IMG/VR virus record: IMGVR_UViG_3300025930_000003
Location: 1 to 55,630 of that record
Reading direction: 5' to 3' (one strand)
DNA length: 55,630 nt
Source of the DNA: a virus
Taxonomy: Duplodnaviria > Caudoviricetes
Shown here: positions 1 through 55,630 of the stretch, one piece after another
Layout of the letters: each line of letters opens with the position of its first letter
How positions within the stretch are numbered: the first letter of the stretch is position 1
Made by a program: the position numbers and the translations under genes
Notes under the pieces: generated by a model
Told to the model about the DNA's origin: nothing
Database searches by the model: none
The model's input: only the letters and a program-made list of their open reading frames with translations

Positions 1-99
1 GCCTCATAAGCCATAGATTTTATGAAACAGAGCTTATCACTCTATAACTATCTGAACAATAGGACATTTAATCGGGTAGCTGATAACTACTTCCGTCCA
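1..99. repeat. 99-bp direct repeat identical to 55532-55630; circular assembly overlap
   Basis: Exact identity of both ends; gene order continues across the junction. Confidence 0.95.
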
Positions 100-125
100 C
101 CTTTCTAGACCCTAAACATCAACAA

Positions 126-170
126 TTCTTCGCTTCAGATTATTAAAACCTGAAGCGAAGAACTCTTTCT
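126..170 (+). terminator. Hairpin, possible intrinsic terminator
   Basis: 13-bp perfect stem TTCTTCGCTTCAG (126-138)/CTGAAGCGAAGAA (150-162) followed by CTCTTTCT. Confidence 0.55.
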
Positions 171-173
171 AAT

Positions 174-374
174 ATGAATGTAGAAACTATAATTAAAGCA
201 GCAATAGAAACATCAAACTACTATTTACTTGTTAAAAAGAATGTCGAAATAGCAGAAGCTTTTGAATTATTTGCAGCAGCGATAGAACAAGAAGTATTTA
301 AAGAAGGTCTAAAACGAGAACAAGATCACAATGATGCTTTAGAAGATAGCCTAGGTTCACATGGACAAGGATAA
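174..374 (+). CDS. Hypothetical protein
   Basis: 66-aa ORF packed in the operon. Confidence 0.6.
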   Translation: MNVETIIKAAIETSNYYLLVKKNVEIAEAFELFAAAIEQEVFKEGLKREQDHNDALEDSLGSHGQG

Positions 375-376
375 AT

Positions 377-643
377 ATGAACAGTTCAATAAAACGTAGC
401 CCAGCATTCGATGACAACACAGAGATATGGTTTGGAAAACATAAAGGAACTAGACTTTGTGATGTTCCTGCATCCTATCTACAATGGCTCTATGGTGAAC
501 TAGAGAAAGATGGATATGGAAAGCCTTTTGATGGAGGTAATTTTGAAGCATTGTCTACTACAATGAAAGACAAATACAAGTTATACAATTATATCTTCAA
601 CTCATATGACGCAATTCAGATGGAACTAGGAGAGAAAGAATGA
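377..643 (+). CDS. DUF3820-like small protein
   Basis: FGKHKG-x-L-x-DVP-x-x-YL-x-WL signature. Confidence 0.7.
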   Translation: MNSSIKRSPAFDDNTEIWFGKHKGTRLCDVPASYLQWLYGELEKDGYGKPFDGGNFEALSTTMKDKYKLYNYIFNSYDAIQMELGEKE

Positions 644-807
644 TAATTAAAATCCATATTTTTGTTTTCAAGGATTATGGGATTGCTACTTTTCAATACG
701 GTCCAAATGAAGAAGAAAATAAAAAGGCGATTGAAGTTTTATGTAAAAAATCAGAAACTAATTATCTGTGGGAAATAGATACAGAAAATGTTAAGTCAAC
801 CACCTAA
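640..807 (+). CDS. Small hypothetical protein (55 aa, not in ORF track)
   Basis: ATGA overlap with upstream stop; fills gap before the polymerase. Confidence 0.5.
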   Translation: MIIKIHIFVFKDYGIATFQYGPNEEENKKAIEVLCKKSETNYLWEIDTENVKSTT

Positions 808-2266
808 ATTCGACTATATAGGTTTGACAATTATATTGTCAAATCCAAATAGGCATGAGAAAAGAAAGCTCCTAGAGGGTAATGGAGCCTATTACTTCAT
901 GCAAGAATGTTTAAGACCTGAAATAAATGTCTATCAATGTGATGTTAGATTGATAGATGACACAAGAAAATTACTTCCTAATACAAAGGTAGTTCTCTTA
1001 CTAGGCCAGCGAGCTTTTCATCTCTTTACTGGTAGATCAGAAACATTAGATGAAGCTCGCGGAAGTCCATATATAGTAAATGATATGGTAACTATAGCGT
1101 CATTTAATTATCAAGATGCGGTTGATCCAAGAAACTTTGAAGCACAACATAATAAAGAACAAATAGAAGATGAAGAAGAATACCAAGAAGATCGAGATTC
1201 CTTTATCAGTGAAAAATCAAGAAGCCAAACCGCACGAGAAAATTATAGATTCTGGCTTAAATCTGACTGCAAGAAAGCGATCAGAATACTTGAAAATGGT
1301 GGACGTATCCCAGAACCTTCTTTTAGTCCATCGTATCACATTTATCCATCATCTGATATTGTCATTTCACTTCTCAGGGAAGAAAAGAATAAAGACCTCT
1401 ACATAGACATAGAGACAGATATAGACACACTTGACATAAGATGCTTCTCTTTCAACTTCTCAAATTCGGACAATATATACGTAGTTCCAGTTCTAGATAC
1501 AGACTACAAACTCGCCTATGAACAAATTCCTCAAATTTTTAGAGCGTTATCAATCTCATTTAGCAATAATACTACCATTGCTCATAATGGTGCTGTGTTT
1601 GATTTCTTTATTTTCGCCTATAAATATAGCATTGCCATTGGCAAGTCTGTCTTTGACACTCTCATTGCTGCTCATCGTATATATCCTACTATCGAAAAAT
1701 CATTAGGTCATCAAATTTCACTTTGGACATATCTACCTTTCCACAAAAATGAAGGTTCATATTCTTACGCTAATATGTCCCAAGCGGAAGCTCTCTGGAA
1801 GTATTGTGGAAAAGATGTATATACTATGCGTCTAGTTAAAGAAGCACAAATCGCATTCGCTAAAAATGATCCAGGACTTCTAGCTTCTATAAATCAGGCT
1901 ATGAAAAGTATAAGACCATATTTAACAATGAGCCTTCTTGGTATGCACTTTAATGATGAAGAGAGATTAGCTTGGATAGACTCAAGCGATAGATTAGCGA
2001 TGCAATATCAGCGTATTATCCAGATATTAACAGGCCCAAAAGTAGAGATGCTAATTTCCAATAAGAAGTGTGTGAACTATTTTCACAATATGTTAGGCTA
2101 TAAAGTAGTAAAACATACAAAAACTGGTGCTCCATCTTTAGCCGCTGATGCTTTATTGAAGCTAAAGCTAAAACATGAGAACCCGGTCATAGACTTCTTA
2201 ATCAAGTATAGAGAAAAACTGAAAGAGTCAGGAACTCTTAACTTCAAACAATGGATACCAAAATGA
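788..2266 (+). CDS. Family A DNA polymerase, N-terminal part: degenerate UDG-like domain, 3'-5' exonuclease and thumb
   Basis: ExoI DIETD, ExoII HNGAVFD, ExoIII YCGKD; TKTGAPS and PVIDFLIKYREKLK thumb; N-terminus with VVLLLG-x-x-A and RG resembling family 4 UDG. Confidence 0.8.
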   Translation: MLSQPPKFDYIGLTIILSNPNRHEKRKLLEGNGAYYFMQECLRPEINVYQCDVRLIDDTRKLLPNTKVVLLLGQRAFHLFTGRSETLDEARGSPYIVNDMVTIASFNYQDAVDPRNFEAQHNKEQIEDEEEYQEDRDSFISEKSRSQTARENYRFWLKSDCKKAIRILENGGRIPEPSFSPSYHIYPSSDIVISLLREEKNKDLYIDIETDIDTLDIRCFSFNFSNSDNIYVVPVLDTDYKLAYEQIPQIFRALSISFSNNTTIAHNGAVFDFFIFAYKYSIAIGKSVFDTLIAAHRIYPTIEKSLGHQISLWTYLPFHKNEGSYSYANMSQAEALWKYCGKDVYTMRLVKEAQIAFAKNDPGLLASINQAMKSIRPYLTMSLLGMHFNDEERLAWIDSSDRLAMQYQRIIQILTGPKVEMLISNKKCVNYFHNMLGYKVVKHTKTGAPSLAADALLKLKLKHENPVIDFLIKYREKLKESGTLNFKQWIPK

Positions 2267-2490
2267 AAATAACAGATAAACTCATAAAACAGGTAGCTAA
2301 TGTAGCACACATAGAGATGCAGATTAAGCTGCTAAAAGAAGAACTAGAACCAGCTAAGAAGAAATTAGGTAAAAAGATACCTTATGGTGTTTTTCAGATA
2401 GGAGAGTTTCAAGTAGTAAAAACTAAGATAGATGCTTGCACTATTGCACAGCATGATAGAAAAGCATACGACCAACTGACTATTAAATGA
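2263..2490 (+). CDS. Hypothetical protein between the PolA halves
   Basis: ATGA-coupled to the PolA-N stop. Confidence 0.65.
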   Translation: MKITDKLIKQVANVAHIEMQIKLLKEELEPAKKKLGKKIPYGVFQIGEFQVVKTKIDACTIAQHDRKAYDQLTIK

Positions 2491-2690
2491 TCTTAGTTGA
2501 GTCCATAATAGAAAAAGACTCTAAAAGATATATAGAGGTCAGAATCCACACGGCTTGCTGTAAAAGTCTATTTATAGTAGAAGATCAAGGAAAAGAACTA
2601 TTTAATCCAGTAACAAATGAATATCTCCCCAAAGGAATGGTTACAAGCATTAGGCAGGCTGAAAAATTTTATGAACAAAAACAAAGCTAA
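2487..2690 (+). CDS. Hypothetical protein
   Basis: ATGA-coupled 67-aa ORF. Confidence 0.6.
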   Translation: MILVESIIEKDSKRYIEVRIHTACCKSLFIVEDQGKELFNPVTNEYLPKGMVTSIRQAEKFYEQKQS

Positions 2691-2892
2691 ATGTTCTGGC
2701 TGTAATAGTGTCCTGTCTAATATGTATCACTATATTCTACATTCAAACAAAGGCAGAAGAGAGCTATATCTCTGTGATGATTGTGTAGGAGCCTGTCTTT
2801 CTAGACTATTGAACGATAACTATGCAGGACTAAATAACTTCGAAACTATATGGAAATACATCAATGAGAAAAAAGAATCAAGAAGAATATGA
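2671..2892 (+). CDS. Small zinc-finger-like protein
   Basis: CSGC and CDDC pairs; start moved to ATG 2671. Confidence 0.55.
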   Translation: MNKNKAKCSGCNSVLSNMYHYILHSNKGRRELYLCDDCVGACLSRLLNDNYAGLNNFETIWKYINEKKESRRI

Positions 2893-3043
2893 GCTAGAAG
2901 CTCAGTTTCTATATTTGAAGTCTGATCTAAGAATAGTAAGAAACAGACTAGAAATGTTAGAATTTCTCGCCGCGAAACTAGATAAGAAAACTCAGCAAAA
3001 AGTAAAGAGAATAGAAAAGATAGTTAATAGTATCAAAATATGA
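2864..3043 (+). CDS. Small coiled-coil protein (59 aa, not in ORF track)
   Basis: Translates as MRKKNQEEYELEAQFLYL...; stop overlaps the MazG start (ATGA). Confidence 0.55.
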   Translation: MRKKNQEEYELEAQFLYLKSDLRIVRNRLEMLEFLAAKLDKKTQQKVKRIEKIVNSIKI

Positions 3044-3366
3044 AAACAATAAAAGAAATCCAGGATGAAGTAAAGGATTGGGCTTATCACAATTTTGGAA
3101 ATCATCCATCTCTTCATCCCTTGCTTGGTATAGGTGAAGAAACTGGGGAATTACAACATCATTTTCTTAAAAGAGAACAGAAGATAAGAACAAACGAAGA
3201 TCATGACGAGGAAATAAAAGATGCTCTTGCTGATCTATTTATTTTTATGTGTGATTTTTCTAACTGTGAAGATATAGATTTAGAAGCAGTTATTAATGGG
3301 GTCTGGGATAATGTTAAACAACGTAACTGGAAAACAAACAATATAAATGGTCAAAGTCCACAATAA
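3040..3366 (+). CDS. MazG-like nucleotide pyrophosphohydrolase
   Basis: EETGEL and DALAD motifs of all-alpha NTP-PPases. Confidence 0.8.
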   Translation: MKTIKEIQDEVKDWAYHNFGNHPSLHPLLGIGEETGELQHHFLKREQKIRTNEDHDEEIKDALADLFIFMCDFSNCEDIDLEAVINGVWDNVKQRNWKTNNINGQSPQ

Positions 3367-4411
3367 GCTATCAGTTCCTAGAGATACATCCCACTGGATT
3401 GTTTCAGGAACTAATACTTTTCGTCTAGCAAGTAAGAAGATTCTCTCTTCTTTAAGAGATACTCCCTTTATTAATTTCGGCGGCAATAGAGCTAACATAG
3501 AGAAATCTATGCGTAGAATATGGTGTGCTGATAAAGGCTATAAACTGCTACAAAGAGATCAAGGTGGTGCAGAAGCATTAATAGTTGCATATCTATGTAA
3601 AGATGGAAACTATAGGGCTTTGTTTCGTAATGGAATAAAGCCCCATACTTTTGTTGCTCTTCATGTATTTAAAGAACAGTTCAAAAAATACTTCGATCCA
3701 GATAAAATCAACATAGCTTGTGACACAAAGATAGATGATCTAAAAAAGTTGGATTTCTGGAAAGCTCTAGATAGGCTAGTAAAATCAAGCGATGAGTGGC
3801 ACCATAATGAACGATACTATTTCATAGGAAAGAAGATAGTTCATGCTTCTTCTTATGGTATGGGAGCTAACAAATATAGAATGTCAGTTCTAGAGGAATC
3901 AGGTGGAACTATTGTCCTATCAAAGATGGATGCGGAACTCCACTTAATGACATTCTTTAAGCTATTTCCAGAAATACATGGTTGGCACGCTAGAATATAT
4001 GAACATGTAAAGAAGTTCAAAGAGCTTAGAAATCTATTCGATTTTCCTTTCGCTTTCACTGGTTATGTAGATGAGTCCAATATTAGAGAAGCTTACGCTT
4101 TTATTCCACAATCAACAGTAGGAACAATCACTAACATAGCAATAACAGAGACACAAGAATACATAGAGAAAGAAAATAAAGATTGGCACATATTGAACAA
4201 TGATCACGATAGCATGGTAGTTGAAGCACCTGATAACGAAACTGATATAAGAGAATGTAATCTAATAATGAAGCAGTTCATAGAGAAAGAGTTCATATCA
4301 CCTGTAGATAAGTGTAAGTTTAAGATGCGGTCTGGATTATCTATAGGTTATAATTGGGCACCATACAAAGAAAAAGAAAACCCAGGAGGTCTAAAAGAAG
4401 TAGAAGAATAA
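3347..4411 (+). CDS. Family A DNA polymerase, C-terminal palm/fingers part
   Basis: GTNTFRLAS (TGRLSS-like), motif A DQGGAE, motif B KKIVHASSYG, PQST, motif C HDS. Confidence 0.85.
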   Translation: MVKVHNKLSVPRDTSHWIVSGTNTFRLASKKILSSLRDTPFINFGGNRANIEKSMRRIWCADKGYKLLQRDQGGAEALIVAYLCKDGNYRALFRNGIKPHTFVALHVFKEQFKKYFDPDKINIACDTKIDDLKKLDFWKALDRLVKSSDEWHHNERYYFIGKKIVHASSYGMGANKYRMSVLEESGGTIVLSKMDAELHLMTFFKLFPEIHGWHARIYEHVKKFKELRNLFDFPFAFTGYVDESNIREAYAFIPQSTVGTITNIAITETQEYIEKENKDWHILNNDHDSMVVEAPDNETDIRECNLIMKQFIEKEFISPVDKCKFKMRSGLSIGYNWAPYKEKENPGGLKEVEE

Positions 4412-4412
4412 A

Positions 4413-5663
4413 ATGCCAACCACCAATCTAGAAAGATGGCGTTATTACTGTGAAACTATACTGTCACCTGCTAGTTATATAGATTGGTGTTTCCACTATC
4501 TAATACTAGCATCTCTTCAAAGACGTGTATGGAGAGGACAAATTGGAGGTAATCCACTTTTCGCGAACCCTTATATAATTCTCACTGGTGAACCTGGGGT
4601 TGGTAAAGGAATCATATTAAAAGAAGTCAGTAAAGTATTACGTTTCCACAAACTAGAGGCTAAAAATGAATATACAGCAGATACAACACCGGCACAATCA
4701 AATGCACTTGGCCAGGGTAGAAAAGAACAAGCGTTATTATTCCCAGTTGGAGCAGACGCATCCACATATGAAGCTCTTGTCAGGGAAATCTCAAGAGCAA
4801 TTAGACCATTCTGGAGAGAAGTTGATGGAAAGAAAAGAGCTTACCTACACTCAAGCCTCTGTTTCTGTCTAGAAGAAATCTCCAGCTTATTTAGAAAACA
4901 CTCAGAAGATTTAGTTCGTTTCCTCTTAGTAACATATGATTGTGGTGATTACCGTTACGAAACAATTTCTAGGGGCACAGATTACATTAAAAATTGTTGC
5001 CTTGCACTTTTGGGGGGAACCACGCCAAAATTTCTTCGACGAGTATTTTCTGACGAACTTCTTAACGAAGGTTTTGCAAGTAGATGCATCTTTGTATTTG
5101 AACTTTGCAATAGATTTGACAGATTAAGGCCGCCAGAATTTAATGAAGATCAAGTCAAGGAACATAAGATAATTCTAGACCATATAAAGAAGCTTTCTAC
5201 TCTATATGGTGAAGTAAAGTTCACTCCAGAAGCATCTGAATATCTAGAACATTGGAACAAGACAGATAAATACAAAAGACCAAATACAAGTCCGAAGCTG
5301 AACTACTATTATGCTAGAAAGCCAGTAACAATGCAAAAGCTAGCTATTGGAATTCATTTTGCGGATTCGGTTACAATGGAAGTAAATCTAGATGAATGTA
5401 TAGAAGCTAGAAAATTGTTAGATAATACAGAGAAAAGGATGCACTTTGCTCTAACGAACGAAAATAAGAATCCTCTAGCAGAAGTAACAGATAGTATCTA
5501 TGACTTTATAGCTAAGAATGGAGGACAAACGAAGAAAGATTTACTTGTTCTTTTCTGGAGCGAACTACCTAATGGAACCGATTCTTTAGATGATGCACTA
5601 AGCTATCTAAATATGGTCAACAAAGTAAAACTGAAAGATAAACAATACATAATACCACAATGA
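4413..5663 (+). CDS. DUF3987-like P-loop ATPase, putative replicative helicase
   Basis: Walker A GEPGVGKG, Walker B CLEE, GF-x-SR; follows PolA. Confidence 0.7.
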   Translation: MPTTNLERWRYYCETILSPASYIDWCFHYLILASLQRRVWRGQIGGNPLFANPYIILTGEPGVGKGIILKEVSKVLRFHKLEAKNEYTADTTPAQSNALGQGRKEQALLFPVGADASTYEALVREISRAIRPFWREVDGKKRAYLHSSLCFCLEEISSLFRKHSEDLVRFLLVTYDCGDYRYETISRGTDYIKNCCLALLGGTTPKFLRRVFSDELLNEGFASRCIFVFELCNRFDRLRPPEFNEDQVKEHKIILDHIKKLSTLYGEVKFTPEASEYLEHWNKTDKYKRPNTSPKLNYYYARKPVTMQKLAIGIHFADSVTMEVNLDECIEARKLLDNTEKRMHFALTNENKNPLAEVTDSIYDFIAKNGGQTKKDLLVLFWSELPNGTDSLDDALSYLNMVNKVKLKDKQYIIPQ

Positions 5664-6349
5664 AACATCAAATATTAGATCATGGTTATATAGAGTTTAT
5701 AGAAGGTTGGGGTTCTGACGAGAGAATAATAGAAGCTGCTAGAATGTCAACTAATAAAGGCTTCTTAGGTTGGGGAACAGAAGAAAAACCAGGAGATGAG
5801 AAGTTGCTTAAGTATCTCTATGAACATAAACATGCTACTCCTTTTGAGATGGCAGGTATGATTATAGAAGTTCAGGCACCTATATTTGTTTTTAGAGAGT
5901 GGCATAGACATAGAACTCAATCATATAATGAAATGTCCGCTCGTTATACTCCTTTACCAAACCTAAACTATATTCCAGACATTGATAGAATAATGATAAA
6001 TGCGGGAACATCTAATAAACAAGCTGGGACTATAAAAGAATCTGAGGTTCTTACAGAAGAAAAAGGTCAGTCTTTTCAATTAAAAATAGAAGAGATTTAC
6101 AATGAACTAGAAGCTAATTATCAAACATTCCTAAAAATGGGTATTCCAAAAGAATTAGCGCGAATCATTTTACCTGTAGGTCGCTATTCTAGAATGAGAG
6201 CTTCTGCAAACCTAAGAAACTGGCTAGCTTTTCTTACATTAAGAATGGCTAAAGATGCACAATGGGAAATTAGACAGTATGCAGAAGCTGTTGGCGGAAT
6301 AGTAAAAGTATATTTTCCTCGGACTTGGGAATTATTTAACAAAATATGA
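5660..6349 (+). CDS. thyX: FAD-dependent thymidylate synthase
   Basis: H-x-TPFE, RHRTQSYNEMSARY, ELAR-x-ILP, AQWEIR. Confidence 0.95.
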   Translation: MKHQILDHGYIEFIEGWGSDERIIEAARMSTNKGFLGWGTEEKPGDEKLLKYLYEHKHATPFEMAGMIIEVQAPIFVFREWHRHRTQSYNEMSARYTPLPNLNYIPDIDRIMINAGTSNKQAGTIKESEVLTEEKGQSFQLKIEEIYNELEANYQTFLKMGIPKELARIILPVGRYSRMRASANLRNWLAFLTLRMAKDAQWEIRQYAEAVGGIVKVYFPRTWELFNKI

Positions 6350-6831
6350 TCTCTATGACAATAAGCAAACTACAACCTATAATGTCGGACAATATTCTTG
6401 AACTTCAGGAGTGGGTTAGATTCTATGATAGAAATGGACAATATCCAGCTAATATCCTAGAACGATTCGCTATTGGACTCTATCAAGTTTATCAAGGAAT
6501 GGAGTGGAAAGATATAATCAATAAGAACGAAAGCTGGTGTGCTGCTTTTCTACATTTTCTAACTGTGGCAGAAAAGTTAAATCTTCCAGCGGTTGAGAAA
6601 ATTAAGGACAATATGTTAGATATTGGTTTTCTTCTCTTTATTTCTAAAGCACAGCAAGATATTTTCTATAAATATAATGCTGGTAAAACAATGAGAAGTT
6701 CTAGATATAATCCAGAAAGACTAACAGAAAATCTAGTGAAGATTCTCTCTATCTGCTATACTAAAGTTCCAAAGATAGAAAGAGCAGAAGGATTTAATTT
6801 AGCAAGCTCTATAATGATTGGAAAACTATGA
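6346..6831 (+). CDS. Hypothetical protein
   Basis: Coupled 161-aa ORF. Confidence 0.65.
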   Translation: MISMTISKLQPIMSDNILELQEWVRFYDRNGQYPANILERFAIGLYQVYQGMEWKDIINKNESWCAAFLHFLTVAEKLNLPAVEKIKDNMLDIGFLLFISKAQQDIFYKYNAGKTMRSSRYNPERLTENLVKILSICYTKVPKIERAEGFNLASSIMIGKL

Positions 6832-7043
6832 GAAAAATAATATGTGATATATGCGGAAATGAATCAGGAAACTATGATAGAAATATTCATGGCAAATTCA
6901 TTCTGCATAAAAAGCAACCACCATCAGAAGTTTGTGAAATAGCTATTGAAGGAATAGTTATGAAGTATAACTTCTGCACTACAGGAATAGATATATGTAG
7001 AAGCTGTCTAATTGCTGGAATAAAGTCTGCTATCTTAGACTAA
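6828..7043 (+). CDS. Small zinc-finger protein
   Basis: CDIC and CRSC pairs; last gene of the plus arm. Confidence 0.65.
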   Translation: MRKIICDICGNESGNYDRNIHGKFILHKKQPPSEVCEIAIEGIVMKYNFCTTGIDICRSCLIAGIKSAILD

Positions 7044-10000
7044 GGAACTGCACTAGACTTTGCTTCATTTACTGCATTCTGCATCAAATAATCTGCTAAT
7101 CTATTCTGTGCAACTTCCTCTCCTTGAGATTTCTCCAGATAAGTAAGGTAGCGAATAAATCTAAGAGGAATAGTATCTGGATTAGGCATAGTCTGGTAGC
7201 TATTCTTCTTTATTTTTCCTAATTCAGCAATCAATCTTTCAGGATCACCGTCTGCTTTCTCAAATGCTTTATCTAAGAGTTTAGGTAATAATTCAACAGC
7301 TTCTCCTACATCTCCAGTCCTCTTAAACTTCTTCATATCATCAGGCCCAAATTGCCTTTGTCCCCAATCAGTTGATAAGTCTCTAATTGGATTGCCCGCG
7401 AGAGTATTATACACTCTAAGGTCGCGGAACTTATTTGCTCTCTCTATTTCATCTTTTCTCTCAGCAGAAACTTGTGCCATAATCATTCTAGAAGTCTGGA
7501 TATTGTCCTCTATAAACTTACCTATTGCATCTCCAACTAATTCTGGAGAAAATCCATTATCGTTAGATGATTTAGCTAGAGAGAAAGCTAAGTCTGCTGT
7601 ATCTGCTGCCGCGTCTAGAAGAATATTATTATACCATTGTGGCTTATTTCTGCCATACATAGTATCCATTACACCTTTTGATATATCACCTAACATTCCA
7701 GCATAACCAGAAGCTGCGGCTAATCCAGTTAATTTATAGAGTGATGCCATCTTTGTATCTTTTCCCTCTTCTTCACTAATAGCCTTTATCTCTTCCAATT
7801 TAGGAGTTTTCTCTTTTCTTCCTGTAATCGCTTCTACTAGTTTCGTAACAGCAGCACCACCAATTAGACCACCAACTGTAGCCATTAAAGCTGGATAAGG
7901 ATTCCCATTCTTTAATGGATTAACTACATGTTTCATGAAGTTGTTTGCTTTTTCTATGTTCCATCTAGCTAGAGATAGAACAGGAGAAAGCTGACCTTTC
8001 ATAGCTATAGAAGGTAATCCTCTAGGATCATAGGTTCCTTGAACAGAATCTACATATCGGGCAGATATTTTGTTAATATCTTCTGGAGTCAGTTCCGCTT
8101 TCTTCCAATCTATGTCTTTTCCAAAGTCATCAAACCACTTCTTTCCTTGTTTTCCTAGTTTGCCATTGTGGAACTGACTATGAAAATCTAAAGTAGTAAA
8201 TCTACCCATTCCAAATGCGGTAGCTCTAGTCATCTGTTCTAGGTAGTTTCTTCCTTGAACATCAGAAAGAATATCTCTTGTTCTCCTAAGAGTAGAAATT
8301 AAATCAGGACTCTCGTTCCATTCAAGGGAGTTCATATTTGTTCTATTTCTGCCTGTTTTGAAGGAGTCAGAGATATTCTGGGACATATTAGAGAAAGCAT
8401 CTATAGCAGATCTAATTGTCTGGATAGGATTTTGCTGATGCTGCATACCTAAAGTGAAGTTGGTAGTAAAATCTTTTATTCCAGTTAAAATACCCATTCT
8501 ACCAGCTCTAACATTTCCACCAAGGGCATTTAAAAATTGCTCTTCTTTTGGATTGATACCTGTAATATCATCATAGACGTTACTAACAGCTTCGTTTCCT
8601 TGATACTTCTTTATGTTCTCTAATAGGCCTTCTTTAGAGCCTATTGCATCATGATAAGCGAACCTTCTAGATACTCGTTCCATGTATCTATTAAGCCTGT
8701 TGAGTAGATTCTTTTCTCTCCATTCTGGAGGAATATTTAGAACTTCTGCCTTATCTATCTGGCTAAATTGCTTGGCTATATTGACCTTCTCTTTAGTAAA
8801 AGATCTAAGATATGCTTTAAGATCTTCTGCGGCCCTTTCTGGTGTTTTACCTTCTACTTTGGTTTGATAGTCTAAAAACTCCTGCTTATATTGTGCTGAT
8901 TTAGCAGAATCTGGCCTTTCTTGTAGTTCACCAATTACTTCATTAGAAGGTGTCTGAGGAAGAAAGTTCTTCTTTAGTCTATTCTTTGGTCCAATTCCTC
9001 TAGCAGTTTTATCAGTATCTACCAACTGCATTGCTTCATTTATCGCGTCCCTTATTTTAACTTCATTTTCTGTCAGATCAATATTTGGTTTCTTATCTTG
9101 AACATTATCAAACCATTGTCTTACATTCTGGAGTTCCTTTGTATCTTGTTTTAGATAGTCTGGAACATTTCTTATGTTGTCTATTAGAGAGCTTAGATTT
9201 GTCTGGTTTCTAATTTTCCTCAGAATACCATTTACGTATTTACCTCTATTTTCTGTTATCTTTTCAAAGAAGTCAGAGAAAGAGTCTTTTATTGATTTGT
9301 CTGGAATCTTATCTATTTCTGGCCTTAAACCAAATAGGTGCATTTCCCAAGGAGTTCTAGAAACTGGTAAAGTAGAAGGATCAATGTCATGTTTCTCTGC
9401 TACCATCTTTAGTTTTTGGGTAGTTTCATCCTCAGAAAATCTAGGCAACTTAGAACCTTCTTCCTCTGAATAGTAGTTACTATATTTTCCTCCAGTAGTA
9501 GAGGGACCATGATAATTTTTAGTAGTTCCCAGAACAGCATCTATAGCGAAAGCGAGTTCAGGATTCTGGTTATAGACTTCTGAACGATATTTAGGCCAAT
9601 TTTTCCAGATAACATCAGGATCATTTATTCCTCTTTCACCAAAATCTTCTAGATCATGTGTCTTAGAGAAGTCTATATCCATCAAATCTTCCCTTGTAAC
9701 TTCCTTCATTCCATCTTCATAGGAAATATGCTTCTTTGAATTTGTATGTTCTGGATATTGTTCTAGAAAGGCTTTCTTAACTTCTTTTGCTGTTTTAGTT
9801 ACATTAATTGAGCCATCTGATTCTCTAAGTAAATCTCTAAGATCATTAATATCAAATGTTCCAGTCCCAACAAAGTCAGATAGAAGCTTCTGATTATCTG
9901 GATCTTCTTGAAATTCAGTCCAATCTTCTTCTAGTTGCTTATCTATAGCTTCACCACTATATTTCTGTTTCCAAGCCTCTTGATATTGTGTTAGACCAGA

Positions 10001-13000
10001 ATCAGTAGAACCTTCTTTTGGATTAAGTCCTTTTATCCATTTCTCATAAGGAACATAATCTACCGCTTCCTTATCTTCAAATTTAGGTAATTTTCCTTCT
10101 TCTTCAGAGAATCTTTTACCAAGATTGGCTTCTCTTAAGTTAGAAGCAAGAGCAGATATTTTCCTTCTAAAATCTTCTGAACCAGCAGCAGGAATATATC
10201 CTCTTTCAACCATCATACCAATCATCTTGTCGCCAATAGGATCTTTTTTAGCAATAGCCTCTATAATCCTTTTGCCATGATACATTGGATCATTGTTAAA
10301 TGGAACTTTAGATTGATACTTAGTATGCAGGCCTTTCAGTATTGGCATCATAAACTTACCAATACCTTCTGCTTCTCTTTCCCAAGCATCATAGGTAGCA
10401 GCATATTCTTTATCAGAAATTTTAGGAAGATTTCCTTCTTCTTCAGAATATTTCCTACCTGACCTAAGTTCTTCAATTATCTTATCATTCAACTTAGTCC
10501 ATTGCTTACCTTCCTTAGATTCATGGTTAATAGCTTTGTATTCAGCCGCGAGCTTATTTAATTCGTCTGAGCCTAATTTATTCTTATATCGACCAAATAT
10601 AGTTTGTGCAGCCTCAGATACAGGAGTTCCTCCTAGTCCCTCATTCAACTCTGCATTTTCTACATCATATGGTTTTGTTACATTATGAATAGCATAAGAC
10701 ATTTCATCCATTACTTCATTTAAGGAATCTTCATTAGGTGTTTCACCCTCTTTAATTAGATACTCATTAGCTAATTTTTCTAATCTTTCATTATACTTTA
10801 TCTCTTCTAGTTTCTTTCCCATTGTATCTTCTACTCTTCTTTGCATCCTAGTAAGATTATGGATTCTGAAGTCACGATCTGAAATCATTTTCTTCCACTC
10901 TTCATGCTCTTTTCTAACCTTATCTAAAGGAGATTCTTCAGATTCAGAAAGCTTAGGAGTTTTAGCTGACAGATTCTTCTGTGCCTCAATCATTCTAGCA
11001 ATAGCACCTTTAAATTTAGCCTTATGTTCTTCTGTGCTTGCATGTCCAGAACCTAAAGAATCCCTAGTCTTATGGTAGGCTTTCTGTGTAGAACGATAGT
11101 CTTTCTTTGCAGAATCTAGTTCCTTTTTTAGATCTGCTAGTTCTTTATCTAGTGGTGAACTTTCATCTTCAGAAAGTTTAGGCTTATCTCGTTCAATAGT
11201 TAAAGAACTTTCTGTTGGATGAACTTCATAAGGAAATTCAACTGTTTTCGCCTCAGTTTCTAGATCTCTAAGTTGCTTTAATTGAGCTTCACTTAAACCA
11301 GACTTAGAAGCTTCTATCCATTTTCCTTTATAGTTTTGTCCAGTTGGACTCTTACCTACAGATTCAATCTTATAGACGTAAGACTTTAAATCAGGCTCAA
11401 TATCTTTATTACCTGTCATTCTAGCCCAATTGTTCTTATCAAATTCATTTATTCCAGCGTAACCTAGTTTCTGATAAATCTCATCTTTCTTTTTCTCAAA
11501 AGCTTCAAAGGCTTCTACTTTTTCTGGTTTAATAACTTTAATTCCAACTTTAGTTCTTACTTCTTTAGATGGTAGTTCTTTATCTAGTGGAGATTGTTCT
11601 GATTCTGCATTTTTATATGGTTTATATTTTCTTTCTGGAGAAGCATTATCATCCGGATATAAATTAGAAACTTTATCAGCAAGTTGCCTTGCTTTCTTAA
11701 AGGCTTTATTATATTCAGGTGAATCAATTCCATGATAAAGATAAGCATTTTCCATCTCTTGATGGGCTTCTTCTAACTTAACAAATAATTCTGCTCTATC
11801 CTGTTCAAAGTCTTTTTTACCTATCTCCCTATCTGTAGATTTACCATATTTATCTAAAGGAGATTCTTCAGATTCTGCATTTTTAGCTTCTGGATGAATA
11901 GCTGGAAAATCTTGTTTTGGTCTATTTTGAGACTCTAGAACAAGAGCATTATATCGCTTAGCTAAAGCTAATCTATTTGATCTTGCTCTTAAGTATTCAG
12001 GAGAATCCTCTCCAAAGATTTTCTTCATCTTCTTCTCCATAAAGACAGAAGCCTTAAAATCCTCATCCATTCTTTTTAAATTATCCCCAAGTTTATTTCT
12101 TTCCTCAATAAACTCTTCCTTTCCCATAGGAGGTTCAAATCCAGCATTTTCTTCTTCTGAGTATTTACCTTCTTCCTCTGAATAAACTTTAGGAGTTCTA
12201 GCTTCCTCTATAGTAGTTTTTTCTTCAGGAGGAGCAGTAACTTTAGGAGTATATCCTTTGCCAAAAGTCTCATGAAAAGGAGCATCATTGATAAGCTTAT
12301 TAGAAAGCAAACGAACAAAATCTTTAGATTCCGCATTACCATATTTAACTTTTACAGCAGACCAGAAGTCTTTTAAGAAAGCTTTAAATTTACCATCTCC
12401 ATCTGTTCTTAATACACGTCGAATAGCATCTTCACCAGTATGTGTAGCATACCATTCTCTTACAGAACCATTCTTTCCTTCCTTTTTCCTTGCTTTAGCC
12501 CATTCCTGATATTCAGTAGATTTCTCTACAGTTCTATCACCCTTTGTGACCATCTTCTTTTCCGCATCGGTTCCATGATTTATTAGATCCTCTCTGAATC
12601 CTTCAAAAATCTCGTGCGGTGTTGTATCAATAGTAGCTTTAGTTGGATGAATTAAAGCAATAGCTGTTTCTAGTCCTTCTCTTGGAAGCATTTCTCCTTT
12701 TGCTTCTACAGTTCCAACTACTTTGCCTTCTTTATCATAGATATTCTTTACTGGAACTTTTTTCTGAACGTCTATATTTCTAGTAATACCAAGGCGTTGA
12801 AACATCTTAAAAAGCCTATTAGTTGGCTTTAAAGTAAGTCCTTCTTTTTCTGCTCCTTTTATTAAAGGATCTTGTCTTTTAGCTGAGATTTCAGAAAGTT
12901 TAGATTCAGGTAAAGTTCCTTCTTCTTCACTATATAATCCACCCTCATTTAAGTCTGTATCTTCTCTTCTAGGATACTTTAGCTTATTTACATCTTCCTC

Positions 13001-14389
13001 TTTGCTTTCTAGCATTTTACTCTCTAGAGGAACATCTTCTTTTACCTGTTGTTGCTTAGCAATCTCATCAGCAACTTTAAGATCTTTCTCAGTCTGAGCT
13101 TGTTTAGCTGCGGCTTCTACTTCTTCAGCAGACAGTGGAACTTTAGCTTGTTCTTCTAGAGGGACTTCAGGTTCAGTAGTTAGCTTCTTCTCTTTAGGAA
13201 CCTTACCTTCTTTATATGATTTACCAAATTTCTCCGCATCAGCTTGAGCTTTCTCTTCTGCTAATCTAATCTGATGTTCTTGTTGATTCTTGTATTCATC
13301 TCTTAAAGCAGCTTTCTCATCCTCAGAAAGATTCTTAAACTCTTTCTCATAATTTAGATCATGATAGTCTGCTACAGCTTCATCTTCTTTATGATATTGT
13401 TCTGCTGTAGCTTCTGCTTCCGCTTTAGCTTTTGCTTCTTCCTCATCTAGTTTTGCTGCAAGCTTCTGCTCTTTTTCAACTCTCTTTTCTTGCTGCTTCA
13501 TTAGCCTAAGAGCTTGAGATTCTGTTTCTTTAGCCGCAGCCTTTTCTTCATATCCAGAAACTACAGGTTCAGTAGAAAGTGGAGATTTAGGTCTAATTGT
13601 AGTATCTGGCTCTTCAACAACTTCAGACTCTACATCTACAGCACCTTTTCTCTGTGCCTCTCTAGCACCCTTAAATTCTGGTTCTCTATAAACATTTGGA
13701 TGGAGTCCAATTTTCTTTGTCCATTGTCTAGGATCACTTAAGAGTCCACCACCTACAGTTTCAAGTCCTAAAATACCAAGAGCTTCTGGGTCACCTTGTA
13801 GGGCTTTAGTCCTAATATCTTTATCTGTTGCTAACCTTAAAGTTGGTTGAATAGCAGCATTTAGAGCTACATTTTTAAGAGCATTCAAATCAGCAGCGGG
13901 AACTGTTCTATAAGGTGTAATAAGTCCAGATAAAGCTCTACCAGCACCAGGTAATGCTTTAACACTAGAACCTAAAGTTGGCAAAGCAGAAGCAATTCCT
14001 CCTACAGTAGTAGCAACTGGGTGTTCTTGAACATCAGTCTCTAGCTGTTGAGATAGTTCTGGAGAAACTTCTTCAATAGCCTTTTTCTGTAACCAATGTG
14101 TTCCTAAAGAAGCAACAAGTCCAGTTCCTAAACCAGCAACTAATGAAGCACCACCAGTAAAAGGAGCTGCGGCAAGAGAACCTGCTACTAATCCAGCAGT
14201 TGTAGGTAATACTCCAGTTCCGAAACTTCTAGCTCCAGCAGCATAAGGATTACTCTTAGGTTTTATTACGCTTGGAGTAGTAGAAACATTAGCAGATTGA
14301 CCTTCTGCTTCATCTACTAAATCATATTCATCAGGATTTAATCCCTGATCTTTTAGCTTCTGTCTAGTTTGGTAGTCGTAGATTGGCAT
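7040..14389 (-). CDS. Giant internal virion/ejection protein (polyvalent-protein-like)
   Basis: 2449 aa at the end of the structural operon; Gly/Ala-rich N-terminus, charged coiled coils, repeated YSEEEG/SEESPLDK linkers, helical C-terminus. Confidence 0.7.
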   Translation of the reverse strand: MPIYDYQTRQKLKDQGLNPDEYDLVDEAEGQSANVSTTPSVIKPKSNPYAAGARSFGTGVLPTTAGLVAGSLAAAPFTGGASLVAGLGTGLVASLGTHWLQKKAIEEVSPELSQQLETDVQEHPVATTVGGIASALPTLGSSVKALPGAGRALSGLITPYRTVPAADLNALKNVALNAAIQPTLRLATDKDIRTKALQGDPEALGILGLETVGGGLLSDPRQWTKKIGLHPNVYREPEFKGAREAQRKGAVDVESEVVEEPDTTIRPKSPLSTEPVVSGYEEKAAAKETESQALRLMKQQEKRVEKEQKLAAKLDEEEAKAKAEAEATAEQYHKEDEAVADYHDLNYEKEFKNLSEDEKAALRDEYKNQQEHQIRLAEEKAQADAEKFGKSYKEGKVPKEKKLTTEPEVPLEEQAKVPLSAEEVEAAAKQAQTEKDLKVADEIAKQQQVKEDVPLESKMLESKEEDVNKLKYPRREDTDLNEGGLYSEEEGTLPESKLSEISAKRQDPLIKGAEKEGLTLKPTNRLFKMFQRLGITRNIDVQKKVPVKNIYDKEGKVVGTVEAKGEMLPREGLETAIALIHPTKATIDTTPHEIFEGFREDLINHGTDAEKKMVTKGDRTVEKSTEYQEWAKARKKEGKNGSVREWYATHTGEDAIRRVLRTDGDGKFKAFLKDFWSAVKVKYGNAESKDFVRLLSNKLINDAPFHETFGKGYTPKVTAPPEEKTTIEEARTPKVYSEEEGKYSEEENAGFEPPMGKEEFIEERNKLGDNLKRMDEDFKASVFMEKKMKKIFGEDSPEYLRARSNRLALAKRYNALVLESQNRPKQDFPAIHPEAKNAESEESPLDKYGKSTDREIGKKDFEQDRAELFVKLEEAHQEMENAYLYHGIDSPEYNKAFKKARQLADKVSNLYPDDNASPERKYKPYKNAESEQSPLDKELPSKEVRTKVGIKVIKPEKVEAFEAFEKKKDEIYQKLGYAGINEFDKNNWARMTGNKDIEPDLKSYVYKIESVGKSPTGQNYKGKWIEASKSGLSEAQLKQLRDLETEAKTVEFPYEVHPTESSLTIERDKPKLSEDESSPLDKELADLKKELDSAKKDYRSTQKAYHKTRDSLGSGHASTEEHKAKFKGAIARMIEAQKNLSAKTPKLSESEESPLDKVRKEHEEWKKMISDRDFRIHNLTRMQRRVEDTMGKKLEEIKYNERLEKLANEYLIKEGETPNEDSLNEVMDEMSYAIHNVTKPYDVENAELNEGLGGTPVSEAAQTIFGRYKNKLGSDELNKLAAEYKAINHESKEGKQWTKLNDKIIEELRSGRKYSEEEGNLPKISDKEYAATYDAWEREAEGIGKFMMPILKGLHTKYQSKVPFNNDPMYHGKRIIEAIAKKDPIGDKMIGMMVERGYIPAAGSEDFRRKISALASNLREANLGKRFSEEEGKLPKFEDKEAVDYVPYEKWIKGLNPKEGSTDSGLTQYQEAWKQKYSGEAIDKQLEEDWTEFQEDPDNQKLLSDFVGTGTFDINDLRDLLRESDGSINVTKTAKEVKKAFLEQYPEHTNSKKHISYEDGMKEVTREDLMDIDFSKTHDLEDFGERGINDPDVIWKNWPKYRSEVYNQNPELAFAIDAVLGTTKNYHGPSTTGGKYSNYYSEEEGSKLPRFSEDETTQKLKMVAEKHDIDPSTLPVSRTPWEMHLFGLRPEIDKIPDKSIKDSFSDFFEKITENRGKYVNGILRKIRNQTNLSSLIDNIRNVPDYLKQDTKELQNVRQWFDNVQDKKPNIDLTENEVKIRDAINEAMQLVDTDKTARGIGPKNRLKKNFLPQTPSNEVIGELQERPDSAKSAQYKQEFLDYQTKVEGKTPERAAEDLKAYLRSFTKEKVNIAKQFSQIDKAEVLNIPPEWREKNLLNRLNRYMERVSRRFAYHDAIGSKEGLLENIKKYQGNEAVSNVYDDITGINPKEEQFLNALGGNVRAGRMGILTGIKDFTTNFTLGMQHQQNPIQTIRSAIDAFSNMSQNISDSFKTGRNRTNMNSLEWNESPDLISTLRRTRDILSDVQGRNYLEQMTRATAFGMGRFTTLDFHSQFHNGKLGKQGKKWFDDFGKDIDWKKAELTPEDINKISARYVDSVQGTYDPRGLPSIAMKGQLSPVLSLARWNIEKANNFMKHVVNPLKNGNPYPALMATVGGLIGGAAVTKLVEAITGRKEKTPKLEEIKAISEEEGKDTKMASLYKLTGLAAASGYAGMLGDISKGVMDTMYGRNKPQWYNNILLDAAADTADLAFSLAKSSNDNGFSPELVGDAIGKFIEDNIQTSRMIMAQVSAERKDEIERANKFRDLRVYNTLAGNPIRDLSTDWGQRQFGPDDMKKFKRTGDVGEAVELLPKLLDKAFEKADGDPERLIAELGKIKKNSYQTMPNPDTIPLRFIRYLTYLEKSQGEEVAQNRLADYLMQNAVNEAKSSAVP
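9425..12935 (-). repeat. About ten linker repeats [YF]SEEEG-x-LP and SE-x-E-x-SPLDK in the giant ORF
   Basis: Copies near 12920, 12175, 12155, 11865, 11595, 11160, 10935, 10440, 10100, 9460; DNA identity e.g. TATCTAAAGGAGATTCTTCAGATTC at 10921 and 11851. Confidence 0.85.
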
Positions 14390-14390
14390 A

Positions 14391-15569
14391 TTAAGGTTTC
14401 TTTTTTCTTACCCAACCAACTCCAGGAACAAACTGCATATCTGGATTTACAGGGCCAGTAGAAGTAGGAGGAATTTCTCCCATTGGATTAGATAGTCTCT
14501 TTGCTTTAATTCTTTGAATGTCAGTTTCTGCTTGCTCTATTTTAGAGGGGCCAGAATAAAATGGCTTACCTGGATGTGCAATATCAACAATACTTTCTCC
14601 TTGAGAAGCAGGAAATAGTCTCTTTCTTAATTCATCATAATAATTCTGTTCAGCCATCCTAGGAATAATTTGCATTCTTTGTTGTTGTAAAAGAGGCTGT
14701 GCTTCTAGTTCTCCTCTAGCAGCTATATTTTTAAACTGTGATTCTCTTCCAGCAGTATCTAGATCGTTAGCTCTAGTAATATCACTTATATCTAAACCTT
14801 TTCTAGCTGTCTCATAACCTAGCATATTTTCAGCACCAAGTTTCTCCGCTCCAATTTTCTTTGCTGCAATTCTAGGTTCTGTTAGTGTATTACCGAACAT
14901 ATCTACATTTCTCTCTGTAGGAACAATACCTTCACCAGCAACTAAATCAACTCCAGATTCAGTTCTTTTCTTATTTATATCTAAAGGATCAATAGCTTGC
15001 CTTCTAGAAACCTCATTTTTGGTTCTAATAGCACCAAGTTGTTCTTCTTCACCTAGTTTCTGTCTAGTTTTTTCTGGGCCAACAGTTTTAAGATTTTCTA
15101 GTTCTGCATCTGTATCTATTTTATGTTGAGCAATAGATTTCTTTAGATCTAGTGGATCAATATTGAGTCTCTTTTGTAGCTCAGCATCATTAGCTAATGC
15201 ATTAAGAGCTTTTTGTCTCTCTAGAAGTGGCTTACTAAGCGCAGTCTCTCTTTCTACATCAAGAGGAATCTTAGCTTTTGTAGTTCTAAGTTCAGCCTTT
15301 TCTGCTTCTCTTGCTTCTTGTGCTCTAATATTTGCTCTATTAGCTTCTGATTGACCTTGGCCAGTATAATCTCTAGATTTATCTTTAACTCTATATTGTT
15401 GCGGCGGAGTTTCTATAATTCCACCAGCTTGTGTTGGCCCCTCAAATGGAACATTAGGAATTGGTTCAACTTCTCCAGTTCCAGCACCACCTAAAGCACC
15501 TAAAAGGATAGCACCTAGATCAATGTTACCTTTTCCTCTAGTTTGATATTGTCGATTTCTTGGAGGCAT
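14391..15569 (-). CDS. Putative internal virion (ejection) protein
   Basis: Position; LGALGGAG N-terminus, charged helices. Confidence 0.55.
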   Translation of the reverse strand: MPPRNRQYQTRGKGNIDLGAILLGALGGAGTGEVEPIPNVPFEGPTQAGGIIETPPQQYRVKDKSRDYTGQGQSEANRANIRAQEAREAEKAELRTTKAKIPLDVERETALSKPLLERQKALNALANDAELQKRLNIDPLDLKKSIAQHKIDTDAELENLKTVGPEKTRQKLGEEEQLGAIRTKNEVSRRQAIDPLDINKKRTESGVDLVAGEGIVPTERNVDMFGNTLTEPRIAAKKIGAEKLGAENMLGYETARKGLDISDITRANDLDTAGRESQFKNIAARGELEAQPLLQQQRMQIIPRMAEQNYYDELRKRLFPASQGESIVDIAHPGKPFYSGPSKIEQAETDIQRIKAKRLSNPMGEIPPTSTGPVNPDMQFVPGVGWVRKKKP

Positions 15570-15573
15570 AGTT

Positions 15574-15936
15574 TTATTTTAGTTCAAAGTCAACCGAAGC
15601 AGATACAGGTTCATATCCAGGAAAGAATTTAGAGAAGTTGATAAAGATAAGTGGCAAATTAGAAACTTCAAATCTATGAAGAAATCCATAGGGAACAGAA
15701 AATGTCCTAAAGCAATGATACCATTTAGGTGTAAAAGATTGTTCTTTCTGATCTTTTTTCTCTCTTCTGAAAAAGGTAGTTTTTCCAAAGATATACATAA
15801 GTTCTATTCTCTCGTTTGGATGCGAATGTTCTTTTATTTTGTATCCTCTAGGACAATACCAAATCTCTACATACCTTCTCTTAAACTTAAAGAGCGGTAT
15901 TCCTATACACTGTTCATATCGGTGCACCAAGCTCAT
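15574..15936 (-). CDS. Cupin-fold protein
   Basis: H-x-H-x4-E (HSHPNERIE) and P-x-G-x-x-H (VPYGFLH). Confidence 0.65.
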   Translation of the reverse strand: MSLVHRYEQCIGIPLFKFKRRYVEIWYCPRGYKIKEHSHPNERIELMYIFGKTTFFRREKKDQKEQSFTPKWYHCFRTFSVPYGFLHRFEVSNLPLIFINFSKFFPGYEPVSASVDFELK

Positions 15937-16360
15937 TGTGATGTGTATGATAGCTAATTTCTCTTAATTCCTGGGAAGCTTTCCTTCTAACATCTATTCC
16001 ATGAAGTATTTCTATTACAGCTAAAATAACTTCATTTCCATGTGTCCTTAAAATATCAGCATAATTCCTTTTCCACTCTTCTTTTGATTTTTCCATCAAG
16101 ACTGAATCCATATAAGTGTTAGATGCGGCCTTACATAGAGAATAAAGAATGTGCATATTCTGTAGATAGAAAGGATAGCTATAAACCATAGCTGCTAGCT
16201 CAAAAGTCTTTAGAATAAACTCTGAATCTGTCTTATCCCCATCAATAATATCATCTATAGCATGAACATAAACGCCATATCCAAGTATCCAGATATGTGC
16301 ATCTATATTGTGTCCAATATACTTAGCTATAAACTCTATATATGCTTTTCTGTAGTTCAT
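15914..16360 (-). CDS. All-alpha protein with DDxxD motif
   Basis: HAIDDIIDGD. Confidence 0.55.
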   Translation of the reverse strand: MNYRKAYIEFIAKYIGHNIDAHIWILGYGVYVHAIDDIIDGDKTDSEFILKTFELAAMVYSYPFYLQNMHILYSLCKAASNTYMDSVLMEKSKEEWKRNYADILRTHGNEVILAVIEILHGIDVRRKASQELREISYHTHHNELGAPI

Positions 16361-17166
16361 TACACGCTAATATCAGGAGATGTCTCATTAATCCTATCTA
16401 GAATATCTCTTCTCTGGCTATTTATATCTTGCTGCTGACCAACTAAACCAGCACTTGTTCCCATTATTCCAGAAGCAGCACCAACAGCTTGGTTTTGTGT
16501 ATCTTTTACTCCTGCAAAATTAGTTAAACCAGTATTTGTTGGGCCTTTACCTAAAGCTATATTAGCTGTATTAAAGGTTCCAGAAGCAGGAGCAAGAAAG
16601 CCAGATGCGGTATTAATTGCTTGACCAAGTGCATCTCTTCTTTTCTGCTGTTCATTACCAAATGAAAGTGCATTAGCTACTGTCCTAGTAGAGCTTGGAG
16701 TAGTAAGATTTCCAGATCGAGCATTTTCTTGTGAAACAAGTCTTTCAGCTTCTGGGTTCGCATCTGACAAGTTAATGGAACCTAACAGTTCACCTAATTT
16801 AGCCGCACCAGCTTCTCTTGTTTTGTAGTATTCTGGATTAACTGATCTATCTAAATCAGATAGATTCCTTACAGTATCTCCACCGGCTCCTTTTAATATA
16901 TCTGCATCTGTTCTAGCTGTTGCTTCTCTAGATATTCTATCGGCTCCAGCACCAGCAGTTGCTAATCTAGGAGCGAACTTTTCATAGAGAGAAGTCAATA
17001 ATTCTTGATACTGTGGTGCTATCTCTTGTTGTGTTGCAAGTTCTGATCTAGCCTGTGGCGCAAGTTGAGCATTAACCGTATTCATGTAAGCTGGCAAGTT
17101 CTGTATTACGTTATTAATAACGTCAGAACTTAAACCAGTGCCACTTTGAGCTTTTGGATCAGCCAT
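16360..17166 (-). CDS. Putative DNA transfer/pilot internal virion protein
   Basis: A/G/N/Q/T-rich low-complexity helical protein in the ejection cluster. Confidence 0.55.
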   Translation of the reverse strand: MADPKAQSGTGLSSDVINNVIQNLPAYMNTVNAQLAPQARSELATQQEIAPQYQELLTSLYEKFAPRLATAGAGADRISREATARTDADILKGAGGDTVRNLSDLDRSVNPEYYKTREAGAAKLGELLGSINLSDANPEAERLVSQENARSGNLTTPSSTRTVANALSFGNEQQKRRDALGQAINTASGFLAPASGTFNTANIALGKGPTNTGLTNFAGVKDTQNQAVGAASGIMGTSAGLVGQQQDINSQRRDILDRINETSPDISV

Positions 17167-17167
17167 A

Positions 17168-17476
17168 TTATAATTTTATTTGTTTGAGGTTTCCCCTTCT
17201 ATAAGCTGTTAAAATGTAACCGCTGTATGTTTTCTTAAAGTATTTTATATAATCTCTCAAATGACCCTTTGCTACAATAGCTTTTACGTGTAAAATTCTC
17301 TTATTCTTATCTTCGCTCGCTATACATATTCCAACTAAATCACCCTTTTCGTCTGTTGTATAAATAAGGGACTTATTGTTTATTGCCCTAACTATCTCAT
17401 GACTTATCGCATTTAAATCCCAATCTTTTAGGCAGTAATCTTGAACAAATCGAGCGGCTTCTGAAATAGATACCAT
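17168..17476 (-). CDS. Small protein, possibly GNAT-like virion assembly protein
   Basis: G-x-LVG strand and position matching podovirus acetyltransferase-like genes. Confidence 0.4.
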   Translation of the reverse strand: MVSISEAARFVQDYCLKDWDLNAISHEIVRAINNKSLIYTTDEKGDLVGICIASEDKNKRILHVKAIVAKGHLRDYIKYFKKTYSGYILTAYRRGNLKQIKL

Positions 17477-17814
17477 TATTCATCTAGGATTTTAGAGGTT
17501 CGCATTTTACCAAGTAGTTCATTATAGCTTGTCTGCAAAGCAATAAAAGCATTCTTCAGTTCAACAAAAGATTCCTTAGTAGGAACTTCTCCTAGAGTAA
17601 CACCATCTACTTGTAAGTTGAAAGTGTCTGAATTGACTAATTCTGTCTCTTCAAATTCCGTAGCAACAACCTGCTTAAAAGTTCCATAGGCAGAAGTAGT
17701 CCCAACAGGAACTCTAATATCTTCAAAGAATTGCTGTAGTGCATCTTTACTCTCCCAAGCAATTGTGTCACTAACAAATTCAGTAAAACTTAAAGTAGCT
17801 CCAGATGGTATCAT
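17476..17814 (-). CDS. Small fibre/needle-like virion protein
   Basis: C-terminal YNELLGKMR-x-x-x-IL trimerisation-like helix. Confidence 0.45.
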   Translation of the reverse strand: MIPSGATLSFTEFVSDTIAWESKDALQQFFEDIRVPVGTTSAYGTFKQVVATEFEETELVNSDTFNLQVDGVTLGEVPTKESFVELKNAFIALQTSYNELLGKMRTSKILDE

Positions 17815-19451
17815 TTGTTATAAAGGGATGATTGTTGATCTAGACTGGTAGTATTATTTTTCTCATCTACTTGAGTGTGAAGGAGAAGTAACTTAGAGGC
17901 ATTATTCCAAGAAAGCTTTGGAGAAACTTTCCAACCTGTAGTTCCTAATTGTCTAAAGTTGAAATTCACAACATCTGTTGATCTAGTATCAAAGAAAGTA
18001 ACTGGATACATTACAGGATAATAAATACCTTGCCTTGCTTTACCTAATTCCTGGACTACAGATTCACCTTCTTTATTGTTTATTACTTCTGTAGCTGTAG
18101 CAGTAGCAGGAACATCAGGATTATCAAATACCGCTCTAACATTTTGAAGTTTTAGCTCTGAATCTGCTCTAGATATATTGAAAGCTTTTGGCCTAAGAAT
18201 CCCAGTTCTTCTAGTAGAAGATGAGAAAAGTTTAAAAACCTTACTTTCTGTTATAGCATAAAGTGTTGGATTTTCACTTTGATCTGCTACCGCGAACTGT
18301 TTTATAGGATTCTCCAATTCTACAAAACTTGCCCACTTCTGTCTTAATGTATCATAGAGAGCTAGAACATTTCCAAAGTTAGTAAGAACAGAAAAGATAG
18401 CATAGTTATCAAATACGATAGAAGCAGTTAAAGTTGTCTGCTTTATCTTAGCAAATGCTTTCGCGATAAGAATAGAAAAGATGCTATTTCTACCTTCATT
18501 TGTTAGCATAGATACAGCATTAAAAGAACGAAGTCCATCAAAGTCAATGAAAGCGTAATCACCAAGAATATCTATAAAAGATTCCTGATTTATTACACCA
18601 GCATAAATGGGCTTTCTATTTAGAAAGGTCGGCTCTTGAAAAATCACCTTATCAAAGTTAAATTCAATAGGAAATAGATTTCTAGAAGTTCCTACCATTA
18701 ATTCACCAGAATTAAGAGGCCTTAGACAATTTATAGCGTCATAACCTACAGCATAATCTGTAGTATTTGCATCTCCACCTTTATTCCCATGAACATCAAC
18801 ATTAACTACAAAATCCAGAGGTCTGCCTGAAACAGAACGAAGAATTCTTCTTTTGTCTGGTGCGATACCAAAAAGAATTCCATTCATGTAGGCCATTTGC
18901 CTCATTATAGGAACATAAGTTCTATCATCTTGTGTCCATTCAAGATATTTCTTCAATCTAGTAGCTTCTGCTAAAGGAGAAATAAACCAACCTTGAGAAA
19001 GTCCATCTTGAACTACAAGTCCCTCATTTGTTGTAGTTATGAGAGTATTCTTTGTAGTTACATTCGTTGAAGCGGAAGTTCCATCAATTCTATTGGGAAT
19101 ATCTAGAACTCTTACGAAATTAAAAGTGGAAGCGGGAACCGCTTGAGCAAATATATAGTCAACTGATGGATTTACAAAAATATCATCAATTTGTATCCAC
19201 TCTGTATCATCTACTTCTCTATAAAAACAAAGTCCTTGATTGAAGAGAACTAGATATTTATCGAAAGCAAAAAGTCCTTGTTTCTTTCCTACTGGTGCTG
19301 CAATATCTTCTTCATCTTCCTTTATACATTCTAGCGCGGAATCCCTATTTAGTATATTAAATGACAGACCATATTCAGTATCAGACAATTTCGTATCATG
19401 GGAAAAAAGATTCATCCCAGAAGAGAAATCTGTTTGAATAAAGTCTTGCAT
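17811..19451 (-). CDS. Tail nozzle/stabilisation protein (tubular B-like)
   Basis: N-terminal DFSSGMN, beta-rich 546 aa, follows the adaptor. Confidence 0.6.
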   Translation of the reverse strand: MQDFIQTDFSSGMNLFSHDTKLSDTEYGLSFNILNRDSALECIKEDEEDIAAPVGKKQGLFAFDKYLVLFNQGLCFYREVDDTEWIQIDDIFVNPSVDYIFAQAVPASTFNFVRVLDIPNRIDGTSASTNVTTKNTLITTTNEGLVVQDGLSQGWFISPLAEATRLKKYLEWTQDDRTYVPIMRQMAYMNGILFGIAPDKRRILRSVSGRPLDFVVNVDVHGNKGGDANTTDYAVGYDAINCLRPLNSGELMVGTSRNLFPIEFNFDKVIFQEPTFLNRKPIYAGVINQESFIDILGDYAFIDFDGLRSFNAVSMLTNEGRNSIFSILIAKAFAKIKQTTLTASIVFDNYAIFSVLTNFGNVLALYDTLRQKWASFVELENPIKQFAVADQSENPTLYAITESKVFKLFSSSTRRTGILRPKAFNISRADSELKLQNVRAVFDNPDVPATATATEVINNKEGESVVQELGKARQGIYYPVMYPVTFFDTRSTDVVNFNFRQLGTTGWKVSPKLSWNNASKLLLLHTQVDEKNNTTSLDQQSSLYNK

Positions 19452-20408
19452 TTAGAATTTAGTTCTAGAATACTTGCTATAACGATCAAAAAGACCTAAG
19501 AGACCATTCCTTTTGAAGTTTATTCTCTTCTGAATAGTCCCTGTCATATCTTCTGTCTTTTTGCTTATTTGTTCACTAGCTTTTACATGCATCAAAGCTG
19601 CTCTTTGTTCTTGTCCAGGAAGATCTTCTGTAAGAAGCTGCTTTGATTTGAGAACAATAACATCATCGTATCCGTCTACAGGAAAAGAATCATCATCTCG
19701 TTCCATTCTAGGAAGTTTTGGCTTATAGAGAACTTCCATTATATAGGAACCATCTGAACAGCAATGCAAATCTGGATAAAGGCTTACATCTACTATAATA
19801 TAACGAGATTCTAGTTGATCTGCATAAATAGTAGCCATCTCATTCCCGTCCGCATCCGTAATTGTTACATTATAGTCTGTTACTTTGCTCTTCTTAATGG
19901 CTGTAAAATCAATAAAGCTATTAATCCATGTTTTACTTGTCTCATCTAGTATGATTCTCTCTACCCATCTATTAGAGTTGGTCGTTTCACCAACAAAAGT
20001 GATAGTTAAGTCACTATCTGCTACTGGATAAGTAATAGTTCCTGGAGCGGAATTGGTTATTTCTGTCTGGAATGGAGAATATCCTTTAATTCTCCAATTT
20101 TTCCACTCATTTCTCCAATCTTCTGCTTGATACCTAGGACGAATATCATGAAGTTCCCAAGCATCATTTCTACAGGTAGAGCGAATAGCTCTTAATTTAC
20201 CAACAAAAGGAGGAAGAGCTAATTCTTTATTGGAGTTTGCTCTTAAATATAGCTCTTTTAGAACAATAGGAAGATCTTTTGTCTCATAAACCTCTGTAGC
20301 AGCTTGATTAATTATATCAACTAATCTAGCTTTTTGTGCAGGATTAGCTTGTGGATTTGTGTCTCCAGTTTCAGAAGCAACGCGAGTAAAAATGTATTTA
20401 AAGCTCAT
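19452..20408 (-). CDS. Head-tail adaptor (tubular A-like)
   Basis: IN-x-A-x-x-E N-terminal helix; synteny. Confidence 0.55.
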   Translation of the reverse strand: MSFKYIFTRVASETGDTNPQANPAQKARLVDIINQAATEVYETKDLPIVLKELYLRANSNKELALPPFVGKLRAIRSTCRNDAWELHDIRPRYQAEDWRNEWKNWRIKGYSPFQTEITNSAPGTITYPVADSDLTITFVGETTNSNRWVERIILDETSKTWINSFIDFTAIKKSKVTDYNVTITDADGNEMATIYADQLESRYIIVDVSLYPDLHCCSDGSYIMEVLYKPKLPRMERDDDSFPVDGYDDVIVLKSKQLLTEDLPGQEQRAALMHVKASEQISKKTEDMTGTIQKRINFKRNGLLGLFDRYSKYSRTKF

Positions 20409-21439
20409 TAAGTTTTAATAAGTATGGTTGCTACAGCAGAAGGCTGCATATTTTCATGTGCTTCTGCTGCTGCGGTAGCTGTTTTATTATCAGTAAGATT
20501 TGTTAGTGTTCCGGCAGCTCCTGGAACAAATGTAACCATCAAACTAGAAGTAGCATTAGTATTTCCAGAGGCTTCTCCTTTTCCTAAGCTAATAAGTCCA
20601 TGATTATGTGCTGCGATACCTGATTGTAAAGCAGTAAGAAGAACAGATTCCGCTCCAACATTTGTTAATCCAATATTTCTAAGTGTAAGTCCAGCACCTT
20701 GTCCTGAACCTATTAAAGTTCTTCCCCTGAAGTCTGGTAAATTAAAGGTTGTAGTTCCATTACCAGGACCAAAAGTAACTCCAATTACAGCAAAAAGACC
20801 AGCAAATATAGTTCTATCTACAGCGGTTCCATCACAAAGTAACCAACCTTGATCTACAGAAGTAGAATAAGTAGTTGGTCTTAAAGTTTGCTTTAGATCA
20901 CCAGCAGAAAAGAAAGTCCCAACTACAGTATATAGATCATTTAATGCTGCAATAGTAGCATTTAAGCTAGCAGTTAAAGCTGTTATATCCGTAGTATTTG
21001 TATCTACTCCATCTTGTGCTGCTTCTGCTGCTGTTTGAGCTGTATCTGCTGTATTTTGAGCATTTGTAATTAACGCGGTCTGAGAAGTAGCTAAAGTAAG
21101 GGCATCTCTACCTTGTTTATCAACTAAAGACCAGAAAAGTAAGTCAGCATCTTCATCTACAGATGGATCCCATTTGTAGACTAGAACTTCATCATCTTCA
21201 TCAAAAGGTAATCGTCTCCAAAGATATTTAGTCCACCAAGTAGGAGTAATTCCACTATAATCTCCATTCGGATCTGGAGTAACAGGAGTATCAGCGGCAG
21301 AATCAGTTGTTTCAATTACCATCCCTTTATCTGTAGCTAATCTACCAGCATCTACTAGCTGATTTAACTGGCTTCCAGTTACATCTGTTTGACCAGTTAT
21401 ATCTATACCTTTTACTAAATCTTGTGTGGTTGGGTCCAT
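20408..21439 (-). CDS. Tail fibre protein with tail-collar domain
   Basis: GWLLCDG...LFAVIG-x-TFG-x-G-x-G-x-TTFNLPD-x-RGR and HENMQP. Confidence 0.85.
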   Translation of the reverse strand: MDPTTQDLVKGIDITGQTDVTGSQLNQLVDAGRLATDKGMVIETTDSAADTPVTPDPNGDYSGITPTWWTKYLWRRLPFDEDDEVLVYKWDPSVDEDADLLFWSLVDKQGRDALTLATSQTALITNAQNTADTAQTAAEAAQDGVDTNTTDITALTASLNATIAALNDLYTVVGTFFSAGDLKQTLRPTTYSTSVDQGWLLCDGTAVDRTIFAGLFAVIGVTFGPGNGTTTFNLPDFRGRTLIGSGQGAGLTLRNIGLTNVGAESVLLTALQSGIAAHNHGLISLGKGEASGNTNATSSLMVTFVPGAAGTLTNLTDNKTATAAAEAHENMQPSAVATILIKT

Positions 21440-21442
21440 AAA

Positions 21443-22915
21443 TTAATCTGTAGTTACCGTATTTCCATTTCCTATTAAAGTAGCTTTATCAGTGATACCT
21501 TGTCCACTTGGGGGAGCAGATGGAGTTTGACCATTAAGAGAAATAAGACAAGTAGTTACTCCACTAGCAACACATTTAGCTAAAACTGTATTTACAATAG
21601 AAGTAGGTAAAGCACAATTATCTAGAGCTATATTAGTCCCATTTTCAAAGAAAAGGCCGGAAGAGAAAGTAATATTTGCTAAAGCATCACAAGAATCAGT
21701 TTGAAAGTTTCCACCTAGAAAACTAAGCTGTGGAATATTTAGATTCCCAACTAAAGGACAAATAGAACAAATAAAGTTTCCAGTTACTTGAGTAAGTAAT
21801 GGAATATCTAAATCAAGCAAATTGCCACAGCTAGATATATCAAAATAACCTAAAACTGACTCTAGTGACTCTATATTAATTGATACTAATAGTGGACTAG
21901 CAGAAGCAACAAAAGCACCAAATACTCTCTTTAGATTTCTTAAATCTATGCTTGTAATAGCTGAAGAATCGTCAAAATATAGGTCGCTTAAAGATAGAAT
22001 TAAAGTAGAAATATCTAAAGCTCCAGAACCAGAAAAACCGTAGTCTTTTGATATTCCAACTATATTAGAATATGATGAATATTCATCCCCAAGCTTAGCC
22101 CTGTATTTATATTGCCAGAAATCAGCAGCAATAACTGACAAATCATTGTAAGTTAGAACATCACCTTCAATTGTATCAAGTAAAAACCAATCCAAATCAG
22201 ATGTTTTCTTCCAAATTTCATAGAAATCTGGTTCAGACTCTTGGTTTATTACATTGATAGCAATATTATCAGCAGCGGAAGCTAAATCTAGTTCAATTTC
22301 TGGAGTATCTAGACCAAATATCTGGTCTGTATCTAAGCAAGTATTTATTACTGTATAATAATCTCCAGAAGCAGGATCAAAATTTGACATATCAAATGTC
22401 ATATCTTGACAAATAGTATAGCTTGGAGCTAAATCTACCATACCAGTATCACATTTAGAGTCTGGAAGCTTAAACTGTGAAATTCTAAGTGCTGTTCCAC
22501 CACCAACTATTAGTTCATTATTTGTTGACCAGATTTCTAGATAGAAGTTCTTATTTATTGTCTGGCCAGTATAAAGAGGAGCATAAAGTAATCCTTCATT
22601 ATGGTTCCATAGCTTGTATCTAACTATTGTATCAGGACTTGTTTTCCAAGCAACACAAGCTATATAATTTCCATCAGAAGATATATTCTGATCTAAAATT
22701 GAGAAGTTTTTATCAAAAGTAAAATAGTATTTTTGTAGAATTTCTGAGGCACCTTTCCAAGTATTCTCTAAAGTAAAAGTCGGAATAGAAAAGAAGTAAG
22801 GTAATTTAGTAACATAGGTAGATTTCTGCCTTACTTTATTAGGCTCCTGAGCATAAAGTAATCTTTCTTCGTGAAATGGAGGAAGAATAAGTGACATTCT
22901 AGTGTCCAAGCGCAA
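21443..22915 (-). CDS. Virion-region protein with FN3-like and leucine-rich/L-domain repeats
   Basis: YKYRAK...SSYSN FN3-like end; repeated L-x-x-V-x-G-x-F units. Confidence 0.55.
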   Translation of the reverse strand: MRLDTRMSLILPPFHEERLLYAQEPNKVRQKSTYVTKLPYFFSIPTFTLENTWKGASEILQKYYFTFDKNFSILDQNISSDGNYIACVAWKTSPDTIVRYKLWNHNEGLLYAPLYTGQTINKNFYLEIWSTNNELIVGGGTALRISQFKLPDSKCDTGMVDLAPSYTICQDMTFDMSNFDPASGDYYTVINTCLDTDQIFGLDTPEIELDLASAADNIAINVINQESEPDFYEIWKKTSDLDWFLLDTIEGDVLTYNDLSVIAADFWQYKYRAKLGDEYSSYSNIVGISKDYGFSGSGALDISTLILSLSDLYFDDSSAITSIDLRNLKRVFGAFVASASPLLVSINIESLESVLGYFDISSCGNLLDLDIPLLTQVTGNFICSICPLVGNLNIPQLSFLGGNFQTDSCDALANITFSSGLFFENGTNIALDNCALPTSIVNTVLAKCVASGVTTCLISLNGQTPSAPPSGQGITDKATLIGNGNTVTTD

Positions 22916-23327
22916 TTTTCATACCATCACGAATTCCAGTCGCAGCAGCAAAAACGTAAATGTTATTTTCTATATTTATCTTGTCACCCACAGAGGCATC
23001 AAATAGAAAAGTAGCATTCTCAATAGCAATTCGAGCTGTATCGCTTTTTAGTTCTTTAACTGGAAGTTGAGAAATTAGCTCTCTGAGCAAAATTCCAGTA
23101 ATTTTCTTAGTATTTACTAGACTATCTAATGTGCTATAGGAGATTTCAAATTGCATCCTCCAATCTGGATTTTGTTTGAGTGCAATCTGTGTTCCGATAG
23201 AGGCTGCCGCATAAGATAAATTTCTAACATCAGCAGCTTTTTGATCTGGTGTGGAAGTCTTACTAAAAAGTGCACAGTTAGTGAATAAAACTAGCGCGGT
23301 TAGACTGATTGCAATGTTCTTTTTCAT
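22899..23327 (-). CDS. Lipoprotein, possibly spanin-like
   Basis: Signal peptide ending LFTNC; next to holin candidate. Confidence 0.55.
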   Translation of the reverse strand: MKKNIAISLTALVLFTNCALFSKTSTPDQKAADVRNLSYAAASIGTQIALKQNPDWRMQFEISYSTLDSLVNTKKITGILLRELISQLPVKELKSDTARIAIENATFLFDASVGDKINIENNIYVFAAATGIRDGMKIALGH

Positions 23328-23644
23328 GATAGTGATGGTAGTCCTAGGTCTTTTCTTATTTTTTCTACATCTGATTTTGATAGGTGTTCTGTTTCTCCTG
23401 ACTTAACTTTATCTATTTTGAGGTTTGATACTGAATTGTCTACGAAAACCCTTATAATAAGCAGACCAGAAAGTAAGCAAGATAGAAGCGTTCTGAGCCA
23501 CATCCAAAAATTGAAACCATCAAAGTCTAAGAGCTTCTCTGTTTTATCTAAGAAAGTCGTAATAAAGCCAATTAAAAGATAAAGAGAACACCTAAGAACA
23601 ACAGGTTGCCAATACTGTAGAAATGATAAAAATTCTTTAACCAT
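23324..23644 (-). CDS. Putative holin
   Basis: Two hydrophobic segments and a charged C-tail in 106 aa. Confidence 0.5.
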   Translation of the reverse strand: MVKEFLSFLQYWQPVVLRCSLYLLIGFITTFLDKTEKLLDFDGFNFWMWLRTLLSCLLSGLLIIRVFVDNSVSNLKIDKVKSGETEHLSKSDVEKIRKDLGLPSLS

Positions 23645-23834
23645 GTCTTTTAATAAAGGATGCTTTGCCTGATGTTTCTAAGTCTGGAGATACATATTTA
23701 CATTCCCAAATAGCAATAACTTCTTCTGCTCCACTTATATATCCAGACATAAACATATCTTCTAGTAGCTTTGTAGCCCTTTCATCATCTATTTGTCTTA
23801 TAGCCTTTATGATTTCCCATGTTTTCACTAGCAT
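23637..23834 (-). CDS. Hypothetical protein
   Basis: Packed ORF on the operon strand. Confidence 0.45.
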   Translation of the reverse strand: MLVKTWEIIKAIRQIDDERATKLLEDMFMSGYISGAEEVIAIWECKYVSPDLETSGKASFIKRHG

Positions 23835-23841
23835 TCATAAT

Positions 23842-23976
23842 TTATGAAAGTTTCATTATTAGCTTAACAAAAGCTACATAACAAAGAATTAGTCCACAAA
23901 TTGCTATTAAAATGTAGATAAAAATCTTTGCACCTTTACCTACTTTTGATTCTTCTTCTCTATTTTCTTGACTCAT
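23842..23976 (-). CDS. Single-TM small protein (44 aa, not in ORF track)
   Basis: MSQENREEESKVGKGAKIFIYILIAICGLILCYVAFV...; ATGA overlap. Confidence 0.5.
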   Translation of the reverse strand: MSQENREEESKVGKGAKIFIYILIAICGLILCYVAFVKLIMKLS

Positions 23977-24857
23977 ATAACAGGCCTTCCTAATATTCCC
24001 ATAGTTCTTTTCCATATGTCATTCAAAAGCAATTGATTTGCTGCACTTATTCCTCTACCTAACATATGTCCTCCCCAAACTTTAGTAGATGGAGCAACAG
24101 GAACAAGAGATTCTTGATTATTTACATCCAAAACACCAACATGAAATCCAGAACTATAAGTAGCTCCAGGAGTTGCAGAAGATCCAATCTGAACTCCACG
24201 CTTGTAAAGTTTGGCATCTGTTGTAGTATTGTATGAACCACAATAAAACCCAGTTCCAGCGGAATCAGCTACACTTATTTGATTTCCAGATATACCAGTG
24301 GAAAAGAAGGTTGTTCCAGTTCCATTAGAAATATATAAATAAATGTAGTCACTTCCATTGTAGACACCCATACCAAAGCCATTTTGATTGGTTCCTGAGC
24401 AAATGTAAGCACCATAAGTGAATGAGTGATTTGTTGCATCCTGATTGTAAATTTGTGTTTGAGTCGTAGCAACAAGCATAAACTCATTTGTTCCATTTCC
24501 TGTTAAACCAACTGTCTCATCAAAATCTGCTTCATCTAGTTGTTGTGGAGAATCTGGAGTTGTTGGGTCAGAATCATTAATCAATGGAGCTTTGATTGCA
24601 TTTAATCCAAGTCCAGTGTAAGTAGTTAAATAGATTATACTAGAACGAAGACCCTGAGAAACTAATGCTTTTAACATAAAGTCATTAGCTACTATTGAAA
24701 CTCCAGAATAATTTCCTGAGCGACTCTTAACTAGAGCCATCCAAGATGCAACCCCTGGATGAAGATTACTAAGACTTACTGCTCCACCACTACAAACGAA
24801 TAATGTAGGAACAAAAATTGAAATGTTCTTTATGAATTTTCTTCTAGCGAGAATCAT
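23973..24857 (-). CDS. LamG/concanavalin-like protein with Tat-like signal
   Basis: ARRKFI twin-arginine N-terminus; LTGNGT and KLYK-x-G beta-sandwich motifs. Confidence 0.55.
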   Translation of the reverse strand: MILARRKFIKNISIFVPTLFVCSGGAVSLSNLHPGVASWMALVKSRSGNYSGVSIVANDFMLKALVSQGLRSSIIYLTTYTGLGLNAIKAPLINDSDPTTPDSPQQLDEADFDETVGLTGNGTNEFMLVATTQTQIYNQDATNHSFTYGAYICSGTNQNGFGMGVYNGSDYIYLYISNGTGTTFFSTGISGNQISVADSAGTGFYCGSYNTTTDAKLYKRGVQIGSSATPGATYSSGFHVGVLDVNNQESLVPVAPSTKVWGGHMLGRGISAANQLLLNDIWKRTMGILGRPVI

Positions 24858-26205
24858 AAACTCCATAGTCACTCATAAAAATACCATTCGTAAAAGGTGA
24901 CATAGAAAAAGATACCCAAGATACCGCATTAGCATTTGTAGTCGGTTGAAATTGAGAATTGCCAGGAAATTTAAAAGAACCATTTGTCCAAGTAACGGCA
25001 CTTCCAGCGGTTACCATTTTGAAGTAGACAGTAAATGATGTATTAGATGAACTAGAAGCTGGAATATTAGATGGAGTAACAAAGAAAGTAGTGTTAGTTA
25101 CATTTAGAAAGAAGTTAGTTCCACCTGAACCATCTATAGTTACATTTGTTCCACTAGAATAAGTTAATGCTGTATTTGGAACCCAAACAGAAGCCCCGCT
25201 TGAACCACCTGAAACAGTTACCCAAGAAAAGCCTCCAGAACCATCATTAGTTAAAACACCAGAACCATTAGCTATGTTGGTCACAGCTCCATTAGAACCA
25301 ATTCTTAAAAGTTTATTTGTTCCAAGCGAGGTTAGTGAAAGAGCATTAGTTACAATCAATGTATTGTGATTTCCATTGACTGCATAGAAATTAGAAGTAG
25401 TTAAATTATTTTGAACTGTTACATTTGTTACAAAAAAGTTAGATGAGTAAAGATTATTTACTACGCTAATATTAGTAGTTATAATATTCGATACAGTAAG
25501 AGCATTAACTACAGTCAAGTTTGTCGCAGTTAAGTTATTTATAATTATGTTCTGCGCCAGATTCGTCGTATATCCAAAATTACCTGAACCATCATTGGTC
25601 AACATACCAATACCATTAGGAATAAAAGATTGAGTATTTGTAGTAAGCCAAATAACTAATGCATTATTTGTTCCATTAGCAGGAACTGAACTTATAATTG
25701 CCCAATTTCCAAGACCATTAAGAAATTGATTTGTGCTTCCACTTAATTTTGGAGCAAAACCATGTTTTGAGGTAGATGAATTTCCTGTAGTAATATCAGT
25801 AAAACCTATATCTGTTTCCCAAATAAAGTCAAAAATTGGATAAAGAAAGTCTCCACGAGTTCTAAGAAATAGATTAGTTCCAGCATCATTTATAGTAAGA
25901 ACATCAGTTCCAGAAGTTACATATGCTCCGATTCCAGAAGGATATGTATTAGTTGTAAATCTGTTAGCTACAAGATTGGTAGAAGTAGAGAAAGAATTTG
26001 TAGAGATTCCAACTATATTTGTCCCCTGAACTAAAAGTAGCTTTCCATTGCCTACATTGTTAGTTATAATATTCCTAACAATATTTGTAGCACCTTGTGG
26101 AGAAACAGTGCTAACATTTGTTACAGCAGCATTCAAAGAAAAGGAGGCTAGGATAGCCCCAGCGACTATCCTAGCTCCGAAACAGTGGTAGTATCTATTC
26201 CTCAC
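24844..26205 (-). CDS. Thr/Asn-rich fibre-like protein with signal peptide
   Basis: Signal peptide ending SLNA; many TN repeats; duplicated G-x-LTNDGSG-x-F. Confidence 0.6.
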   Translation of the reverse strand: MRNRYYHCFGARIVAGAILASFSLNAAVTNVSTVSPQGATNIVRNIITNNVGNGKLLLVQGTNIVGISTNSFSTSTNLVANRFTTNTYPSGIGAYVTSGTDVLTINDAGTNLFLRTRGDFLYPIFDFIWETDIGFTDITTGNSSTSKHGFAPKLSGSTNQFLNGLGNWAIISSVPANGTNNALVIWLTTNTQSFIPNGIGMLTNDGSGNFGYTTNLAQNIIINNLTATNLTVVNALTVSNIITTNISVVNNLYSSNFFVTNVTVQNNLTTSNFYAVNGNHNTLIVTNALSLTSLGTNKLLRIGSNGAVTNIANGSGVLTNDGSGGFSWVTVSGGSSGASVWVPNTALTYSSGTNVTIDGSGGTNFFLNVTNTTFFVTPSNIPASSSSNTSFTVYFKMVTAGSAVTWTNGSFKFPGNSQFQPTTNANAVSWVSFSMSPFTNGIFMSDYGVYDSR

Positions 26206-26672
26206 GGTTGATGATAAGTAACTACCATTGTTAGACCCCCATTATTATTCGAAACATTAACTCCGCGAGTAAAAACTGTTGGAGTCGAGAAAACAAATGG
26301 TGTAGTATTTGCTCCAATATTTAGAACCAATATAGGAGTAACATCATTTGTTGCAGCGGCAGTAGCTTGTGCCAGAGTATAGAGCAAAGTGTTAGTGTAA
26401 TTGTTTGTAAGACCATTTACACCAACAAATGTCCTAACTTGATTAGTAATAAACGAAGTATAGTTTGTATAGGCACCAACTACATTTGTAGTAGGCCCAT
26501 CCCAAATCCTAACAATCGTATTACTCGTTCCAGTAATTTGTAAGCTTTCCAAAACAATAGCTTCTGGAATAATAGTCCTAAGTCCAGCAGCCATTGAATT
26601 GGTTACATAATTCTGTTGAGCACTAACAGTAAAACAAGCTAGTGCGCCAATTAGAGCAAGAAGTTTTTTCAT
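26202..26672 (-). CDS. Signal-peptide beta protein after the capsid gene (decoration-like)
   Basis: MKKLLALIGALACFTVSA signal; TN-rich. Confidence 0.55.
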   Translation of the reverse strand: MKKLLALIGALACFTVSAQQNYVTNSMAAGLRTIIPEAIVLESLQITGTSNTIVRIWDGPTTNVVGAYTNYTSFITNQVRTFVGVNGLTNNYTNTLLYTLAQATAAATNDVTPILVLNIGANTTPFVFSTPTVFTRGVNVSNNNGGLTMVVTYHQP

Positions 26673-26701
26673 ATTATTTAATTTCCTTTCTCTATGATGT
26701 T

Positions 26702-27988
26702 TTAAAGACCACGTTTCCTAAGGTGAAGAATAGGAATAATGTTCCTTCGTTGTGTTGCAAGAATACCAAGAGCAATCCTGCAAATGAACCAAAGCCAATC
26801 ACCATAAACATTAGTTTCGTAGATCATGTTTCCTGTGTCTGCATCTACACAAGGAACAAGCTTTTGTTTAGTGATAATAAGCTTACCATTCCAATTCATA
26901 GCTGGGAAGTTATGAGGCGGGCTGTCACCAGTAAAAGCACTTGGCGGTGGCCCAACTTGAATACTTTCATAACCTTGTGCTCCAACTAACCAACTAACAG
27001 TGTAAGGTGAACCATTTTCATCTAATGTTGCATATTGTGGATTTGGAACAGTTTCACCAGCATTTTCAGCACCAGCAGCAACTCGGATTTCTGGAGCAGG
27101 AAATGTGCAATCATTCATGAATCGCAAAGGCAAATCTTCCAGTTTGGAAGTAATCTTTCCAAAGAAGGAACCTTTGAATGATTGATTCACAATATCCAGA
27201 TCACAGTTCTTATGCTGTTGAACATAAGGGTCAAAAGTAAATTGACCATATGTTTCATTGTCTGTAACCAAACAATACTTACCGTCTAGTGGTGCATCTT
27301 CTTTAGGAAGAGCAGAACCAGACCAGAAAGGAATGCGAAGTTCAGTATCCATCTGTGAATAAGCATCATTTAAAACTGTGAGCTTCAAATGTGAGTTAAT
27401 AGTATTCTTATTTGCAAGCAATGTTGCAGTAGTCTTACCATCAACAGCAGGATCGAATGTTCCAGTTCCAAGCCAAGGATTAGTTTGAACTCGAATTGCT
27501 TTATCTCCGTTGGCAAGAAACATGAAAGGAGACATATGAAAGATACGTCCACGAAGGAAAATATCTTCATATCGTTCAACCTTCTCCATAATATCTTTAC
27601 CATTGTCATCCACATGATCCATAAAATCATTGAATGAAGGGTAAAAATTAAGTCCAGGTGACTCAAACTTCTGACCATAGACTTGTGCGCTTGCAGTTCT
27701 TTCAGTTACGTTAATGATATCTTTCTTAAGAGGATTCTTAATAAGATTAGGATTAGCGAACTGACGAAGATGTGGAGAAGGATTGGTAGCTACTCCTTTA
27801 AGAGTATCTCCCATATTCTGTGTCCACTTCCTCTTTTTTGTAAATTTGGCCCAAGTAGTCCAGGTTTTCCTCAATTCAACTTCCATCTTTGCTAGATAGA
27901 AAGGAAGTGTATTATAGAGGTTAATGTCATTTTCAGACCAACCTGAACAAGAGGCCGCATCTATGGCTGGCATCGAGTTTACCGGCAT
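26702..27988 (-). CDS. Major capsid protein
   Basis: 428 aa after portal and scaffold with its own promoter; assigned mainly by synteny. Confidence 0.75.
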   Translation of the reverse strand: MPVNSMPAIDAASCSGWSENDINLYNTLPFYLAKMEVELRKTWTTWAKFTKKRKWTQNMGDTLKGVATNPSPHLRQFANPNLIKNPLKKDIINVTERTASAQVYGQKFESPGLNFYPSFNDFMDHVDDNGKDIMEKVERYEDIFLRGRIFHMSPFMFLANGDKAIRVQTNPWLGTGTFDPAVDGKTTATLLANKNTINSHLKLTVLNDAYSQMDTELRIPFWSGSALPKEDAPLDGKYCLVTDNETYGQFTFDPYVQQHKNCDLDIVNQSFKGSFFGKITSKLEDLPLRFMNDCTFPAPEIRVAAGAENAGETVPNPQYATLDENGSPYTVSWLVGAQGYESIQVGPPPSAFTGDSPPHNFPAMNWNGKLIITKQKLVPCVDADTGNMIYETNVYGDWLWFICRIALGILATQRRNIIPILHLRKRGL

Positions 27989-28137
27989 ATGTTAATCTTT
28001 CTTTTTGAAGTTAATTTACGATGTATAAAATACATTCAGATTTCAGAAAAGGAAACCTGGGAACTTTGCGCCAGCTCATACGCAAATAGAAAGCTGAAAT
28101 GGGGTGCTCAGAAATCCCCTAGAAGCAATACATCTTT

Positions 28138-28153
28138 AGCACAATATGTGCCA
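28138..28153 (-). promoter_or_regulatory. Sigma54-type promoter for the capsid operon
   Basis: Minus strand TGGCACATATTGTGCT (GG-N10-GC), intergenic, 150 nt upstream of the capsid gene. Confidence 0.75.
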
Positions 28154-28169
28154 AGATTCTAAACTAATT

Positions 28170-28200
28170 AGAAACTACCTTGTATTATTTAAATACAAGG
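28170..28200 (-). terminator. Hairpin after the scaffold gene
   Basis: CCTTGTATT/AATACAAGG stem then TAGTTTCT on the minus strand. Confidence 0.4.
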
Positions 28201-28270
28201 CAGATCAAGAACAATAAAACAACTATAGCTATAAAAAGATGTGCGGCAGCATCAACAAACTCATCATCTT

Positions 28271-29347
28271 TCATACATCCTGTGCTCGTCTATTTTGAAA
28301 GTCAGAATATTTAACTCCACCATTTCCTGCTTTACCAGCTACAAACTCACCTTTTCTAGGTTGAGCATTGTTAGCATCTGTTTTAATACCTTTTAGCTTA
28401 TTGTTTTCATCCTGTAGTTTCTTAACCCTACCAAGTAGAATAGCGTTATTGGCTGCGGTCATAGCAAGCAAAGTGGAGACTGGATTATCTCTGAAAGATG
28501 CGGGCAAAGCATCTAATACTGCTTTCTGAATAGCTTGTGTCGGATGATCTTTAGCTGTATATCCTGGAAAGTATTTCTCTACCGCTCCAGTTACAACTGC
28601 TAGATCAGCTTTATAAGTAGAATCATAGCTGTCAATATAGTTCTTTAGTTTCTTTCCAGCCTCATAAGACTGCTCTCTAGCAAATTGTAGCTGATCTCCA
28701 ATAAATACTTCCGCTTCCGCATTTGATTCTTTAGGCTCAGATAAAACAAGCTTTCCAGTTTTTGGATCCATATCTAAATCTTGCCATTTTTCTCCTCTAG
28801 AAACTTTAGCAGCTTGTGTAGCCCAATGAGATTTAATTCTCTCTGCTAAATTGTAGTCGCTAGATGAAGTCTTATATTCTTTTGTAAGAGTAAAAGCTTC
28901 TGGATGACCAAAGATAGAAGCAGGCTCTTTTCCTTTATTCTGCTTTAGTTGTTCATTTTCTGTCTTAAGAGCTTTATGTTCTAGATAAAGAGGCTTTAGC
29001 TTATTAAAGCTCTCTATAGACATATTCTTAAAGATTGGTCTATCTTCTTCAGGAATATCATCAAGAACTCTTGGAGCGGTCTTTGTTTTAGTTTTTCCTG
29101 GATCAGCTTCAATTTTAGTCTGATCAAATTCTACACCACGATCTTTTAAGAAATCTTGGAAATTTACTTCTTTATCTTCTTTCTTCTCGCGAGTAGTTTC
29201 TAGTTGCTCATGATCTTCACCAGTTTTCTCAATTTCTGTAGAAACTTCTTCAGTCTTTTGTTCTACAGCTTCTCCTGCTGGAGTTTCTGCTCCTTCAAAA
29301 TCTACCTTTGGCTCTACAAACTGATTCTCTGCTGGTTCATCTGGCAT
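28271..29347 (-). CDS. Capsid scaffolding protein
   Basis: Acidic N-terminus, coiled coils, between portal and capsid genes. Confidence 0.65.
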   Translation of the reverse strand: MPDEPAENQFVEPKVDFEGAETPAGEAVEQKTEEVSTEIEKTGEDHEQLETTREKKEDKEVNFQDFLKDRGVEFDQTKIEADPGKTKTKTAPRVLDDIPEEDRPIFKNMSIESFNKLKPLYLEHKALKTENEQLKQNKGKEPASIFGHPEAFTLTKEYKTSSSDYNLAERIKSHWATQAAKVSRGEKWQDLDMDPKTGKLVLSEPKESNAEAEVFIGDQLQFAREQSYEAGKKLKNYIDSYDSTYKADLAVVTGAVEKYFPGYTAKDHPTQAIQKAVLDALPASFRDNPVSTLLAMTAANNAILLGRVKKLQDENNKLKGIKTDANNAQPRKGEFVAGKAGNGGVKYSDFQNRRAQDV

Positions 29348-29348
29348 A

Positions 29349-29651
29349 TTATATTCCTAGTGTTGATTGTTTATTTTCTGTTATATATTCTATCACCTCT
29401 CTAATACCAATAGAGATATGAAGAAATCTATTTGTTGAATTATCTGAATTTAACCTACTTGAATTACGTGCAGCATTCAAAAGTTCTAATTCTCTCCGCG
29501 CGAGATAAATTAATAGGTTCTGTGTCTTTTCCATCGTTAACCAAGTTTTTAGTTCTTCTTCTGCAATAAGTTTTGCATGTTCATCCTTAGGCTCTGTCTC
29601 TATATCAGCGACGCGGCCAGACATTCTATCATATGCTCTTACAGTGCTCAT
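29349..29651 (-). CDS. Small helical protein after the portal
   Basis: Typical podovirus position. Confidence 0.6.
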   Translation of the reverse strand: MSTVRAYDRMSGRVADIETEPKDEHAKLIAEEELKTWLTMEKTQNLLIYLARRELELLNAARNSSRLNSDNSTNRFLHISIGIREVIEYITENKQSTLGI

Positions 29652-31531
29652 TTTGATTCCTCTCCAGGTTTAGCTCCTAAGTATTGTTCTACTTGCATTT
29701 TAATCTGATCTAGTTGCTGCAATTGCTGTGGATTGAGAGACTTAATATCTTCTGGTGAAGTAAAAGCCTGTAGAAGAGTAGAGAGTGATGCAACTAGTTG
29801 TTTTCCAACATCACCTTGTTCTAGAATTTTTGTATAGGTTTCTGCTTTATCTGGATAAGAAAGACGAACATATTCCTCTAGAAACTTAGGAGCAAGAGCA
29901 GTTGTCTGAATAACAGGCCAGTCAATCTGCATCTGTTGTATTTTATTCTTCCTTTCAATTACATCTACATCTCCTGCTGGCCTAATTTCATAAGTCTCTG
30001 CAATTACTTCATTATCATTTACTGATTCCATCTCACCAGATTCAATCATTTGCATTTCTACTCCCATTGGTCCAGGAACAGGAGTAGGAATCATTATGGG
30101 AACTTGCTTCTGAAGAAAAGGAATCTTTCCTTGAAGTGCTTGTGATTGGACAATAATCCAAGTAAAAGAAAAAATTGCTCTTAGATCTTCTGAGAAATCA
30201 GCTAAACCAACTGATTCGGTCTGTTGCTCTTCCTTTTCTGCAAGAGATAATTCTTTAGCAGTCTTTCTAGAATCTTTCCTATTAGAGACAGCAAAAGAAG
30301 TTTTTCCAGTAGACTGTGCATTCATCGTGGAAAGATACTGCATAGCTGTTAGAACAGAAACATCAGGATAATCTGTATGGAAGAAGTTAAGTGGTTTAGA
30401 ATATATTCCACCATGAGTAAGTTCTACATCAAGTTGTTTTATATCTGCTGATTCTCCATCATCTGTAGTTGGAGAAGCATATACATTAGCAGCCCTTAAT
30501 AGACCATTAACAAATCCTGATACAATAGCTGTATGTGCTTCTTGCATAGGAGCATCAAGAAAACCTCTACCTACATGATCCGTAATTGTCTCACATTCAT
30601 CATCCTTATATAGATATTGAAATGTAGGATAGAGGTCTACTTCTTTATCTACCCAGATTTTGGGTGGTGACATTCCTCCTTGTCCTGCAGCTATATCAAT
30701 TTGCTGTAGTTCACCACCCGGAGATTGTTGTTCTGCAATACCAATTTTAAGCTTCTCTGGTTCCTTTAACCAATTATCTACATTTGAGTCCCTTGAATAC
30801 CACTCTACATAAACACAATTATTAAATTTATGAAATACCTTATAAATAACTACAGTTTCATCTCTTTTTCGCCGCGCGGTATTTGTTTGAAAGATTTTAT
30901 CAACTTGGGCTGGGTCGAATCCTTTTGCTTTGAAAGATTGGAGTCTTAAAAGAGTAACGTCGTATTTTCGAATTAAGAACTCAGAATCTTGGATATCGGA
31001 ACATTTAATATTGTAGAAAAGTCTATCATGTCCGATATGCTCGAATCCTACATGGAGTGGTTTAGTCTCATCAAATACAACTTCAATAGAATCCCAACCA
31101 TGAAGTGAGGCACCATCTACCATCTTTTTGAATTGCTTATACCAACCTTGATAAGTAAGACCTTTTGTGAAAGCAATCTCAATATTATCTGTCTGAACTT
31201 CTGGATTAGAAACACAGTTGAATATCGCCAATCTATTAGATTGTTTCAGGAATGCCATGAATTCTGGCAATTCACGCATAATATTCGTGTCGATAACTCT
31301 ATTAGGAACAAAAGTTTCATCTTTCTGAATGTCTCCAGCTTGCCTAAGAGACTCAATATCTAGGTCTACATATCGCTCTTTTCTTCGTTTCTCTGTAGCA
31401 TCGCATTCAGCTCTCCAATCATCTATCATCTGATTAATACGAATCTTCGCTTTGGAGTAGTCAAATAGTTCATCATAATCAGGTGGATTAGATTCTGGAT
31501 TTACTATAGCTGGCTGGAGTGTTTCAGGCAT
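29648..31531 (-). CDS. Portal protein
   Basis: 627 aa, KTA-x-E motif, Q/P-rich C-terminus, downstream of TerL. Confidence 0.8.
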   Translation of the reverse strand: MPETLQPAIVNPESNPPDYDELFDYSKAKIRINQMIDDWRAECDATEKRRKERYVDLDIESLRQAGDIQKDETFVPNRVIDTNIMRELPEFMAFLKQSNRLAIFNCVSNPEVQTDNIEIAFTKGLTYQGWYKQFKKMVDGASLHGWDSIEVVFDETKPLHVGFEHIGHDRLFYNIKCSDIQDSEFLIRKYDVTLLRLQSFKAKGFDPAQVDKIFQTNTARRKRDETVVIYKVFHKFNNCVYVEWYSRDSNVDNWLKEPEKLKIGIAEQQSPGGELQQIDIAAGQGGMSPPKIWVDKEVDLYPTFQYLYKDDECETITDHVGRGFLDAPMQEAHTAIVSGFVNGLLRAANVYASPTTDDGESADIKQLDVELTHGGIYSKPLNFFHTDYPDVSVLTAMQYLSTMNAQSTGKTSFAVSNRKDSRKTAKELSLAEKEEQQTESVGLADFSEDLRAIFSFTWIIVQSQALQGKIPFLQKQVPIMIPTPVPGPMGVEMQMIESGEMESVNDNEVIAETYEIRPAGDVDVIERKNKIQQMQIDWPVIQTTALAPKFLEEYVRLSYPDKAETYTKILEQGDVGKQLVASLSTLLQAFTSPEDIKSLNPQQLQQLDQIKMQVEQYLGAKPGEESK

Positions 31532-31534
31532 AAA

Positions 31535-31702
31535 TTATCCTTTCACCTTCTTTAGGTTTGGGTTAGCTTTCTTAGCTTGTGGTGAGGCATTTCTAGTTTT
31601 AGAAGCAAGAATAGCTCCAGCTTCTTCTTTAGAATAACCTTCTTTTTCTATCTGTCCTTGAACAGCTTTGAATCCAGGATGTCGTTTAGTTTGAATGTTC
31701 AT
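31535..31702 (-). CDS. Small basic protein (55 aa, not in ORF track)
   Basis: MNIQTKRHPGFKAVQ...AGAILAS...ANPNLKKVKG; fills the gap with ATGA overlap. Confidence 0.65.
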   Translation of the reverse strand: MNIQTKRHPGFKAVQGQIEKEGYSKEEAGAILASKTRNASPQAKKANPNLKKVKG

Positions 31703-32292
31703 AGATTGAATGGTATAGATATTTCGTGTCCGCCGCGCACTACATATTGTTTTTCCACCACAAATTCAAATAATGTTTTCTCGATTCTTACATCTTCGAT
31801 ACAGTAGTCTATACATTCAGCTATACGATGTTGTTGGTATAGTTTAGGTGCGGTAGCTCCATCTAGTGTTTTCCTCATTCCTATTGTCTCATAAGCTACA
31901 TCATCTAACTTTGTTCCACCATGAGTTCTAGGATTGAATACATCTGGATTAAGTCCTTTAGATTTCCAGATTTCTCTCAAAATATCAAAGTCTTTTGATG
32001 TTCTATTTGGATGAATTTCAGGCTTAGGCCAAGTCGCATTTACCACTTTCCAATCAAATCCTACTGTATTATAGCCAACTACTAAATCATAATATTCTAA
32101 AATTGCAAGACAATCTACTTTAGAGGAATCATCAAATACTCGATAACGGCCTGTAGAATAATCATAGAGGCAAAGACAGCTTATACCCATCTCATCATGT
32201 GATTGCCAACCTTTTGAAAGAGACTCTATTGTTCTCTTAATCTCAAGATCAAAGACCGCAATCTTTTTACCAGCTAGTTCTTCTTTTTTCAT
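31699..32292 (-). CDS. DEDD/RNase H-like exonuclease (YprB-like)
   Basis: FDLEI, VGYN-x-x-x-FD, LD-x-VA, YC-x-x-DV. Confidence 0.8.
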   Translation of the reverse strand: MKKEELAGKKIAVFDLEIKRTIESLSKGWQSHDEMGISCLCLYDYSTGRYRVFDDSSKVDCLAILEYYDLVVGYNTVGFDWKVVNATWPKPEIHPNRTSKDFDILREIWKSKGLNPDVFNPRTHGGTKLDDVAYETIGMRKTLDGATAPKLYQQHRIAECIDYCIEDVRIEKTLFEFVVEKQYVVRGGHEISIPFNL

Positions 32293-32533
32293 ATAGGTCT
32301 TTCTGAATTTCTAATTGAAACCAAAACATTCTAACACCAAAAACATATATTCCTATCAAGCGGCTTGGCTTATGTATTCCAAATGGATATTGATGAAGCG
32401 GATGGAAAGTAAATAAAATTTCAAGTTTCTTTAAAGAAATCTTAAAAAGTAAATAACAAAGTCTCGTCTCTAGTTTATTTTTCTTTCCATCCCATCTGGC
32501 GTAAGATAAATCGTATGGATCAATTAAGTTCAT
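32267..32533 (-). CDS. Hypothetical protein
   Basis: Coupled to TerL stop. Confidence 0.5.
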   Translation of the reverse strand: MNLIDPYDLSYARWDGKKNKLETRLCYLLFKISLKKLEILFTFHPLHQYPFGIHKPSRLIGIYVFGVRMFWFQLEIQKDLYEKRRTSW

Positions 32534-34245
32534 TGGTTCCTCATTATAGCGTTTAATGACATATGTGCTCTATTTCTTTTTCTGTGCATTTTTAAAACTT
32601 GACCATTCCAAACAAAAGCTTCTTCTATTTCTTCAGCAGTCATTTTCTTAGAATCATGTTTAGTATCCTTTATCTCTTCTGTAATGAAAGCATCTAGAAG
32701 ATCAGTAACCTTTATATTGGAAAAGGCTAAAACAGCTGCATCAGCTCTATCAGGTGAAGGCAATCCCTCAGAAAGCATTTCTGGCTTACTCTGCAAACAT
32801 AGTTTATCTATTCCAGCAATAGAATCTTTATATTTCCTAGATGCAAGTTGTGAATAAAGTTTCTCATCATCCAGTAGAATTATTACTCCCTCTTCAACAA
32901 GTCTATTAAACTTAGCCCAAATCTCTGCTCCGCGATTACGATATTGCTTTTTGTTCTTAGGCGCAGACTGGTTTAAAACTCGATTGATAGACCATCCTTT
33001 ACGCCTTAAAATATCAATTACTGCGCGGCCAACTCCACCGTCATCTGCATAAATATAGTCATTTACTTTAGGAACTTTTTGTTCTTCGAAAGATTTCTCT
33101 ATAAAATCTGCTAGCAAAGTAGCATCTTTGATGCGGCAAGTAATCTGCTTTGTTTGTCTGTTACCAATAAAGTAACTTATGCAAGTTTCATCTCCATTAG
33201 TAGACAAAGCTATATCAAGACCAATTCTAGGTTGAGTTCCAAACTCTTTAACCAGTTTCAGACGAATCTTAGTGCGAAGCTTTGCTAATCTTTCTGATCC
33301 AATTACATATTTACCGTCGATAAAAGTAAATAAAGCAAGCCACTTAGATCTAAAATAAGGTGAATACTCACCAAGTTCTTTTAAGTCAGCATCAAATTCC
33401 TCACGTGATTGATGTGGACAATCGAAGAAAGTAACTCTCCTCTTATAAGGCCAATCGTTGAAAGCATTATGAAAATCCCCTAAAGGAGCACCAGGAGTGG
33501 AAACATAGATTAAATAGTTGAATCCAGTGCATCGCTTTAAAGCTCTGAAGATTTCTGGTGCGACAGATTTAGCTTCATTTACTATAATGGCCATTTCCGC
33601 GTTAGGCTCTAATGGGTGATAGCCTTCTGCTTTACCCTCTTCGTCAGTTGCAAATAAGATAATTTCTGATCCAGAAAGGTGACATACTATATGTCTTTTA
33701 TTTACTTTGAGAATAGGAGCACCTAGATTCTGTATGGCCCAGTTGTTTATTTTTTCGCAAAGTCCGCTTATGTATGCTTCTGTTTGATTTGTTAATTGAA
33801 CGCCAGAAGAGGAAGTAATAATCATTCTGCTTCTACGTTTCGTTGTAATAAACCAGACAGCAAAAGGTGCGATTACAAAAGCATCTTTTCCAGATCCATT
33901 TGCGGCACATAGACAATATTTGTATGGATGTTTTGAAGAGCATTTAGCTCTAGAAAGCTGCTCTCCAGTCTCTATCTGCCAAGGATGAAGAGTATCAATT
34001 CCTTCGTTAATATTTTTATCAAAGAAAGCCAAGAGTTCTATACAAGTCTCGAATCCATTTAAAGTAGTCCAATCCTCTTGTATTTTAGTTGGAGCCTCAT
34101 CATTGAAATATTCAGGCTTTGGAGTATTTTCTGTCGCGGCCGACTCTTTAATAGGTTCAGCTTTAGAAAAGAACTTTTCAGTAGAGTCTATAATCTTAGA
34201 AGAAGATTTAGATTCTACAAAGAAATCTGGATTATCCAATAACAT
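32530..34245 (-). CDS. terL: Terminase large subunit
   Basis: HPWQ, Walker A AANGSGKD, IIVNEA, STP, nuclease GLDIA/DDGGVG/SPDRADA. Confidence 0.9.
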   Translation of the reverse strand: MLLDNPDFFVESKSSSKIIDSTEKFFSKAEPIKESAATENTPKPEYFNDEAPTKIQEDWTTLNGFETCIELLAFFDKNINEGIDTLHPWQIETGEQLSRAKCSSKHPYKYCLCAANGSGKDAFVIAPFAVWFITTKRRSRMIITSSSGVQLTNQTEAYISGLCEKINNWAIQNLGAPILKVNKRHIVCHLSGSEIILFATDEEGKAEGYHPLEPNAEMAIIVNEAKSVAPEIFRALKRCTGFNYLIYVSTPGAPLGDFHNAFNDWPYKRRVTFFDCPHQSREEFDADLKELGEYSPYFRSKWLALFTFIDGKYVIGSERLAKLRTKIRLKLVKEFGTQPRIGLDIALSTNGDETCISYFIGNRQTKQITCRIKDATLLADFIEKSFEEQKVPKVNDYIYADDGGVGRAVIDILRRKGWSINRVLNQSAPKNKKQYRNRGAEIWAKFNRLVEEGVIILLDDEKLYSQLASRKYKDSIAGIDKLCLQSKPEMLSEGLPSPDRADAAVLAFSNIKVTDLLDAFITEEIKDTKHDSKKMTAEEIEEAFVWNGQVLKMHRKRNRAHMSLNAIMRNQ

Positions 34246-34516
34246 ATTCTTTTATTACCTCACCAGCCTGAAGAGGAAATATTGCAGGGCCAACAGGTAA
34301 ATCTAATATTCTAAAATCTAATCTTTTAAAAAGAATAGGAACTATATTTCTCTTATTATGTAATACTCCAAATTTAAATTCCATTTCCCATTCAGCATTT
34401 ATCCAATCAGGATTAACAGTAGCTTTCCATATCCTAGAATATGTAGTGCTAGGAGGTAGAATGGTAAATAATCCAATACCTTTTACTAAAGAAGATAGGA
34501 AGTTTCTTCTATTCAT
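34232..34516 (-). CDS. Small Tat-signal protein with capsid-like segments
   Basis: MNRRNFL; GVLHNKRNIVPILFKR resembles the capsid C-terminus. Confidence 0.55.
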   Translation of the reverse strand: MNRRNFLSSLVKGIGLFTILPPSTTYSRIWKATVNPDWINAEWEMEFKFGVLHNKRNIVPILFKRLDFRILDLPVGPAIFPLQAGEVIKEYVIG

Positions 34517-34791
34517 AGCTTTCTTAAACATCTCCCACCATTTATATCTTCAACTATAGTAACACCAGGAACAAAGGTTAGAGCTTCTGCAATATTGTCA
34601 CCTTGCTGTGTAGTTACTTGAACAATACAACCAACACCATCTATTTCGTATGCCTTACAGGACTTCATCCAACCTTGTTCTTTAGAAGAAGCTTTACAAA
34701 GAAGTCTAAAGCTATCTCCATTTCCAACAATCTTTACGTCTGAAACATTTTTCTTAACATCTTCTACTGAAGTATTATCTAGTGTTTTCAT
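34513..34791 (-). CDS. Hypothetical phage protein
   Basis: Globular-looking ORF; start placed at ATG 34791. Confidence 0.7.
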   Translation of the reverse strand: MKTLDNTSVEDVKKNVSDVKIVGNGDSFRLLCKASSKEQGWMKSCKAYEIDGVGCIVQVTTQQGDNIAEALTFVPGVTIVEDINGGRCLRKL

Positions 34792-35074
34792 AATAACTTT
34801 ACATGGAGTGTGCGGATTATACAAGTATTTAAGTAAGTTCTCGAGCGAAAGTATCTACCAGTTCTAAGTCTAGAACAACTAGACGGGTTGATTTAAGATA
34901 TATAATACTAGATTGGAGCAACGAGTAACGGAGTAAAACCAACCTAACATTATAATCTATGTGTATGAGAATTCAACTTGTCAAACTGGTAGAAATTAAT
35001 GATTCCTACTAAGTCACCGCGAGGTTACAGGAATCATCTAACAAACCAATAACCTTTGTCGCTATTAGTAGGAA

Positions 35075-35473
35075 TCAAGGTATTCGTAATTTAAAAAATC
35101 CAACATCGTAAAAATTGCTTAGGGTTCCAGAAAATTGAAGGGCTATGATTCTTAGATTCTTAGGCGGCTCAGGAACTTCCACTAAGAGTAGATTTGATAG
35201 ATCAGATTCTATTCCATCTTTCATAGCAGTTACACCAAATTGCCATTGATCCGGGATTATTCCTGAAACAAAGCCAGTAAGATTTGTTCCAGCATTTAGT
35301 CTAATAGTTGAACTGTTTGTCCTTGTAACATTATTTAATACGTTGGTGCTAAAATAGAGAACATAGTTTGTTACTCCTGGAGTAGGAGAACTATTCCAAG
35401 AAATTTGAAATTCTGCCGCAGAAACATTTAAAGTTAGTGCGGCTAAACTAAGTAGTAGTTTTAGGTATTTCAT
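35075..35473 (-). CDS. Secreted fibronectin type III domain protein
   Basis: Signal peptide, ISWN..., Y-x-LY, F-x-VTA...ESD-x-SN. Confidence 0.75.
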   Translation of the reverse strand: MKYLKLLLSLAALTLNVSAAEFQISWNSSPTPGVTNYVLYFSTNVLNNVTRTNSSTIRLNAGTNLTGFVSGIIPDQWQFGVTAMKDGIESDLSNLLLVEVPEPPKNLRIIALQFSGTLSNFYDVGFFKLRIP

Positions 35474-35987
35474 CTTCTTTCTTTTCCCATTTCATCTCTT
35501 TGGCTGTATTCTGTAAAATTCTCATAAGTTGAGATTGCATAGCAAATCGACCTTGATTAAAGGAGATAGATTTCCAAATATCTCCACCATTAGCCATTCT
35601 TTCTGTAGCAGCTTTCCAATCCATAAGCATCTCTAGAATATCAAAGAGAGACATATCTTCTATTCCATTTTTCCAATATTCTGGATGGTGGGAATTGCAA
35701 GCATAATGATGTTCTAAAGTAGGCTGCATTTCCTTTAGACAAGCAAGATATTCTGGAGATCCATAAGTTAGGTTCTTTAGTTTAGGAACACAAGCATCGA
35801 ATCCTTCTTTCTCTGGAGATTCTAGCTTTGACTTGTCGTGAATCCAGGCTCTGTTCATTAGATTTACGCGACAAAGCTCTAAGAGTTCAGATACTCTATT
35901 TATATGATCTATTGTATCTTGCCTGCTATCATATACCGCGCTCTTTTCTTTTACTGGGACTTGAGAAGGATAAGGCTTTAGTGACAT
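35448..35987 (-). CDS. DUF5662-like HD-domain protein
   Basis: HD-x-SK, HHY-x-x-N-x-HHPE, EM-x-x-DW-x-AA. Confidence 0.75.
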   Translation of the reverse strand: MSLKPYPSQVPVKEKSAVYDSRQDTIDHINRVSELLELCRVNLMNRAWIHDKSKLESPEKEGFDACVPKLKNLTYGSPEYLACLKEMQPTLEHHYACNSHHPEYWKNGIEDMSLFDILEMLMDWKAATERMANGGDIWKSISFNQGRFAMQSQLMRILQNTAKEMKWEKKEDEIPKTTT

Positions 35988-36028
35988 ATAGCGAATGAGT
36001 TAAATGGTAGCGCGGGGAGTTTGGTAGC

Positions 36029-36199
36029 TTATTTACCAATCAGTTCTCTCTCACGAAGTAGATTTAATTCTTGAACTAAATTATCAATTCTTTTCTTTAG
36101 TTTCTCATTCTCTTCGATTAAATCTAGCTCTTTCTTAGTGGTCGCTTTTGTGAACTGAGAGAGTTCTAGAAAGAGTCTATCTATTGTTTCTGTATCCAT
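36029..36199 (-). CDS. Small coiled-coil protein (56 aa, not in ORF track)
   Basis: MDTETIDRLFLELSQFTKA... Confidence 0.55.
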   Translation of the reverse strand: MDTETIDRLFLELSQFTKATTKKELDLIEENEKLKKRIDNLVQELNLLRERELIGK

Positions 36200-36422
36200 A
36201 ATTTTCTAATTCAACAAACCACAGATTATTCTCTAGGTTACGAACTTTTGTTCTTTAGGTATCGAATTAGTAATTGATAAGGCCCAGGTATGTTTGTAAC
36301 AATATAATTAGTAGGCCATTGATTTTTCATCACCTGCCTTTCAAAAAGTATTATTCCGAAGGGTGTTCTTATTGTGTCTAATAATAGCCTCATCTCTCGC
36401 TCCGCTCGTCCCGATGAGCGGT

Positions 36423-36854
36423 TTAGTCAGCTAAATGTTCAATCTCAGCAGGAATATCTATTACTTTAGATTTCCCTTTCTCAATGGCCTTTTTCATATT
36501 CACAAGCTGGTCATTTAGTAAGGTAACATTGACATTTAGATTCTTTACATGTTGAAGATCATGTCGTCCTTTGTTCTCGTTTATGACAAATTTAGCCGCG
36601 CGGAATGCTACGTTTTCGTTTTCAGCAAACACAAGAGAAGTAATTCTCTGCTTTGCCATCTCAAATTCATCTTGTGTGAAAAGAGAAGGATTTTTCTTAA
36701 CTTCGTTTCTGAATTTAACTGAGGAACCCATTAGAACCATTTTAACAGAATGTTCGTCAACAGAAAGAGCCTCAGCAATCTGATCTGGTTGCATATCAGA
36801 TTTGTCGTATAGCTCTTTGATCTGGACGTTTAACATTTCAGGAAGCGGATTCAT
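36423..36854 (-). CDS. Putative terminase small subunit
   Basis: N-terminal HTH (PDQIAEAL), AAKF helix, C-terminal NVNV strand; near the start of the late arm. Confidence 0.55.
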   Translation of the reverse strand: MNPLPEMLNVQIKELYDKSDMQPDQIAEALSVDEHSVKMVLMGSSVKFRNEVKKNPSLFTQDEFEMAKQRITSLVFAENENVAFRAAKFVINENKGRHDLQHVKNLNVNVTLLNDQLVNMKKAIEKGKSKVIDIPAEIEHLAD

Positions 36855-36877
36855 TTGTTTATTTAAATAGGAACCGC

Positions 36878-37003
36878 TTAATTTTCTTTTATGGTTGGCG
36901 CTACTTTAGTTTCTTCGTCTGATAGAAGTTGATTTAGTTTAGCACGCTTTAATATTTCTAAAGCAGCTTCCGAAAGTTTCTCTGATAAATCAAACATTTT
37001 CAT
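36878..37003 (-). CDS. 41-aa ORF, probably leaderless
   Basis: ATG falls at the predicted +1 of the promoter at 37014-37029. Confidence 0.45.
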   Translation of the reverse strand: MKMFDLSEKLSEAALEILKRAKLNQLLSDEETKVAPTIKEN

Positions 37004-37013
37004 GTTTTACTAG

Positions 37014-37029
37014 AGCAATTTCTATGCCA
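37014..37029 (-). promoter_or_regulatory. Sigma54-type promoter for the late arm
   Basis: Minus strand TGGCATAGAAATTGCT. Confidence 0.8.
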
Positions 37030-37116
37030 AAATATTGAAAGAGTTTAGTATTTGGTTCTAATTATATTGGAGGGTCATTTTGTTTTATAAAATTTATGAG
37101 ATAATCAGGGGCCCCA

Positions 37117-37154
37117 ATTTCGGTCATTTCGGACACGACAGAAATGACTGAAAT
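37117..37154. repeat. 14-bp inverted repeat with 10-nt spacer
   Basis: ATTTCGGTCATTTC / GAAATGACTGAAAT (13 of 14 match). Confidence 0.75.
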
Positions 37155-37158
37155 CTCT

Positions 37159-37352
37159 GTAAGTCGTTGTTCATTAAGGAGTTACGTTGTTGACTAAAAG
37201 GTCAAATTGATTTCTCTTCTGTAAAGCCTTGGTAATGAAGGACTTGTAACTTAGTAAGTGTTTGCTCACTCGCATCTGTCACTCAAATGTATTGCAAATG
37301 CACGATTCCCGATATATTCCTGAAAGTATATCGTTGATTACCAACATGTTAC
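37159..37352. promoter_or_regulatory. Three 27-bp imperfect palindromes GTAA-N4-TTG-N5-CAA-N4-TTAC (IHF-like halves)
   Basis: Copies at 37159-37185, 37221-37247, 37326-37352; half site near 37254. Confidence 0.55.
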
Positions 37353-37356
37353 AGCT

Positions 37357-37372
37357 TGGCATCCCTGGTGCT
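37357..37372 (+). promoter_or_regulatory. Sigma54-type promoter for the first plus-arm gene
   Basis: TGGCATCCCTGGTGCT (GG-N10-GC). Confidence 0.65.
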
Positions 37373-37551
37373 ATATAGGAGTTAGTTCTTTGAAATGCGG
37401 GTTGCGCGAGGTGGCTTTCCACTGGATTGCCTAATCGTGAAATGGGTTGTAGTTTAGGGATGATTTCCCTTGTGCCGTAGTGTGCCTTGTTATAATCAGA
37501 CTCGCTTGTCTGAGCAAGATACTGGCATCGGGGGATATTAGGAGTAAAGTT

Positions 37552-37992
37552 ATGTCAAATACTACAACCGCAGAAGTTGTGAAAGCAGCCGTCAAAGTTG
37601 GCTGGTTTGCTGGTGCATTGTCGGGTTTTCAACGTGTCGTTTTCCGCGATTTGTGTTATGCGGGATTCGATAAGCAGATTGCCCACAAGGTATCAATGGA
37701 CTACGGCAGTCAGCTTGGCAGCGCGATGCGGAATGATGACAACATCAAAACCGCAGTTGGCAAAGCCACAAAAGCTGGTTTGGCCAAAATGTCCGGCGCT
37801 TTTCATGACAAGCTCATCATGCACAATAGCATGGCAGTTTATCGCGTGGTGCAAACCATTAGCGACCTTTATCAAAAGGAAAAACTGTTGAAATCGTACG
37901 AGATCAATCTGGACACCCTGTCTGACAGGTTGCAGGATTATCTCAGCGAGTGCAAAGTGTGGGCATCGGAACAAACTTGGGAAACCAAGTAA
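37552..37992 (+). CDS. First early gene, GC-rich, unknown function
   Basis: AGGAG at 37540 before ATG 37552; own promoter and terminator. Confidence 0.75.
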   Translation: MSNTTTAEVVKAAVKVGWFAGALSGFQRVVFRDLCYAGFDKQIAHKVSMDYGSQLGSAMRNDDNIKTAVGKATKAGLAKMSGAFHDKLIMHNSMAVYRVVQTISDLYQKEKLLKSYEINLDTLSDRLQDYLSECKVWASEQTWETK

Positions 37993-37998
37993 CCCGCC

Positions 37999-38036
37999 AG
38001 TGTGTAGAGATACCCTGTCTCTACACACTCCTTTTT
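37999..38036 (+). terminator. Intrinsic terminator
   Basis: 12-bp stem AGTGTGTAGAGA/TCTCTACACACT plus CCTTTTT. Confidence 0.8.
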
Positions 38037-38345
38037 CAGTCCGTTATTTGAAATCTTATCAATCTGACTTTAGACTCTAAAGAACGAGAGATAAACCTAT
38101 AAAAAGAGCTTAACATATTCCGCACAAGCTAATAGAAAAGATAGCCCACAAGAGTATCAAATCTAGTGCAAAGGAAATGCCTCAAGCGATTATCCCTTAT
38201 AATTAGGAGTATCGCACATAAGAGATTAGGATAGCAACCTAGAATAAATACCAAGAGAATTGCAAAGGATGAAAGGAAAATAAAGTAATCCTGAGCGAAT
38301 CTCTCTTTCAGATATGAAACATTCATGTTTGAATAAGGAGATTCA

Positions 38346-38651
38346 ATGCCATACATAAAATGCGCTAATAAAAAGTGTGATAATCATGCACAACATAAAG
38401 GATTGTGCACTCCATGTTTTAGAGAATCCCAGAATATTAACATTCCAGTCTCTAAACATGAACAGACAAGAAGAGAAAATGCTCGTCTAATGAAGTTCTG
38501 GGATGCGAACAAGAAAGCACCACAATTTGAGCAGATTTCAAAGAGAGCTAGCAAGAAAGGAATAAGCGGATTCCACAAGGGACTATATATGTCTCAAAGA
38601 GGAATAAGCAAGTTTGGTGATCTCCAACAAGATGTGCCTTTTCCTGAATAA
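38346..38651 (+). CDS. Zinc-finger-like early protein
   Basis: C-x4-C...C-x-x-C; AAGGAG RBS. Confidence 0.65.
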   Translation: MPYIKCANKKCDNHAQHKGLCTPCFRESQNINIPVSKHEQTRRENARLMKFWDANKKAPQFEQISKRASKKGISGFHKGLYMSQRGISKFGDLQQDVPFPE

Positions 38652-38661
38652 TTAAAAAGAA

Positions 38662-38677
38662 TGGCATAAAAAATGCT
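38662..38677 (+). promoter_or_regulatory. Sigma54-type promoter
   Basis: TGGCATAAAAAATGCT, intergenic just after a stop codon. Confidence 0.65.
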
Positions 38678-38938
38678 TCAGAAAAGGACGTGGGCAATTC
38701 AATTAACATTCAACTTATTTAACACTATGATTATTCTATTCTTTGTAGCAATACTTTTTTGGTTAGCTCTTGATTATAAGGAGTAAATTTGTTGCTCTTT
38801 ATTTTAATCTTTGTGCCTTCAAATCAACTAGATATGTTTTTTATTATACTTATATATATAATAATATAATAAAATATTAAGGTATTTAGAGAAAGAAAAA
38901 TTCACTCCTTCCAGTATAACTAAGCATTTAAAAACTCT

Positions 38939-39337
38939 ATGTCAATGAAAGAAGTATCGCTAGAAGATATAAAACAAGCGATGAAGCGACGCGAGGCTGA
39001 GCGACTAGCTAATCCTCTTCCTAAACAATTTATTCCTAGACCAGATAAAAAGATCAAAAAGGAGCCATCTCATAACATTTACGACATTGGTCTACAGGCG
39101 TTTATCCGTCTCTATTGCTTTCGTAACGTAGAATGTTTCTCCATTAAACATCTTAAAGTTCTTCCTGACGATGACCTTAACAATCTCTATAAGAGAGTTA
39201 ACTATTGGACCAAATGTGGCTTTATTGAAAAATTTGATGAATCTACCTACGTAGTTACAGAATCAGCCAAAGCGAAACTAGAAGCTATTTTCGATCTTTT
39301 AAACAAACATCAACATGGTAAAGGAATTGAAGAATGA
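38939..39337 (+). CDS. Winged-helix DNA-binding protein
   Basis: GFIEK-x5-Y-x-x-TE-x-A wing motif. Confidence 0.55.
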   Translation: MSMKEVSLEDIKQAMKRREAERLANPLPKQFIPRPDKKIKKEPSHNIYDIGLQAFIRLYCFRNVECFSIKHLKVLPDDDLNNLYKRVNYWTKCGFIEKFDESTYVVTESAKAKLEAIFDLLNKHQHGKGIEE

Positions 39338-39552
39338 AAGAAAAAGAACTTCGCGGAAGAATTGCTAGACTTAAAACTCAAGGTATCACAGGAGAATATG
39401 AAGTGTTTGTTCGCACAAGAAATAAGCTAGGACAAGTAATAATCTCTCGTATCTTTGAAGTCAAATGTGACCACATAAGCAGAGAATTTACCATCGAGAC
39501 AATCGAAACAGAATATAGCAATCTACCAGAAGATGAACTTACAACAAGCTAA
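39334..39552 (+). CDS. Early hypothetical protein
   Basis: Coupled ORF. Confidence 0.6.
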   Translation: MKEKELRGRIARLKTQGITGEYEVFVRTRNKLGQVIISRIFEVKCDHISREFTIETIETEYSNLPEDELTTS

Positions 39553-39775
39553 ATCATTTCTCTCTTCATGCCATAGAATAGTAATTGAAGAAGATGACGG
39601 AAATTTAGATATTTATTGGTGCCGCACAATCAATTTAGGCTATTGCGCACATGGATACTTCAACAATCACACAATAGAACAAGTAGATATTGGAGACAAT
39701 AGATTTTACTTCAATGATGCAAAAGAACTGAAAGATTGCTTCAAAACATCTCAGACACTTACACCAGAAATATGA
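39533..39775 (+). CDS. Early hypothetical protein
   Basis: Overlapping ORF. Confidence 0.6.
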   Translation: MNLQQAKSFLSSCHRIVIEEDDGNLDIYWCRTINLGYCAHGYFNNHTIEQVDIGDNRFYFNDAKELKDCFKTSQTLTPEI

Positions 39776-39999
39776 AAACATTAGATAATCCAAATGAATG
39801 CTACTATCAAGCCGCACAAGAGCTTTATAGAAGAGCACATGAAAGATACGGTGCTACCTATAATTTTGGTGGGCCAGGATACGAAGATAGAATGAAATAT
39901 TGGGAGAACAAAGCATTAGAGTATTTGACTCTATCACATGAATGTCTTAGAGGCAATAAAGAGGCTATATTGAAATTACTCGCTGAACTTGGTTGTTAG
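39772..39999 (+). CDS. Early hypothetical protein
   Basis: ATGA-coupled start. Confidence 0.6.
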   Translation: MKTLDNPNECYYQAAQELYRRAHERYGATYNFGGPGYEDRMKYWENKALEYLTLSHECLRGNKEAILKLLAELGC

Positions 40000-40028
40000 T
40001 CGCACAAGAACTTAACACAACAAACAAT

Positions 40029-40208
40029 ATGAGAAAAATAATTGTTAGCGAAATGAAAGACTTTAGATTCTGCATAGAGTGGTATGAAGATGATGTTTGT
40101 GTTGGCGGAGCATTTAGCACAAAACCAGACTTAATAGAAGAGGATATAAATTTTCTTCTCCATAGAAGTAGACGAGATTACAGAAAACCAGATGAAAACA
40201 TTAAATGA
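40029..40208 (+). CDS. Early hypothetical protein
   Basis: ATG after an A/C-rich leader. Confidence 0.55.
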   Translation: MRKIIVSEMKDFRFCIEWYEDDVCVGGAFSTKPDLIEEDINFLLHRSRRDYRKPDENIK

Positions 40209-40338
40209 TTTTCTCCGCGCATTACTTTTTATCGAACTCGACGCAATTGATAGAGCAATTTCACAGATGAAAAACAAGAAGCGGGCTAAAATGATTAGAA
40301 GAGCATTTAAAAAACAATGGAAATTTAGCCTAAGATAA
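40192..40338 (+). CDS. Small basic early protein (48 aa, not in ORF track)
   Basis: MKTLNDFLRALLF...; fills gap. Confidence 0.45.
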   Translation: MKTLNDFLRALLFIELDAIDRAISQMKNKKRAKMIRRAFKKQWKFSLR

Positions 40339-40378
40339 TTTCCGCACAAATCAATTGTGCGAAAAAGAAAGGAAACAT

Positions 40379-40732
40379 ATGACTGAAAGAAAAATGGCAA
40401 AAGAGATAGCAGATATTCTATCTAACGAACAAGTAACAAAATACGGTGGAACCATTAAGATAACTGGCGCGGAGTCAGTTAAAGAGACCGCACAAGAACT
40501 TTCTTCTCCAACTGTTGAAAAACCACAAGAGCCTAAATATAAGGTTCTTTTCGAATATGACGAACAAGCAGGCAAATGGGAAGTCTATTGTTATGGTGCG
40601 AAAGATGAATATGAAGCACTAGATATGTTTTGTGCGGTTGTTGTTACAGCTAGAAGTGCGATTCCTAGCCAGAACTACAACAAAGCAATCCTAGAGAATG
40701 GCCGATATAAGATAAGTGTAGGTGTTTTATGA
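40379..40732 (+). CDS. Early hypothetical protein
   Basis: AAGGA before ATG 40379. Confidence 0.65.
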   Translation: MTERKMAKEIADILSNEQVTKYGGTIKITGAESVKETAQELSSPTVEKPQEPKYKVLFEYDEQAGKWEVYCYGAKDEYEALDMFCAVVVTARSAIPSQNYNKAILENGRYKISVGVL

Positions 40733-40877
40733 CATTATATGATCTTAAGTTAGAAGAGAAGTATCTTCTAGATAGATTTGTTCGCACAAGTCCGGACAAC
40801 TTAGAAACAATAAATAGAATCTGGAAAAGACTCAGAAAAGTAAAAGAACTAATCGAAGAGAAAATGAAAGTAGCCAA

Positions 40878-41060
40878 ATGAAAACATGGAATCTATCGGA
40901 GAATGGAATCTTAACACTAGAAGAGAATAATGCAGCTATGATTGTGTCTATTGTTCTCTCTAACGAGCAGAAAGCTAAAATACATAAGGAAGTTGATTTA
41001 GCACTAAGAAGAGAGATTGCAAGACAAAGAGAGACATTTAATACTGTCCTTAAACATTGA
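40878..41060 (+). CDS. Early hypothetical protein
   Basis: Packed ORF. Confidence 0.55.
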   Translation: MKTWNLSENGILTLEENNAAMIVSIVLSNEQKAKIHKEVDLALRREIARQRETFNTVLKH

Positions 41061-41072
41061 CCACACAAGAAC

Positions 41073-41285
41073 ATGAAAAAGAAACTACCAATCTATATTG
41101 TTTGGATTCTATTCAATAATAGATATACTTACTTTTCCGCACACTCCTGTTTGAAGGAAGCGACTTCATTCTCAAATAAGTTCCTAAATAGAGATATTCT
41201 ATCTAAAGTTACAGAACATTGGCTAGAACTGGAAAATATTCTTGAGACAACAGATGGAGATTTAATCAAGAATCTAAATCTATGA
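41073..41285 (+). CDS. Early hypothetical protein
   Basis: Packed ORF. Confidence 0.55.
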   Translation: MKKKLPIYIVWILFNNRYTYFSAHSCLKEATSFSNKFLNRDILSKVTEHWLELENILETTDGDLIKNLNL

Positions 41286-41473
41286 AAAAGAAATACATGA
41301 TAGTTATGTTTGATACTGAAACAGGTTTAGTTAAACATCCAGAAGAAATATGGGATAACTATAGACATGTTAGTGCTAGCTTTAAAGACTTATATTCTTC
41401 AGAAGAGTCCGCACTAGAACATGCAACTGAACATGGATTAAGCTATTTCTCTATTATTCCGGTCTACTATTAA
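41282..41473 (+). CDS. Early hypothetical protein
   Basis: ATGA-coupled ORF. Confidence 0.55.
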   Translation: MKKKYMIVMFDTETGLVKHPEEIWDNYRHVSASFKDLYSSEESALEHATEHGLSYFSIIPVYY

Positions 41474-41726
41474 CCGCACAAAGAGACTATTCCGCACAAG
41501 AGCTTTCTTGCACAAAAAGAACAACAAAACAAACATATGAAAAAACATCACGAAGACCTAAAAAGTCTAGTTAAAACTGGACAAATAACAGCAAAAGAAG
41601 CTCTAGATAGATTAATTTCTAGAGCTAAAGATAGCAAACAAGCATCTGAATCAATGACCGCCAGATGGTTAAGAGCTAGAATTTTGACTCACGCAGACAA
41701 CTATAGAACATAGAAAGGAGGTAAAT

Positions 41727-41870
41727 ATGATTCGCCGTATTACATCATTCGGTTATATCTGGTTTAAAGAAGGCAAGCAAGTTGCTTGTCAAGTTGGACA
41801 CAATTGGAATGGAGAGACTCTCTCCATTCAAGAGAAGCGTATTCTTAGGAAACTAGCAAGTAAGAGCTAA
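41727..41870 (+). CDS. 47-aa early protein (not in ORF track)
   Basis: Strong AAGGAGGT RBS; followed by a hairpin. Confidence 0.6.
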   Translation: MIRRITSFGYIWFKEGKQVACQVGHNWNGETLSIQEKRILRKLASKS

Positions 41871-41875
41871 AATGT

Positions 41876-41917
41876 CTGGAGCGGTAACTTCTTACAAACT
41901 ACCGCTTCAGCAATTTT
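41876..41917 (+). terminator. Terminator-like hairpin
   Basis: CTGGAGCGGTA/TACCGCTTCAG then CAATTTT. Confidence 0.5.
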
Positions 41918-41951
41918 AACTCATACCGCACAAGTCAACTATAGAAACATT

Positions 41952-42134
41952 ATGTATAGATTCATTCTTCAATACATTATAGTATCTAGAGAATATGGTT
42001 TCAGACCATATTTTTATGCACTTACTTTCTGTAATAGAATCTCTCTAGAGAATTATAAACAAGATAACACAGTAGCTTTCTATCAATATGATTTAACAGC
42101 GGAAGAGATCGGTCAATTACTAGGAGGAAACTAA
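41952..42134 (+). CDS. Early hypothetical protein
   Basis: 60-aa ORF. Confidence 0.5.
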   Translation: MYRFILQYIIVSREYGFRPYFYALTFCNRISLENYKQDNTVAFYQYDLTAEEIGQLLGGN

Positions 42135-42233
42135 TATGTATAACTTCATTCACAAATATAAAGATCAAGTATTTCTATCTTGGCAAGATGATCTATGGGA
42201 ATGTTGGATTGATGTGCTTTCAGAATGTGGTGA

Positions 42234-42542
42234 ATGGATGACAACAGAAGAAGTAGGACAATACCTTGGAGGAAACTAAAAATGATAAGCAAAGAACTAG
42301 AGATGGCTATAGTTGTTCGCTATAGGGAAATAACACCAAAAGAACAAGCAGAAGAGCTTTTTGACTTCGCACAAAAGCTTACTGAAATAATATCTTCTCA
42401 CGCAACAGAGAAGAAATATTCATCTGCTTCTATGGTTACTTTAATGTATCTTGTTAGCGAAACATTTCATGAACAAGCTAGAGAAAAGATAGAGAAGAAC
42501 GCGGTAGAACTATACAAGAAAATACTAGAAGGAAACAAATGA
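42234..42542 (+). CDS. Early hypothetical protein
   Basis: ORF; true start probably the internal ATG after GGAGG. Confidence 0.55.
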   Translation: MDDNRRSRTIPWRKLKMISKELEMAIVVRYREITPKEQAEELFDFAQKLTEIISSHATEKKYSSASMVTLMYLVSETFHEQAREKIEKNAVELYKKILEGNK

Positions 42543-42769
42543 TAACAGAAGCACATAAACTACAATCCGCACAAATCTTTCTTACTCTTCCAAAAGAGAG
42601 ACAAGATTTAATAGACAACTTCTACAATAAGTTGGGCAAAGAGATACTAGACTTTGTTAGGGAGAACAAGTTAGTAACAGCAGAAATAATTGTTCTTCTA
42701 GATACTTTATCAAGCAAATTTTACGAAGCTCTAGAAGATGATTATAAAGAACATATAAAGAAAAGTTAG
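42539..42769 (+). CDS. Early hypothetical protein
   Basis: ATGA-coupled ORF. Confidence 0.55.
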   Translation: MITEAHKLQSAQIFLTLPKERQDLIDNFYNKLGKEILDFVRENKLVTAEIIVLLDTLSSKFYEALEDDYKEHIKKS

Positions 42770-42788
42770 AGTAAAGATAAAGACCACT

Positions 42789-42804
42789 TGGCACAGTTCT
42801 TGCT
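42789..42804 (+). promoter_or_regulatory. Sigma54 promoter (consensus match)
   Basis: TGGCACAGTTCTTGCT, intergenic. Confidence 0.85.
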
Positions 42805-42958
42805 TACATGGGTCTATCAATTTGCACTTCAAATATTAAAAAGAATGATTTAATTTCCAAAAGGAAAACAGAACCAGTTAAAATTCTCCGCGCGAACATT
42901 TTTAATTGGTTCTGCAACAAAACAAACAAGTAGTTCGCGTAGAAAAGAAAGAAATCCT

Positions 42959-43588
42959 ATGAAGGAATTCGAAGTCAAAGTAAAGAAAGAGATAGAGATA
43001 GAGAAGGAGGTTGACGGTAAGAAAGTTAAGGAGAAAGAGACAGTTGAAACTCCTGTCGCGATTGCGCCTATTAAGGTGCAGAAAGGAAAAGGTAGGGGTT
43101 CAGAATATCTAGCTCCTAAGAACGTCAGCACATTAACATTGAAAGATTTGCTTGCAATGTTTAGTGAAGCAGATCTCGTCAATAAGTTGTTCCGTCCTAA
43201 ATTCAAGCAGTTTTGTGCTACCATCTCGGCGGAAGCCGGGTATGAAGCAGGAAAAAGAACTGCAAGTGATGTGAAAGCGGCTAAAAAGGAAGGAAAAATC
43301 ATCCAAGAATGTGGAATCCAAGATGAGGAGAAATTCTACGACGCATTTAGTCGTATGTTTTCCTCTCTTTCTGCTAGAGGTGAAACTGTTGCTGGATTAA
43401 GCAGACAACAGAATGAACTTCTTGCAGAATTTGGTGATCTGGATGAAAATGCTCCAGACTTCGCAGTTCGTTCTGCTGCGATCTTCAGGGAAATCAAGAA
43501 GATCCGTGAAGCACTTGCTGAAAAGAACACTGAATCAGAAGGTGATGATTCAGAAGAAGAAGGAAAACCAGAAGCGGTTGCTGCTTAA
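42959..43588 (+). CDS. Monocistronic charged protein, unknown function
   Basis: Bracketed by a consensus sigma54 promoter and a terminator; acidic tail. Confidence 0.8.
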   Translation: MKEFEVKVKKEIEIEKEVDGKKVKEKETVETPVAIAPIKVQKGKGRGSEYLAPKNVSTLTLKDLLAMFSEADLVNKLFRPKFKQFCATISAEAGYEAGKRTASDVKAAKKEGKIIQECGIQDEEKFYDAFSRMFSSLSARGETVAGLSRQQNELLAEFGDLDENAPDFAVRSAAIFREIKKIREALAEKNTESEGDDSEEEGKPEAVAA

Positions 43589-43604
43589 ACATCAGCAAAA
43601 CATT

Positions 43605-43641
43605 GAAAGGGAAGTAATTAATTTTACTTCCCTTTCTTTTT
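43605..43641 (+). terminator. Intrinsic terminator
   Basis: 13-bp stem GAAAGGGAAGTAA/TTACTTCCCTTTC plus T run. Confidence 0.85.
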
Positions 43642-43655
43642 CCTTATTTAAATTT

Positions 43656-43838
43656 ATGTGTATAATATTAGATTTAACACAACAAGTAAGTATTAAAGAC
43701 GGATCAGTAGTAGATCAAGTTAATGTGCGAATTGAAGGCAATTTACAAACATTAACTAAAGATCAAATTGATCTTATAGAAGAAAAGTTAGATTGGGCAA
43801 TAGATATATTAGGTTTAAATAATATAAATAAAAGATAA
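43656..43838 (+). CDS. Hypothetical protein
   Basis: Start placed after the terminator. Confidence 0.5.
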   Translation: MCIILDLTQQVSIKDGSVVDQVNVRIEGNLQTLTKDQIDLIEEKLDWAIDILGLNNINKR

Positions 43839-43839
43839 T

Positions 43840-44286
43840 ATGCCGCACAAGAACTCAGAAAGTATTGGAAAATCATTACATTCTGATGGATTACCGCACA
43901 AAGAAATAGAACATAAGGAAATAGATCCAGAAGGTCTAAAACAAGGACTTGGTAGAATAACTAGAGCTAGACCTTTAACCGAAGAAGAGAAAACTTCTCT
44001 AAAGATAAAGAAACAAATTCTAGATATGGGAAAATCTTTTACCCTAAAAAGTAATTCAACTCCTTTTAGTCCAGCACCAGACAAACCAATTGTTGTTATA
44101 AAAGAAATGCAAGACATTACCGCACCAGAAACTGTAGAGATACAGATAAGATCTGATGCTAAAACAATCTGGATAAACATTGACGGAATCTGTAGACTAA
44201 GAGCTTGCCGAATTAAGAACTTAGTCCTAATTGACGAACATTCTAAAAGAACCATAGTATATCCTACAAATGAAACTAGCACTTGA
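43840..44286 (+). CDS. Hypothetical protein
   Basis: 148-aa ORF. Confidence 0.65.
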   Translation: MPHKNSESIGKSLHSDGLPHKEIEHKEIDPEGLKQGLGRITRARPLTEEEKTSLKIKKQILDMGKSFTLKSNSTPFSPAPDKPIVVIKEMQDITAPETVEIQIRSDAKTIWINIDGICRLRACRIKNLVLIDEHSKRTIVYPTNETST

Positions 44287-44617
44287 AAAATTAGAAAAAT
44301 GGGCAGAATCATTACCAGATGACAAGGTAATTGATTTCTTAGATAATAATAATTGTGTTATCTGTCAATTCATAAGAGATACAACAGGAATGGCCGCATC
44401 TGCTAGTGCTACTAATTTCTATGTATATCCTAGTGGTATTTCTCGTGAAGGAGAAGTTATATCTCGAAGAATAGAGCCAGAAATTATTGAAATATTAATT
44501 AAAGCAAGAAATCCTAGTATTGGTGAATATTCAAATGATATAACAAAAGAAAGACTATTAAACGCAATTAGGAAGGTAAAAAATGAATTTACCACAACTA
44601 ACTCTTCCGCTTCTTGA
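44270..44617 (+). CDS. Hypothetical protein
   Basis: Overlapping ORF. Confidence 0.65.
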   Translation: MKLALEKLEKWAESLPDDKVIDFLDNNNCVICQFIRDTTGMAASASATNFYVYPSGISREGEVISRRIEPEIIEILIKARNPSIGEYSNDITKERLLNAIRKVKNEFTTTNSSAS

Positions 44618-45053
44618 TAAGTTTCTCTCACTTAGCATAGGATATAGAGACTATCTAGAAATAGATGATGAGGGAATTCTTAGTCTAGTTTCTATTATTG
44701 ACAACGAAGAGCAACTTTATCATGTAGAAGGAAAGAAAGTCTACAAGAAAAAAGCTTGGCTAAAAGATCTAGATAGACTCGCTCGTTCTAGAAGAGAACA
44801 TGAAGAACTAATGACAATAAAAGATGCCCGCGTTAGAAAATTAAAGGAGCTACAAATTAGACTTTCAGAAGAATTTGGTGTAGATAAGGACAATGAGATA
44901 ATAATTAAGATGGCTCTCAATATAATTAGGCGCGGCAAAGAGAAAACTGCTAATATGTTAGGGGTTGATATAGATAATGTTCCTACTATGCCAAGCAGCT
45001 ACTATATTCTTGACTATCCAACTACTGATGGAACAATGGAGATTAAACTATGA
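44583..45053 (+). CDS. Hypothetical protein
   Basis: Overlapping ORF. Confidence 0.65.
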   Translation: MNLPQLTLPLLDKFLSLSIGYRDYLEIDDEGILSLVSIIDNEEQLYHVEGKKVYKKKAWLKDLDRLARSRREHEELMTIKDARVRKLKELQIRLSEEFGVDKDNEIIIKMALNIIRRGKEKTANMLGVDIDNVPTMPSSYYILDYPTTDGTMEIKL

Positions 45054-45328
45054 AAAGAGATTGCGGAAATGGAGAATTAGTTCCAGTCAAATATGAAGTT
45101 GTCTATTGTGTTGGCGAACATAGCGATGATGAAATTGTGCTAGAACGTAGAACATTTAATGAAGCTAAAGAAGTTTTTCAATCAAAACTTCCAGAGATAC
45201 AAGCTACTCGTTGTAGTAATCTTAGACTATATGCTCTAGATAAACAGGGATATGCTAATTGTATTATATCTTATACACATTGTAAAAATGGAGAAAAAAC
45301 AATAAATGACCGCACAAATGAATTATGA
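45050..45328 (+). CDS. Hypothetical protein
   Basis: ATGA-coupled ORF. Confidence 0.6.
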   Translation: MKRDCGNGELVPVKYEVVYCVGEHSDDEIVLERRTFNEAKEVFQSKLPEIQATRCSNLRLYALDKQGYANCIISYTHCKNGEKTINDRTNEL

Positions 45329-45504
45329 TAGTAAAAATAACAGTAACTGGTAAAATAGTTTCTGACGAACCTATTGAAGCTCAATTAGAACTACCACCTA
45401 ACTGGAATCCAAACATAAAAGAGGTTTTCATAGTTAAAGGAGCAATATCTAGATTAGTAGACGAACTAAGTGAACATTTCCCTAAAATAAGTGGATAGAC
45501 TATT

Positions 45505-47757
45505 ATGTCAAGAAAAGCTAAAGTAAAAGTAATTACTCTAGAAGATGAGATAAAGAAACTTATTCCTTGTCTTAATCAAGCGAAGTCTAGGTTCTCCTTT
45601 CACAAAGAGGAAAGAACCTATGGCTTTCTCGCACTAAACTTTGGTATAACAATAAAAGATCCAGTTTTAAAGAACAGACCAATAGTCTTTGAAGATATCA
45701 ATTTGTTTCATAGTCAGTTAATAGTTAGATTAAAGGATAAATATGACATCAGAAAATACATCGGTGATAGAAAAGTTGAAGTGCTTGAGGGAAGTAGTGA
45801 GCCACAAGGAGAAATGGGGGGAAATATTGGAATTATCCCCAGCGGAGAAAGAAGCGATACTCCAGAAGCACATGACAGCGAGAATGTTAGTAGAGAAGTA
45901 TCTAGGATTGAAAAGAAAGATGAAGAAGTCAAAGAGATTGATAGCTTCACACTTGAAGAAAGAAATAAAGAAACGGAATCGCACTTTGATTCGATATTTG
46001 TTGCTAAGTGGCCAGATCAGAAAGCTAACTTACTGAAGCAAAAAGATGGTTGTGAGCAACTAGAGACTGCCCGCAAACTTTTTAATGAGATCTGGTATAA
46101 TCTTAAACCAGGTTTCTTGTTAAATGCTCAAACTGGAGCAGGAAAAACTTACATAGTCGGTTCCGTAATAAAGAATCTACTAAATCATGGACTATTAGAG
46201 AAGGCTAGATGTATTAGTCCAATACCGATTGCTTACATTACTAAAACTTCTATTGTAGAACAGACAGAGAATGATGTTCTAAAAGAGGCTTTCAATCTAG
46301 ATGTTGTCAACACAGTTCATGTTTTCAACATAGAGACTCTTCGATCTAAGTTTGGTAAGTTGTTCGTAAAGGAACGAATTAACGTAGTCAATGGACAAGA
46401 GACTATAGAATATGAATGGAATCCTAACATTGTTCCATGTCTCTTTATCTGGGACGAATGTCAGATTCTAGCTAGAGAAGAATCTATTCAGTCCAAGATA
46501 GCACAAGCAGTTAGCAGGGTGAAGAATAAAACTATTATTCAAATCTTTATGTCAGCTACTCCATTTTCCCGCGTTTACGAAGCTAGATGTTTCGCTGTAG
46601 CTACTCATACTACATTCTTTTTCGGTATGGGAGAAGTAGAACTTACTGATAGAAACTGGAAACAGTTCTCTCATCAAATTGCTGCGCCATCAGATCCAAT
46701 GGATTATTGTGAAGCAGCTATTAAGAGATTTGTAGAAAAAATGGATCCTTATATTCTACGAATTAAGAACATAAGGCCAAAACATAGAGCCTTCAATGGT
46801 GTAAGCAAGATATTCTTCAGAACAGACGAAGAGAGGCTTGAATATGAGACAGCTTGGGAACGATATCAAAAAGAGAAAGCGAAGATAGAAGAAGAGTCTC
46901 TTAGGACAGGAGAAGGTTCCTATTTCCAGCTTTTAGCACAATTGACTATTATGAGAAAAGCTGCTGAAAAATGCAGACGTTATCATCTAGCAGAATTTAT
47001 GCACAAAAGTTGGTTAGCTGGTAAAGCTCCTGTATGCGTTGTCGCTTTCAAAGGAACAATTACTGGAGCATATAGAATTCTAGTAGAAGATTATGGTTGG
47101 TGCCGCGACGATGTTTCAATCATTTGGGGTGGTTCAGTAGAGTCAATGAATCTGAAGAAGAAAGTAGGATTGAAGATCAAGAACAATAAAGCTTTCCAGG
47201 AAGCAATGAAGGAAGCGGACATTGATTTACAAGAACTTGGTTTCGATCTAGAGAATCTAGAAGTTAAGACAGAAGAGCAGATAGCTTTTGAGAAGCTACA
47301 TAATCTTCTCACACAAGATCCAGAGTCAAGAGAGAAAGAGAGAATAAGATTCCAGAAGCAGAAATCCAGAGGATTATTCTTAACCTTTAAATCTGGTGGA
47401 GTAGGACTTTCTGCACACCATCAATATCCTGAAGCAAAACAGAGAGAAACACTATTAACTCCTGTCTATTCAGAAAAGGAACTTGTTCAAGGTTTAGGAC
47501 GTTGTCCTAGAATTACTTCTTTAACAGACACATATCAATTCATGTGCTACTATGTAGGAACAATTGAGGAAGCGGTTGCACAAAGAGTTGTTATGAAGTT
47601 GAAGAATCTTAAGCATGTAGTTAAGATGAAAGAGGCTTGGGAAGATATATTTACAGGGAAGAAAGTTCAACTCAAGCAAGATGATGAAGAAACTATGGAT
47701 ATGGTAGATGAATTTGAAGGTGGTAACTCAATGCTAGAATATGTGGAGGAAAAATAA
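45505..47757 (+). CDS. Superfamily 2 helicase
   Basis: AQTGAGKT, DECQ, SATP, SGGVGLS, QGLGR-x-x-R. Confidence 0.85.
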   Translation: MSRKAKVKVITLEDEIKKLIPCLNQAKSRFSFHKEERTYGFLALNFGITIKDPVLKNRPIVFEDINLFHSQLIVRLKDKYDIRKYIGDRKVEVLEGSSEPQGEMGGNIGIIPSGERSDTPEAHDSENVSREVSRIEKKDEEVKEIDSFTLEERNKETESHFDSIFVAKWPDQKANLLKQKDGCEQLETARKLFNEIWYNLKPGFLLNAQTGAGKTYIVGSVIKNLLNHGLLEKARCISPIPIAYITKTSIVEQTENDVLKEAFNLDVVNTVHVFNIETLRSKFGKLFVKERINVVNGQETIEYEWNPNIVPCLFIWDECQILAREESIQSKIAQAVSRVKNKTIIQIFMSATPFSRVYEARCFAVATHTTFFFGMGEVELTDRNWKQFSHQIAAPSDPMDYCEAAIKRFVEKMDPYILRIKNIRPKHRAFNGVSKIFFRTDEERLEYETAWERYQKEKAKIEEESLRTGEGSYFQLLAQLTIMRKAAEKCRRYHLAEFMHKSWLAGKAPVCVVAFKGTITGAYRILVEDYGWCRDDVSIIWGGSVESMNLKKKVGLKIKNNKAFQEAMKEADIDLQELGFDLENLEVKTEEQIAFEKLHNLLTQDPESREKERIRFQKQKSRGLFLTFKSGGVGLSAHHQYPEAKQRETLLTPVYSEKELVQGLGRCPRITSLTDTYQFMCYYVGTIEEAVAQRVVMKLKNLKHVVKMKEAWEDIFTGKKVQLKQDDEETMDMVDEFEGGNSMLEYVEEK

Positions 47758-48229
47758 TATGGCAAAAGTATTAGATAATAAAGAAGTTCTTGATAAAATC
47801 TTATCTAGAATTGTTCCACATCTTAATGGATGTTGGATATATCATGGAACTTTTGATGAATATGGTTATGCTAGAATAAGACATAGATATAAATATTGGA
47901 GAGTTTCTAGATTAATATACAAACTAACCTTTCCTAAACTATATAAAGAAGAATTAAATACTTTACATAAATGTGACAATCCAGCATGTGTTAATCCAGA
48001 ACATTTATTTCAAGGAACTCAGGCTGATAATATAGAAGATATGATAAGTAAAGGCAGACATAGTATAGAGGGTAGAGCTAAAGCATTTTTAACTGAAGAC
48101 CAAGTTAGAGAAATCAGAAGTTTAATTAAACAAGGAGTAAAGCAAATAGATATAGCGAAAAGATTTGATGTAACAGACTCAATTATTTCAAATATAAATA
48201 AGAATAGAATTCATAGAAATGTTATATGA
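47741..48229 (+). CDS. HNH endonuclease with C-terminal HTH
   Basis: GCW, HKCDNPACVNPEHL, NIEDM, IAKRF-x-V. Confidence 0.9.
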   Translation: MWRKNNMAKVLDNKEVLDKILSRIVPHLNGCWIYHGTFDEYGYARIRHRYKYWRVSRLIYKLTFPKLYKEELNTLHKCDNPACVNPEHLFQGTQADNIEDMISKGRHSIEGRAKAFLTEDQVREIRSLIKQGVKQIDIAKRFDVTDSIISNINKNRIHRNVI

Positions 48230-49122
48230 TAACTCAATTTCGTCCAATGTTAGCATACGGTCTTTGTGAGGAAGATTTAAAAAGCTTGAAGTTCCCATTG
48301 ATTCTACAACCTAAGCTTGATGGCGTGCGCTGTTGTATTGTAGAAGGTAAAGCACTATCAAGAAAGCTAAAAAGAATTCCTAATAGATATATTAGAACTA
48401 AACTGGAAGCCTTTAAAAATAAACCACCAGTTTTAATAGATGGTGAGTTGGTTATTCAAGGTAAAACATTTAACGAAATACAATCAGCCATAATGAGTGA
48501 GGATGGAGAACCTAACTTTAGATATATAATCTTTGATGCACTTAATGAATGGAGTAATGAATCTTATATACATAGAAAGCAATTTCTAGATTATAGTCTA
48601 GAATACACAAACAACCTATTCTTTGTTAGTGATGTAACTTTAGATCAGTATGAAAAGCTAGATGAGTGGGAACAATATATTCTAAAAGATGGACATGAAG
48701 GTATCATTTTAAGAGATCCTTTCTCACCATATAAGTTCGGTCGTTCCACTCTAAGAGAACAATCACTTCTAAAATTCAAACGCTTTAACGATTCTGAAGC
48801 GGTAATCATTAGCTCTAATGAACTAATGACAAACTCTAACATACTAGAAACTGACGAACTAGGATATGCTAAACGATCTAGTGCCGCAGCTAACTTAATA
48901 AGAACTTGTCAGCTTGGTAGCTGGACTGTGAAAGACATTAACATTAATTCCAGATTCTATAATGTAGAGTTTAACGTAGGAAGTGGATTTACTTTAGAGC
49001 AAAGAATAAAGTTCTGGAATACAAAACAAGATGGGAAAATAATAACCTATAAGTATCAGGCACATGGAAGTAAAGATAAACCTAGGAGTCCAATTTGGTT
49101 AGGGTTTAGAAAGGATATATGA
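48226..49122 (+). CDS. ATP-dependent DNA ligase
   Basis: PMLA, KLDGVR, DGEL, FD, EGIILR, LLK-x-K, VGSGF. Confidence 0.92.
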   Translation: MITQFRPMLAYGLCEEDLKSLKFPLILQPKLDGVRCCIVEGKALSRKLKRIPNRYIRTKLEAFKNKPPVLIDGELVIQGKTFNEIQSAIMSEDGEPNFRYIIFDALNEWSNESYIHRKQFLDYSLEYTNNLFFVSDVTLDQYEKLDEWEQYILKDGHEGIILRDPFSPYKFGRSTLREQSLLKFKRFNDSEAVIISSNELMTNSNILETDELGYAKRSSAAANLIRTCQLGSWTVKDININSRFYNVEFNVGSGFTLEQRIKFWNTKQDGKIITYKYQAHGSKDKPRSPIWLGFRKDI

Positions 49123-49343
49123 GTGAACTAACAACATGCAATTATTGTAATTTAAGGTGGATAAAAGATAGAGCGAAAAAAGAGAAAAAGAAAGTAACAA
49201 AGCTTCCAACTTCTCAAGGACTTGGTGGATTTGAGATCTTTGTTCATCCAAAAGAGATAGATATAAAGAAACTTTCCAAGAAAGAAAGAACTAAATACTT
49301 CAGCTCTTGGATGTGGGAAATAACAGATCATTGTGTTTGCTAA
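49119..49343 (+). CDS. Small Cys-rich protein
   Basis: CNYC and terminal HCVC. Confidence 0.6.
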
Positions 49344-49350
49344 AAATAAT

Positions 49351-50202
49351 ATGATATACGGAAAAGAGAACTACAAGATGAACAATAACAATGCAGAGTT
49401 GCAGAAAAAGCTTCTAAGAGCAGAAGAACTTCTTAGAAATACAGGAAATGATTCCTATATAAGAGAACTTAAAGAGCAACTTGGTAAGTCGAATACAGAA
49501 CAGTGGCTTAGCAAGTTTGTCACAAAGTCCAATTCGATGACGAAATTGAAGGAGCAAGTTAGAAAGCTAACTCCAATAGATGATCCAGTATTAATATTTG
49601 GTGAAACAGGAACAGGAAAAGAACTATTAGCTCATGCACTTCAAGGAGATAGAAAAGGAGCTTTCGTAGCAATTAATTGTGCTGGATTACCTGCACAGCT
49701 AATGGAAAGTGAACTATTTGGTCATGAGAAAGGATCTTTTACTGGAGCGGTAACTGAAAAGATTGGTCTAATGGAGGAAGCACAAAATGGAACTATATTT
49801 CTAGATGAAATAGGTGATCTTGCAATAGAGATGCAAGCGAAACTTCTAAGAGCAATTCAGGAGAAATCCATTAGAAGAGTTGGAGCGAAAGAAGAAATCG
49901 CCATTAATTGTAGAATTGTTTCTGCAACACATAGAAATCTAGAGGAATGGGTAGAAAAAGATAAGTTTAGAGAGGACTTATTCTACCGCATTAGCACTTT
50001 TGTCTTGAAGCCTACACCGCTTAGGACTAGGTCAGCAGATTTACCTCTAATACTCGCCTATCTTGATAGAGATGAATGCGAGATAGAAGATTATAATGAG
50101 TTCGCAAAGAAGATTGATATAGAAAAACTAAAAGGTAATGTTCGTTCGCTTCAGCAAATCTATCGTAGATTTGTAGTTCTTGGACTTGAACCACATGAAT
50201 AA
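49351..50202 (+). CDS. Sigma54-dependent activator (bEBP AAA+ core) lacking sensor and HTH domains
   Basis: [56 protein letters not shown]; ends about 17 aa later; start uncertain (49351 or 49378). Confidence 0.93.
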
Positions 50203-50205
50203 AAT

Positions 50206-50418
50206 ATGATAAGACTAACAATAGAAATAAATTCAAATCCAGGTATAATTCCTGGATATATTAACTGTAAGAAAGAATCAAGGAAAGCTACAATAATAGA
50301 AGAGGATCTTGAATCTAGAATAAAAGATCTTTGTGAAGCTTTTCTAGCTAGATTTGGTGATCCTCTTGAAAAGGCAAAGAATATGGGACTAATAAAGGAA
50401 ACTAAACAAATCAAATGA
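50206..50418 (+). CDS. Hypothetical protein
   Basis: Packed ORF. Confidence 0.55.
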   Translation: MIRLTIEINSNPGIIPGYINCKKESRKATIIEEDLESRIKDLCEAFLARFGDPLEKAKNMGLIKETKQIK

Positions 50419-50609
50419 ATGCACTATTGCTAGGCCCCTATACAACTGGAGACGAAGCATGTTTTGCTTACCATATCTTTATGAACAAGTGTCATAAAGC
50501 TAACTTAGTAATTCCATCAGAACTTAATTTGACAGAAGAGAAGAAGAAAGAGATAGAAGGAAATATAGATAAGCTAATAGAGAAAGAGAAAAGAACGAAA
50601 TGGAACTGA
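50415..50609 (+). CDS. Hypothetical protein
   Basis: ATGA-coupled ORF. Confidence 0.55.
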   Translation: MNALLLGPYTTGDEACFAYHIFMNKCHKANLVIPSELNLTEEKKKEIEGNIDKLIEKEKRTKWN

Positions 50610-50776
50610 TATGACTGACGAAAGATACCACGATATAATGAACAACGATCTAGAGCTAACTCAAGAAGAATTTAATGAAGGATGGCATTTCTGTTTTGAG
50701 TGGGATGGACTACTTCGTAATAACAAGGAAGAAGATTTCAAATGCACCTGTTTAGAGGATAAAAGTTAAAATAGAA

Positions 50777-50792
50777 TGGCATACTTCTTGCT
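50777..50792 (+). promoter_or_regulatory. Sigma54 promoter for the recombination/replication operon
   Basis: TGGCATACTTCTTGCT, intergenic. Confidence 0.85.
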
Positions 50793-50848
50793 TAGTTCCC
50801 ATGTCAATTTGCATTTTTTCTCTTTTAGTATAGTAAAATTATATTCTT

Positions 50849-51526
50849 ATGGATCCGTCACAAACACCAGACAATGAAGATAAATTAGCAGGAGCTACAA
50901 AAGAGCAGCTTTTAGAAATGGTGAAGGGATTCAAAGAGATGATGACTGTCCCTTCTGTAAGAGATAGAATTTCTGGCGGCAATAAGATAGAAAGAAAGAT
51001 AGATAAAGGAGGATATTTCAACGAAAAAGAAGCTAAAGGAATGATTCCTATTCTAGATGGAATCGCAGAAGATAAACAAACTAGAGAATTTCGATATGAC
51101 GATTATCCTTTCTGGGCACCTAACACAATATGGGCCAAGATAAATCAGTCTATTAAATATCTAGTAGAAGTTCTAGATGTAGAAGGTAAATACAATGATA
51201 TAAGACATTGTATAAGAATCTCCAAAGGAGACACAGGTGTTTTACTTCAGTGGGTTAATAACCCAATTCTTCAACAAGGTGGATGGATTGTTCATAAGAC
51301 AGCAGATACTCCTACTGTAGTTATAGAGAACTACAAGACCAGAGTATTGAAGTTTATGGAAGAATCTAATCCAGAAGATATGCTAGATATAAAGGAAAAT
51401 CTAAATCTAACACCAGACGAGATACAATATTTCAAAGGTCTATTTGAGGCTTCACCAGTTTTCATGGCTTACGTATCAACCAACAGGATAAAAATAGTCC
51501 ACACGAAAGAAAAATCAGATGAATAA
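50849..51526 (+). CDS. Hypothetical protein
   Basis: 225-aa ORF directly after the promoter. Confidence 0.75.
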   Translation: MDPSQTPDNEDKLAGATKEQLLEMVKGFKEMMTVPSVRDRISGGNKIERKIDKGGYFNEKEAKGMIPILDGIAEDKQTREFRYDDYPFWAPNTIWAKINQSIKYLVEVLDVEGKYNDIRHCIRISKGDTGVLLQWVNNPILQQGGWIVHKTADTPTVVIENYKTRVLKFMEESNPEDMLDIKENLNLTPDEIQYFKGLFEASPVFMAYVSTNRIKIVHTKEKSDE

Positions 51527-51809
51527 AACACAAACATTAAAGTATTGGCGCATAGCTGACGACAAAAAATCCCTAATTCTGTTACCAAGCAAAGTAGGTC
51601 TGGAGATAATTAAGACCGCATTAGACAAACAAGCCTTTACTGAGACAGTAGAAACTATAGGTAAGTCAAGTCTAATCGCTCTGAAAGTTGAGTTCACTTC
51701 TGAGTGGAAGTATGTAGAGTATAAGGTAGGTATCTCAAACTTAGTAAGTCTCTATATCTTCTTCCACGATGAGTCCAAGTTCTACCTAACATTCGCTTAT
51801 GAAGTTTGA
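51519..51809 (+). CDS. Hypothetical protein
   Basis: Overlapping ORF. Confidence 0.6.
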   Translation: MNKTQTLKYWRIADDKKSLILLPSKVGLEIIKTALDKQAFTETVETIGKSSLIALKVEFTSEWKYVEYKVGISNLVSLYIFFHDESKFYLTFAYEV

Positions 51810-51988
51810 TTATGTTAATAATGAAATGCGATAATTGTCATCTGGAATTTGAACCTAAAGCTACTTTTGATATAAAAGTAGAATCCAGAAGTAAAGAATT
51901 TCCAGATAGAACTGTATTTTGTCTAGAATTGTGCGAAGAGTGTGCTAATAAAGTAATTCTAGATTTGAAAAATTACTGTTCAATATGA
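51806..51988 (+). CDS. Small zinc-finger protein
   Basis: CDNC and CEEC pairs. Confidence 0.6.
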   Translation: MIMLIMKCDNCHLEFEPKATFDIKVESRSKEFPDRTVFCLELCEECANKVILDLKNYCSI

Positions 51989-52218
51989 CTCTAGAACAGT
52001 TACTAAATAATACACCAGAAAATCTAGAGAAGCTGGGAGATAAGGAACTGAATGAAATACTTCTTCCTTATTTCCCAACTACTAGACCTGAGGCAGCTAA
52101 AATAAAAGAGGCTTCTAGAATTGTTGGACACAAATCAAAGCAGGCTGATCTTGAGTTTAACATAAAGTTCAAGAAAGCTCAAGTACTAGCGAAATCATTT
52201 GGAATTGATCTGAAATGA
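51985..52218 (+). CDS. Hypothetical protein
   Basis: ATGA-coupled ORF. Confidence 0.65.
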   Translation: MTLEQLLNNTPENLEKLGDKELNEILLPYFPTTRPEAAKIKEASRIVGHKSKQADLEFNIKFKKAQVLAKSFGIDLK

Positions 52219-52390
52219 ATAATCTAGAAGAAGCACATAAAGATTTCGTAGGGTATATTGAAGATATAATAGCTAAAAGAGAGCTAACAAAAGAAGAGAA
52301 GGCAGCTATTAAAATAAAACTTCAATACTGGCATAAGATAGAAAACCTTTCCTACAAAGAACAGACTTTCGCAGAAAAGTTCTTTCATCT

Positions 52391-53350
52391 ATGAATAAAA
52401 CACTAGTAGTTCTAGATAGTTCCGCATTCAGCAATTCTGCTTGTATGCTAAATTTGTTTAGAACAGTTGTCCAAGGTTACACAAGCAAGCTGCAAAATAA
52501 TGATGTGGAATTCGGAACTGCATTTCATAAGTTTAGGAAAATCTTTAGAGATAAGGGTGAAAATGGATTAGCCGAAGGCATCAAAGAAGCTAAAGATTAC
52601 TTCGTTAATACTCCGATGATTATAAAGTCCAATAAGACCTACCTAACATCTACTTTTCTAATGCGAGTCTGTCTAGAGTATGCGGAGAAATATAATAAGA
52701 GTCTTTTCAACGTGATTAGAATAGAAAAAGCTATAGGAGAATATGAGGCACTCCTAGAACTAAGGTTCGCTTTCCCATATTATGTAGACGATGAAATGGA
52801 AATCTTAATGGCAGGAACGATAGATGAACTAGGAAAGCACAATAATGGAATAGTATGTATCTGTGATGCGAAAACTACTAGCATGTGGAAAATAAGAGAC
52901 TATTTCAATTCCTATGAACTTAAATGTCAGCTAAGATTTTATAAGTGGGCTTTGCTTAAATATGCTACTATGTATCCAAATAGCTTCATAGCTGATCTAT
53001 GCAAGAATGAAATAGGTTGCTTTATTGATGGTATCTTCTACAAAGGAGCAGAAGGAGATATAGAATACAAGTGGTCTGATGTTATGCTCTTTCAAGATGA
53101 TCCTGGTATGGTTCTGATGGACACTTTGATCTACTCTAAAGTAAGTAGACTAATAACTGCAATCAAAAATTGGAGAAGGGAGAGAATGACTCCTCTCCGC
53201 GAAGGAATATTAATCAATGCCTGTGAGAATCCATTTGGCCCCTGTAGATATTCTAAAGTATGTTCAGCAGTAGATAATACAACTAGAGATGTTATGCTAG
53301 AATACAATTTCATACAGCGTCCATACAATCCGATGAATCATGGTGAGTAG
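52391..53350 (+). CDS. PD-(D/E)XK exonuclease (Cas4/RecB-like)
   Basis: FGTAFH, E-x-x-F, GTID, DAKT, QL-x-x-Y, C-terminal Cys cluster. Confidence 0.85.
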   Translation: MNKTLVVLDSSAFSNSACMLNLFRTVVQGYTSKLQNNDVEFGTAFHKFRKIFRDKGENGLAEGIKEAKDYFVNTPMIIKSNKTYLTSTFLMRVCLEYAEKYNKSLFNVIRIEKAIGEYEALLELRFAFPYYVDDEMEILMAGTIDELGKHNNGIVCICDAKTTSMWKIRDYFNSYELKCQLRFYKWALLKYATMYPNSFIADLCKNEIGCFIDGIFYKGAEGDIEYKWSDVMLFQDDPGMVLMDTLIYSKVSRLITAIKNWRRERMTPLREGILINACENPFGPCRYSKVCSAVDNTTRDVMLEYNFIQRPYNPMNHGE

Positions 53351-53355
53351 ATATT

Positions 53356-54135
53356 ATGCACATACCAACAGTAGCACAAAACTTAAAGACTCAGAAGTTT
53401 CCACAAATTCGTCTTGGACTACAAGGTGCTCCTTGCACTGGTAAAACTACATCCGCATTAACATTTCCTAACATAACAGTAATAGACTGTGACAATGGCC
53501 TTACTAGATTCTCTGGCTGTGATGTAGCTTATGTTCCAATCTATGATGCTGAATGGGTAGAGAAATATGGTTATCCACCTAAGAAAACAGGGGCACAGCC
53601 TAATAGAAGGGATGCGGTATTGAAATTTCTTAGAGAAGAGGCACTAAAAATGACAAGTGAACAGACACTTTTTCTCGATAGCTGGACTTCGCTTCAGACA
53701 TTCTTTGATCAACAGCAAGAACTAGAGCCTAAGTTGACTAAAGAGGGAAAGATAGACGATTTCGATTTTTGGGCTAAGAAGATAGAATATAGTGAGAAGT
53801 TGATGGTCTATCTATGTTCACTCAAATGTCATGTAGTTGTATCTTTCCATGAAATGTCCATTAGAGATCCTAAATCAGGTCAGCTTCTAGAAAAACTTGC
53901 TCCTTTAATGCAGGGTAAGTTTCTTGCACAGATTAAGAAGTGGTTTACAGATTTCTTTAGGATGGTTGTAGAGGAAGAGCAAGATAAGACAGGAAAAGTA
54001 GTCAAATCTAATTACTATTGGCAAGTCTGTTCTGATAACCAGTTCGACAGCAAAACAAGACTATCTTTTCCTGAGGGAACATTTAAAGTGAAGCCAGATT
54101 TTAGTGTGTTTAGTCAGTATGAAAGGAAAGTATGA
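53356..54135 (+). CDS. Sak4-like (AAA_24) ATPase/recombinase
   Basis: G-x-P-x-TGKTT, ID-x-D-x-G, LDS-x-T, HE, K-x-R; next to the exonuclease. Confidence 0.8.
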   Translation: MHIPTVAQNLKTQKFPQIRLGLQGAPCTGKTTSALTFPNITVIDCDNGLTRFSGCDVAYVPIYDAEWVEKYGYPPKKTGAQPNRRDAVLKFLREEALKMTSEQTLFLDSWTSLQTFFDQQQELEPKLTKEGKIDDFDFWAKKIEYSEKLMVYLCSLKCHVVVSFHEMSIRDPKSGQLLEKLAPLMQGKFLAQIKKWFTDFFRMVVEEEQDKTGKVVKSNYYWQVCSDNQFDSKTRLSFPEGTFKVKPDFSVFSQYERKV

Positions 54136-54401
54136 TAACTAGAAAGCCAGATTATAAAGTATCTGCTTTGAATAAAAGAACAGAATGTAAGGGGCCAATT
54201 GGAGCAGCTTGGATAAATGAAGATAAGACTATTTCTGTGATTCTGGATGAATTTATTTCTCTAGCACAAGATGGTCATTTACTTATTACTTTGTTTCCTG
54301 CCGAATTCAAATCTAAAAGAAAGAAAAACTCATACAATAGTTATACAGAAAACCCGCCAGTTGAAGAACCAGTAGAAGAAATACATGACAGACCATTCTA
54401 A
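54132..54401 (+). CDS. Small protein with IGAAW motif (SSB-like)
   Basis: IGAAW-x-N, acidic tail ending PF. Confidence 0.6.
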   Translation: MITRKPDYKVSALNKRTECKGPIGAAWINEDKTISVILDEFISLAQDGHLLITLFPAEFKSKRKKNSYNSYTENPPVEEPVEEIHDRPF

Positions 54402-54404
54402 AAT

Positions 54405-54539
54405 ATGAAACTAGAAATAGAAGTAGATGAGATTGCTGTAGTTTGTATAATTATTACAGCTATAGTAACTATAATTTTCGCAGCTTCTTGCGAGAAAGAA
54501 AAAATAAAACATCCAGAGTATTGGAACCAATCAAGATGA
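54405..54539 (+). CDS. Small putative lipoprotein (44 aa, not in ORF track)
   Basis: Hydrophobic stretch ending FAASC; ATGA overlap with next gene. Confidence 0.5.
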   Translation: MKLEIEVDEIAVVCIIITAIVTIIFAASCEKEKIKHPEYWNQSR

Positions 54540-54913
54540 ACAACATACTATCATTCTACATCGCTGGTCTATCTTTTAGGCCAGAAAAAGATCAAGAAGT
54601 AATCAAAACTGGGCTAGCATTGCTTTTAGAAGCGGAACCAGATAATCCTTATGACAACAATGCTATTAAGTTGGTTACTTTTGACGATCCAAGAATCCAT
54701 GTAGGATATGTTCCTAAGAAGCAGACGAAAGAACTCCATCCATATAGAATAGCTGAGATACCAGTTTTCACTGTGGTAGCAAATCATATTCCTGAGATGC
54801 CATCACACAAGAGAGTTCTAGTTACAGTTAAGTCAGAGCAAGAACTACCAAGATTTATTCCTGAAGAGAAGGAATTCAAAAATTTCCTCTGTCAAAAAGC
54901 GATAGAGGAATAA
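54536..54913 (+). CDS. HIRAN-domain protein
   Basis: AG-x-x-FR, EPDNPYDNNAI, VGYVP. Confidence 0.85.
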   Translation: MNNILSFYIAGLSFRPEKDQEVIKTGLALLLEAEPDNPYDNNAIKLVTFDDPRIHVGYVPKKQTKELHPYRIAEIPVFTVVANHIPEMPSHKRVLVTVKSEQELPRFIPEEKEFKNFLCQKAIEE

Positions 54914-54947
54914 CAAAACAAAAACAACAAAACAAAAACAAAAACAT

Positions 54948-55511
54948 ATGGCATTACTAAAACAATCGAAGGAAGCAGTGCTTGCAGTGCCCCCGGCCTT
55001 CAAAGATCGTTGTGTAGTTCGTTGCACAGATCACAAGTTTGGGCCAAATAGCAATGATGCTCCAATGATTACGTGCAATTGGGAACTCTGTGGTATTCCT
55101 AATGCAACAGGTGGAGTAGAAACCAAGATGGAAAGGGCTGGAAAACTCTATCAGCTTGCTGGTTTGAGAATCAAGCCTATTTACTTCACTCTAACCCAGA
55201 AGGCAATTGATAGCTTCTTTGCTGAGTTCTGGTGCAAAGCAAATAAGGAAAAAGAGTTCCTTGGTATCGACACAGAGAATCCAGATTGTGACTTTCTGGA
55301 TTCTCTCTGTATGGAAGCAATCGTAAGTGGCTTTACTCAAGAAGAAAGAAAGCAACTTACAGATGAAGAGAAAGAAGCACTCAAGGCTGAAGGAAAACAA
55401 CCCATTGGTGAACCAATTACAGATGGTGATGGTGAACCCATTGTCAAGACTGTATTGAACGTAACCATGTGGCTTAAGAAGTTTGAAGGTGAAGTCCCTA
55501 CGCCTTTCTAA
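54948..55511 (+). CDS. Putative single-stranded DNA-binding protein
   Basis: OB-like strands, acidic tail ending PF, in the Sak4/exonuclease module. Confidence 0.55.
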   Translation: MALLKQSKEAVLAVPPAFKDRCVVRCTDHKFGPNSNDAPMITCNWELCGIPNATGGVETKMERAGKLYQLAGLRIKPIYFTLTQKAIDSFFAEFWCKANKEKEFLGIDTENPDCDFLDSLCMEAIVSGFTQEERKQLTDEEKEALKAEGKQPIGEPITDGDGEPIVKTVLNVTMWLKKFEGEVPTPF

Positions 55512-55531
55512 GTAGTTTATGGACGGTATGT

Positions 55532-55630
55532 GCCTCATAAGCCATAGATTTTATGAAACAGAGCTTATCACTCTATAACTATCTGAACAATAGGACATTT
55601 AATCGGGTAGCTGATAACTACTTCCGTCCA
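55532..55630. repeat. Terminal copy of bases 1-99
   Basis: Exact match. Confidence 0.95.

Follow-up and report, generated by a model that had tools for sequence, protein, structure and literature searches.

A soil phage genome with six probable sigma-54 promoters and a short sigma-54 activator of its own

The genome of an uncultured soil phage carries six promoters of the rare sigma-54 type, placed ahead of its gene blocks, together with a sigma-54 activator (bEBP); most of the phage's gene programme is therefore probably run by the alternative sigma-54 machinery of the host. The window, i.e., the whole stretch of DNA analysed, is the complete genome of a tailed phage (55.6 kb), and the phage is present in many rhizosphere metagenomes. 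Judging from sequence comparisons, the six sites are likely to be genuine sigma-54 (RpoN) promoters that are opened by the phage's own enhancer-independent activator. The genome holds no sigma-54 gene (no Sigma54_DBD was found).

In the sigma-54 -24/-12 consensus, TGGCAC-N5-TTGCW, exactly 10 nt separate the GG doublet from the GC doublet, and this spacing (GG-N10-GC) was found at all six sites. A sequence-only reading of the genome had listed six sites of the form TGGCAY-N5-DTGCT, and an exact search for that pattern (TGGCAYNNNNNDTGCT) on both strands of the window returned precisely those six, against a mean of 0.25 and a maximum of 2 in 100 dinucleotide shuffles, none of which reached 6. The looser pattern TGGCA-N7-TGC, which keeps the GG-N10-GC spacing, also gave six matches, every one lying between genes on a rough ORF map in which coding sequence takes up 94%; a further 200 dinucleotide shuffles of the window gave a mean of 0.79 and a maximum of 4. 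Altering the spacing between TGGCA and TGC left no match at N4 or N5, one at N6 and two at N8, all three in coding sequence. The TGGCA pentamer itself occurs 60 times (8 intergenic). As had also been claimed, the sites are intergenic and point into downstream genes: none falls within a same-strand ORF of at least 60 aa, and each is directed towards a transcription unit, a co-oriented ORF lying 57-262 nt downstream.

When up to two mismatches to TGGCAC-N5-TTGCT were allowed, 22 matches were obtained against 9.8 expected. These comprise the six sites (each within two mismatches) and 16 others, nearly all in coding sequence and at about the level of chance. A weight matrix trained only on nine sites of relatives, and scored at all positions on both strands, placed the six sites at ranks 1, 2, 3, 4, 6 and 8. 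In mononucleotide shuffles, however, the top score averaged 12.2, and on average 2.5 positions equalled or exceeded the sixth-best score (9.3); because shuffles score so high the matrix score alone does not set the weaker sites (38662 and 28153) apart from chance. Unlike the matrix score, exact spacing, location and conservation do separate these two from chance. Rank 5 went to a degenerate site where genes 22899-23327 and 21443-22915 meet, which is listed in Table 1 as a candidate only, because its score lies inside the chance range.

Table 1. Positions of the sigma-54-type sites, their transcription units and associated features in the window.
Feature	Positions	Strand	Description
Promoter A, TGGCACATATTGTGCT	28138-28153	-	Intergenic sigma-54 motif; predicted +1 at about 28127
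Promoter A unit	26702-27988, then to 7040	-	428-aa putative capsid gene (26702-27988), then tail arm to 7040
Terminator-like hairpin	28175-28203	-	12-pair stem, then T-rich tail; 22 nt upstream of promoter A
Promoter B, TGGCATAGAAATTGCT	37014-37029	-	Intergenic sigma-54 motif
Promoter B unit	36878-37003, 36423-36854, on to 32530-34245		Left arm; 36878-37003, then 143-aa gene (36423-36854), on to terminase (32530-34245)
Promoter C, TGGCATCCCTGGTGCT	37357-37372	+	Sigma-54 motif; heads one 146-aa gene (37552-37992)
Terminator after promoter C gene	37999-38029		Strong
Promoter D, TGGCATAAAAAATGCT	38662-38677	+	Sigma-54 motif; 262 nt upstream of small early ORFs (38939-42769)
Promoter E, TGGCACAGTTCTTGCT	42789-42804	+	Sigma-54 motif, perfect consensus match; heads one 209-aa gene (42959-43588)
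TCAATTTGCA box	42817-42826	+	About +3 to +12 of promoter E
Bidirectional terminator-like hairpin	43605-43636	both	13-pair stem; closes the promoter E cassette
Sigma-54 activator (bEBP)	49333-50202	+	289 aa; AAA+ core only
Promoter F, TGGCATACTTCTTGCT	50777-50792	+	Sigma-54 motif; heads the replication/recombination module
Promoter F module	50849 across genome end to 6831		Replication/recombination genes
Possible weak seventh site, TGGTATGAAAATTGC	22912-22926	-	GG-N10-GC kept; C of TGGCA lost

Among the six sites, promoter D has the weakest -12 box. The predicted start of promoter B, at about 37003, coincides with the A of the ATG of a 41-aa ORF, and the hairpin upstream of promoter A would, from its stem and tail, end the packaging/head transcription unit. 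The module behind promoter F includes an exonuclease, a Sak4-like protein, both polA halves, a primase and thymidylate synthase, and in the window three small ORFs separate this promoter from the bEBP gene. The box that follows promoter E has a second copy at 50804-50813, spanning about +2 to +11 relative to promoter F. The only upstream element shared among the six promoters is one 13-mer, found in the divergent region and upstream of promoter F; with up to two mismatches it has 4 matches against 1.8 expected genome-wide and is therefore not significant at that scale. RNA-library contigs span 42879-43556, inside the unit predicted for promoter E, and can show neither a start nor an expression level; this stretch and two scraps of 18-19 nt were all that the X23 RNA-library contigs covered of 26000-45000. 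DNA can be present in such libraries, and missing cover says nothing of silence.

The activator is a clear member of the Sigma54_activat family (PF00158), matched at E about 6e-63 to 3.5e-65 and 212-214 bits against a cut-off of 20.2, and this domain, at residues 63-225, is its sole Pfam domain. Walker A, Walker B, the arginine-finger region and the sensor II sequence GNVRSL are all present and are invariant or nearly so in an alignment of 10 bEBP sequences. Its sigma-54-contact loop reads GSFTGA and aligns with the GAFTGA of FlrA and FleQ, from which it departs by an A-to-S change; in the same alignment the F of the loop is kept in all ten sequences and the T in nine. Among solved structures, the cores of FlrA, FleQ and NtrC1 matched at E 1e-51 to 6e-56, or 1e-43 to 6e-56 with PspF included, over residues 48-285. 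No HTH_8 or other DNA-binding family was found in Pfam at E <=0.01, nor did any Pfam sensor or receiver family cover residues 1-62, and the N-termini vary among the aligned relatives. All ten proteins end within 20 aa of sensor II, and the window protein ends 17 residues past GNVRSL. Because of this early end and the missing HTH, we place it in the subgroup of bEBPs without a DNA-binding domain and not with the classical enhancer-binding form.

The best 120 homologues are 262-359 aa long and make up a family of short forms; 21 of these 120 are on contigs of 47.9-54.6 kb and none is on a longer contig. Homologues of the short activator number at least in the hundreds. In a collection of 50,697 phage records, 66 matched the bEBP, none of them a Pseudomonas phage. 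Most of the 66 look like cellular contigs entered as phage, annotated for example as prpR, atoC, glnG, zraR and rtcR; one record, H37, bears no annotation. Genuine phage bEBPs may be present in 11 of the records, from uncultured faecal phages labelled 'Bacteriophage sp.' or 'Phage DP'. A further 80 metagenome loci were left out as cellular bEBPs, having matched at 39-49% identity through the universal ESELFGH word.

Three relatives (G001-G003), with 30-50% protein identity to the window phage, share its polA, primase, portal, terminase, putative capsid, tail and helicase genes. They contain 6, 9 and 10 TGGCA-N7-TGC sites against 0, 0 and 1 for a backwards control, although the count of 6 in G001 was matched by some shuffles of that genome on this loose pattern (maximum 7). 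Three positions recur in all four genomes, i.e., the window and G001-G003: ahead of the capsid homologue, ahead of the packaging genes and just behind the bEBP gene, where the site lies 6-31 nt past the bEBP stop codon in the three relatives. In G001 and G002 the packaging site stands ahead of a gene matched by tblastn to 36423-36854, plus terminase; in G003 it precedes a small ORF, whose resemblance was judged by eye only, and then terminase. A probable homologue of the promoter E gene follows a site in G002 (pairwise E 9e-4). Sites C and D are not conserved: no counterpart of promoter C was found in the relatives, and neither C nor D has a counterpart heading the early arm of G001 or G002. 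Of the 19 strict sites in the relatives, 8 are inside same-strand ORFs of at least 60 aa, mostly near their 3' ends. A further fragment, G004 (bEBP 36% identical), showed no enrichment, with 2 sites against 6 for the control. The textbook sigma-54 form is TGGCACG-N4-TTGCW, and the relatives' consensus, TGGCAYG-N4-TTGCT, is even closer to it than are the window sites. The assignment of the sites to sigma-54 by the sequence-only reading is strongly supported by canonical spacing and sequence, intergenic and co-oriented placement, a phage-borne activator and the same junctions in three distant relatives.

Most virion proteins, and the first genes after the promoters, had no match in PHROGs or Pfam. 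The 'capsid' label for 26702-27988 is putative: it draws on a weak Atlas lead to Phage_capsid_3, while an AlphaFold model built from 4 sequences had a mean pLDDT of 36, and the protein gave no match in the phage collection and no pattern match in IMG/VR. A giant protein of 2449 aa had no PDB, Pfam or PHROG match and no D-x-D-x-D motif; the idea that it is a virion RNA polymerase was dropped for lack of support, though it is not disproved. Searches for the host with terminase, and with the polA alignment across genome contigs, yielded no relative. Our guess is a member of the Bacteroidota, because the only organism label among the bEBP homologues is Blattabacteriaceae (on a 66%-identical bEBP), the phage has a GC content of 35%, Shine-Dalgarno use is weak (18 of 88 ORFs by a loose criterion) and the source is the rhizosphere; none of these amounts to proof.

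Early, replication and structural genes had all been assigned to sigma-54. The sequence supports only part of this: sites head the replication module, the packaging/head genes, the putative capsid-tail arm and the small early ORFs, and two regions of the window lack one. Behind the strong terminator at 43605-43636, the block 43657-50769, which encodes a helicase, an HNH protein, a ligase and the activator, is not headed by any sigma-54 site, and gene 38346-38651 has none either. Together with the early arms of G001 and G002, which also lack a site, this 7-kb activator block makes the extension to all operons an overstatement, and a start that does not depend on sigma-54 is still needed. Matches to a sigma-70-like pattern are not enriched (19 against 23.5 expected in the control region, and 41 against 58.3 expected). 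TAnnTTTG, which we take to be the Bacteroidota -7 box, has 81 matches against 64.6 expected. The only well-placed primary-sigma candidates, both weak, are at 38703-38731 and 38784-38791.

We suggest that host RNA polymerase with host sigma-54 would sit at the six promoters in closed complexes that stay silent. The phage bEBP, whose gene is on the rightward arm, would form a ring, reach sigma-54 from solution without an enhancer and hydrolyse ATP to open the promoters, which would switch on the replication and virion genes. The first bEBP would most likely be synthesised from a host primary-sigma promoter or by read-through from upstream, because no long gene follows the bEBP gene in its 7-kb block, which is without a sigma-54 site; the sites at 37357 and 38662 would give a later boost.

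Whether the first transcripts also come from sigma-54 promoters is the point at which another reading departs from this one. In that reading, which we think unlikely, promoters C and D would feed the bEBP block from the outset and no primary-sigma promoter would be needed; start-up would come, with the same low probability, from cross-activation by an already active host bEBP or from activator protein carried in the virion. Sites C and D do head the rightward arm of the window phage, and the absence of any enrichment of sigma-70-like matches in the control region agrees with such a start. On a weak Atlas lead (LPD39 in 28% of one cluster), the giant virion proteins of the relatives may belong to the polyvalent, co-injected type. 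In a comparative study, sigma-54 use in Flavobacteriia is predicted to be unusually broad, according to the accessible part of its text (PMC12316311). However, the strong terminators at 37999-38029 and 43605-43636 separate sites C and E from the bEBP block, the early arms of G001 and G002 have no site at their head, candidate primary-sigma boxes are present at 38703-38731 and 38784-38791, and the bEBP as a virion protein is unsupported. It is correspondingly doubtful that this phage and its widespread environmental relatives of 48-55 kb run their whole cycle on host sigma-54, independently of sigma-70, with an ATPase that also fires every host sigma-54 promoter.

A bEBP without a DNA-binding domain would be expected, by analogy with FlgR and CtcC, to act on any sigma-54 closed complex, those of the host included. 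This leads to a very improbable alternative, in which host bEBPs fire the phage sites and the phage bEBP mainly reprogrammes host sigma-54 genes. Phage YuA is described as dependent on host sigma-54 in the accessible part of PMC5053324, and the window bEBP matches no Pseudomonas phage record. Against this alternative, host bEBPs normally need enhancers of their own, whereas the six promoters share nothing upstream beyond the one 13-mer, and the bEBP gene and the motif set occur together, with relative positions kept, in 4/4 genomes. That the motif arose as a repeat by chance, or is a merely sigma-54-like site of another factor (a regulator encoded by the phage, or a specificity factor for polymerase), is most improbable of all: the many phage proteins without a family match leave room for an unrecognised factor, but GG and GC stay fixed 10 nt apart across a variable spacer in the window and the relatives, other spacings are absent from intergenic DNA, a protein with a sigma-54-contact loop is co-inherited with the motif, and chance would supply 0.25 sites.

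Phages are known to redirect transcription in the host in three main ways: by making sigma factors of their own, by deploying anti-sigma or ADP-ribosylating proteins, or by supplying their own polymerases. Under the reading we favour, activation by the phage's own bEBP, an entire lineage of phages seems to possess a sigma-54 circuit of its own in both its parts, the pared-down activator and the promoters that match it. In the literature searched, with subscription journals mostly outside reach, we found no described phage that has a bona fide bEBP and a sigma-54 promoter set. If confirmed, the circuit would be a new early-to-late switch in which silent closed complexes await one ATPase, a natural compact enhancer-independent bEBP with cognate promoters that might serve as an orthogonal expression switch, and a route by which a virus could turn on the entire sigma-54 regulon of its host at once. 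The bootstrapping question also becomes directly testable.

In the accessible part of one source, phage use of sigma-54 is called rare and is tied to a single phage, YuA (PMC5053324). YuA (and M6) of Pseudomonas aeruginosa are tailed phages that, in the accessible parts of two accounts, need host sigma-54 and have sigma-54-type late promoters (PMC5053324, PMC10914365); in YuA, sigma-70 promoters and a motif specific to the phage are used as well (PMC10914365, likewise accessible in part). The window phage resembles YuA in having sigma-54-type promoters on a tailed phage, and differs in encoding its own activator and in placing sites before most modules. Because no Pseudomonas phage among the 50,697 phage records matched the bEBP or the putative capsid, which was matchless in that collection, YuA is not a relative and shows no such bEBP.

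Cellular bEBPs without a DNA-binding domain are known, namely Helicobacter pylori FlgR, Chlamydia CtcC and Rhodobacter FleT, and are thought to work free of enhancers, from solution. The phage protein shares with them the AAA+ sigma-54-interaction core, a GAFTGA-type loop and the absence of a Fis-type HTH. These three proteins are encoded on chromosomes, and a receiver domain is retained in FlgR and CtcC, whereas the phage bEBP has only about 60 unassigned N-terminal residues and is virus-borne, together with its own promoter set. Its best sequence matches, the cores of PspF, FlrA, FleQ and NtrC1, have the same Walker A and B motifs, loop, R-finger region and sensor II. Full-length, these cellular proteins carry a C-terminal HTH and, in all but PspF, a sensor domain, neither of which was found in the phage bEBP. 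Htm (Gp204) of Mosigvirus AV110, described in a preprint, has no GAFTGA loop or motif and an altered Walker B, and the preprint describes no sigma-54 promoter set on that phage; unlike Htm, the window bEBP has the loop and is a true member of PF00158. The proposed circuit is also akin to T4 late transcription, in that a phage-made factor redirects the host polymerase to a separate promoter class. In T4, gp55, gp33 and gp45 turn the host core polymerase to a separate class of late promoters. T4 thereby brings its own sigma factor and a sliding clamp as activator, whereas the window phage would borrow host sigma-54 and bring only the ATPase.

The word TGGCAYNNNNNDTGCT occurs exactly six times in the window against 0.25 expected, and 0/100 shuffles gave six. 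These occurrences match all six sites that the sequence-only reading had listed as sigma-54 -24/-12 promoters (promoters A to F in the table). It had also stated that the other TGGCA/TGCCA occurrences it checked lack the correct spacing. The looser pattern TGGCA-N7-TGC picked up the same six sites and no others; spacers of 4, 5, 6 and 8 gave 0, 0, 1 and 2 matches, every one in coding sequence. All six sites are intergenic, as had been noted, on a map with about 93% coding sequence, and none (0/6) lies in a same-strand ORF of at least 60 aa. Each also points into genes, with a co-oriented ORF 57-262 nt downstream. The sigma-54 reading of the six sites is very likely right.

When two mismatches were allowed, 16 matches were added, nearly all of them coding, for a total of 22 versus 9.8 expected, which places the extra matches near chance level. 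In the proposed matrix scan, with a weight matrix trained on nine of the relatives' sites only, the six sites took ranks 1, 2, 3, 4, 6 and 8 in the genome. Shuffled genomes scored similarly, however, with a mean top score of 12.2 and 2.5 positions scoring at least 9.3, so that the matrix score alone is no proof of the weaker sites (38662 and 28153).

When IMG/VR was scanned with the phage's sigma-54 activator ATPase (bEBP), six loci were returned, three of them near-complete related genomes (G001, 45.1 kb; G002, 49.8 kb; G003, 48.0 kb; GC 42-49%). Common to these and the window are polA, primase, the C-terminus of a giant protein, tail proteins, portal, terminase and helicase; identity to the window is 31-40% for the putative capsid and 47-51% for the bEBP. 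TGGCA-N7-TGC gave 6, 9 and 10 sites in G001, G002 and G003, respectively, versus backwards-control counts of 0, 0 and 1 and shuffle means of 1.4, 1.5 and 2.6, although G001 shuffles reach 7. The related fragment G004 (28% complete; bEBP 36% identical) was without enrichment, with 2 sites versus 6 in the control. Sites of the relatives read TGGCAYG-N4-TTGCT, even nearer to the textbook sigma-54 consensus.

In the window and G001-G003 alike (4/4), the capsid homologue is preceded by a site at 100-180 nt, and a site stands ahead of a small ORF that is followed by the terminase. In G001 and G002, tblastn matches this small ORF to the window's 143-aa gene; in G003 the likeness is by eye only. From the bEBP stop to the next site there are 6-31 nt in the three relatives and 575 nt in the window, where three small ORFs are inserted ahead of promoter F. 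The promoter E gene has a probable homologue behind a site in G002; the match is weak (pairwise E 9e-4), and the acidic C-terminal tails look alike. The strict pattern gave 25 sites over the four genomes, 17 of them outside same-strand ORFs of at least 60 aa; the remaining eight, possible internal promoters, are all in relatives and lie mostly 200-270 nt ahead of the next gene.

The bEBP matched Sigma54_activat (E 3.5e-65), and Pfam assigns residues 63-225 of its 289 to the AAA+ core; no Sigma54_DBD was found in the phage. Pfam found no receiver, GAF, PAS or HTH_8 domain in the protein, and its GNVRSL motif is followed by just 17 residues to the C-terminus. The closest solved structures are the AAA+ cores of FlrA, FleQ, NtrC1, ZraR and PspF. 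In an alignment of 10 sequences, the Walker A, Walker B, FREDL and NVR motifs were conserved and the N-termini variable; the sigma-54-contact loop reads GAFTGA in seven, GSFTGA in the window, NSFTGA in one and GAFSYA in one. Among at least 8000 homologues in a database search, the best 120 were 262-359 aa long with an identical domain set; for 21 of these 120 the contig is 47.9-54.6 kb long, and no contig exceeds that length, as expected of a family carried by phages of that size. Homologues with 55-74% identity to the window's bEBP are among those carried by 48-55-kb contigs. Domain content, conservation and the anatomy of the motif lead us to infer that the host's sigma-54 polymerase would be opened by a phage-made, enhancer-independent ATPase, for which the host would need rpoN.

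The claim that sigma-54 sites head the operons held for the six sites and was an overstatement for all operons. The 7-kb block that holds the bEBP gene comes after the terminator that closes the promoter E cassette and lacks its own sigma-54 site, and the gene for a 101-aa protein is the only one at the head of the rightward arm that no such site precedes; this gene is a candidate immediate-early gene. No sigma-54 site heads the early arm in G001 or G002 either. Given these three cases, a start independent of sigma-54 is the simplest route to the first activator. Candidates for a primary-sigma promoter are weak only: TTAACA-17-TATGAT at 38703-38731 and TAAATTTG at 38784-38791. The non-coding stretches 37993-38345, 38690-38938 and 43589-43656 are where an early promoter may lie. 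Less probably, a host bEBP or a virion-borne activator might bootstrap the first transcripts.

Promoters C and E are each followed by one gene and then a strong hairpin, and from sequence these units look like self-contained cassettes; promoter F is predicted to open the replication module. The word TCAATTTGCA lies at about +2 to +12 of both promoter E and promoter F. The promoter E gene encodes a 209-aa protein without a family match. Rhizosphere metatranscriptome contigs from one library cover 42879-43556 at 99% or more, inside the predicted promoter E unit; these matches indicate no more than that the sequence was present in an RNA library. Within 26000-45000, such contigs cover this gene only. 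The phage is also present in DNA runs labelled rhizosphere metagenome (14 rows with a word share of at least 0.2).

In a DNA contig of a related strain (run X5), 28128-28269, which holds promoter A and the preceding hairpin, is replaced by 385 other letters, and one edge of the replacement adjoins the predicted +1 of promoter A at about 28127. This suggests that the control region was exchanged as a module. In the case of promoter B, counting the C of the GC doublet as -12 puts the predicted +1 at the A of the ATG of a 41-aa ORF, and its mRNA would be leaderless. For promoters C, D, E and F the predicted +1 is near 37383, 38688, 42815 and 50803, respectively.

The divergent control region carries an element of roughly 24-28 nt, present twice in direct and once in inverted orientation. 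An exact copy of its 13-mer core is found again some 140 nt ahead of promoter F, and a regulator may bind at these elements; genome-wide, with up to 2 mismatches, the 13-mer gave 4 matches versus 1.8 expected, which is not significant. A second repeat, YCGCACAA, occurs 19 times versus 0.87 expected. It is strand-specific: 16 of the copies are on the early arm's + strand, spread over coding and non-coding DNA, and copies often read CCGCACAAG. Rather than being a promoter, it may serve as a signal at the RNA level or in replication/recombination.

The virus record of 55,630 bp has direct terminal repeats (99 bp) and is rated 100% complete. GC is about 35% along the whole window, and no tRNA genes were found in it. 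The terminase of the leftward arm is a weak match (Terminase_6C, E 2.4e-4), and the split polA label of the rightward arm rests on a homology table with the relatives, not on a family search. Most virion proteins of the window matched no PHROG or Pfam family, and the putative capsid matched no record in the phage collection; the phage is of a poorly known lineage. The giant protein had no Pfam, PHROG or PDB match. Its homologues in all three relatives are 1758-2652 aa long; conservation is confined to the C-terminal 630-740 residues (about 700), and a weak Atlas lead is the polyvalent-protein domain LPD39, in 28% of one cluster. A Shine-Dalgarno-like word, even a loose one, lies upstream of only 18/88 ORFs and most have A-rich leaders; the scarcity of such words and the 35% GC hint at a Bacteroidota-type host.

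Positions of predicted promoters, genes and other elements in the window
Feature	Position	Strand	Remarks
Promoter A	28138-28153	-	predicted
Promoter B	37014-37029	-	predicted
Promoter C	37357-37372	+	predicted
Promoter D	38662-38677	+	predicted
Promoter E	42789-42804	+	predicted
Promoter F	50777-50792	+	predicted
Terminator-like hairpin	28175-28203		upstream of promoter A
Hairpin, promoter C unit	37999-38029		
Hairpin, promoter E unit	43605-43636		
Repeat element	37156-37183		
Repeat element	37218-37245		
Repeat element	37331-37354		
Core recurrence	50636-50648		
YCGCACAA region	38120-45317	+	
Leftward arm	37003 down to 7040	-	terminase, tail-collar/tail-fibre protein, 2449-aa giant protein
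Rightward arm	37480 across genome end to 6831	+	many small ORFs; SNF2-type helicase, exonuclease, Sak4-like protein, split polA, primase, thymidylate synthase
Giant protein, 2449 aa	7040-14389	-	leftward arm
143-aa gene	36423-36854		
41-aa ORF	36878-37003	-	
101-aa protein	38346-38651	+	CxxC...CxxC cysteines; after 316-nt non-coding stretch
209-aa protein	42959-43588		lysine-/glutamate-rich N-terminus, acidic tail; promoter-gene-terminator cassette
bEBP block	43657-50769		
bEBP gene	49333-50202	+	

Use of sigma-54 by phages is called rare in PMC5053324, which cites the Pseudomonas aeruginosa phage YuA as a case; according to PMC10914365, one sigma-54-like promoter of YuA is confirmed, among sigma-70-like and phage-specific ones. 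Among 50,697 phage records, the bEBP had no match in a Pseudomonas phage. The 66 records of the phage collection that did match look mostly like cellular contigs; of the 11 uncultured faecal ones, inspection covered one. No phage with a bona fide bEBP and a set of sigma-54 promoters was found described in the literature, supplements aside. A 2026 preprint describes Htm (Gp204 of Mosigvirus AV110), an AAA+ protein of a T4-like phage that is structurally bEBP-like; its authors report that Htm is without the GAFTGA loop, and in this it differs from the activator described here.

Follow-up and report, generated by a model that had tools for sequence, protein, structure and literature searches.

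The window, a stretch of 55,630 nt that constitutes the complete 55.6 kb genome of an uncultured soil phage (IMGVR_UViG_3300025930_000003), carries 16 exact copies of the short word 5'-YCGCACAAR-3', all on the plus strand and all within one 7.2 kb block of small, presumably early genes, and this array is not explicable by chance, codon usage or protein sequence. The word is oriented, independent of coding, limited to the early block and somewhat more accessible in predicted folds, and our leading reading, which is a tentative one, is that it may be a signal on early transcripts through which these are jointly controlled after transcription. The phage DNA has 34% G+C. The phage is without cultured relatives and has an unusual expression programme based on sigma-54, encoding its own sigma-54 activator and sigma-54 promoters, with one exact promoter at 42789 whose unit is closed by a strong terminator at 43605–43636; RNA contigs (assembled contigs, not reads) cover positions 42879–43556 only. 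The large terminase (32530–34245) is encoded in an operon headed by a divergent region, and the array starts beside that region. The first sizeable gene of this operon encodes a conserved HTH protein (36423–36854), for which Terminase_5 appears among the Atlas leads (40% of one cluster). At the other side the array is adjoined, 190 nt after its end, by the gene of a 750-aa helicase; a DUF3987 primase-helicase is also encoded, as are an exonuclease (52391–53350) and a Sak4-like annealase (53356–54135; phrog_124, E 1.3e-18). The labels "early region" and "first-entering DNA" given in the first-pass annotation are plausible with this gene layout. The record ends share a 99-nt terminal repeat, which is an overlap of assembler size, and they are therefore not taken as physical genome ends.

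The core CGCACAA has 20 matches in the genome, 16 on the plus strand (38121, 39412, 39623, 39813, 40001, 40343, 40489, 40783, 41475, 41493, 41927, 42368, 42568, 43844, 43895 and 45311) and four on the minus strand (27683, 40355, 40630 and 51929), and this recount bears out the counts of the first-pass annotation, which had found no plus-strand copy elsewhere. All plus-strand copies are confined to 38121–45317, corresponding to 13% of the genome, and lie on the sense strand of plus-strand genes, the orientation being 16:2 in the region (P 0.0013) and 16:4 genome-wide. The other 17 kb of plus-strand genes (45501–55630 plus 1–6831) hold no copy, indicating that the word marks a class of genes and not the direction of transcription. 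Dinucleotide shuffles gave a mean of 1.63 matches on both strands with a maximum of 5, and none of 100 reached 20; an order-2 Markov model expects 0.69 copies in the region and 1.23 on the whole plus strand. Markov models of order 4–5 come near the observed number, but they do so only through having been fitted on this very motif. For YCGCACAA there are 19 matches where 0.87 would be expected. By the rank criterion used for Chi-type words, CCGCACAA is the commonest octamer in the 7.5 kb region and number 40 of 26776 in this A+T-rich genome, where it ranks first among octamers with at least five G+C. The base before the core is C in 12 and T in four plus-strand copies, as had been stated (always C or T), and the base after it is a purine in 15 of the 16, giving a compact 9-mer in which Y and R are the only degenerate positions. 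Outside positions -1 to +7 no position carries more than 0.75 bit except weak ones at +12 and +17, and no second box was found within 45 nt of the copies. The word is sharp, with 16 exact copies against five one-mismatch variants on the plus strand of the region, among them CCACACAAG (41061–41069); 11 such variants are found on the whole plus strand, and 16 on the minus strand, none of these in the region.

Ten of the copies are located in genes, where they are read as RT (four), AQ (four) and PHK (two), and six are intergenic, with intergenic DNA making up 15.5%; the copy at 40001 is counted as intergenic, a fifth AQ reading there needing a TTG-start ORF call. Synonymous-codon shuffling, a check that had been suggested earlier, gave 0.62 +/- 0.73 in-gene copies with a maximum of 3, and 0 of 1000 shuffles reached the ten observed. 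Use of every reading frame, the outcome of the codon shuffling and the bias to one strand together back the claim of the first-pass annotation that the signal acts at the nucleic-acid level and that protein sequence does not explain it.

The commonest form of the word, CCGCACAAG, is found in six of the 16 copies, and a longer form, CGCACAAGARCTTT, is common to five or six. Copy 1 (CCGCACAAG, 38120–38128) is intergenic, in the leader of gene 38346 and 225 nt upstream of it, where it falls within the spacer of a sigma-70-like pair, TTAACA-17-TAGAAA, that was read by eye; two degenerate plus-strand copies in the leader, also read by eye, are GCCCACAAGAG (38144–38154), which is the word minus its G, and TCGCACATAAGAG (38212–38224), the word plus one T. 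Copy 2 (TCGCACAAG, 39411–39419) is in gene 39334–39552 and copy 3 (CCGCACAAT, 39622–39630), the sole copy without a 3' purine, is in gene 39533–39775, both in frame RT, and copy 4 (CCGCACAAG, 39812–39820) is in gene 39736/39769–39999 in frame AQ. Copy 5 (TCGCACAAG, 40000–40008) is found 2 nt past the stop of the preceding gene and 28 nt before ATG 40029. The intergenic copy 6 (CCGCACAAA, 40342–40350) forms the 5' arm of a hairpin, CGCACAA-ATCAA-TTGTGCG (40343–40361), with the minus-strand copy at 40355–40361 as 3' arm; the hairpin noted earlier is thus present, with a 7-bp stem and a 5-nt loop. Gene 40379–40732 contains copy 7 (CCGCACAAG, 40488–40496, frame AQ) and a minus-strand copy at 40630–40636, the plus strand at 40629–40637 reading TTTGTGCGG, and copy 8 (TCGCACAAG, 40782–40790) is in gene 40729–40881 in frame RT. 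Copy 9 (CCGCACAAA, 41474–41482), 2 nt past a stop, and copy 10 (CCGCACAAG, 41492–41500), 44 nt before ATG 41537, are both intergenic and are followed by the plus-strand variant TTGCACAAA (41508–41516), making up the cluster at 41475–41516 described earlier; the two variants reported at 41061 and 41508 are accordingly both present, and so are the three copies said to sit just past stop codons (40001, 40343 and 41475, at 2–5 nt). Copy 11 (CCGCACAAG, 41926–41934) is intergenic, 25 nt before ATG 41952, while copy 12 (TCGCACAAA, 42367–42375) and copy 13 (CCGCACAAA, 42567–42575) are in frame AQ in genes 42234–42542 and 42539–42769. Gene 43840–44286 carries copy 14 (CCGCACAAG, 43843–43851), immediately 3' of ATG 43840, and copy 15 (CCGCACAAA, 43894–43902), both in frame PHK, and copy 16 (CCGCACAAA, 45310–45318) is found at the end of gene 45050–45328, 14 nt before ATG 45325.

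Measured from a start codon, 15 of the 16 copies fall in the interval from -62 to +134, which was picked after the fact and covers 62.5% of the region (P 0.006). In predicted RNA folds the word is unpaired with a probability of 0.61, while 200 random positions give 0.49 +/- 0.22 (z ~2.2); it is somewhat more accessible than background although it is G+C-rich. Both the positional and the accessibility signal are modest and were found post hoc.

In strain L208, which is 92–96% identical, the word is kept at the one comparable site (copy 16); a 177-nt gene is missing there, with the junction 9 nt past that copy, and a segment in place of the HNH gene carries its own TCGCACAAT. A variant junction in run X11, 41509/41725, is more readily interpreted as a deletion whose flanks have diverged. 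The word is absent from two more distant relatives (53–72% terminase or helicase identity). The matching region of the relative compared has no enriched oriented word of any kind, its helicase being 64–69% identical and replication genes also being present, and this relative shares the HTH protein at 62% identity and has the same annealase and exonuclease genes. The word is restricted to lineage-specific ORFan genes and their spacers; the sigma-54 unit (42789 to 43605–43636) and the other genes common to the relative hold none of the 16 copies (P ~0.011). The first-pass annotation would have let absence in relatives count against the signal; the absence is real, and it is not taken as a refutation because the word-carrying genes are themselves missing from the relative and because lineage-specific word arrays are documented, for example Chi in phage LLS (PMC12315714).

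According to the early-transcript reading, the word would be a strand-specific cis signal that is recognised in single-stranded RNA form on the transcripts of lineage-specific early ORFan genes. A factor with sequence specificity might recognize 5'-YCGCACAAR-3' near the 5' part of each cistron; it might be a protein, either an endoribonuclease or one that binds RNA, or else a short complementary RNA, in which a terminal G and U would tolerate Y and R through wobble pairing. The whole early set would then be controlled together, most simply by shut-off or destabilisation once sigma-54-dependent middle and late transcription begins. We infer RNA as the recognised form, shut-off as the effect and the nature of the reader; the reading is favoured because the ORFan genes carry the array on their sense strand only, because the sigma-54 unit and other shared genes hold no copy, because nearly all copies are near start codons and the word is predicted to be more unpaired, and because it is sharp, with a degeneracy limited to Y and R as expected of base pairing or a sequence-specific RNase. 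All of these features except the start-codon bias and the accessibility fit a DNA-level reading equally well. Twenty early proteins show no significant Pfam family as potential readers, and a PHROGs scan of ten of these gave no family; no phage-encoded RNA that carries the exact complement outside a coding context turned up, all four copies of the complement being in genes or in the hairpin. We know of no phage system in which an exact 9-mer is used as an early-transcript signal. The closest case known to us is RegB of phage T4, which cuts GGAG in early mRNAs; there too a phage factor can inactivate the early genes as one class by means of a short word in their transcripts. The RegB site is a 4-mer within Shine-Dalgarno regions, whereas here an exact 9-mer is found in and before coding sequence, and unlike in T4 no RNase candidate was identified in this phage.

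The first-pass annotation had offered stoperator-like sites, antitermination or RNA-processing boxes, and protein-loading sites; of its interpretation the nucleic-acid-level core stands, and none of these options is confirmed. A serious rival absent from that list is that the minus-strand complement, 5'-YTTGTGCGR-3', would be the recognition word of the RecBCD/AddAB-type helicase-nuclease of the host, and we consider this possible but rather doubtful. Known Chi words are G+T-rich, as is the complement of the word. A single-orientation stack beside a DNA end exposed at packaging or entry would make the nuclease stop degrading and start recombination; the array does start beside the divergent region heading the large-terminase operon, and if cos or pac were located there, the orientation, by our own derivation, would be the active one for entry from that end. 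The word is also exact, first in rank in the region, oriented 16:2 and lineage-specific, and its placement looks opportunistic, with all frames used, an intergenic excess and no copy in conserved genes. Terminally clustered and oriented arrays have precedent in LLS, with 23 Chi sites at 20:3, of which half occupy the terminal 22% of its genome, and in MD8 with 32:0, while lambda has none (Zheng et al. 2025, PMC12315714). The arrays of LLS, MD8 and P1 share with ours an exact, locally commonest octamer, orientation bias, clustering, use of all frames and absence from related phages, but ours has defined Y/R flanks and is tighter, with 16 of 16 plus-strand copies in 13% of the genome. The Chi-rich lambdoid phages are there described as mostly lacking a Rec module, with exceptions noted (PMC12315714), whereas this phage has its own Sak4-like annealase and exonuclease, and the relative without the word carries the same two genes. 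Neither is the 5'-of-gene bias predicted by a Chi-like word, and a G+C-rich 9-mer should be sparse in a low-G+C host. Among 705 sampled genomes (401 Gammaproteobacteria, 301 Bacteroidota and three others, with no Bacillota and most other phyla absent) none combines high density with a strong excess over a same-composition control; the best cases were 137 copies where the control gave 31, in a genome of 3.9 Mb, and 22 where it gave 2, and in the best one the strands are nearly balanced (contigs C3 15:8, C4 3:8 and C5 8:10).

Binding of a monomeric phage protein to an asymmetric duplex word, at an early promoter and many downstream sites, could block initiation and elongation in an orientation-dependent manner and turn the early genes off, and is unlikely here. 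As for stoperators, the orientation follows transcription, copy 1 falls between the -35 and -10 elements of a sigma-70-like pair and has two degenerate copies at most 100 nt away (by eye), and close pairs occur (41475/41493 and 43844/43895). PMC9283540 describes more than 20 asymmetric 13-mers in L5-type phages, with orientation correlated with transcription and one at the early promoter, situated genome-wide and mostly in short intergenic spaces of temperate cluster A mycobacteriophages with a known repressor (L5 gp71). Here a 9-mer almost without degeneracy is found in one block, with 10 of 16 copies in coding sequence, so that the stoperator option of the first-pass annotation fails on two defining features (genome-wide distribution and intergenic position); among the proteins scanned, which are part of the ORFs, none is repressor-like or integrase-like, and the HTH protein is shared with the relative lacking the word. 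A role in cassette boundaries or recombination is quite unlikely; the word would then be the conserved core of small cassettes with a regulatory function that accompany ORFan genes and mark sites of module exchange. The promoter-stem-loop cassettes of T4-type hyperplastic regions offer a comparison, and the restriction to DNA not common to the relative, the L208 junction beside copy 16, the TCGCACAAT brought by the HNH-replacing segment and the longer form CGCACAAGARCTTT would fit; only one junction adjoins a copy, however, and at this junction there is a gene boundary and microhomology as well, the X11 junction looks more like a deletion, a stretch of nine bases is too short for homologous exchange, the word has no recombinase linked to it and many copies are mid-gene. 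Iterons, at which a replication protein (the 750-aa helicase, for example, or the DUF3987 primase-helicase) would load, are very unlikely. Phage P4 has dispersed octamer iterons, and the exact octamer and the position of the helicase gene would agree with this, but 16 sites over 7.2 kb are too dispersed for an origin, and the relative has the same helicase and replication genes and no such word. It is very improbable that the early mRNAs mimic rRNA, the 16 copies of the word family in abundant early transcripts serving as a decoy or sponge that draws off a factor recognising 16S rRNA at ~920–934. Such a factor might be a defence RNase of the host that is directed at ribosomes, or one for ribosome assembly or modification, and ribosomes would be protected or the factor redirected early in infection; CCGCACAAG is identical in sense to that segment, to our knowledge a universal one, in two non-host test genomes of different phyla. 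Pairing of the mRNA with rRNA was rejected, since the 16S/23S of these genomes contain no 9-of-9 complement and no shared site. Arrays of promoters for sigma-70, sigma-54 or a phage RNA polymerase, like motif arrays of the T4 MotA box type, are similarly repeated, co-oriented with genes and abundant in the early region. No partner hexamer is found at any fixed spacing, and several copies are 3' of the start codon they would serve; sigma-70-like sites show no excess (31 against 33.6 expected), the word lacks the GG/GC elements of sigma-54 promoters, whose true consensus sites are elsewhere, and no phage RNA polymerase was seen. A DNA uptake sequence was also rejected, as it needs both orientations genome-wide and the word is 16:2 in a single block.

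Oriented arrays of short words in phages, namely Chi, stoperators and phage promoters, have each led to a distinct mechanism, and the array described here is unusually clean, being exact, 16:2, independent of coding and in one block. Were RNA the form recognised, the phage would have a simple route to retire its whole early gene set via one word. If it is Chi-like, it would provide a first handle on a recombination hotspot and on the identity of the uncultured rhizosphere host, and would extend the strategy of LLS and MD8 past the lambdoid phages to a phage with its own annealase.

The word YCGCACAAR, with the core CGCACAA, forms a strongly oriented array in the early region. As the first-pass annotation had stated, the core is found 16 times on the plus strand, always within 38121–45317, and four times on the minus strand, and dinucleotide shuffles predict 1.63 copies for both strands summed. 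It is preceded by C or T in all 16 plus-strand copies and followed by a purine in 15 of them. The enrichment, earlier based on a rough composition estimate, holds under an order-2 Markov model (0.69 copies predicted in the region vs 16 observed), and the remaining 17 kb of plus-strand genes contain no copy. The proposal that protein sequence does not account for the copies was also borne out: the 10 in-gene copies are spread over three frames (RT four times, AQ four times and PHK twice, with the copy at 40001 counted as intergenic because its fifth AQ reading needs a TTG-start ORF call), and synonymous codon shuffling of the early genes gave 0.62 ± 0.73 in-gene copies, 10 being reached in 0 of 1000 shuffles. 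The array exceeds what chance or coding explains. CCGCACAA is the most frequent octamer of the region despite a DNA of 34% G+C, and a longer form, CGCACAAGARCTTT, is common to 5–6 copies. The word is sharp, since one-mismatch variants are few in the region (5 of 11 on the plus strand and 0 of 16 on the minus strand); in the position matrix the information is confined to -1 to +8, with a weak (A/C)TT(T/A) at +10 to +13 and no second box within 45 nt of the word. Further k-mers in excess (TGACGAA, GATGCGG, CTCCGCG and others) are dispersed without any pattern.

The window, 55,630 bp long, corresponds to a single complete virus record in IMG/VR; its terminal repeat of 99 nt has the size of an assembler overlap and is no guide to the physical ends. 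The phage is present in contigs from about 20 rhizosphere or soil studies. Plus-strand genes run from about 38.3 kb across the record end to 6.8 kb and include about 25 small ORFs, an SF2 helicase (45505) followed by an HNH endonuclease (47741–48229), a sigma-54 activator (49333–50202), a ligase, an exonuclease, a Sak4-like annealase, a HIRAN protein, a DUF3987 primase-helicase, ThyX, and a DNA polymerase in two ORFs (788–2266 and 3347–4411) with about 1.1 kb and five small ORFs between them. The packaging and structural genes lie on the minus strand from 37.0 to 7.0 kb, among them the terminase (32530–34245) and, closing the late operon, a 2449-aa protein (7040–14389) that may be an ejected internal protein. 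This protein is hydrophobic and Gly/Ala-rich at its ends and contains numerous short repeats (YSEEEGxLPK, ESEESPLDK). An Rfam search of the window gave no match.

The activator (PF00158, E 5.9e-63) has an AAA+ core with a GSFTGA loop; its N-terminus is short and helical, and it has neither a C-terminal HTH nor any other DNA-binding domain. It matches the PHROGs family phrog_7998, which is given no function, and no paper on phage-encoded sigma-54 activators was among the literature matches listed in a full-text search. An activator of this kind without DNA-binding domain is encoded both here and in G001, the sole complete relative found, and consensus sigma-54 sites (TGGCAC-N5-TTGC) are present in both phages. 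In the window one is exact (42789–42803, plus strand) and three have one mismatch (50777–50791, plus; 28139–28153, minus; and 37015–37029, minus, which heads the late or packaging operon). G001 has four exact sites on the plus strand and two one-mismatch sites on the minus strand, where shuffles expect 0.26; plus-strand sites of the relative lie at 3675, 4785, 7086 and 14803 of L009. Judged from sequence, this implies that middle and late transcription would proceed via the host sigma-54. The unit from 42789 to a terminator at 43605–43636 contains no copy of the word, which therefore marks the ORFan class of genes and not all rightward transcription.

Six of the 16 copies are fully intergenic, vs 15.5% intergenic DNA (P 0.027). 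All but one of the 16 fall within -62 to +134 relative to a start codon, an interval picked post hoc after inspection of the data, which covers 62.5% of the region (P 0.006). Copy 1 (38120–38128) is located in the leader of the block, downstream of a strong terminator (37999–38029), and has two degenerate copies within 100 nt. The hairpin noted earlier at 40343/40355 is perfect, with 7 bp. In predicted RNA folds the word is unpaired at 0.61 vs 0.49 at random positions (z about 2.2). RNA contigs, which are assembled contigs and not reads, cover only 42879–43556 of the window; run X17 contributed nothing, and stretches outside the coverage are uninformative.

The word is specific to this lineage. 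G001 (53.7 kb; helicase 64–69% and terminase 72% identical) has no forward and two reverse copies, and its matching region contains no comparable oriented word. All the word-carrying genes lack a homologue in G001 (tblastn), and the genes common to both phages (41073, 42808, 42959, 44270 and 44583) contain no copy (P about 0.011). Queries with the helicase and the terminase, used singly and as alignments, led to nothing beyond G001, L216 and short pieces from metagenomes; phage databases gave no DNA match, and no close cultured relative was found. L216, a third and partial relative (terminase 53%), lacks the word. Three copies of AACCTCGCA lie within 0.8 kb on its early-gene strand (72, 569 and 818, minus), where the contig ends; one copy abuts a start codon and the motif has YCGCA in common with the word, and the triple is not significant once corrected for multiple testing. 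L217 has one domain in common with the window and no more, and its GAGGCTA word (13:0) was rejected as a comparable array, being ribosome-binding-site context. The metagenome strain L208, 92–96% identical, keeps copy 16 (45310–45318). The next gene, of 177 nt, is missing there, and the junction falls 9 nt past the word. The same strain lacks the HNH gene and has 258 nt instead (L208 2880–3138), a segment that contains a further TCGCACAAT; the HNH gene behaves as a free-standing mobile gene.

A protein that might read the word was sought among 20 early proteins, none of which has a significant Pfam family; the 10 of these that were compared with PHROGs had no match there either. An HTH protein (36423–36854) is conserved in relatives without the word. 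Just upstream of the block lies a G+C-rich insert (37030–38030) in a genome of 35% G+C, with about 500 nt of non-coding DNA that carries a GGGGCCCC palindrome and an 11-of-12 inverted repeat, and a G+C-rich gene (37552–37992) with its own extended -10-like promoter and a terminator with a 14-bp stem. The product, of 146 aa, is all-helical with four metagenomic homologues only, and its predicted fold is poor (pLDDT 52). The left part of the insert (36973–37652) is strongly strain-variable (55 other letters and 25 gaps in 699 nt in run X2), and the insert was not found within the examined part of the relative.

The same word was also sought in other viruses. A scan for copies 5–35 nt apart gave at least 117 loci, in each of which the word was counted; nine inspected loci were for the most part short coding repeats, and five non-tandem candidates had whole-record strand counts of 4:1, 5:5, 2:7, 1:5 and 2:3. 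A scan for triples 175–205 nt apart gave 71 loci, none similar to the window, and the five low-G+C loci inspected were coding repeats of 27–93 nt or scattered copies.

Several promoter readings were rejected. The word has no partner element within 45 nt and, by eye, no fixed downstream -10-like box. TAnnTTTG is a promoter motif; five such boxes in 37–46 kb are unconnected with the word. A single TTTG ... TAAATTTG pair at 38758–38791, upstream of gene 38939, resembles the Bacteroidota promoter type. Shine-Dalgarno-like motifs precede 15 of 71 crudely called genes vs 9% at random positions, which hints at a host with little Shine-Dalgarno use; together with the pair this is a weak hint to the host. 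The consensus sigma-54 sites stand apart from the word, and it is not the binding site of the activator, which has no HTH and is present in the relative (66% identity) without the word. A virion RNA polymerase found no support, the 2449-aa protein being repeat-rich and matchless in Pfam and, by sequence, in the PDB.

A signal acting at the RNA level fits best with the confinement of the word to a single class of genes, its bias to the 5' side of genes, the accessibility, the sharpness and the Y/R ends, and the word is tentatively considered a candidate for such a signal. A Chi-like function is the main rival and only slightly less probable. The form of the array matches the Chi arrays described by Zheng et al. 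(PMC12315714), where phage LLS has 23 Chi sites (20:3, half within the terminal 22%), MD8 has 32:0, P1 is described likewise, and Chi is the top octamer in all three, with none in lambda. By our own derivation the G+T-rich complement would be in the active orientation, provided that the divergent region at about 37–38 kb contains cos or pac. Against a Chi-like function, a dense, enriched word was found in 0 of 705 sampled genomes, a small sample of few phyla (401 Gammaproteobacteria, 301 Bacteroidota and three others); among the 401, G045, G302, G147, G314 and G254 enter by counts only. The full match list of the 301 Bacteroidota shows no all-plus skew of the word. The array is also restricted to 13% of the genome, and the annealase and exonuclease of this phage are both present in the relative without the word.

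A stoperator-like roadblock is unlikely: orientation and the leader copy agree with the L5-type sites described in PMC9283540, but the spread of such sites over the whole genome and their placement between genes are not matched here. Little supports a word marking cassette boundaries, which is improbable, or replication iterons, which are more improbable still. An uptake sequence was tested and did not hold, and pairing with rRNA was rejected, no complementary site being found in the 16S or 23S rRNA of two test genomes. CCGCACAAG, the commonest form of the word, is identical, in the sense orientation, to a segment of 16S rRNA at about 920–934 in two unrelated test genomes (position 926 in L218 and 920 in L219); by our estimate some 9-mer would match ribosomal RNA by chance in the order of 0.02–0.1. 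The boldest reading, with the early mRNAs as rRNA decoy, is very remote. The array resembles Chi clusters, stoperators and early-mRNA nuclease sites, each of them without a full match in the tests, and is a real, very clean, lineage-specific and oriented feature of this phage.

Follow-up and report, generated by a model that had tools for sequence, protein, structure and literature searches.

A candidate self-sufficient sigma-54 activator and matching promoter-like sites in an uncultured soil phage and its relatives

The locus at 49351-50202 (+ strand) of an uncultured soil phage genome raises the question of whether a virus can operate its own sigma-54 promoters by encoding the ATPase core of a bEBP and little else. 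To our knowledge, sigma-54 transcription is the only bacterial system without basal leak, in which the polymerase is kept locked at the promoter and opening has to await an ATPase. If a virus carried the ATPase alone, together with matching promoters in its genome, it would have a tight switch independent of host signals. Our analysis favors, at a probability of about 77%, the reading that the host sigma-54 RNA polymerase is activated by a self-sufficient phage-encoded protein, which thereby fires the phage's own −24/−12 promoters, host RpoN being assumed.

A bEBP core gene in a complete phage genome

The window, that is, the whole stretch of 55,630 nt that was analyzed, is recorded in IMG/VR as a complete virus, with terminal direct repeats, 100% estimated completeness and a GC content of 35%. 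The 99-bp direct terminal repeat (1-99, with its second copy at 55532-55630) was found by our own repeat check and is also given in the record annotation. Identical and variant copies of the sequence exist in other samples, on contigs of four DNA sequencing runs. Crude longest-ORF maps were used for the window and its relatives, and on this map non-coding DNA makes up 3170 of the 55,630 bases of the window. Replication genes encoding DNA polymerase, primase, helicase, ligase and Sak4 are present; PHROGs named replication genes only, and none of the 10 virion-arm proteins tried received a name. The terminase large subunit was assigned to 32530-34245 (− strand) by tblastn against annotated terminases (about 30% identity, E 4e-39), with a Terminase_6C match (E 2.4e-4) slightly short of the cut-off. 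Judged by its sequence, this gene marks the leftward arm as the virion and packaging module. The gene at 26702-27988 is probably the major capsid gene, an assignment to be read as a lead only, an Atlas search having given a weak capsid match for its product. On the + strand, a close-packed run of genes (43840-50769) that includes helicase, HNH endonuclease and ATP-dependent ligase genes has the activator as its last sizeable gene and is probably one operon. Neither a tyrosine integrase nor tRNA genes were found in the genome. The preliminary description had recognized no sigma factor or phage polymerase, and HMM searches of the six-frame genome were likewise empty for Sigma54_DBD, Sigma70_r2, Sigma70_r4_2 and the T7-type RNA_pol family, the last of these negatives being weak because the RNA_pol profile matched no control genome either.

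Two start codons are available for the activator gene, GTG at 49333 (289 aa) and ATG at 49351 (283 aa), with the reading frame ending at 50202. The ATG start is supported by a database protein that is also 283 aa long and 99% identical, as well as by a contig from a strain variant, in which the joint coincides exactly with position 49351. The preliminary description had claimed a complete bEBP AAA+ core here, and the Pfam search bore this out: Sigma54_activat (PF00158) matched at E 5.9e-63 over residues 63-225 (numbered on the 289-aa version), covering profile positions 2-167 of 168 with a score of 212 bits against a curated cut-off of 20.2, and the remaining Pfam matches were overlapping generic AAA families. 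No match to HTH_8, Response_reg, GAF or PAS was obtained for the protein at E <= 1, and the HMM outcome that had been predicted (Sigma54_activat positive, HTH_8 and Response_reg negative) was the one obtained. Of the classical R-C-D architecture, the protein lacks both the C-terminal Fis-type HTH and the N-terminal regulatory domain (receiver, GAF, PAS or V4R). Its stop codon lies 18 residues past the sensor II motif, close to the 17 or so first estimated.

All of the catalytic motifs were located on the + strand, and residue conservation was counted over 24 aligned family members. Walker A (GETGTGKE, 49600-49623) contains K90, invariant in 24/24. The ESELFGH motif (49705-49725) precedes the L1 loop, the sigma-54 contact motif GSFTGA, whose computed position (49732-49749) was identical to the one first described; F130 of this loop is invariant and T131, G132 and A133 occur in at least 90% of the rows. 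Walker B (FLDE, 49798-49809) contributes D152 and E153, the arginine-finger region (FREDLFYR, 49966-49989) R207 and R213, and sensor II (GNVR, 50134-50145) N263 and R265, all of them invariant in 24/24. The L1 loop has Ser in place of the Ala found in most relatives, which carry GAFTGA; we counted this substitution against the main reading.

Comparisons at the level of whole proteins and structures gave the same picture. The best NCBIfam matches were bEBPs throughout, aligned over their central domains only, and 34 PDB sequences matched at E <= 1e-30 (FlrA, FleQ, NtrC1/4, ZraR, PspF, LuxO and others), nearly all of them bEBP AAA+ cores. An AlphaFold model of the activator had a mean pLDDT of 90.2, and the top Foldseek matches of this predicted structure were the AAA+ domains of NtrC4, FleQ, NtrC1 and PspF, with E 3e-24 to NtrC4 and FleQ and a target-normalized TM of about 0.8 against chains consisting of the AAA+ domain only. 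About 55 aa of N-terminal sequence, helical and variable, precede the core; this extension is specific to the clade and includes a WLxxFIT motif; the first ~45 residues form low-confidence helices in the model, and their length and sequence vary over the clade. The PHROGs match was phrog_7998, annotated as 'unknown function'. From its sequence, the protein is thus confirmed as a predicted bEBP AAA+ core alone, FleT-like in missing the R and D domains.

Candidate sigma-54 sites in the window

Exact matches to TGGCAY-N6-TGCT occurred six times in the window, whereas 100 shuffled sequences gave 0.11 matches on average and never more than one. Every one of the six has the exact GG-N10-GC spacing, lies between genes and is oriented into the genes downstream; of the gaps that exceed 60 bp, five between them contain all six. 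At the −12 element, three of the six carry GTGC or ATGC instead of TTGC, which was also counted against the main reading.

The candidate site at 50777-50792 (+ strand) lies 575 bp past the activator stop codon and 57 nt before a 225-aa gene, which heads the exonuclease, Sak4, polymerase and primase arm; an Atlas search with the product of this gene gave no usable match. This is the site whose position is conserved in the clade, and in a strain variant homology is regained at 50773, 4 nt ahead of it. The candidate at 42789-42804 (+ strand), a perfect TGGCAC-N5-TTGC, precedes a 209-aa gene (42959-43588) by 155 nt, and its equivalent in relatives is found 4-7 kb upstream of the activator gene. 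A terminator-like hairpin with a 13-bp stem followed by a T run (43605-43636, + strand) separates the 209-aa gene from the activator operon. Also on the + strand, candidates at 38662-38677 and 37357-37372 precede, respectively, a block of small genes (38939-42769) and a higher-GC cassette gene (37552-37992). On the − strand, the candidate at 37014-37029 heads the entire leftward arm, both packaging and virion genes, and the one at 28138-28153 is situated in a gap of 282 bp ahead of the gene that probably encodes the major capsid protein.

Two other promoter classes were also scanned. Sigma-70-like sites were not enriched in a consensus scan of 36000-55630 (61 against 67.6 expected), nor was the Bacteroidota −7 box TAnnTTTG in the gaps (3/81); a single TTTG-N22-TAAATTTG is present at 38758-38791. 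Few ORFs are preceded by Shine-Dalgarno-like motifs (21/89, against a background of 10.7), the sequence is contained in soil and rhizosphere sequencing runs (24 runs listed, none of them RNA), and one homologue is labeled as coming from a Blattabacteriaceae MAG. Together with the 35% GC content, these findings suggest that the host belongs to the Bacteroidota.

Gene and sites among relatives

Homologues of the activator were taken as the best 120 of 8000 scored, and the loci of the relatives were taken from IMG/VR. These best 120 are 262-359 aa long, and none has the HTH (PF02954) or a receiver Pfam family, whereas many longer bEBPs do carry PF02954. Their contigs reach 54,643 bp at most, with lengths of 47.9-54.7 kb for 21 of the 120. 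Relatives were at most 50% identical to the activator among longer proteins and at most 51% identical in GTDB genomes. A branch with SH-aLRT support of 99 split 40/40 sampled cellular cores from 32/33 phage short forms, the window included, in a tree that was unrooted, built by a quick search of a subsample and without FleT. Searches of a phage collection for cultured relatives, by megablast with 25 kb and by tblastn with the probable capsid protein, gave no match. A tblastn search with the activator itself returned 66 records, all below 60% identity, and we rejected these as cultured-phage relatives; many of those listed are bacterial by assembly or annotation.

Co-occurrence of the gene with −24/−12 motifs in related phages had been proposed as a check on the sigma-54 interpretation, with relatives that carry the gene and lack the motifs as evidence against it. 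We found 6-9 exact sites in each of the eight near-complete relatives (8/8), compared with 0-1 in the reversed control. Across 82 loci (1.26 Mb) with GC contents of 28-51%, there were 167 sites against 15 control matches, and 74/82 loci had at least one. Four of 74 short-form loci had no exact site, three of these four being short fragments or having the gene at a contig end. Among 65 testable distinct short-form loci, a site on the same strand followed the activator stop codon within 70 bp in 48 and within 600 bp in 57; no such site was found in the reversed control (0/65), on the opposite strand (0/65) or in long-form loci (0/7). The eight distinct relatives (8/65) without a site within 600 bp past the gene were counted against the main reading. 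Non-coding DNA, which makes up 10.9% of the relatives' sequence, contained 102/148 sites, and a co-oriented gene start lay within 400 bp of 103/148. Positions of the motif that had not been fixed in the search also matched the sigma-54 consensus, with T before TGGCA in 64%, G after TGGCAY in 68% and T after TGC in 92%. The activator gene and the sites thus co-occur over a large clade of uncultured phages of 48-55 kb, and the interpretation as a phage sigma-54 activator with its promoters is supported on computational grounds.

Proposed mechanism, alternatives and known systems

Because a minimal activator is encoded together with six matching sites before the phage's own operons, much of the phage gene program is probably run through the alternative transcription machinery of the host. 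We propose that the activator would assemble into the usual bEBP ring and, since it has no repressing N-terminal domain, would be active once synthesized. As it has no HTH, it would meet closed complexes of sigma-54 holoenzyme and promoter from solution, and would open the promoter by ATP hydrolysis through its GSFTGA loop. We infer that the protein is constitutive and enhancer-independent from its domain architecture and from the precedent of DctD250. First synthesis of the activator could come from a weak housekeeping promoter, from read-through or from a host activator. The protein would then be made from the last sizeable gene of the helicase-ligase operon, a timing suggested by gene order, and would switch on the next operon, with its recombination and replication genes, via the site at 50777. 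It would also turn on the leftward packaging and virion arm via the site at 37014-37029, boost the capsid block via that at 28138-28153, and fire three further rightward units. Positive feedback would result if transcription from the 42789 site read through into the activator operon. A promiscuous activator should also turn on host sigma-54 genes, and the host RpoN regulon may plausibly be deregulated.

The alternative that survives best, though we consider it unlikely, is that the activator works in mixed rings with a DNA-binding host bEBP, as in FleT-FleQ or HrpR-HrpS, such that the promoters would be enhancer-dependent through that partner. FleT does act in a complex with FleQ according to the available text of PMC7277832, and the divergent region of 625 bp that separates the sites at 37014 and 37357 would leave room for binding sites. 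The activator is the sole Sigma54_activat gene of the phage; since no second PF00158 gene was found in its genome, any bEBP partner must be supplied by the host. The range of GC contents in the clade presumably reflects many hosts, a poor fit with one specific host partner. Moreover, we found no upstream k-mer of 8-10 bases clearly common to the six candidate promoters, and the apparent sharing of k-mers by three or four of them includes two divergent ones with overlapping upstream windows. An AAA+ core alone was also enough in the DctD250 experiments, as far as these are described in the accessible part of PMC3844500.

A second alternative is that the gene is chiefly a host-takeover tool that forces the host sigma-54 regulon, the phage sites being secondary or served by host activators. 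A core without accessory domains should be promiscuous, and in Flavobacterium psychrophilum a sigma-54 motif class heads groES-groEL, dnaK, lon, clpB and htpG, within a regulon of chaperones, proteases and envelope-stress genes (PMC9723704, in the text available). However, the tight linkage of gene and sites, with one site fixed right behind the gene, would be unexpected if the phage promoters were incidental, and we regard takeover as the chief function as quite improbable. Such a role is compatible with the activation of phage promoters, and both may hold. A third explanation is very improbable, namely that the resemblance is misleading, with either the motifs serving some other factor of the phage or the protein having acquired a role outside sigma-54 transcription. 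In its favor, the base ahead of the −12 GC is non-canonical in half of the sites in the window, and Htm (Gp204) of an E. coli phage, a bEBP-like ATPase without the GAFTGA loop and motif in the accessible part of its preprint (bioRxiv 10.64898/2026.10.06.757011), indicates that the fold can be redeployed. Against it, the window protein retains the L1 motif that Htm lacks; its L1 loop, like its two Walker motifs, its arginine fingers and its sensor II, is kept throughout the clade; the free positions of the DNA motif track the sigma-54 consensus; and the spacing is exact at all six sites.

Beyond the reading of a self-sufficient activator of phage promoters, we tentatively entertain a broader scenario, which we consider possible although the odds are against it. 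A widespread clade of tailed phages of 48-55 kb would have swapped a sigma-70 temporal program for a self-contained sigma-54 switch, in which a domain-less activator, encoded where an early operon ends, immediately ahead of a sigma-54 promoter, turns on the operons for replication, packaging and capsid under positive feedback. This protein would also force the host sigma-54 regulon (in Bacteroidota, GroEL, DnaK, Lon and ClpB), commandeering the folding machinery for virion assembly.

If the main reading is correct, the set of natural bEBPs without both accessory domains would grow by at least 100 homologues of 262-359 aa, counted among the best 120 of 8000. Small proteins that are apparently constitutive and enhancer-independent would be attractive as orthogonal expression parts, and phage activators are possible tools for revealing sigma-54 regulons in little-studied phyla.

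Redirection of the host polymerase by phage products has familiar precedents. T4 gp55/gp33 and SPO1 gp28 are phage sigma factors of the sigma-70 family, or co-activators, that retarget host RNA polymerase. As in those systems, an earlier product of the window phage would redirect the polymerase to a distinct class of promoters heading later genes; in contrast, it would supply an ATPase activator and borrow the sigma-54 of the host. Among cellular activators, Helicobacter FlgR and Chlamydia CtcC act without an enhancer. Both have no DNA-binding domain (PMC7175178, Table 1), but they retain the receiver domain and are regulated through phosphorylation, whereas the phage protein has no receiver.

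The preliminary description knew of no characterized phage that works in this way. This held for a phage-encoded bEBP with matching promoters, of which a literature search of article full texts found no published description. It needs qualification on the promoter side, as the use of a sigma-54-like promoter has been reported for Pseudomonas phage YuA, with one confirmed by mapping; the available text (PMC10914365) mentions no phage-encoded activator and concerns one promoter rather than a genome-wide set.

The closest functional precedents are laboratory truncations. DctD250, residues 141-390 of S. meliloti DctD, is described in the accessible part of PMC3844500 as constitutive and promiscuous, able to activate, from solution and with no enhancer, sigma-54 promoters belonging to different regulons, although about tenfold more weakly than the activated cognate NtrC at the glnK promoter. 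DctD250 and PspF(1-275), the latter from a protein whose AAA+ core is among the structural matches, share the AAA+-only architecture of the phage protein; unlike them, the phage protein is natural, appears to have been kept by selection and has its clade-specific N-terminal extension. The closest natural counterpart is FleT of Rhodobacter (Cereibacter) sphaeroides, given in the available text of a 2020 review (PMC7175178) as the sole known natural bEBP without R and D domains. Like the phage protein, FleT is a natural AAA+ core with neither a regulatory nor a DNA-binding domain. FleT, however, is chromosomal and belongs to a flagellar cascade, in which it functions together with the DNA-binding FleQ (PMC7277832, as far as available), whereas its phage counterpart is virus-encoded, has no second bEBP beside it in the genome and lies on a branch apart from the sampled cellular cores.

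A minimal bEBP core without flanking domains

The activator ORF (49351–50202, + strand) encodes 283 aa, or six residues more if translation began at the GTG at 49333. We favored the ATG at 49351 as the start codon because a database protein of 283 aa is 99% identical to the activator, and because the deletion joint of a strain-variant contig falls exactly at 49351. A Pfam search of the activator matched nearly the whole Sigma54_activat profile (E 5.9e-63) and otherwise only overlapping generic AAA families, with no HTH_8, Response_reg, GAF or PAS match. This outcome was as predicted in the preliminary description, which had expected Sigma54_activat to be positive and HTH_8 and Response_reg to be negative. 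NCBIfam matches were bEBPs throughout, in their central domains only. Walker A, ESELFGH, GSFTGA (49732–49749), Walker B, FREDLFYR and GNVR are all present on the + strand, with GSFTGA exactly where the preliminary description placed it, and the stop codon lies 18 residues beyond GNVR.

An AlphaFold model built from a 24-row family alignment had a mean pLDDT of 90.2, with values below 50 in residues 1–12 only and below 75 to about residue 40; this N-terminal part was predicted to be helical. The best structural matches of the model were the AAA+ domains of NtrC4, FleQ, NtrC1, LuxO, FlrC and PspF. The activator is a bEBP AAA+ core by every criterion of sequence and fold, and by neither criterion a classical three-domain enhancer-binding protein. 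Judged from its sequence, it would act like a bEBP, yet it is literally no 'enhancer-binding' protein.

The small genes flanking the activator form a zone that varies across strain variants. In a contig from another run, just two letters, which differ from those of the window, separate 49120 from 49351, and the 74-aa ORF that precedes the activator is thereby missing. Other variant contigs show differences among the small ORFs at 50206–50769.

Sigma-54-type sites and genome layout

The record has an estimated completeness of 100% and direct terminal repeats at the ends of its 55,630 bp; our own search found a 99-bp repeat at both ends. Replication and recombination genes occupy the + strand from about 37.5 kb to the end and then 1–7 kb, and include a helicase, an HNH endonuclease, an ATP-dependent ligase, an exonuclease, a Sak4-like annealing protein, a two-piece DNA polymerase and a primase. 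The polymerase is split between ORFs 788–2266 and 3347–4411, which match successive parts of phrog_17 (positions 566–942 and 969–1239) and are separated by several small ORFs. The packaging and virion arm occupies 36,854 to 7,040 on the − strand; it is marked by the terminase large subunit (32530–34245, − strand) and contains a 2449-aa ORF, and the majority of its proteins had no PHROG match. A DUF5662 protein (35448–35987, − strand; E 2.8e-35) is among the first genes of this leftward arm. Searches of the window for a tyrosine integrase and for tRNA genes found neither.

The pattern TGGCAY-N6-TGCT occurs six times in the window, compared with a mean of 0.11 and a maximum of one in 100 dinucleotide-preserving shuffles. 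Its final T was added post hoc, with the sites already seen, and without it the exact count is still six. On our ORF map all six sites are intergenic, within five of those gaps that exceed 60 bp, in a genome with 3170 non-coding bases, and every one is directed into the genes that follow. On the − strand, site 28138–28153 points into a probable capsid gene block and site 37014–37029 heads the entire leftward arm. On the + strand, site 37357–37372 points into a higher-GC cassette gene, 38662–38677 into the small-gene block at 38.9–42.8 kb, 42789–42804 into a 209-aa gene that precedes the helicase operon, and 50777–50792 into a 225-aa gene heading the recombination/polymerase arm.

Several of these sites have individual features. 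A 41-codon ORF (36878–37003, − strand) has its ATG 12 nt past the C of the −12 GC of site 37014–37029, so that, given the usual start distance, the predicted transcript would be leaderless or nearly so. The 146-aa gene behind site 37357 (37552–37992) has no Pfam match, lies in a 47% GC stretch (37373–38030) of this 35% GC genome and is followed by a strong terminator hairpin (37999–38029); it resembles a cassette that was acquired and brought under phage sigma-54 control. The sites at 42789 and 50777 are the two closest to consensus. Common to both is TCAATTTGCA (42817–42826 and 50804–50813), 13–14 nt past the −12 element, and likewise TTCTTGCTTA; both sequences are absent from the other four.

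Sigma-70-like sites were not enriched in a scan of 36000–55630, nor were Bacteroidota-type −7 boxes in the window gaps. A Bacteroidota-type housekeeping promoter was matched at one intergenic position only: TTTG-N22-TAAATTTG at 38758–38791. It lies about 100 bp past the 38662 site and ahead of the small-gene block, and is a candidate early promoter. Profile searches of the window detected no RpoN, sigma-70-family domain or T7-type polymerase, in keeping with the earlier reading that no phage RNA polymerase or sigma factor is recognizable; the T7-type result is a weak negative since the polymerase control matched nowhere.

Linkage of the sites to the activator gene in related phages

The most telling result is the positional linkage of a site to the activator gene. 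In a set of 65 loci that could be tested and differed in their activator genes, a same-strand site starts within 70 bp past the activator stop codon in 48 and within 600 bp in 57 (55/72 and 64/72 with duplicates kept), compared with 0/65 for the reversed pattern, 0/65 for the opposite strand and 0/7 for loci with long forms, the viral-contig bEBPs of at least 344 aa. The distance is 575 bp in the window because three small ORFs (50206–50769) intervene. A strain variant found in another run becomes homologous to the window again at 50773, four bases before the 50777 site. A second site in relatives is typically found 4–7 kb upstream of the activator, ahead of a 150–220-aa gene that sits before the helicase operon. 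In some relatives, such as locus L098, this gene continues without a gap into the operon ending in the activator; the window instead has a terminator-like hairpin (43605–43636) and a 251-bp gap between the 209-aa gene and the activator operon.

When IMG/VR was searched with the family alignment, 278 stretches were found to encode a relative; 80 loci from these were retained. In 82 viral loci (1.26 Mb), TGGCAY-N6-TGC occurred 167 times versus 15 for the backward-read pattern, with at least one exact match in 74. The association of the activator gene with −24/−12 motifs in related phages, anticipated in the preliminary description, held in all eight near-complete relatives (6–9 sites each versus 0–1 control matches). 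Site density was 0.145 per kb in short-form loci, compared with 0.029 in eight viral contigs with a bEBP of at least 344 aa and 0.047 around cellular bEBP genes. Positions left free by the pattern matched the textbook consensus (T before TGGCA, 64%; G after TGGCAY, 68%; T after TGC, 92%), and on our ORF maps 102 of 148 sites fell within the 10.9% of the relatives' DNA that is non-coding.

The best 120 of 8000 scored homologues were all 262–359 aa, none with an HTH or receiver family, and their contigs did not exceed 54,643 bp; 21 were on phage-genome-sized contigs of 47.9–54.7 kb. No relative exceeded 50% identity among proteins of at least 497 aa or 51% in GTDB with one genome per species; the short form therefore did not arise by recent truncation from any cellular gene sampled.

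We also generated a quick maximum-likelihood tree, whose 81 AAA+ cores came from the window, 32 phage short forms (every second distinct one of 230–339 aa), 40 cellular loci (alternate entries of 79) and all eight long-form viral-contig proteins. A branch with SH-aLRT 99 separated all 40 cellular cores, seven long forms and one short form (L137) from 32 of the 33 phage short forms, including the window, plus one 355-aa protein; L107, among those 32, branched immediately outside the main group of phage proteins. One separate phage lineage is supported, but the tree stops short of proof of a single capture, because it is unrooted and its cellular sample comprises nearest matches only. GC content across the clade loci ranges from 28% to 51%, and thus the clade probably spans many hosts. 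Six contigs from viral collections (L007, L118, L124, L143, L152 and L162) encode bEBPs of 495–692 aa; three of them (L007, L118 and L137-like) have 59–70% GC. These six showed no site enrichment, grouped with cellular bEBPs in the tree, and are probably cellular DNA or unrelated elements.

Proposed action, host and comparison with known systems

The closed complex of sigma-54 holoenzyme cannot open until a bEBP ring hydrolyzes ATP; the GAFTGA L1 loop of the bEBP touches sigma-54 region I and −12 DNA (PMC7175178). DctD250, an isolated AAA+ core, is described as constitutive and promiscuous, activating promoters of different regulons from solution with no enhancer, and as about tenfold weaker than activated NtrC, the cognate activator, at its enhancer (PMC3844500). 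From this knowledge and the anatomy of the activator, we infer that the phage protein would form a ring, be constitutive with no signal required, and act enhancer-free on all sigma-54 closed complexes of the cell. Its place in the gene order suggests that it closes one transcription unit and would open the next, a predicted order of events; the 42789 unit may provide positive feedback.

DNA nearly identical to the window is present in metagenomes of rhizosphere and soil that stem from several studies. When four-base motifs (GGAG, GAGG or AGGA) were counted over the 19 bases preceding the start region of all 89 ORFs, a Shine-Dalgarno-like motif preceded 21, versus 10.7 by chance, and the leaders are A-rich. 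This style of translation start appears Bacteroidota-like, and together with the 35% GC it suggests a Bacteroidota host. In Flavobacterium psychrophilum, a mapped sigma-54 promoter class heads groES-groEL, dnaK, grpE-dnaJ, lon, clpB and htpG (PMC9723704). We speculate that in a Flavobacterium-like host a promiscuous activator would raise expression of chaperone and protease genes as well.

According to a 2020 review, FleT is the only known bEBP lacking both the regulatory and the DNA-binding domain (PMC7175178). For phage YuA, the use of one sigma-54-like promoter has been reported (PMC10914365), and a phage bEBP-like ATPase described in a 2026 preprint is without the GAFTGA loop (bioRxiv 10.64898/2026.10.06.757011). 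Searches of a full-text library with few subscription journals yielded no phage-encoded bEBP with matching promoters. Here a known machine is seen in a viral form that has shed its accessory domains and is linked to promoters of the virus itself.
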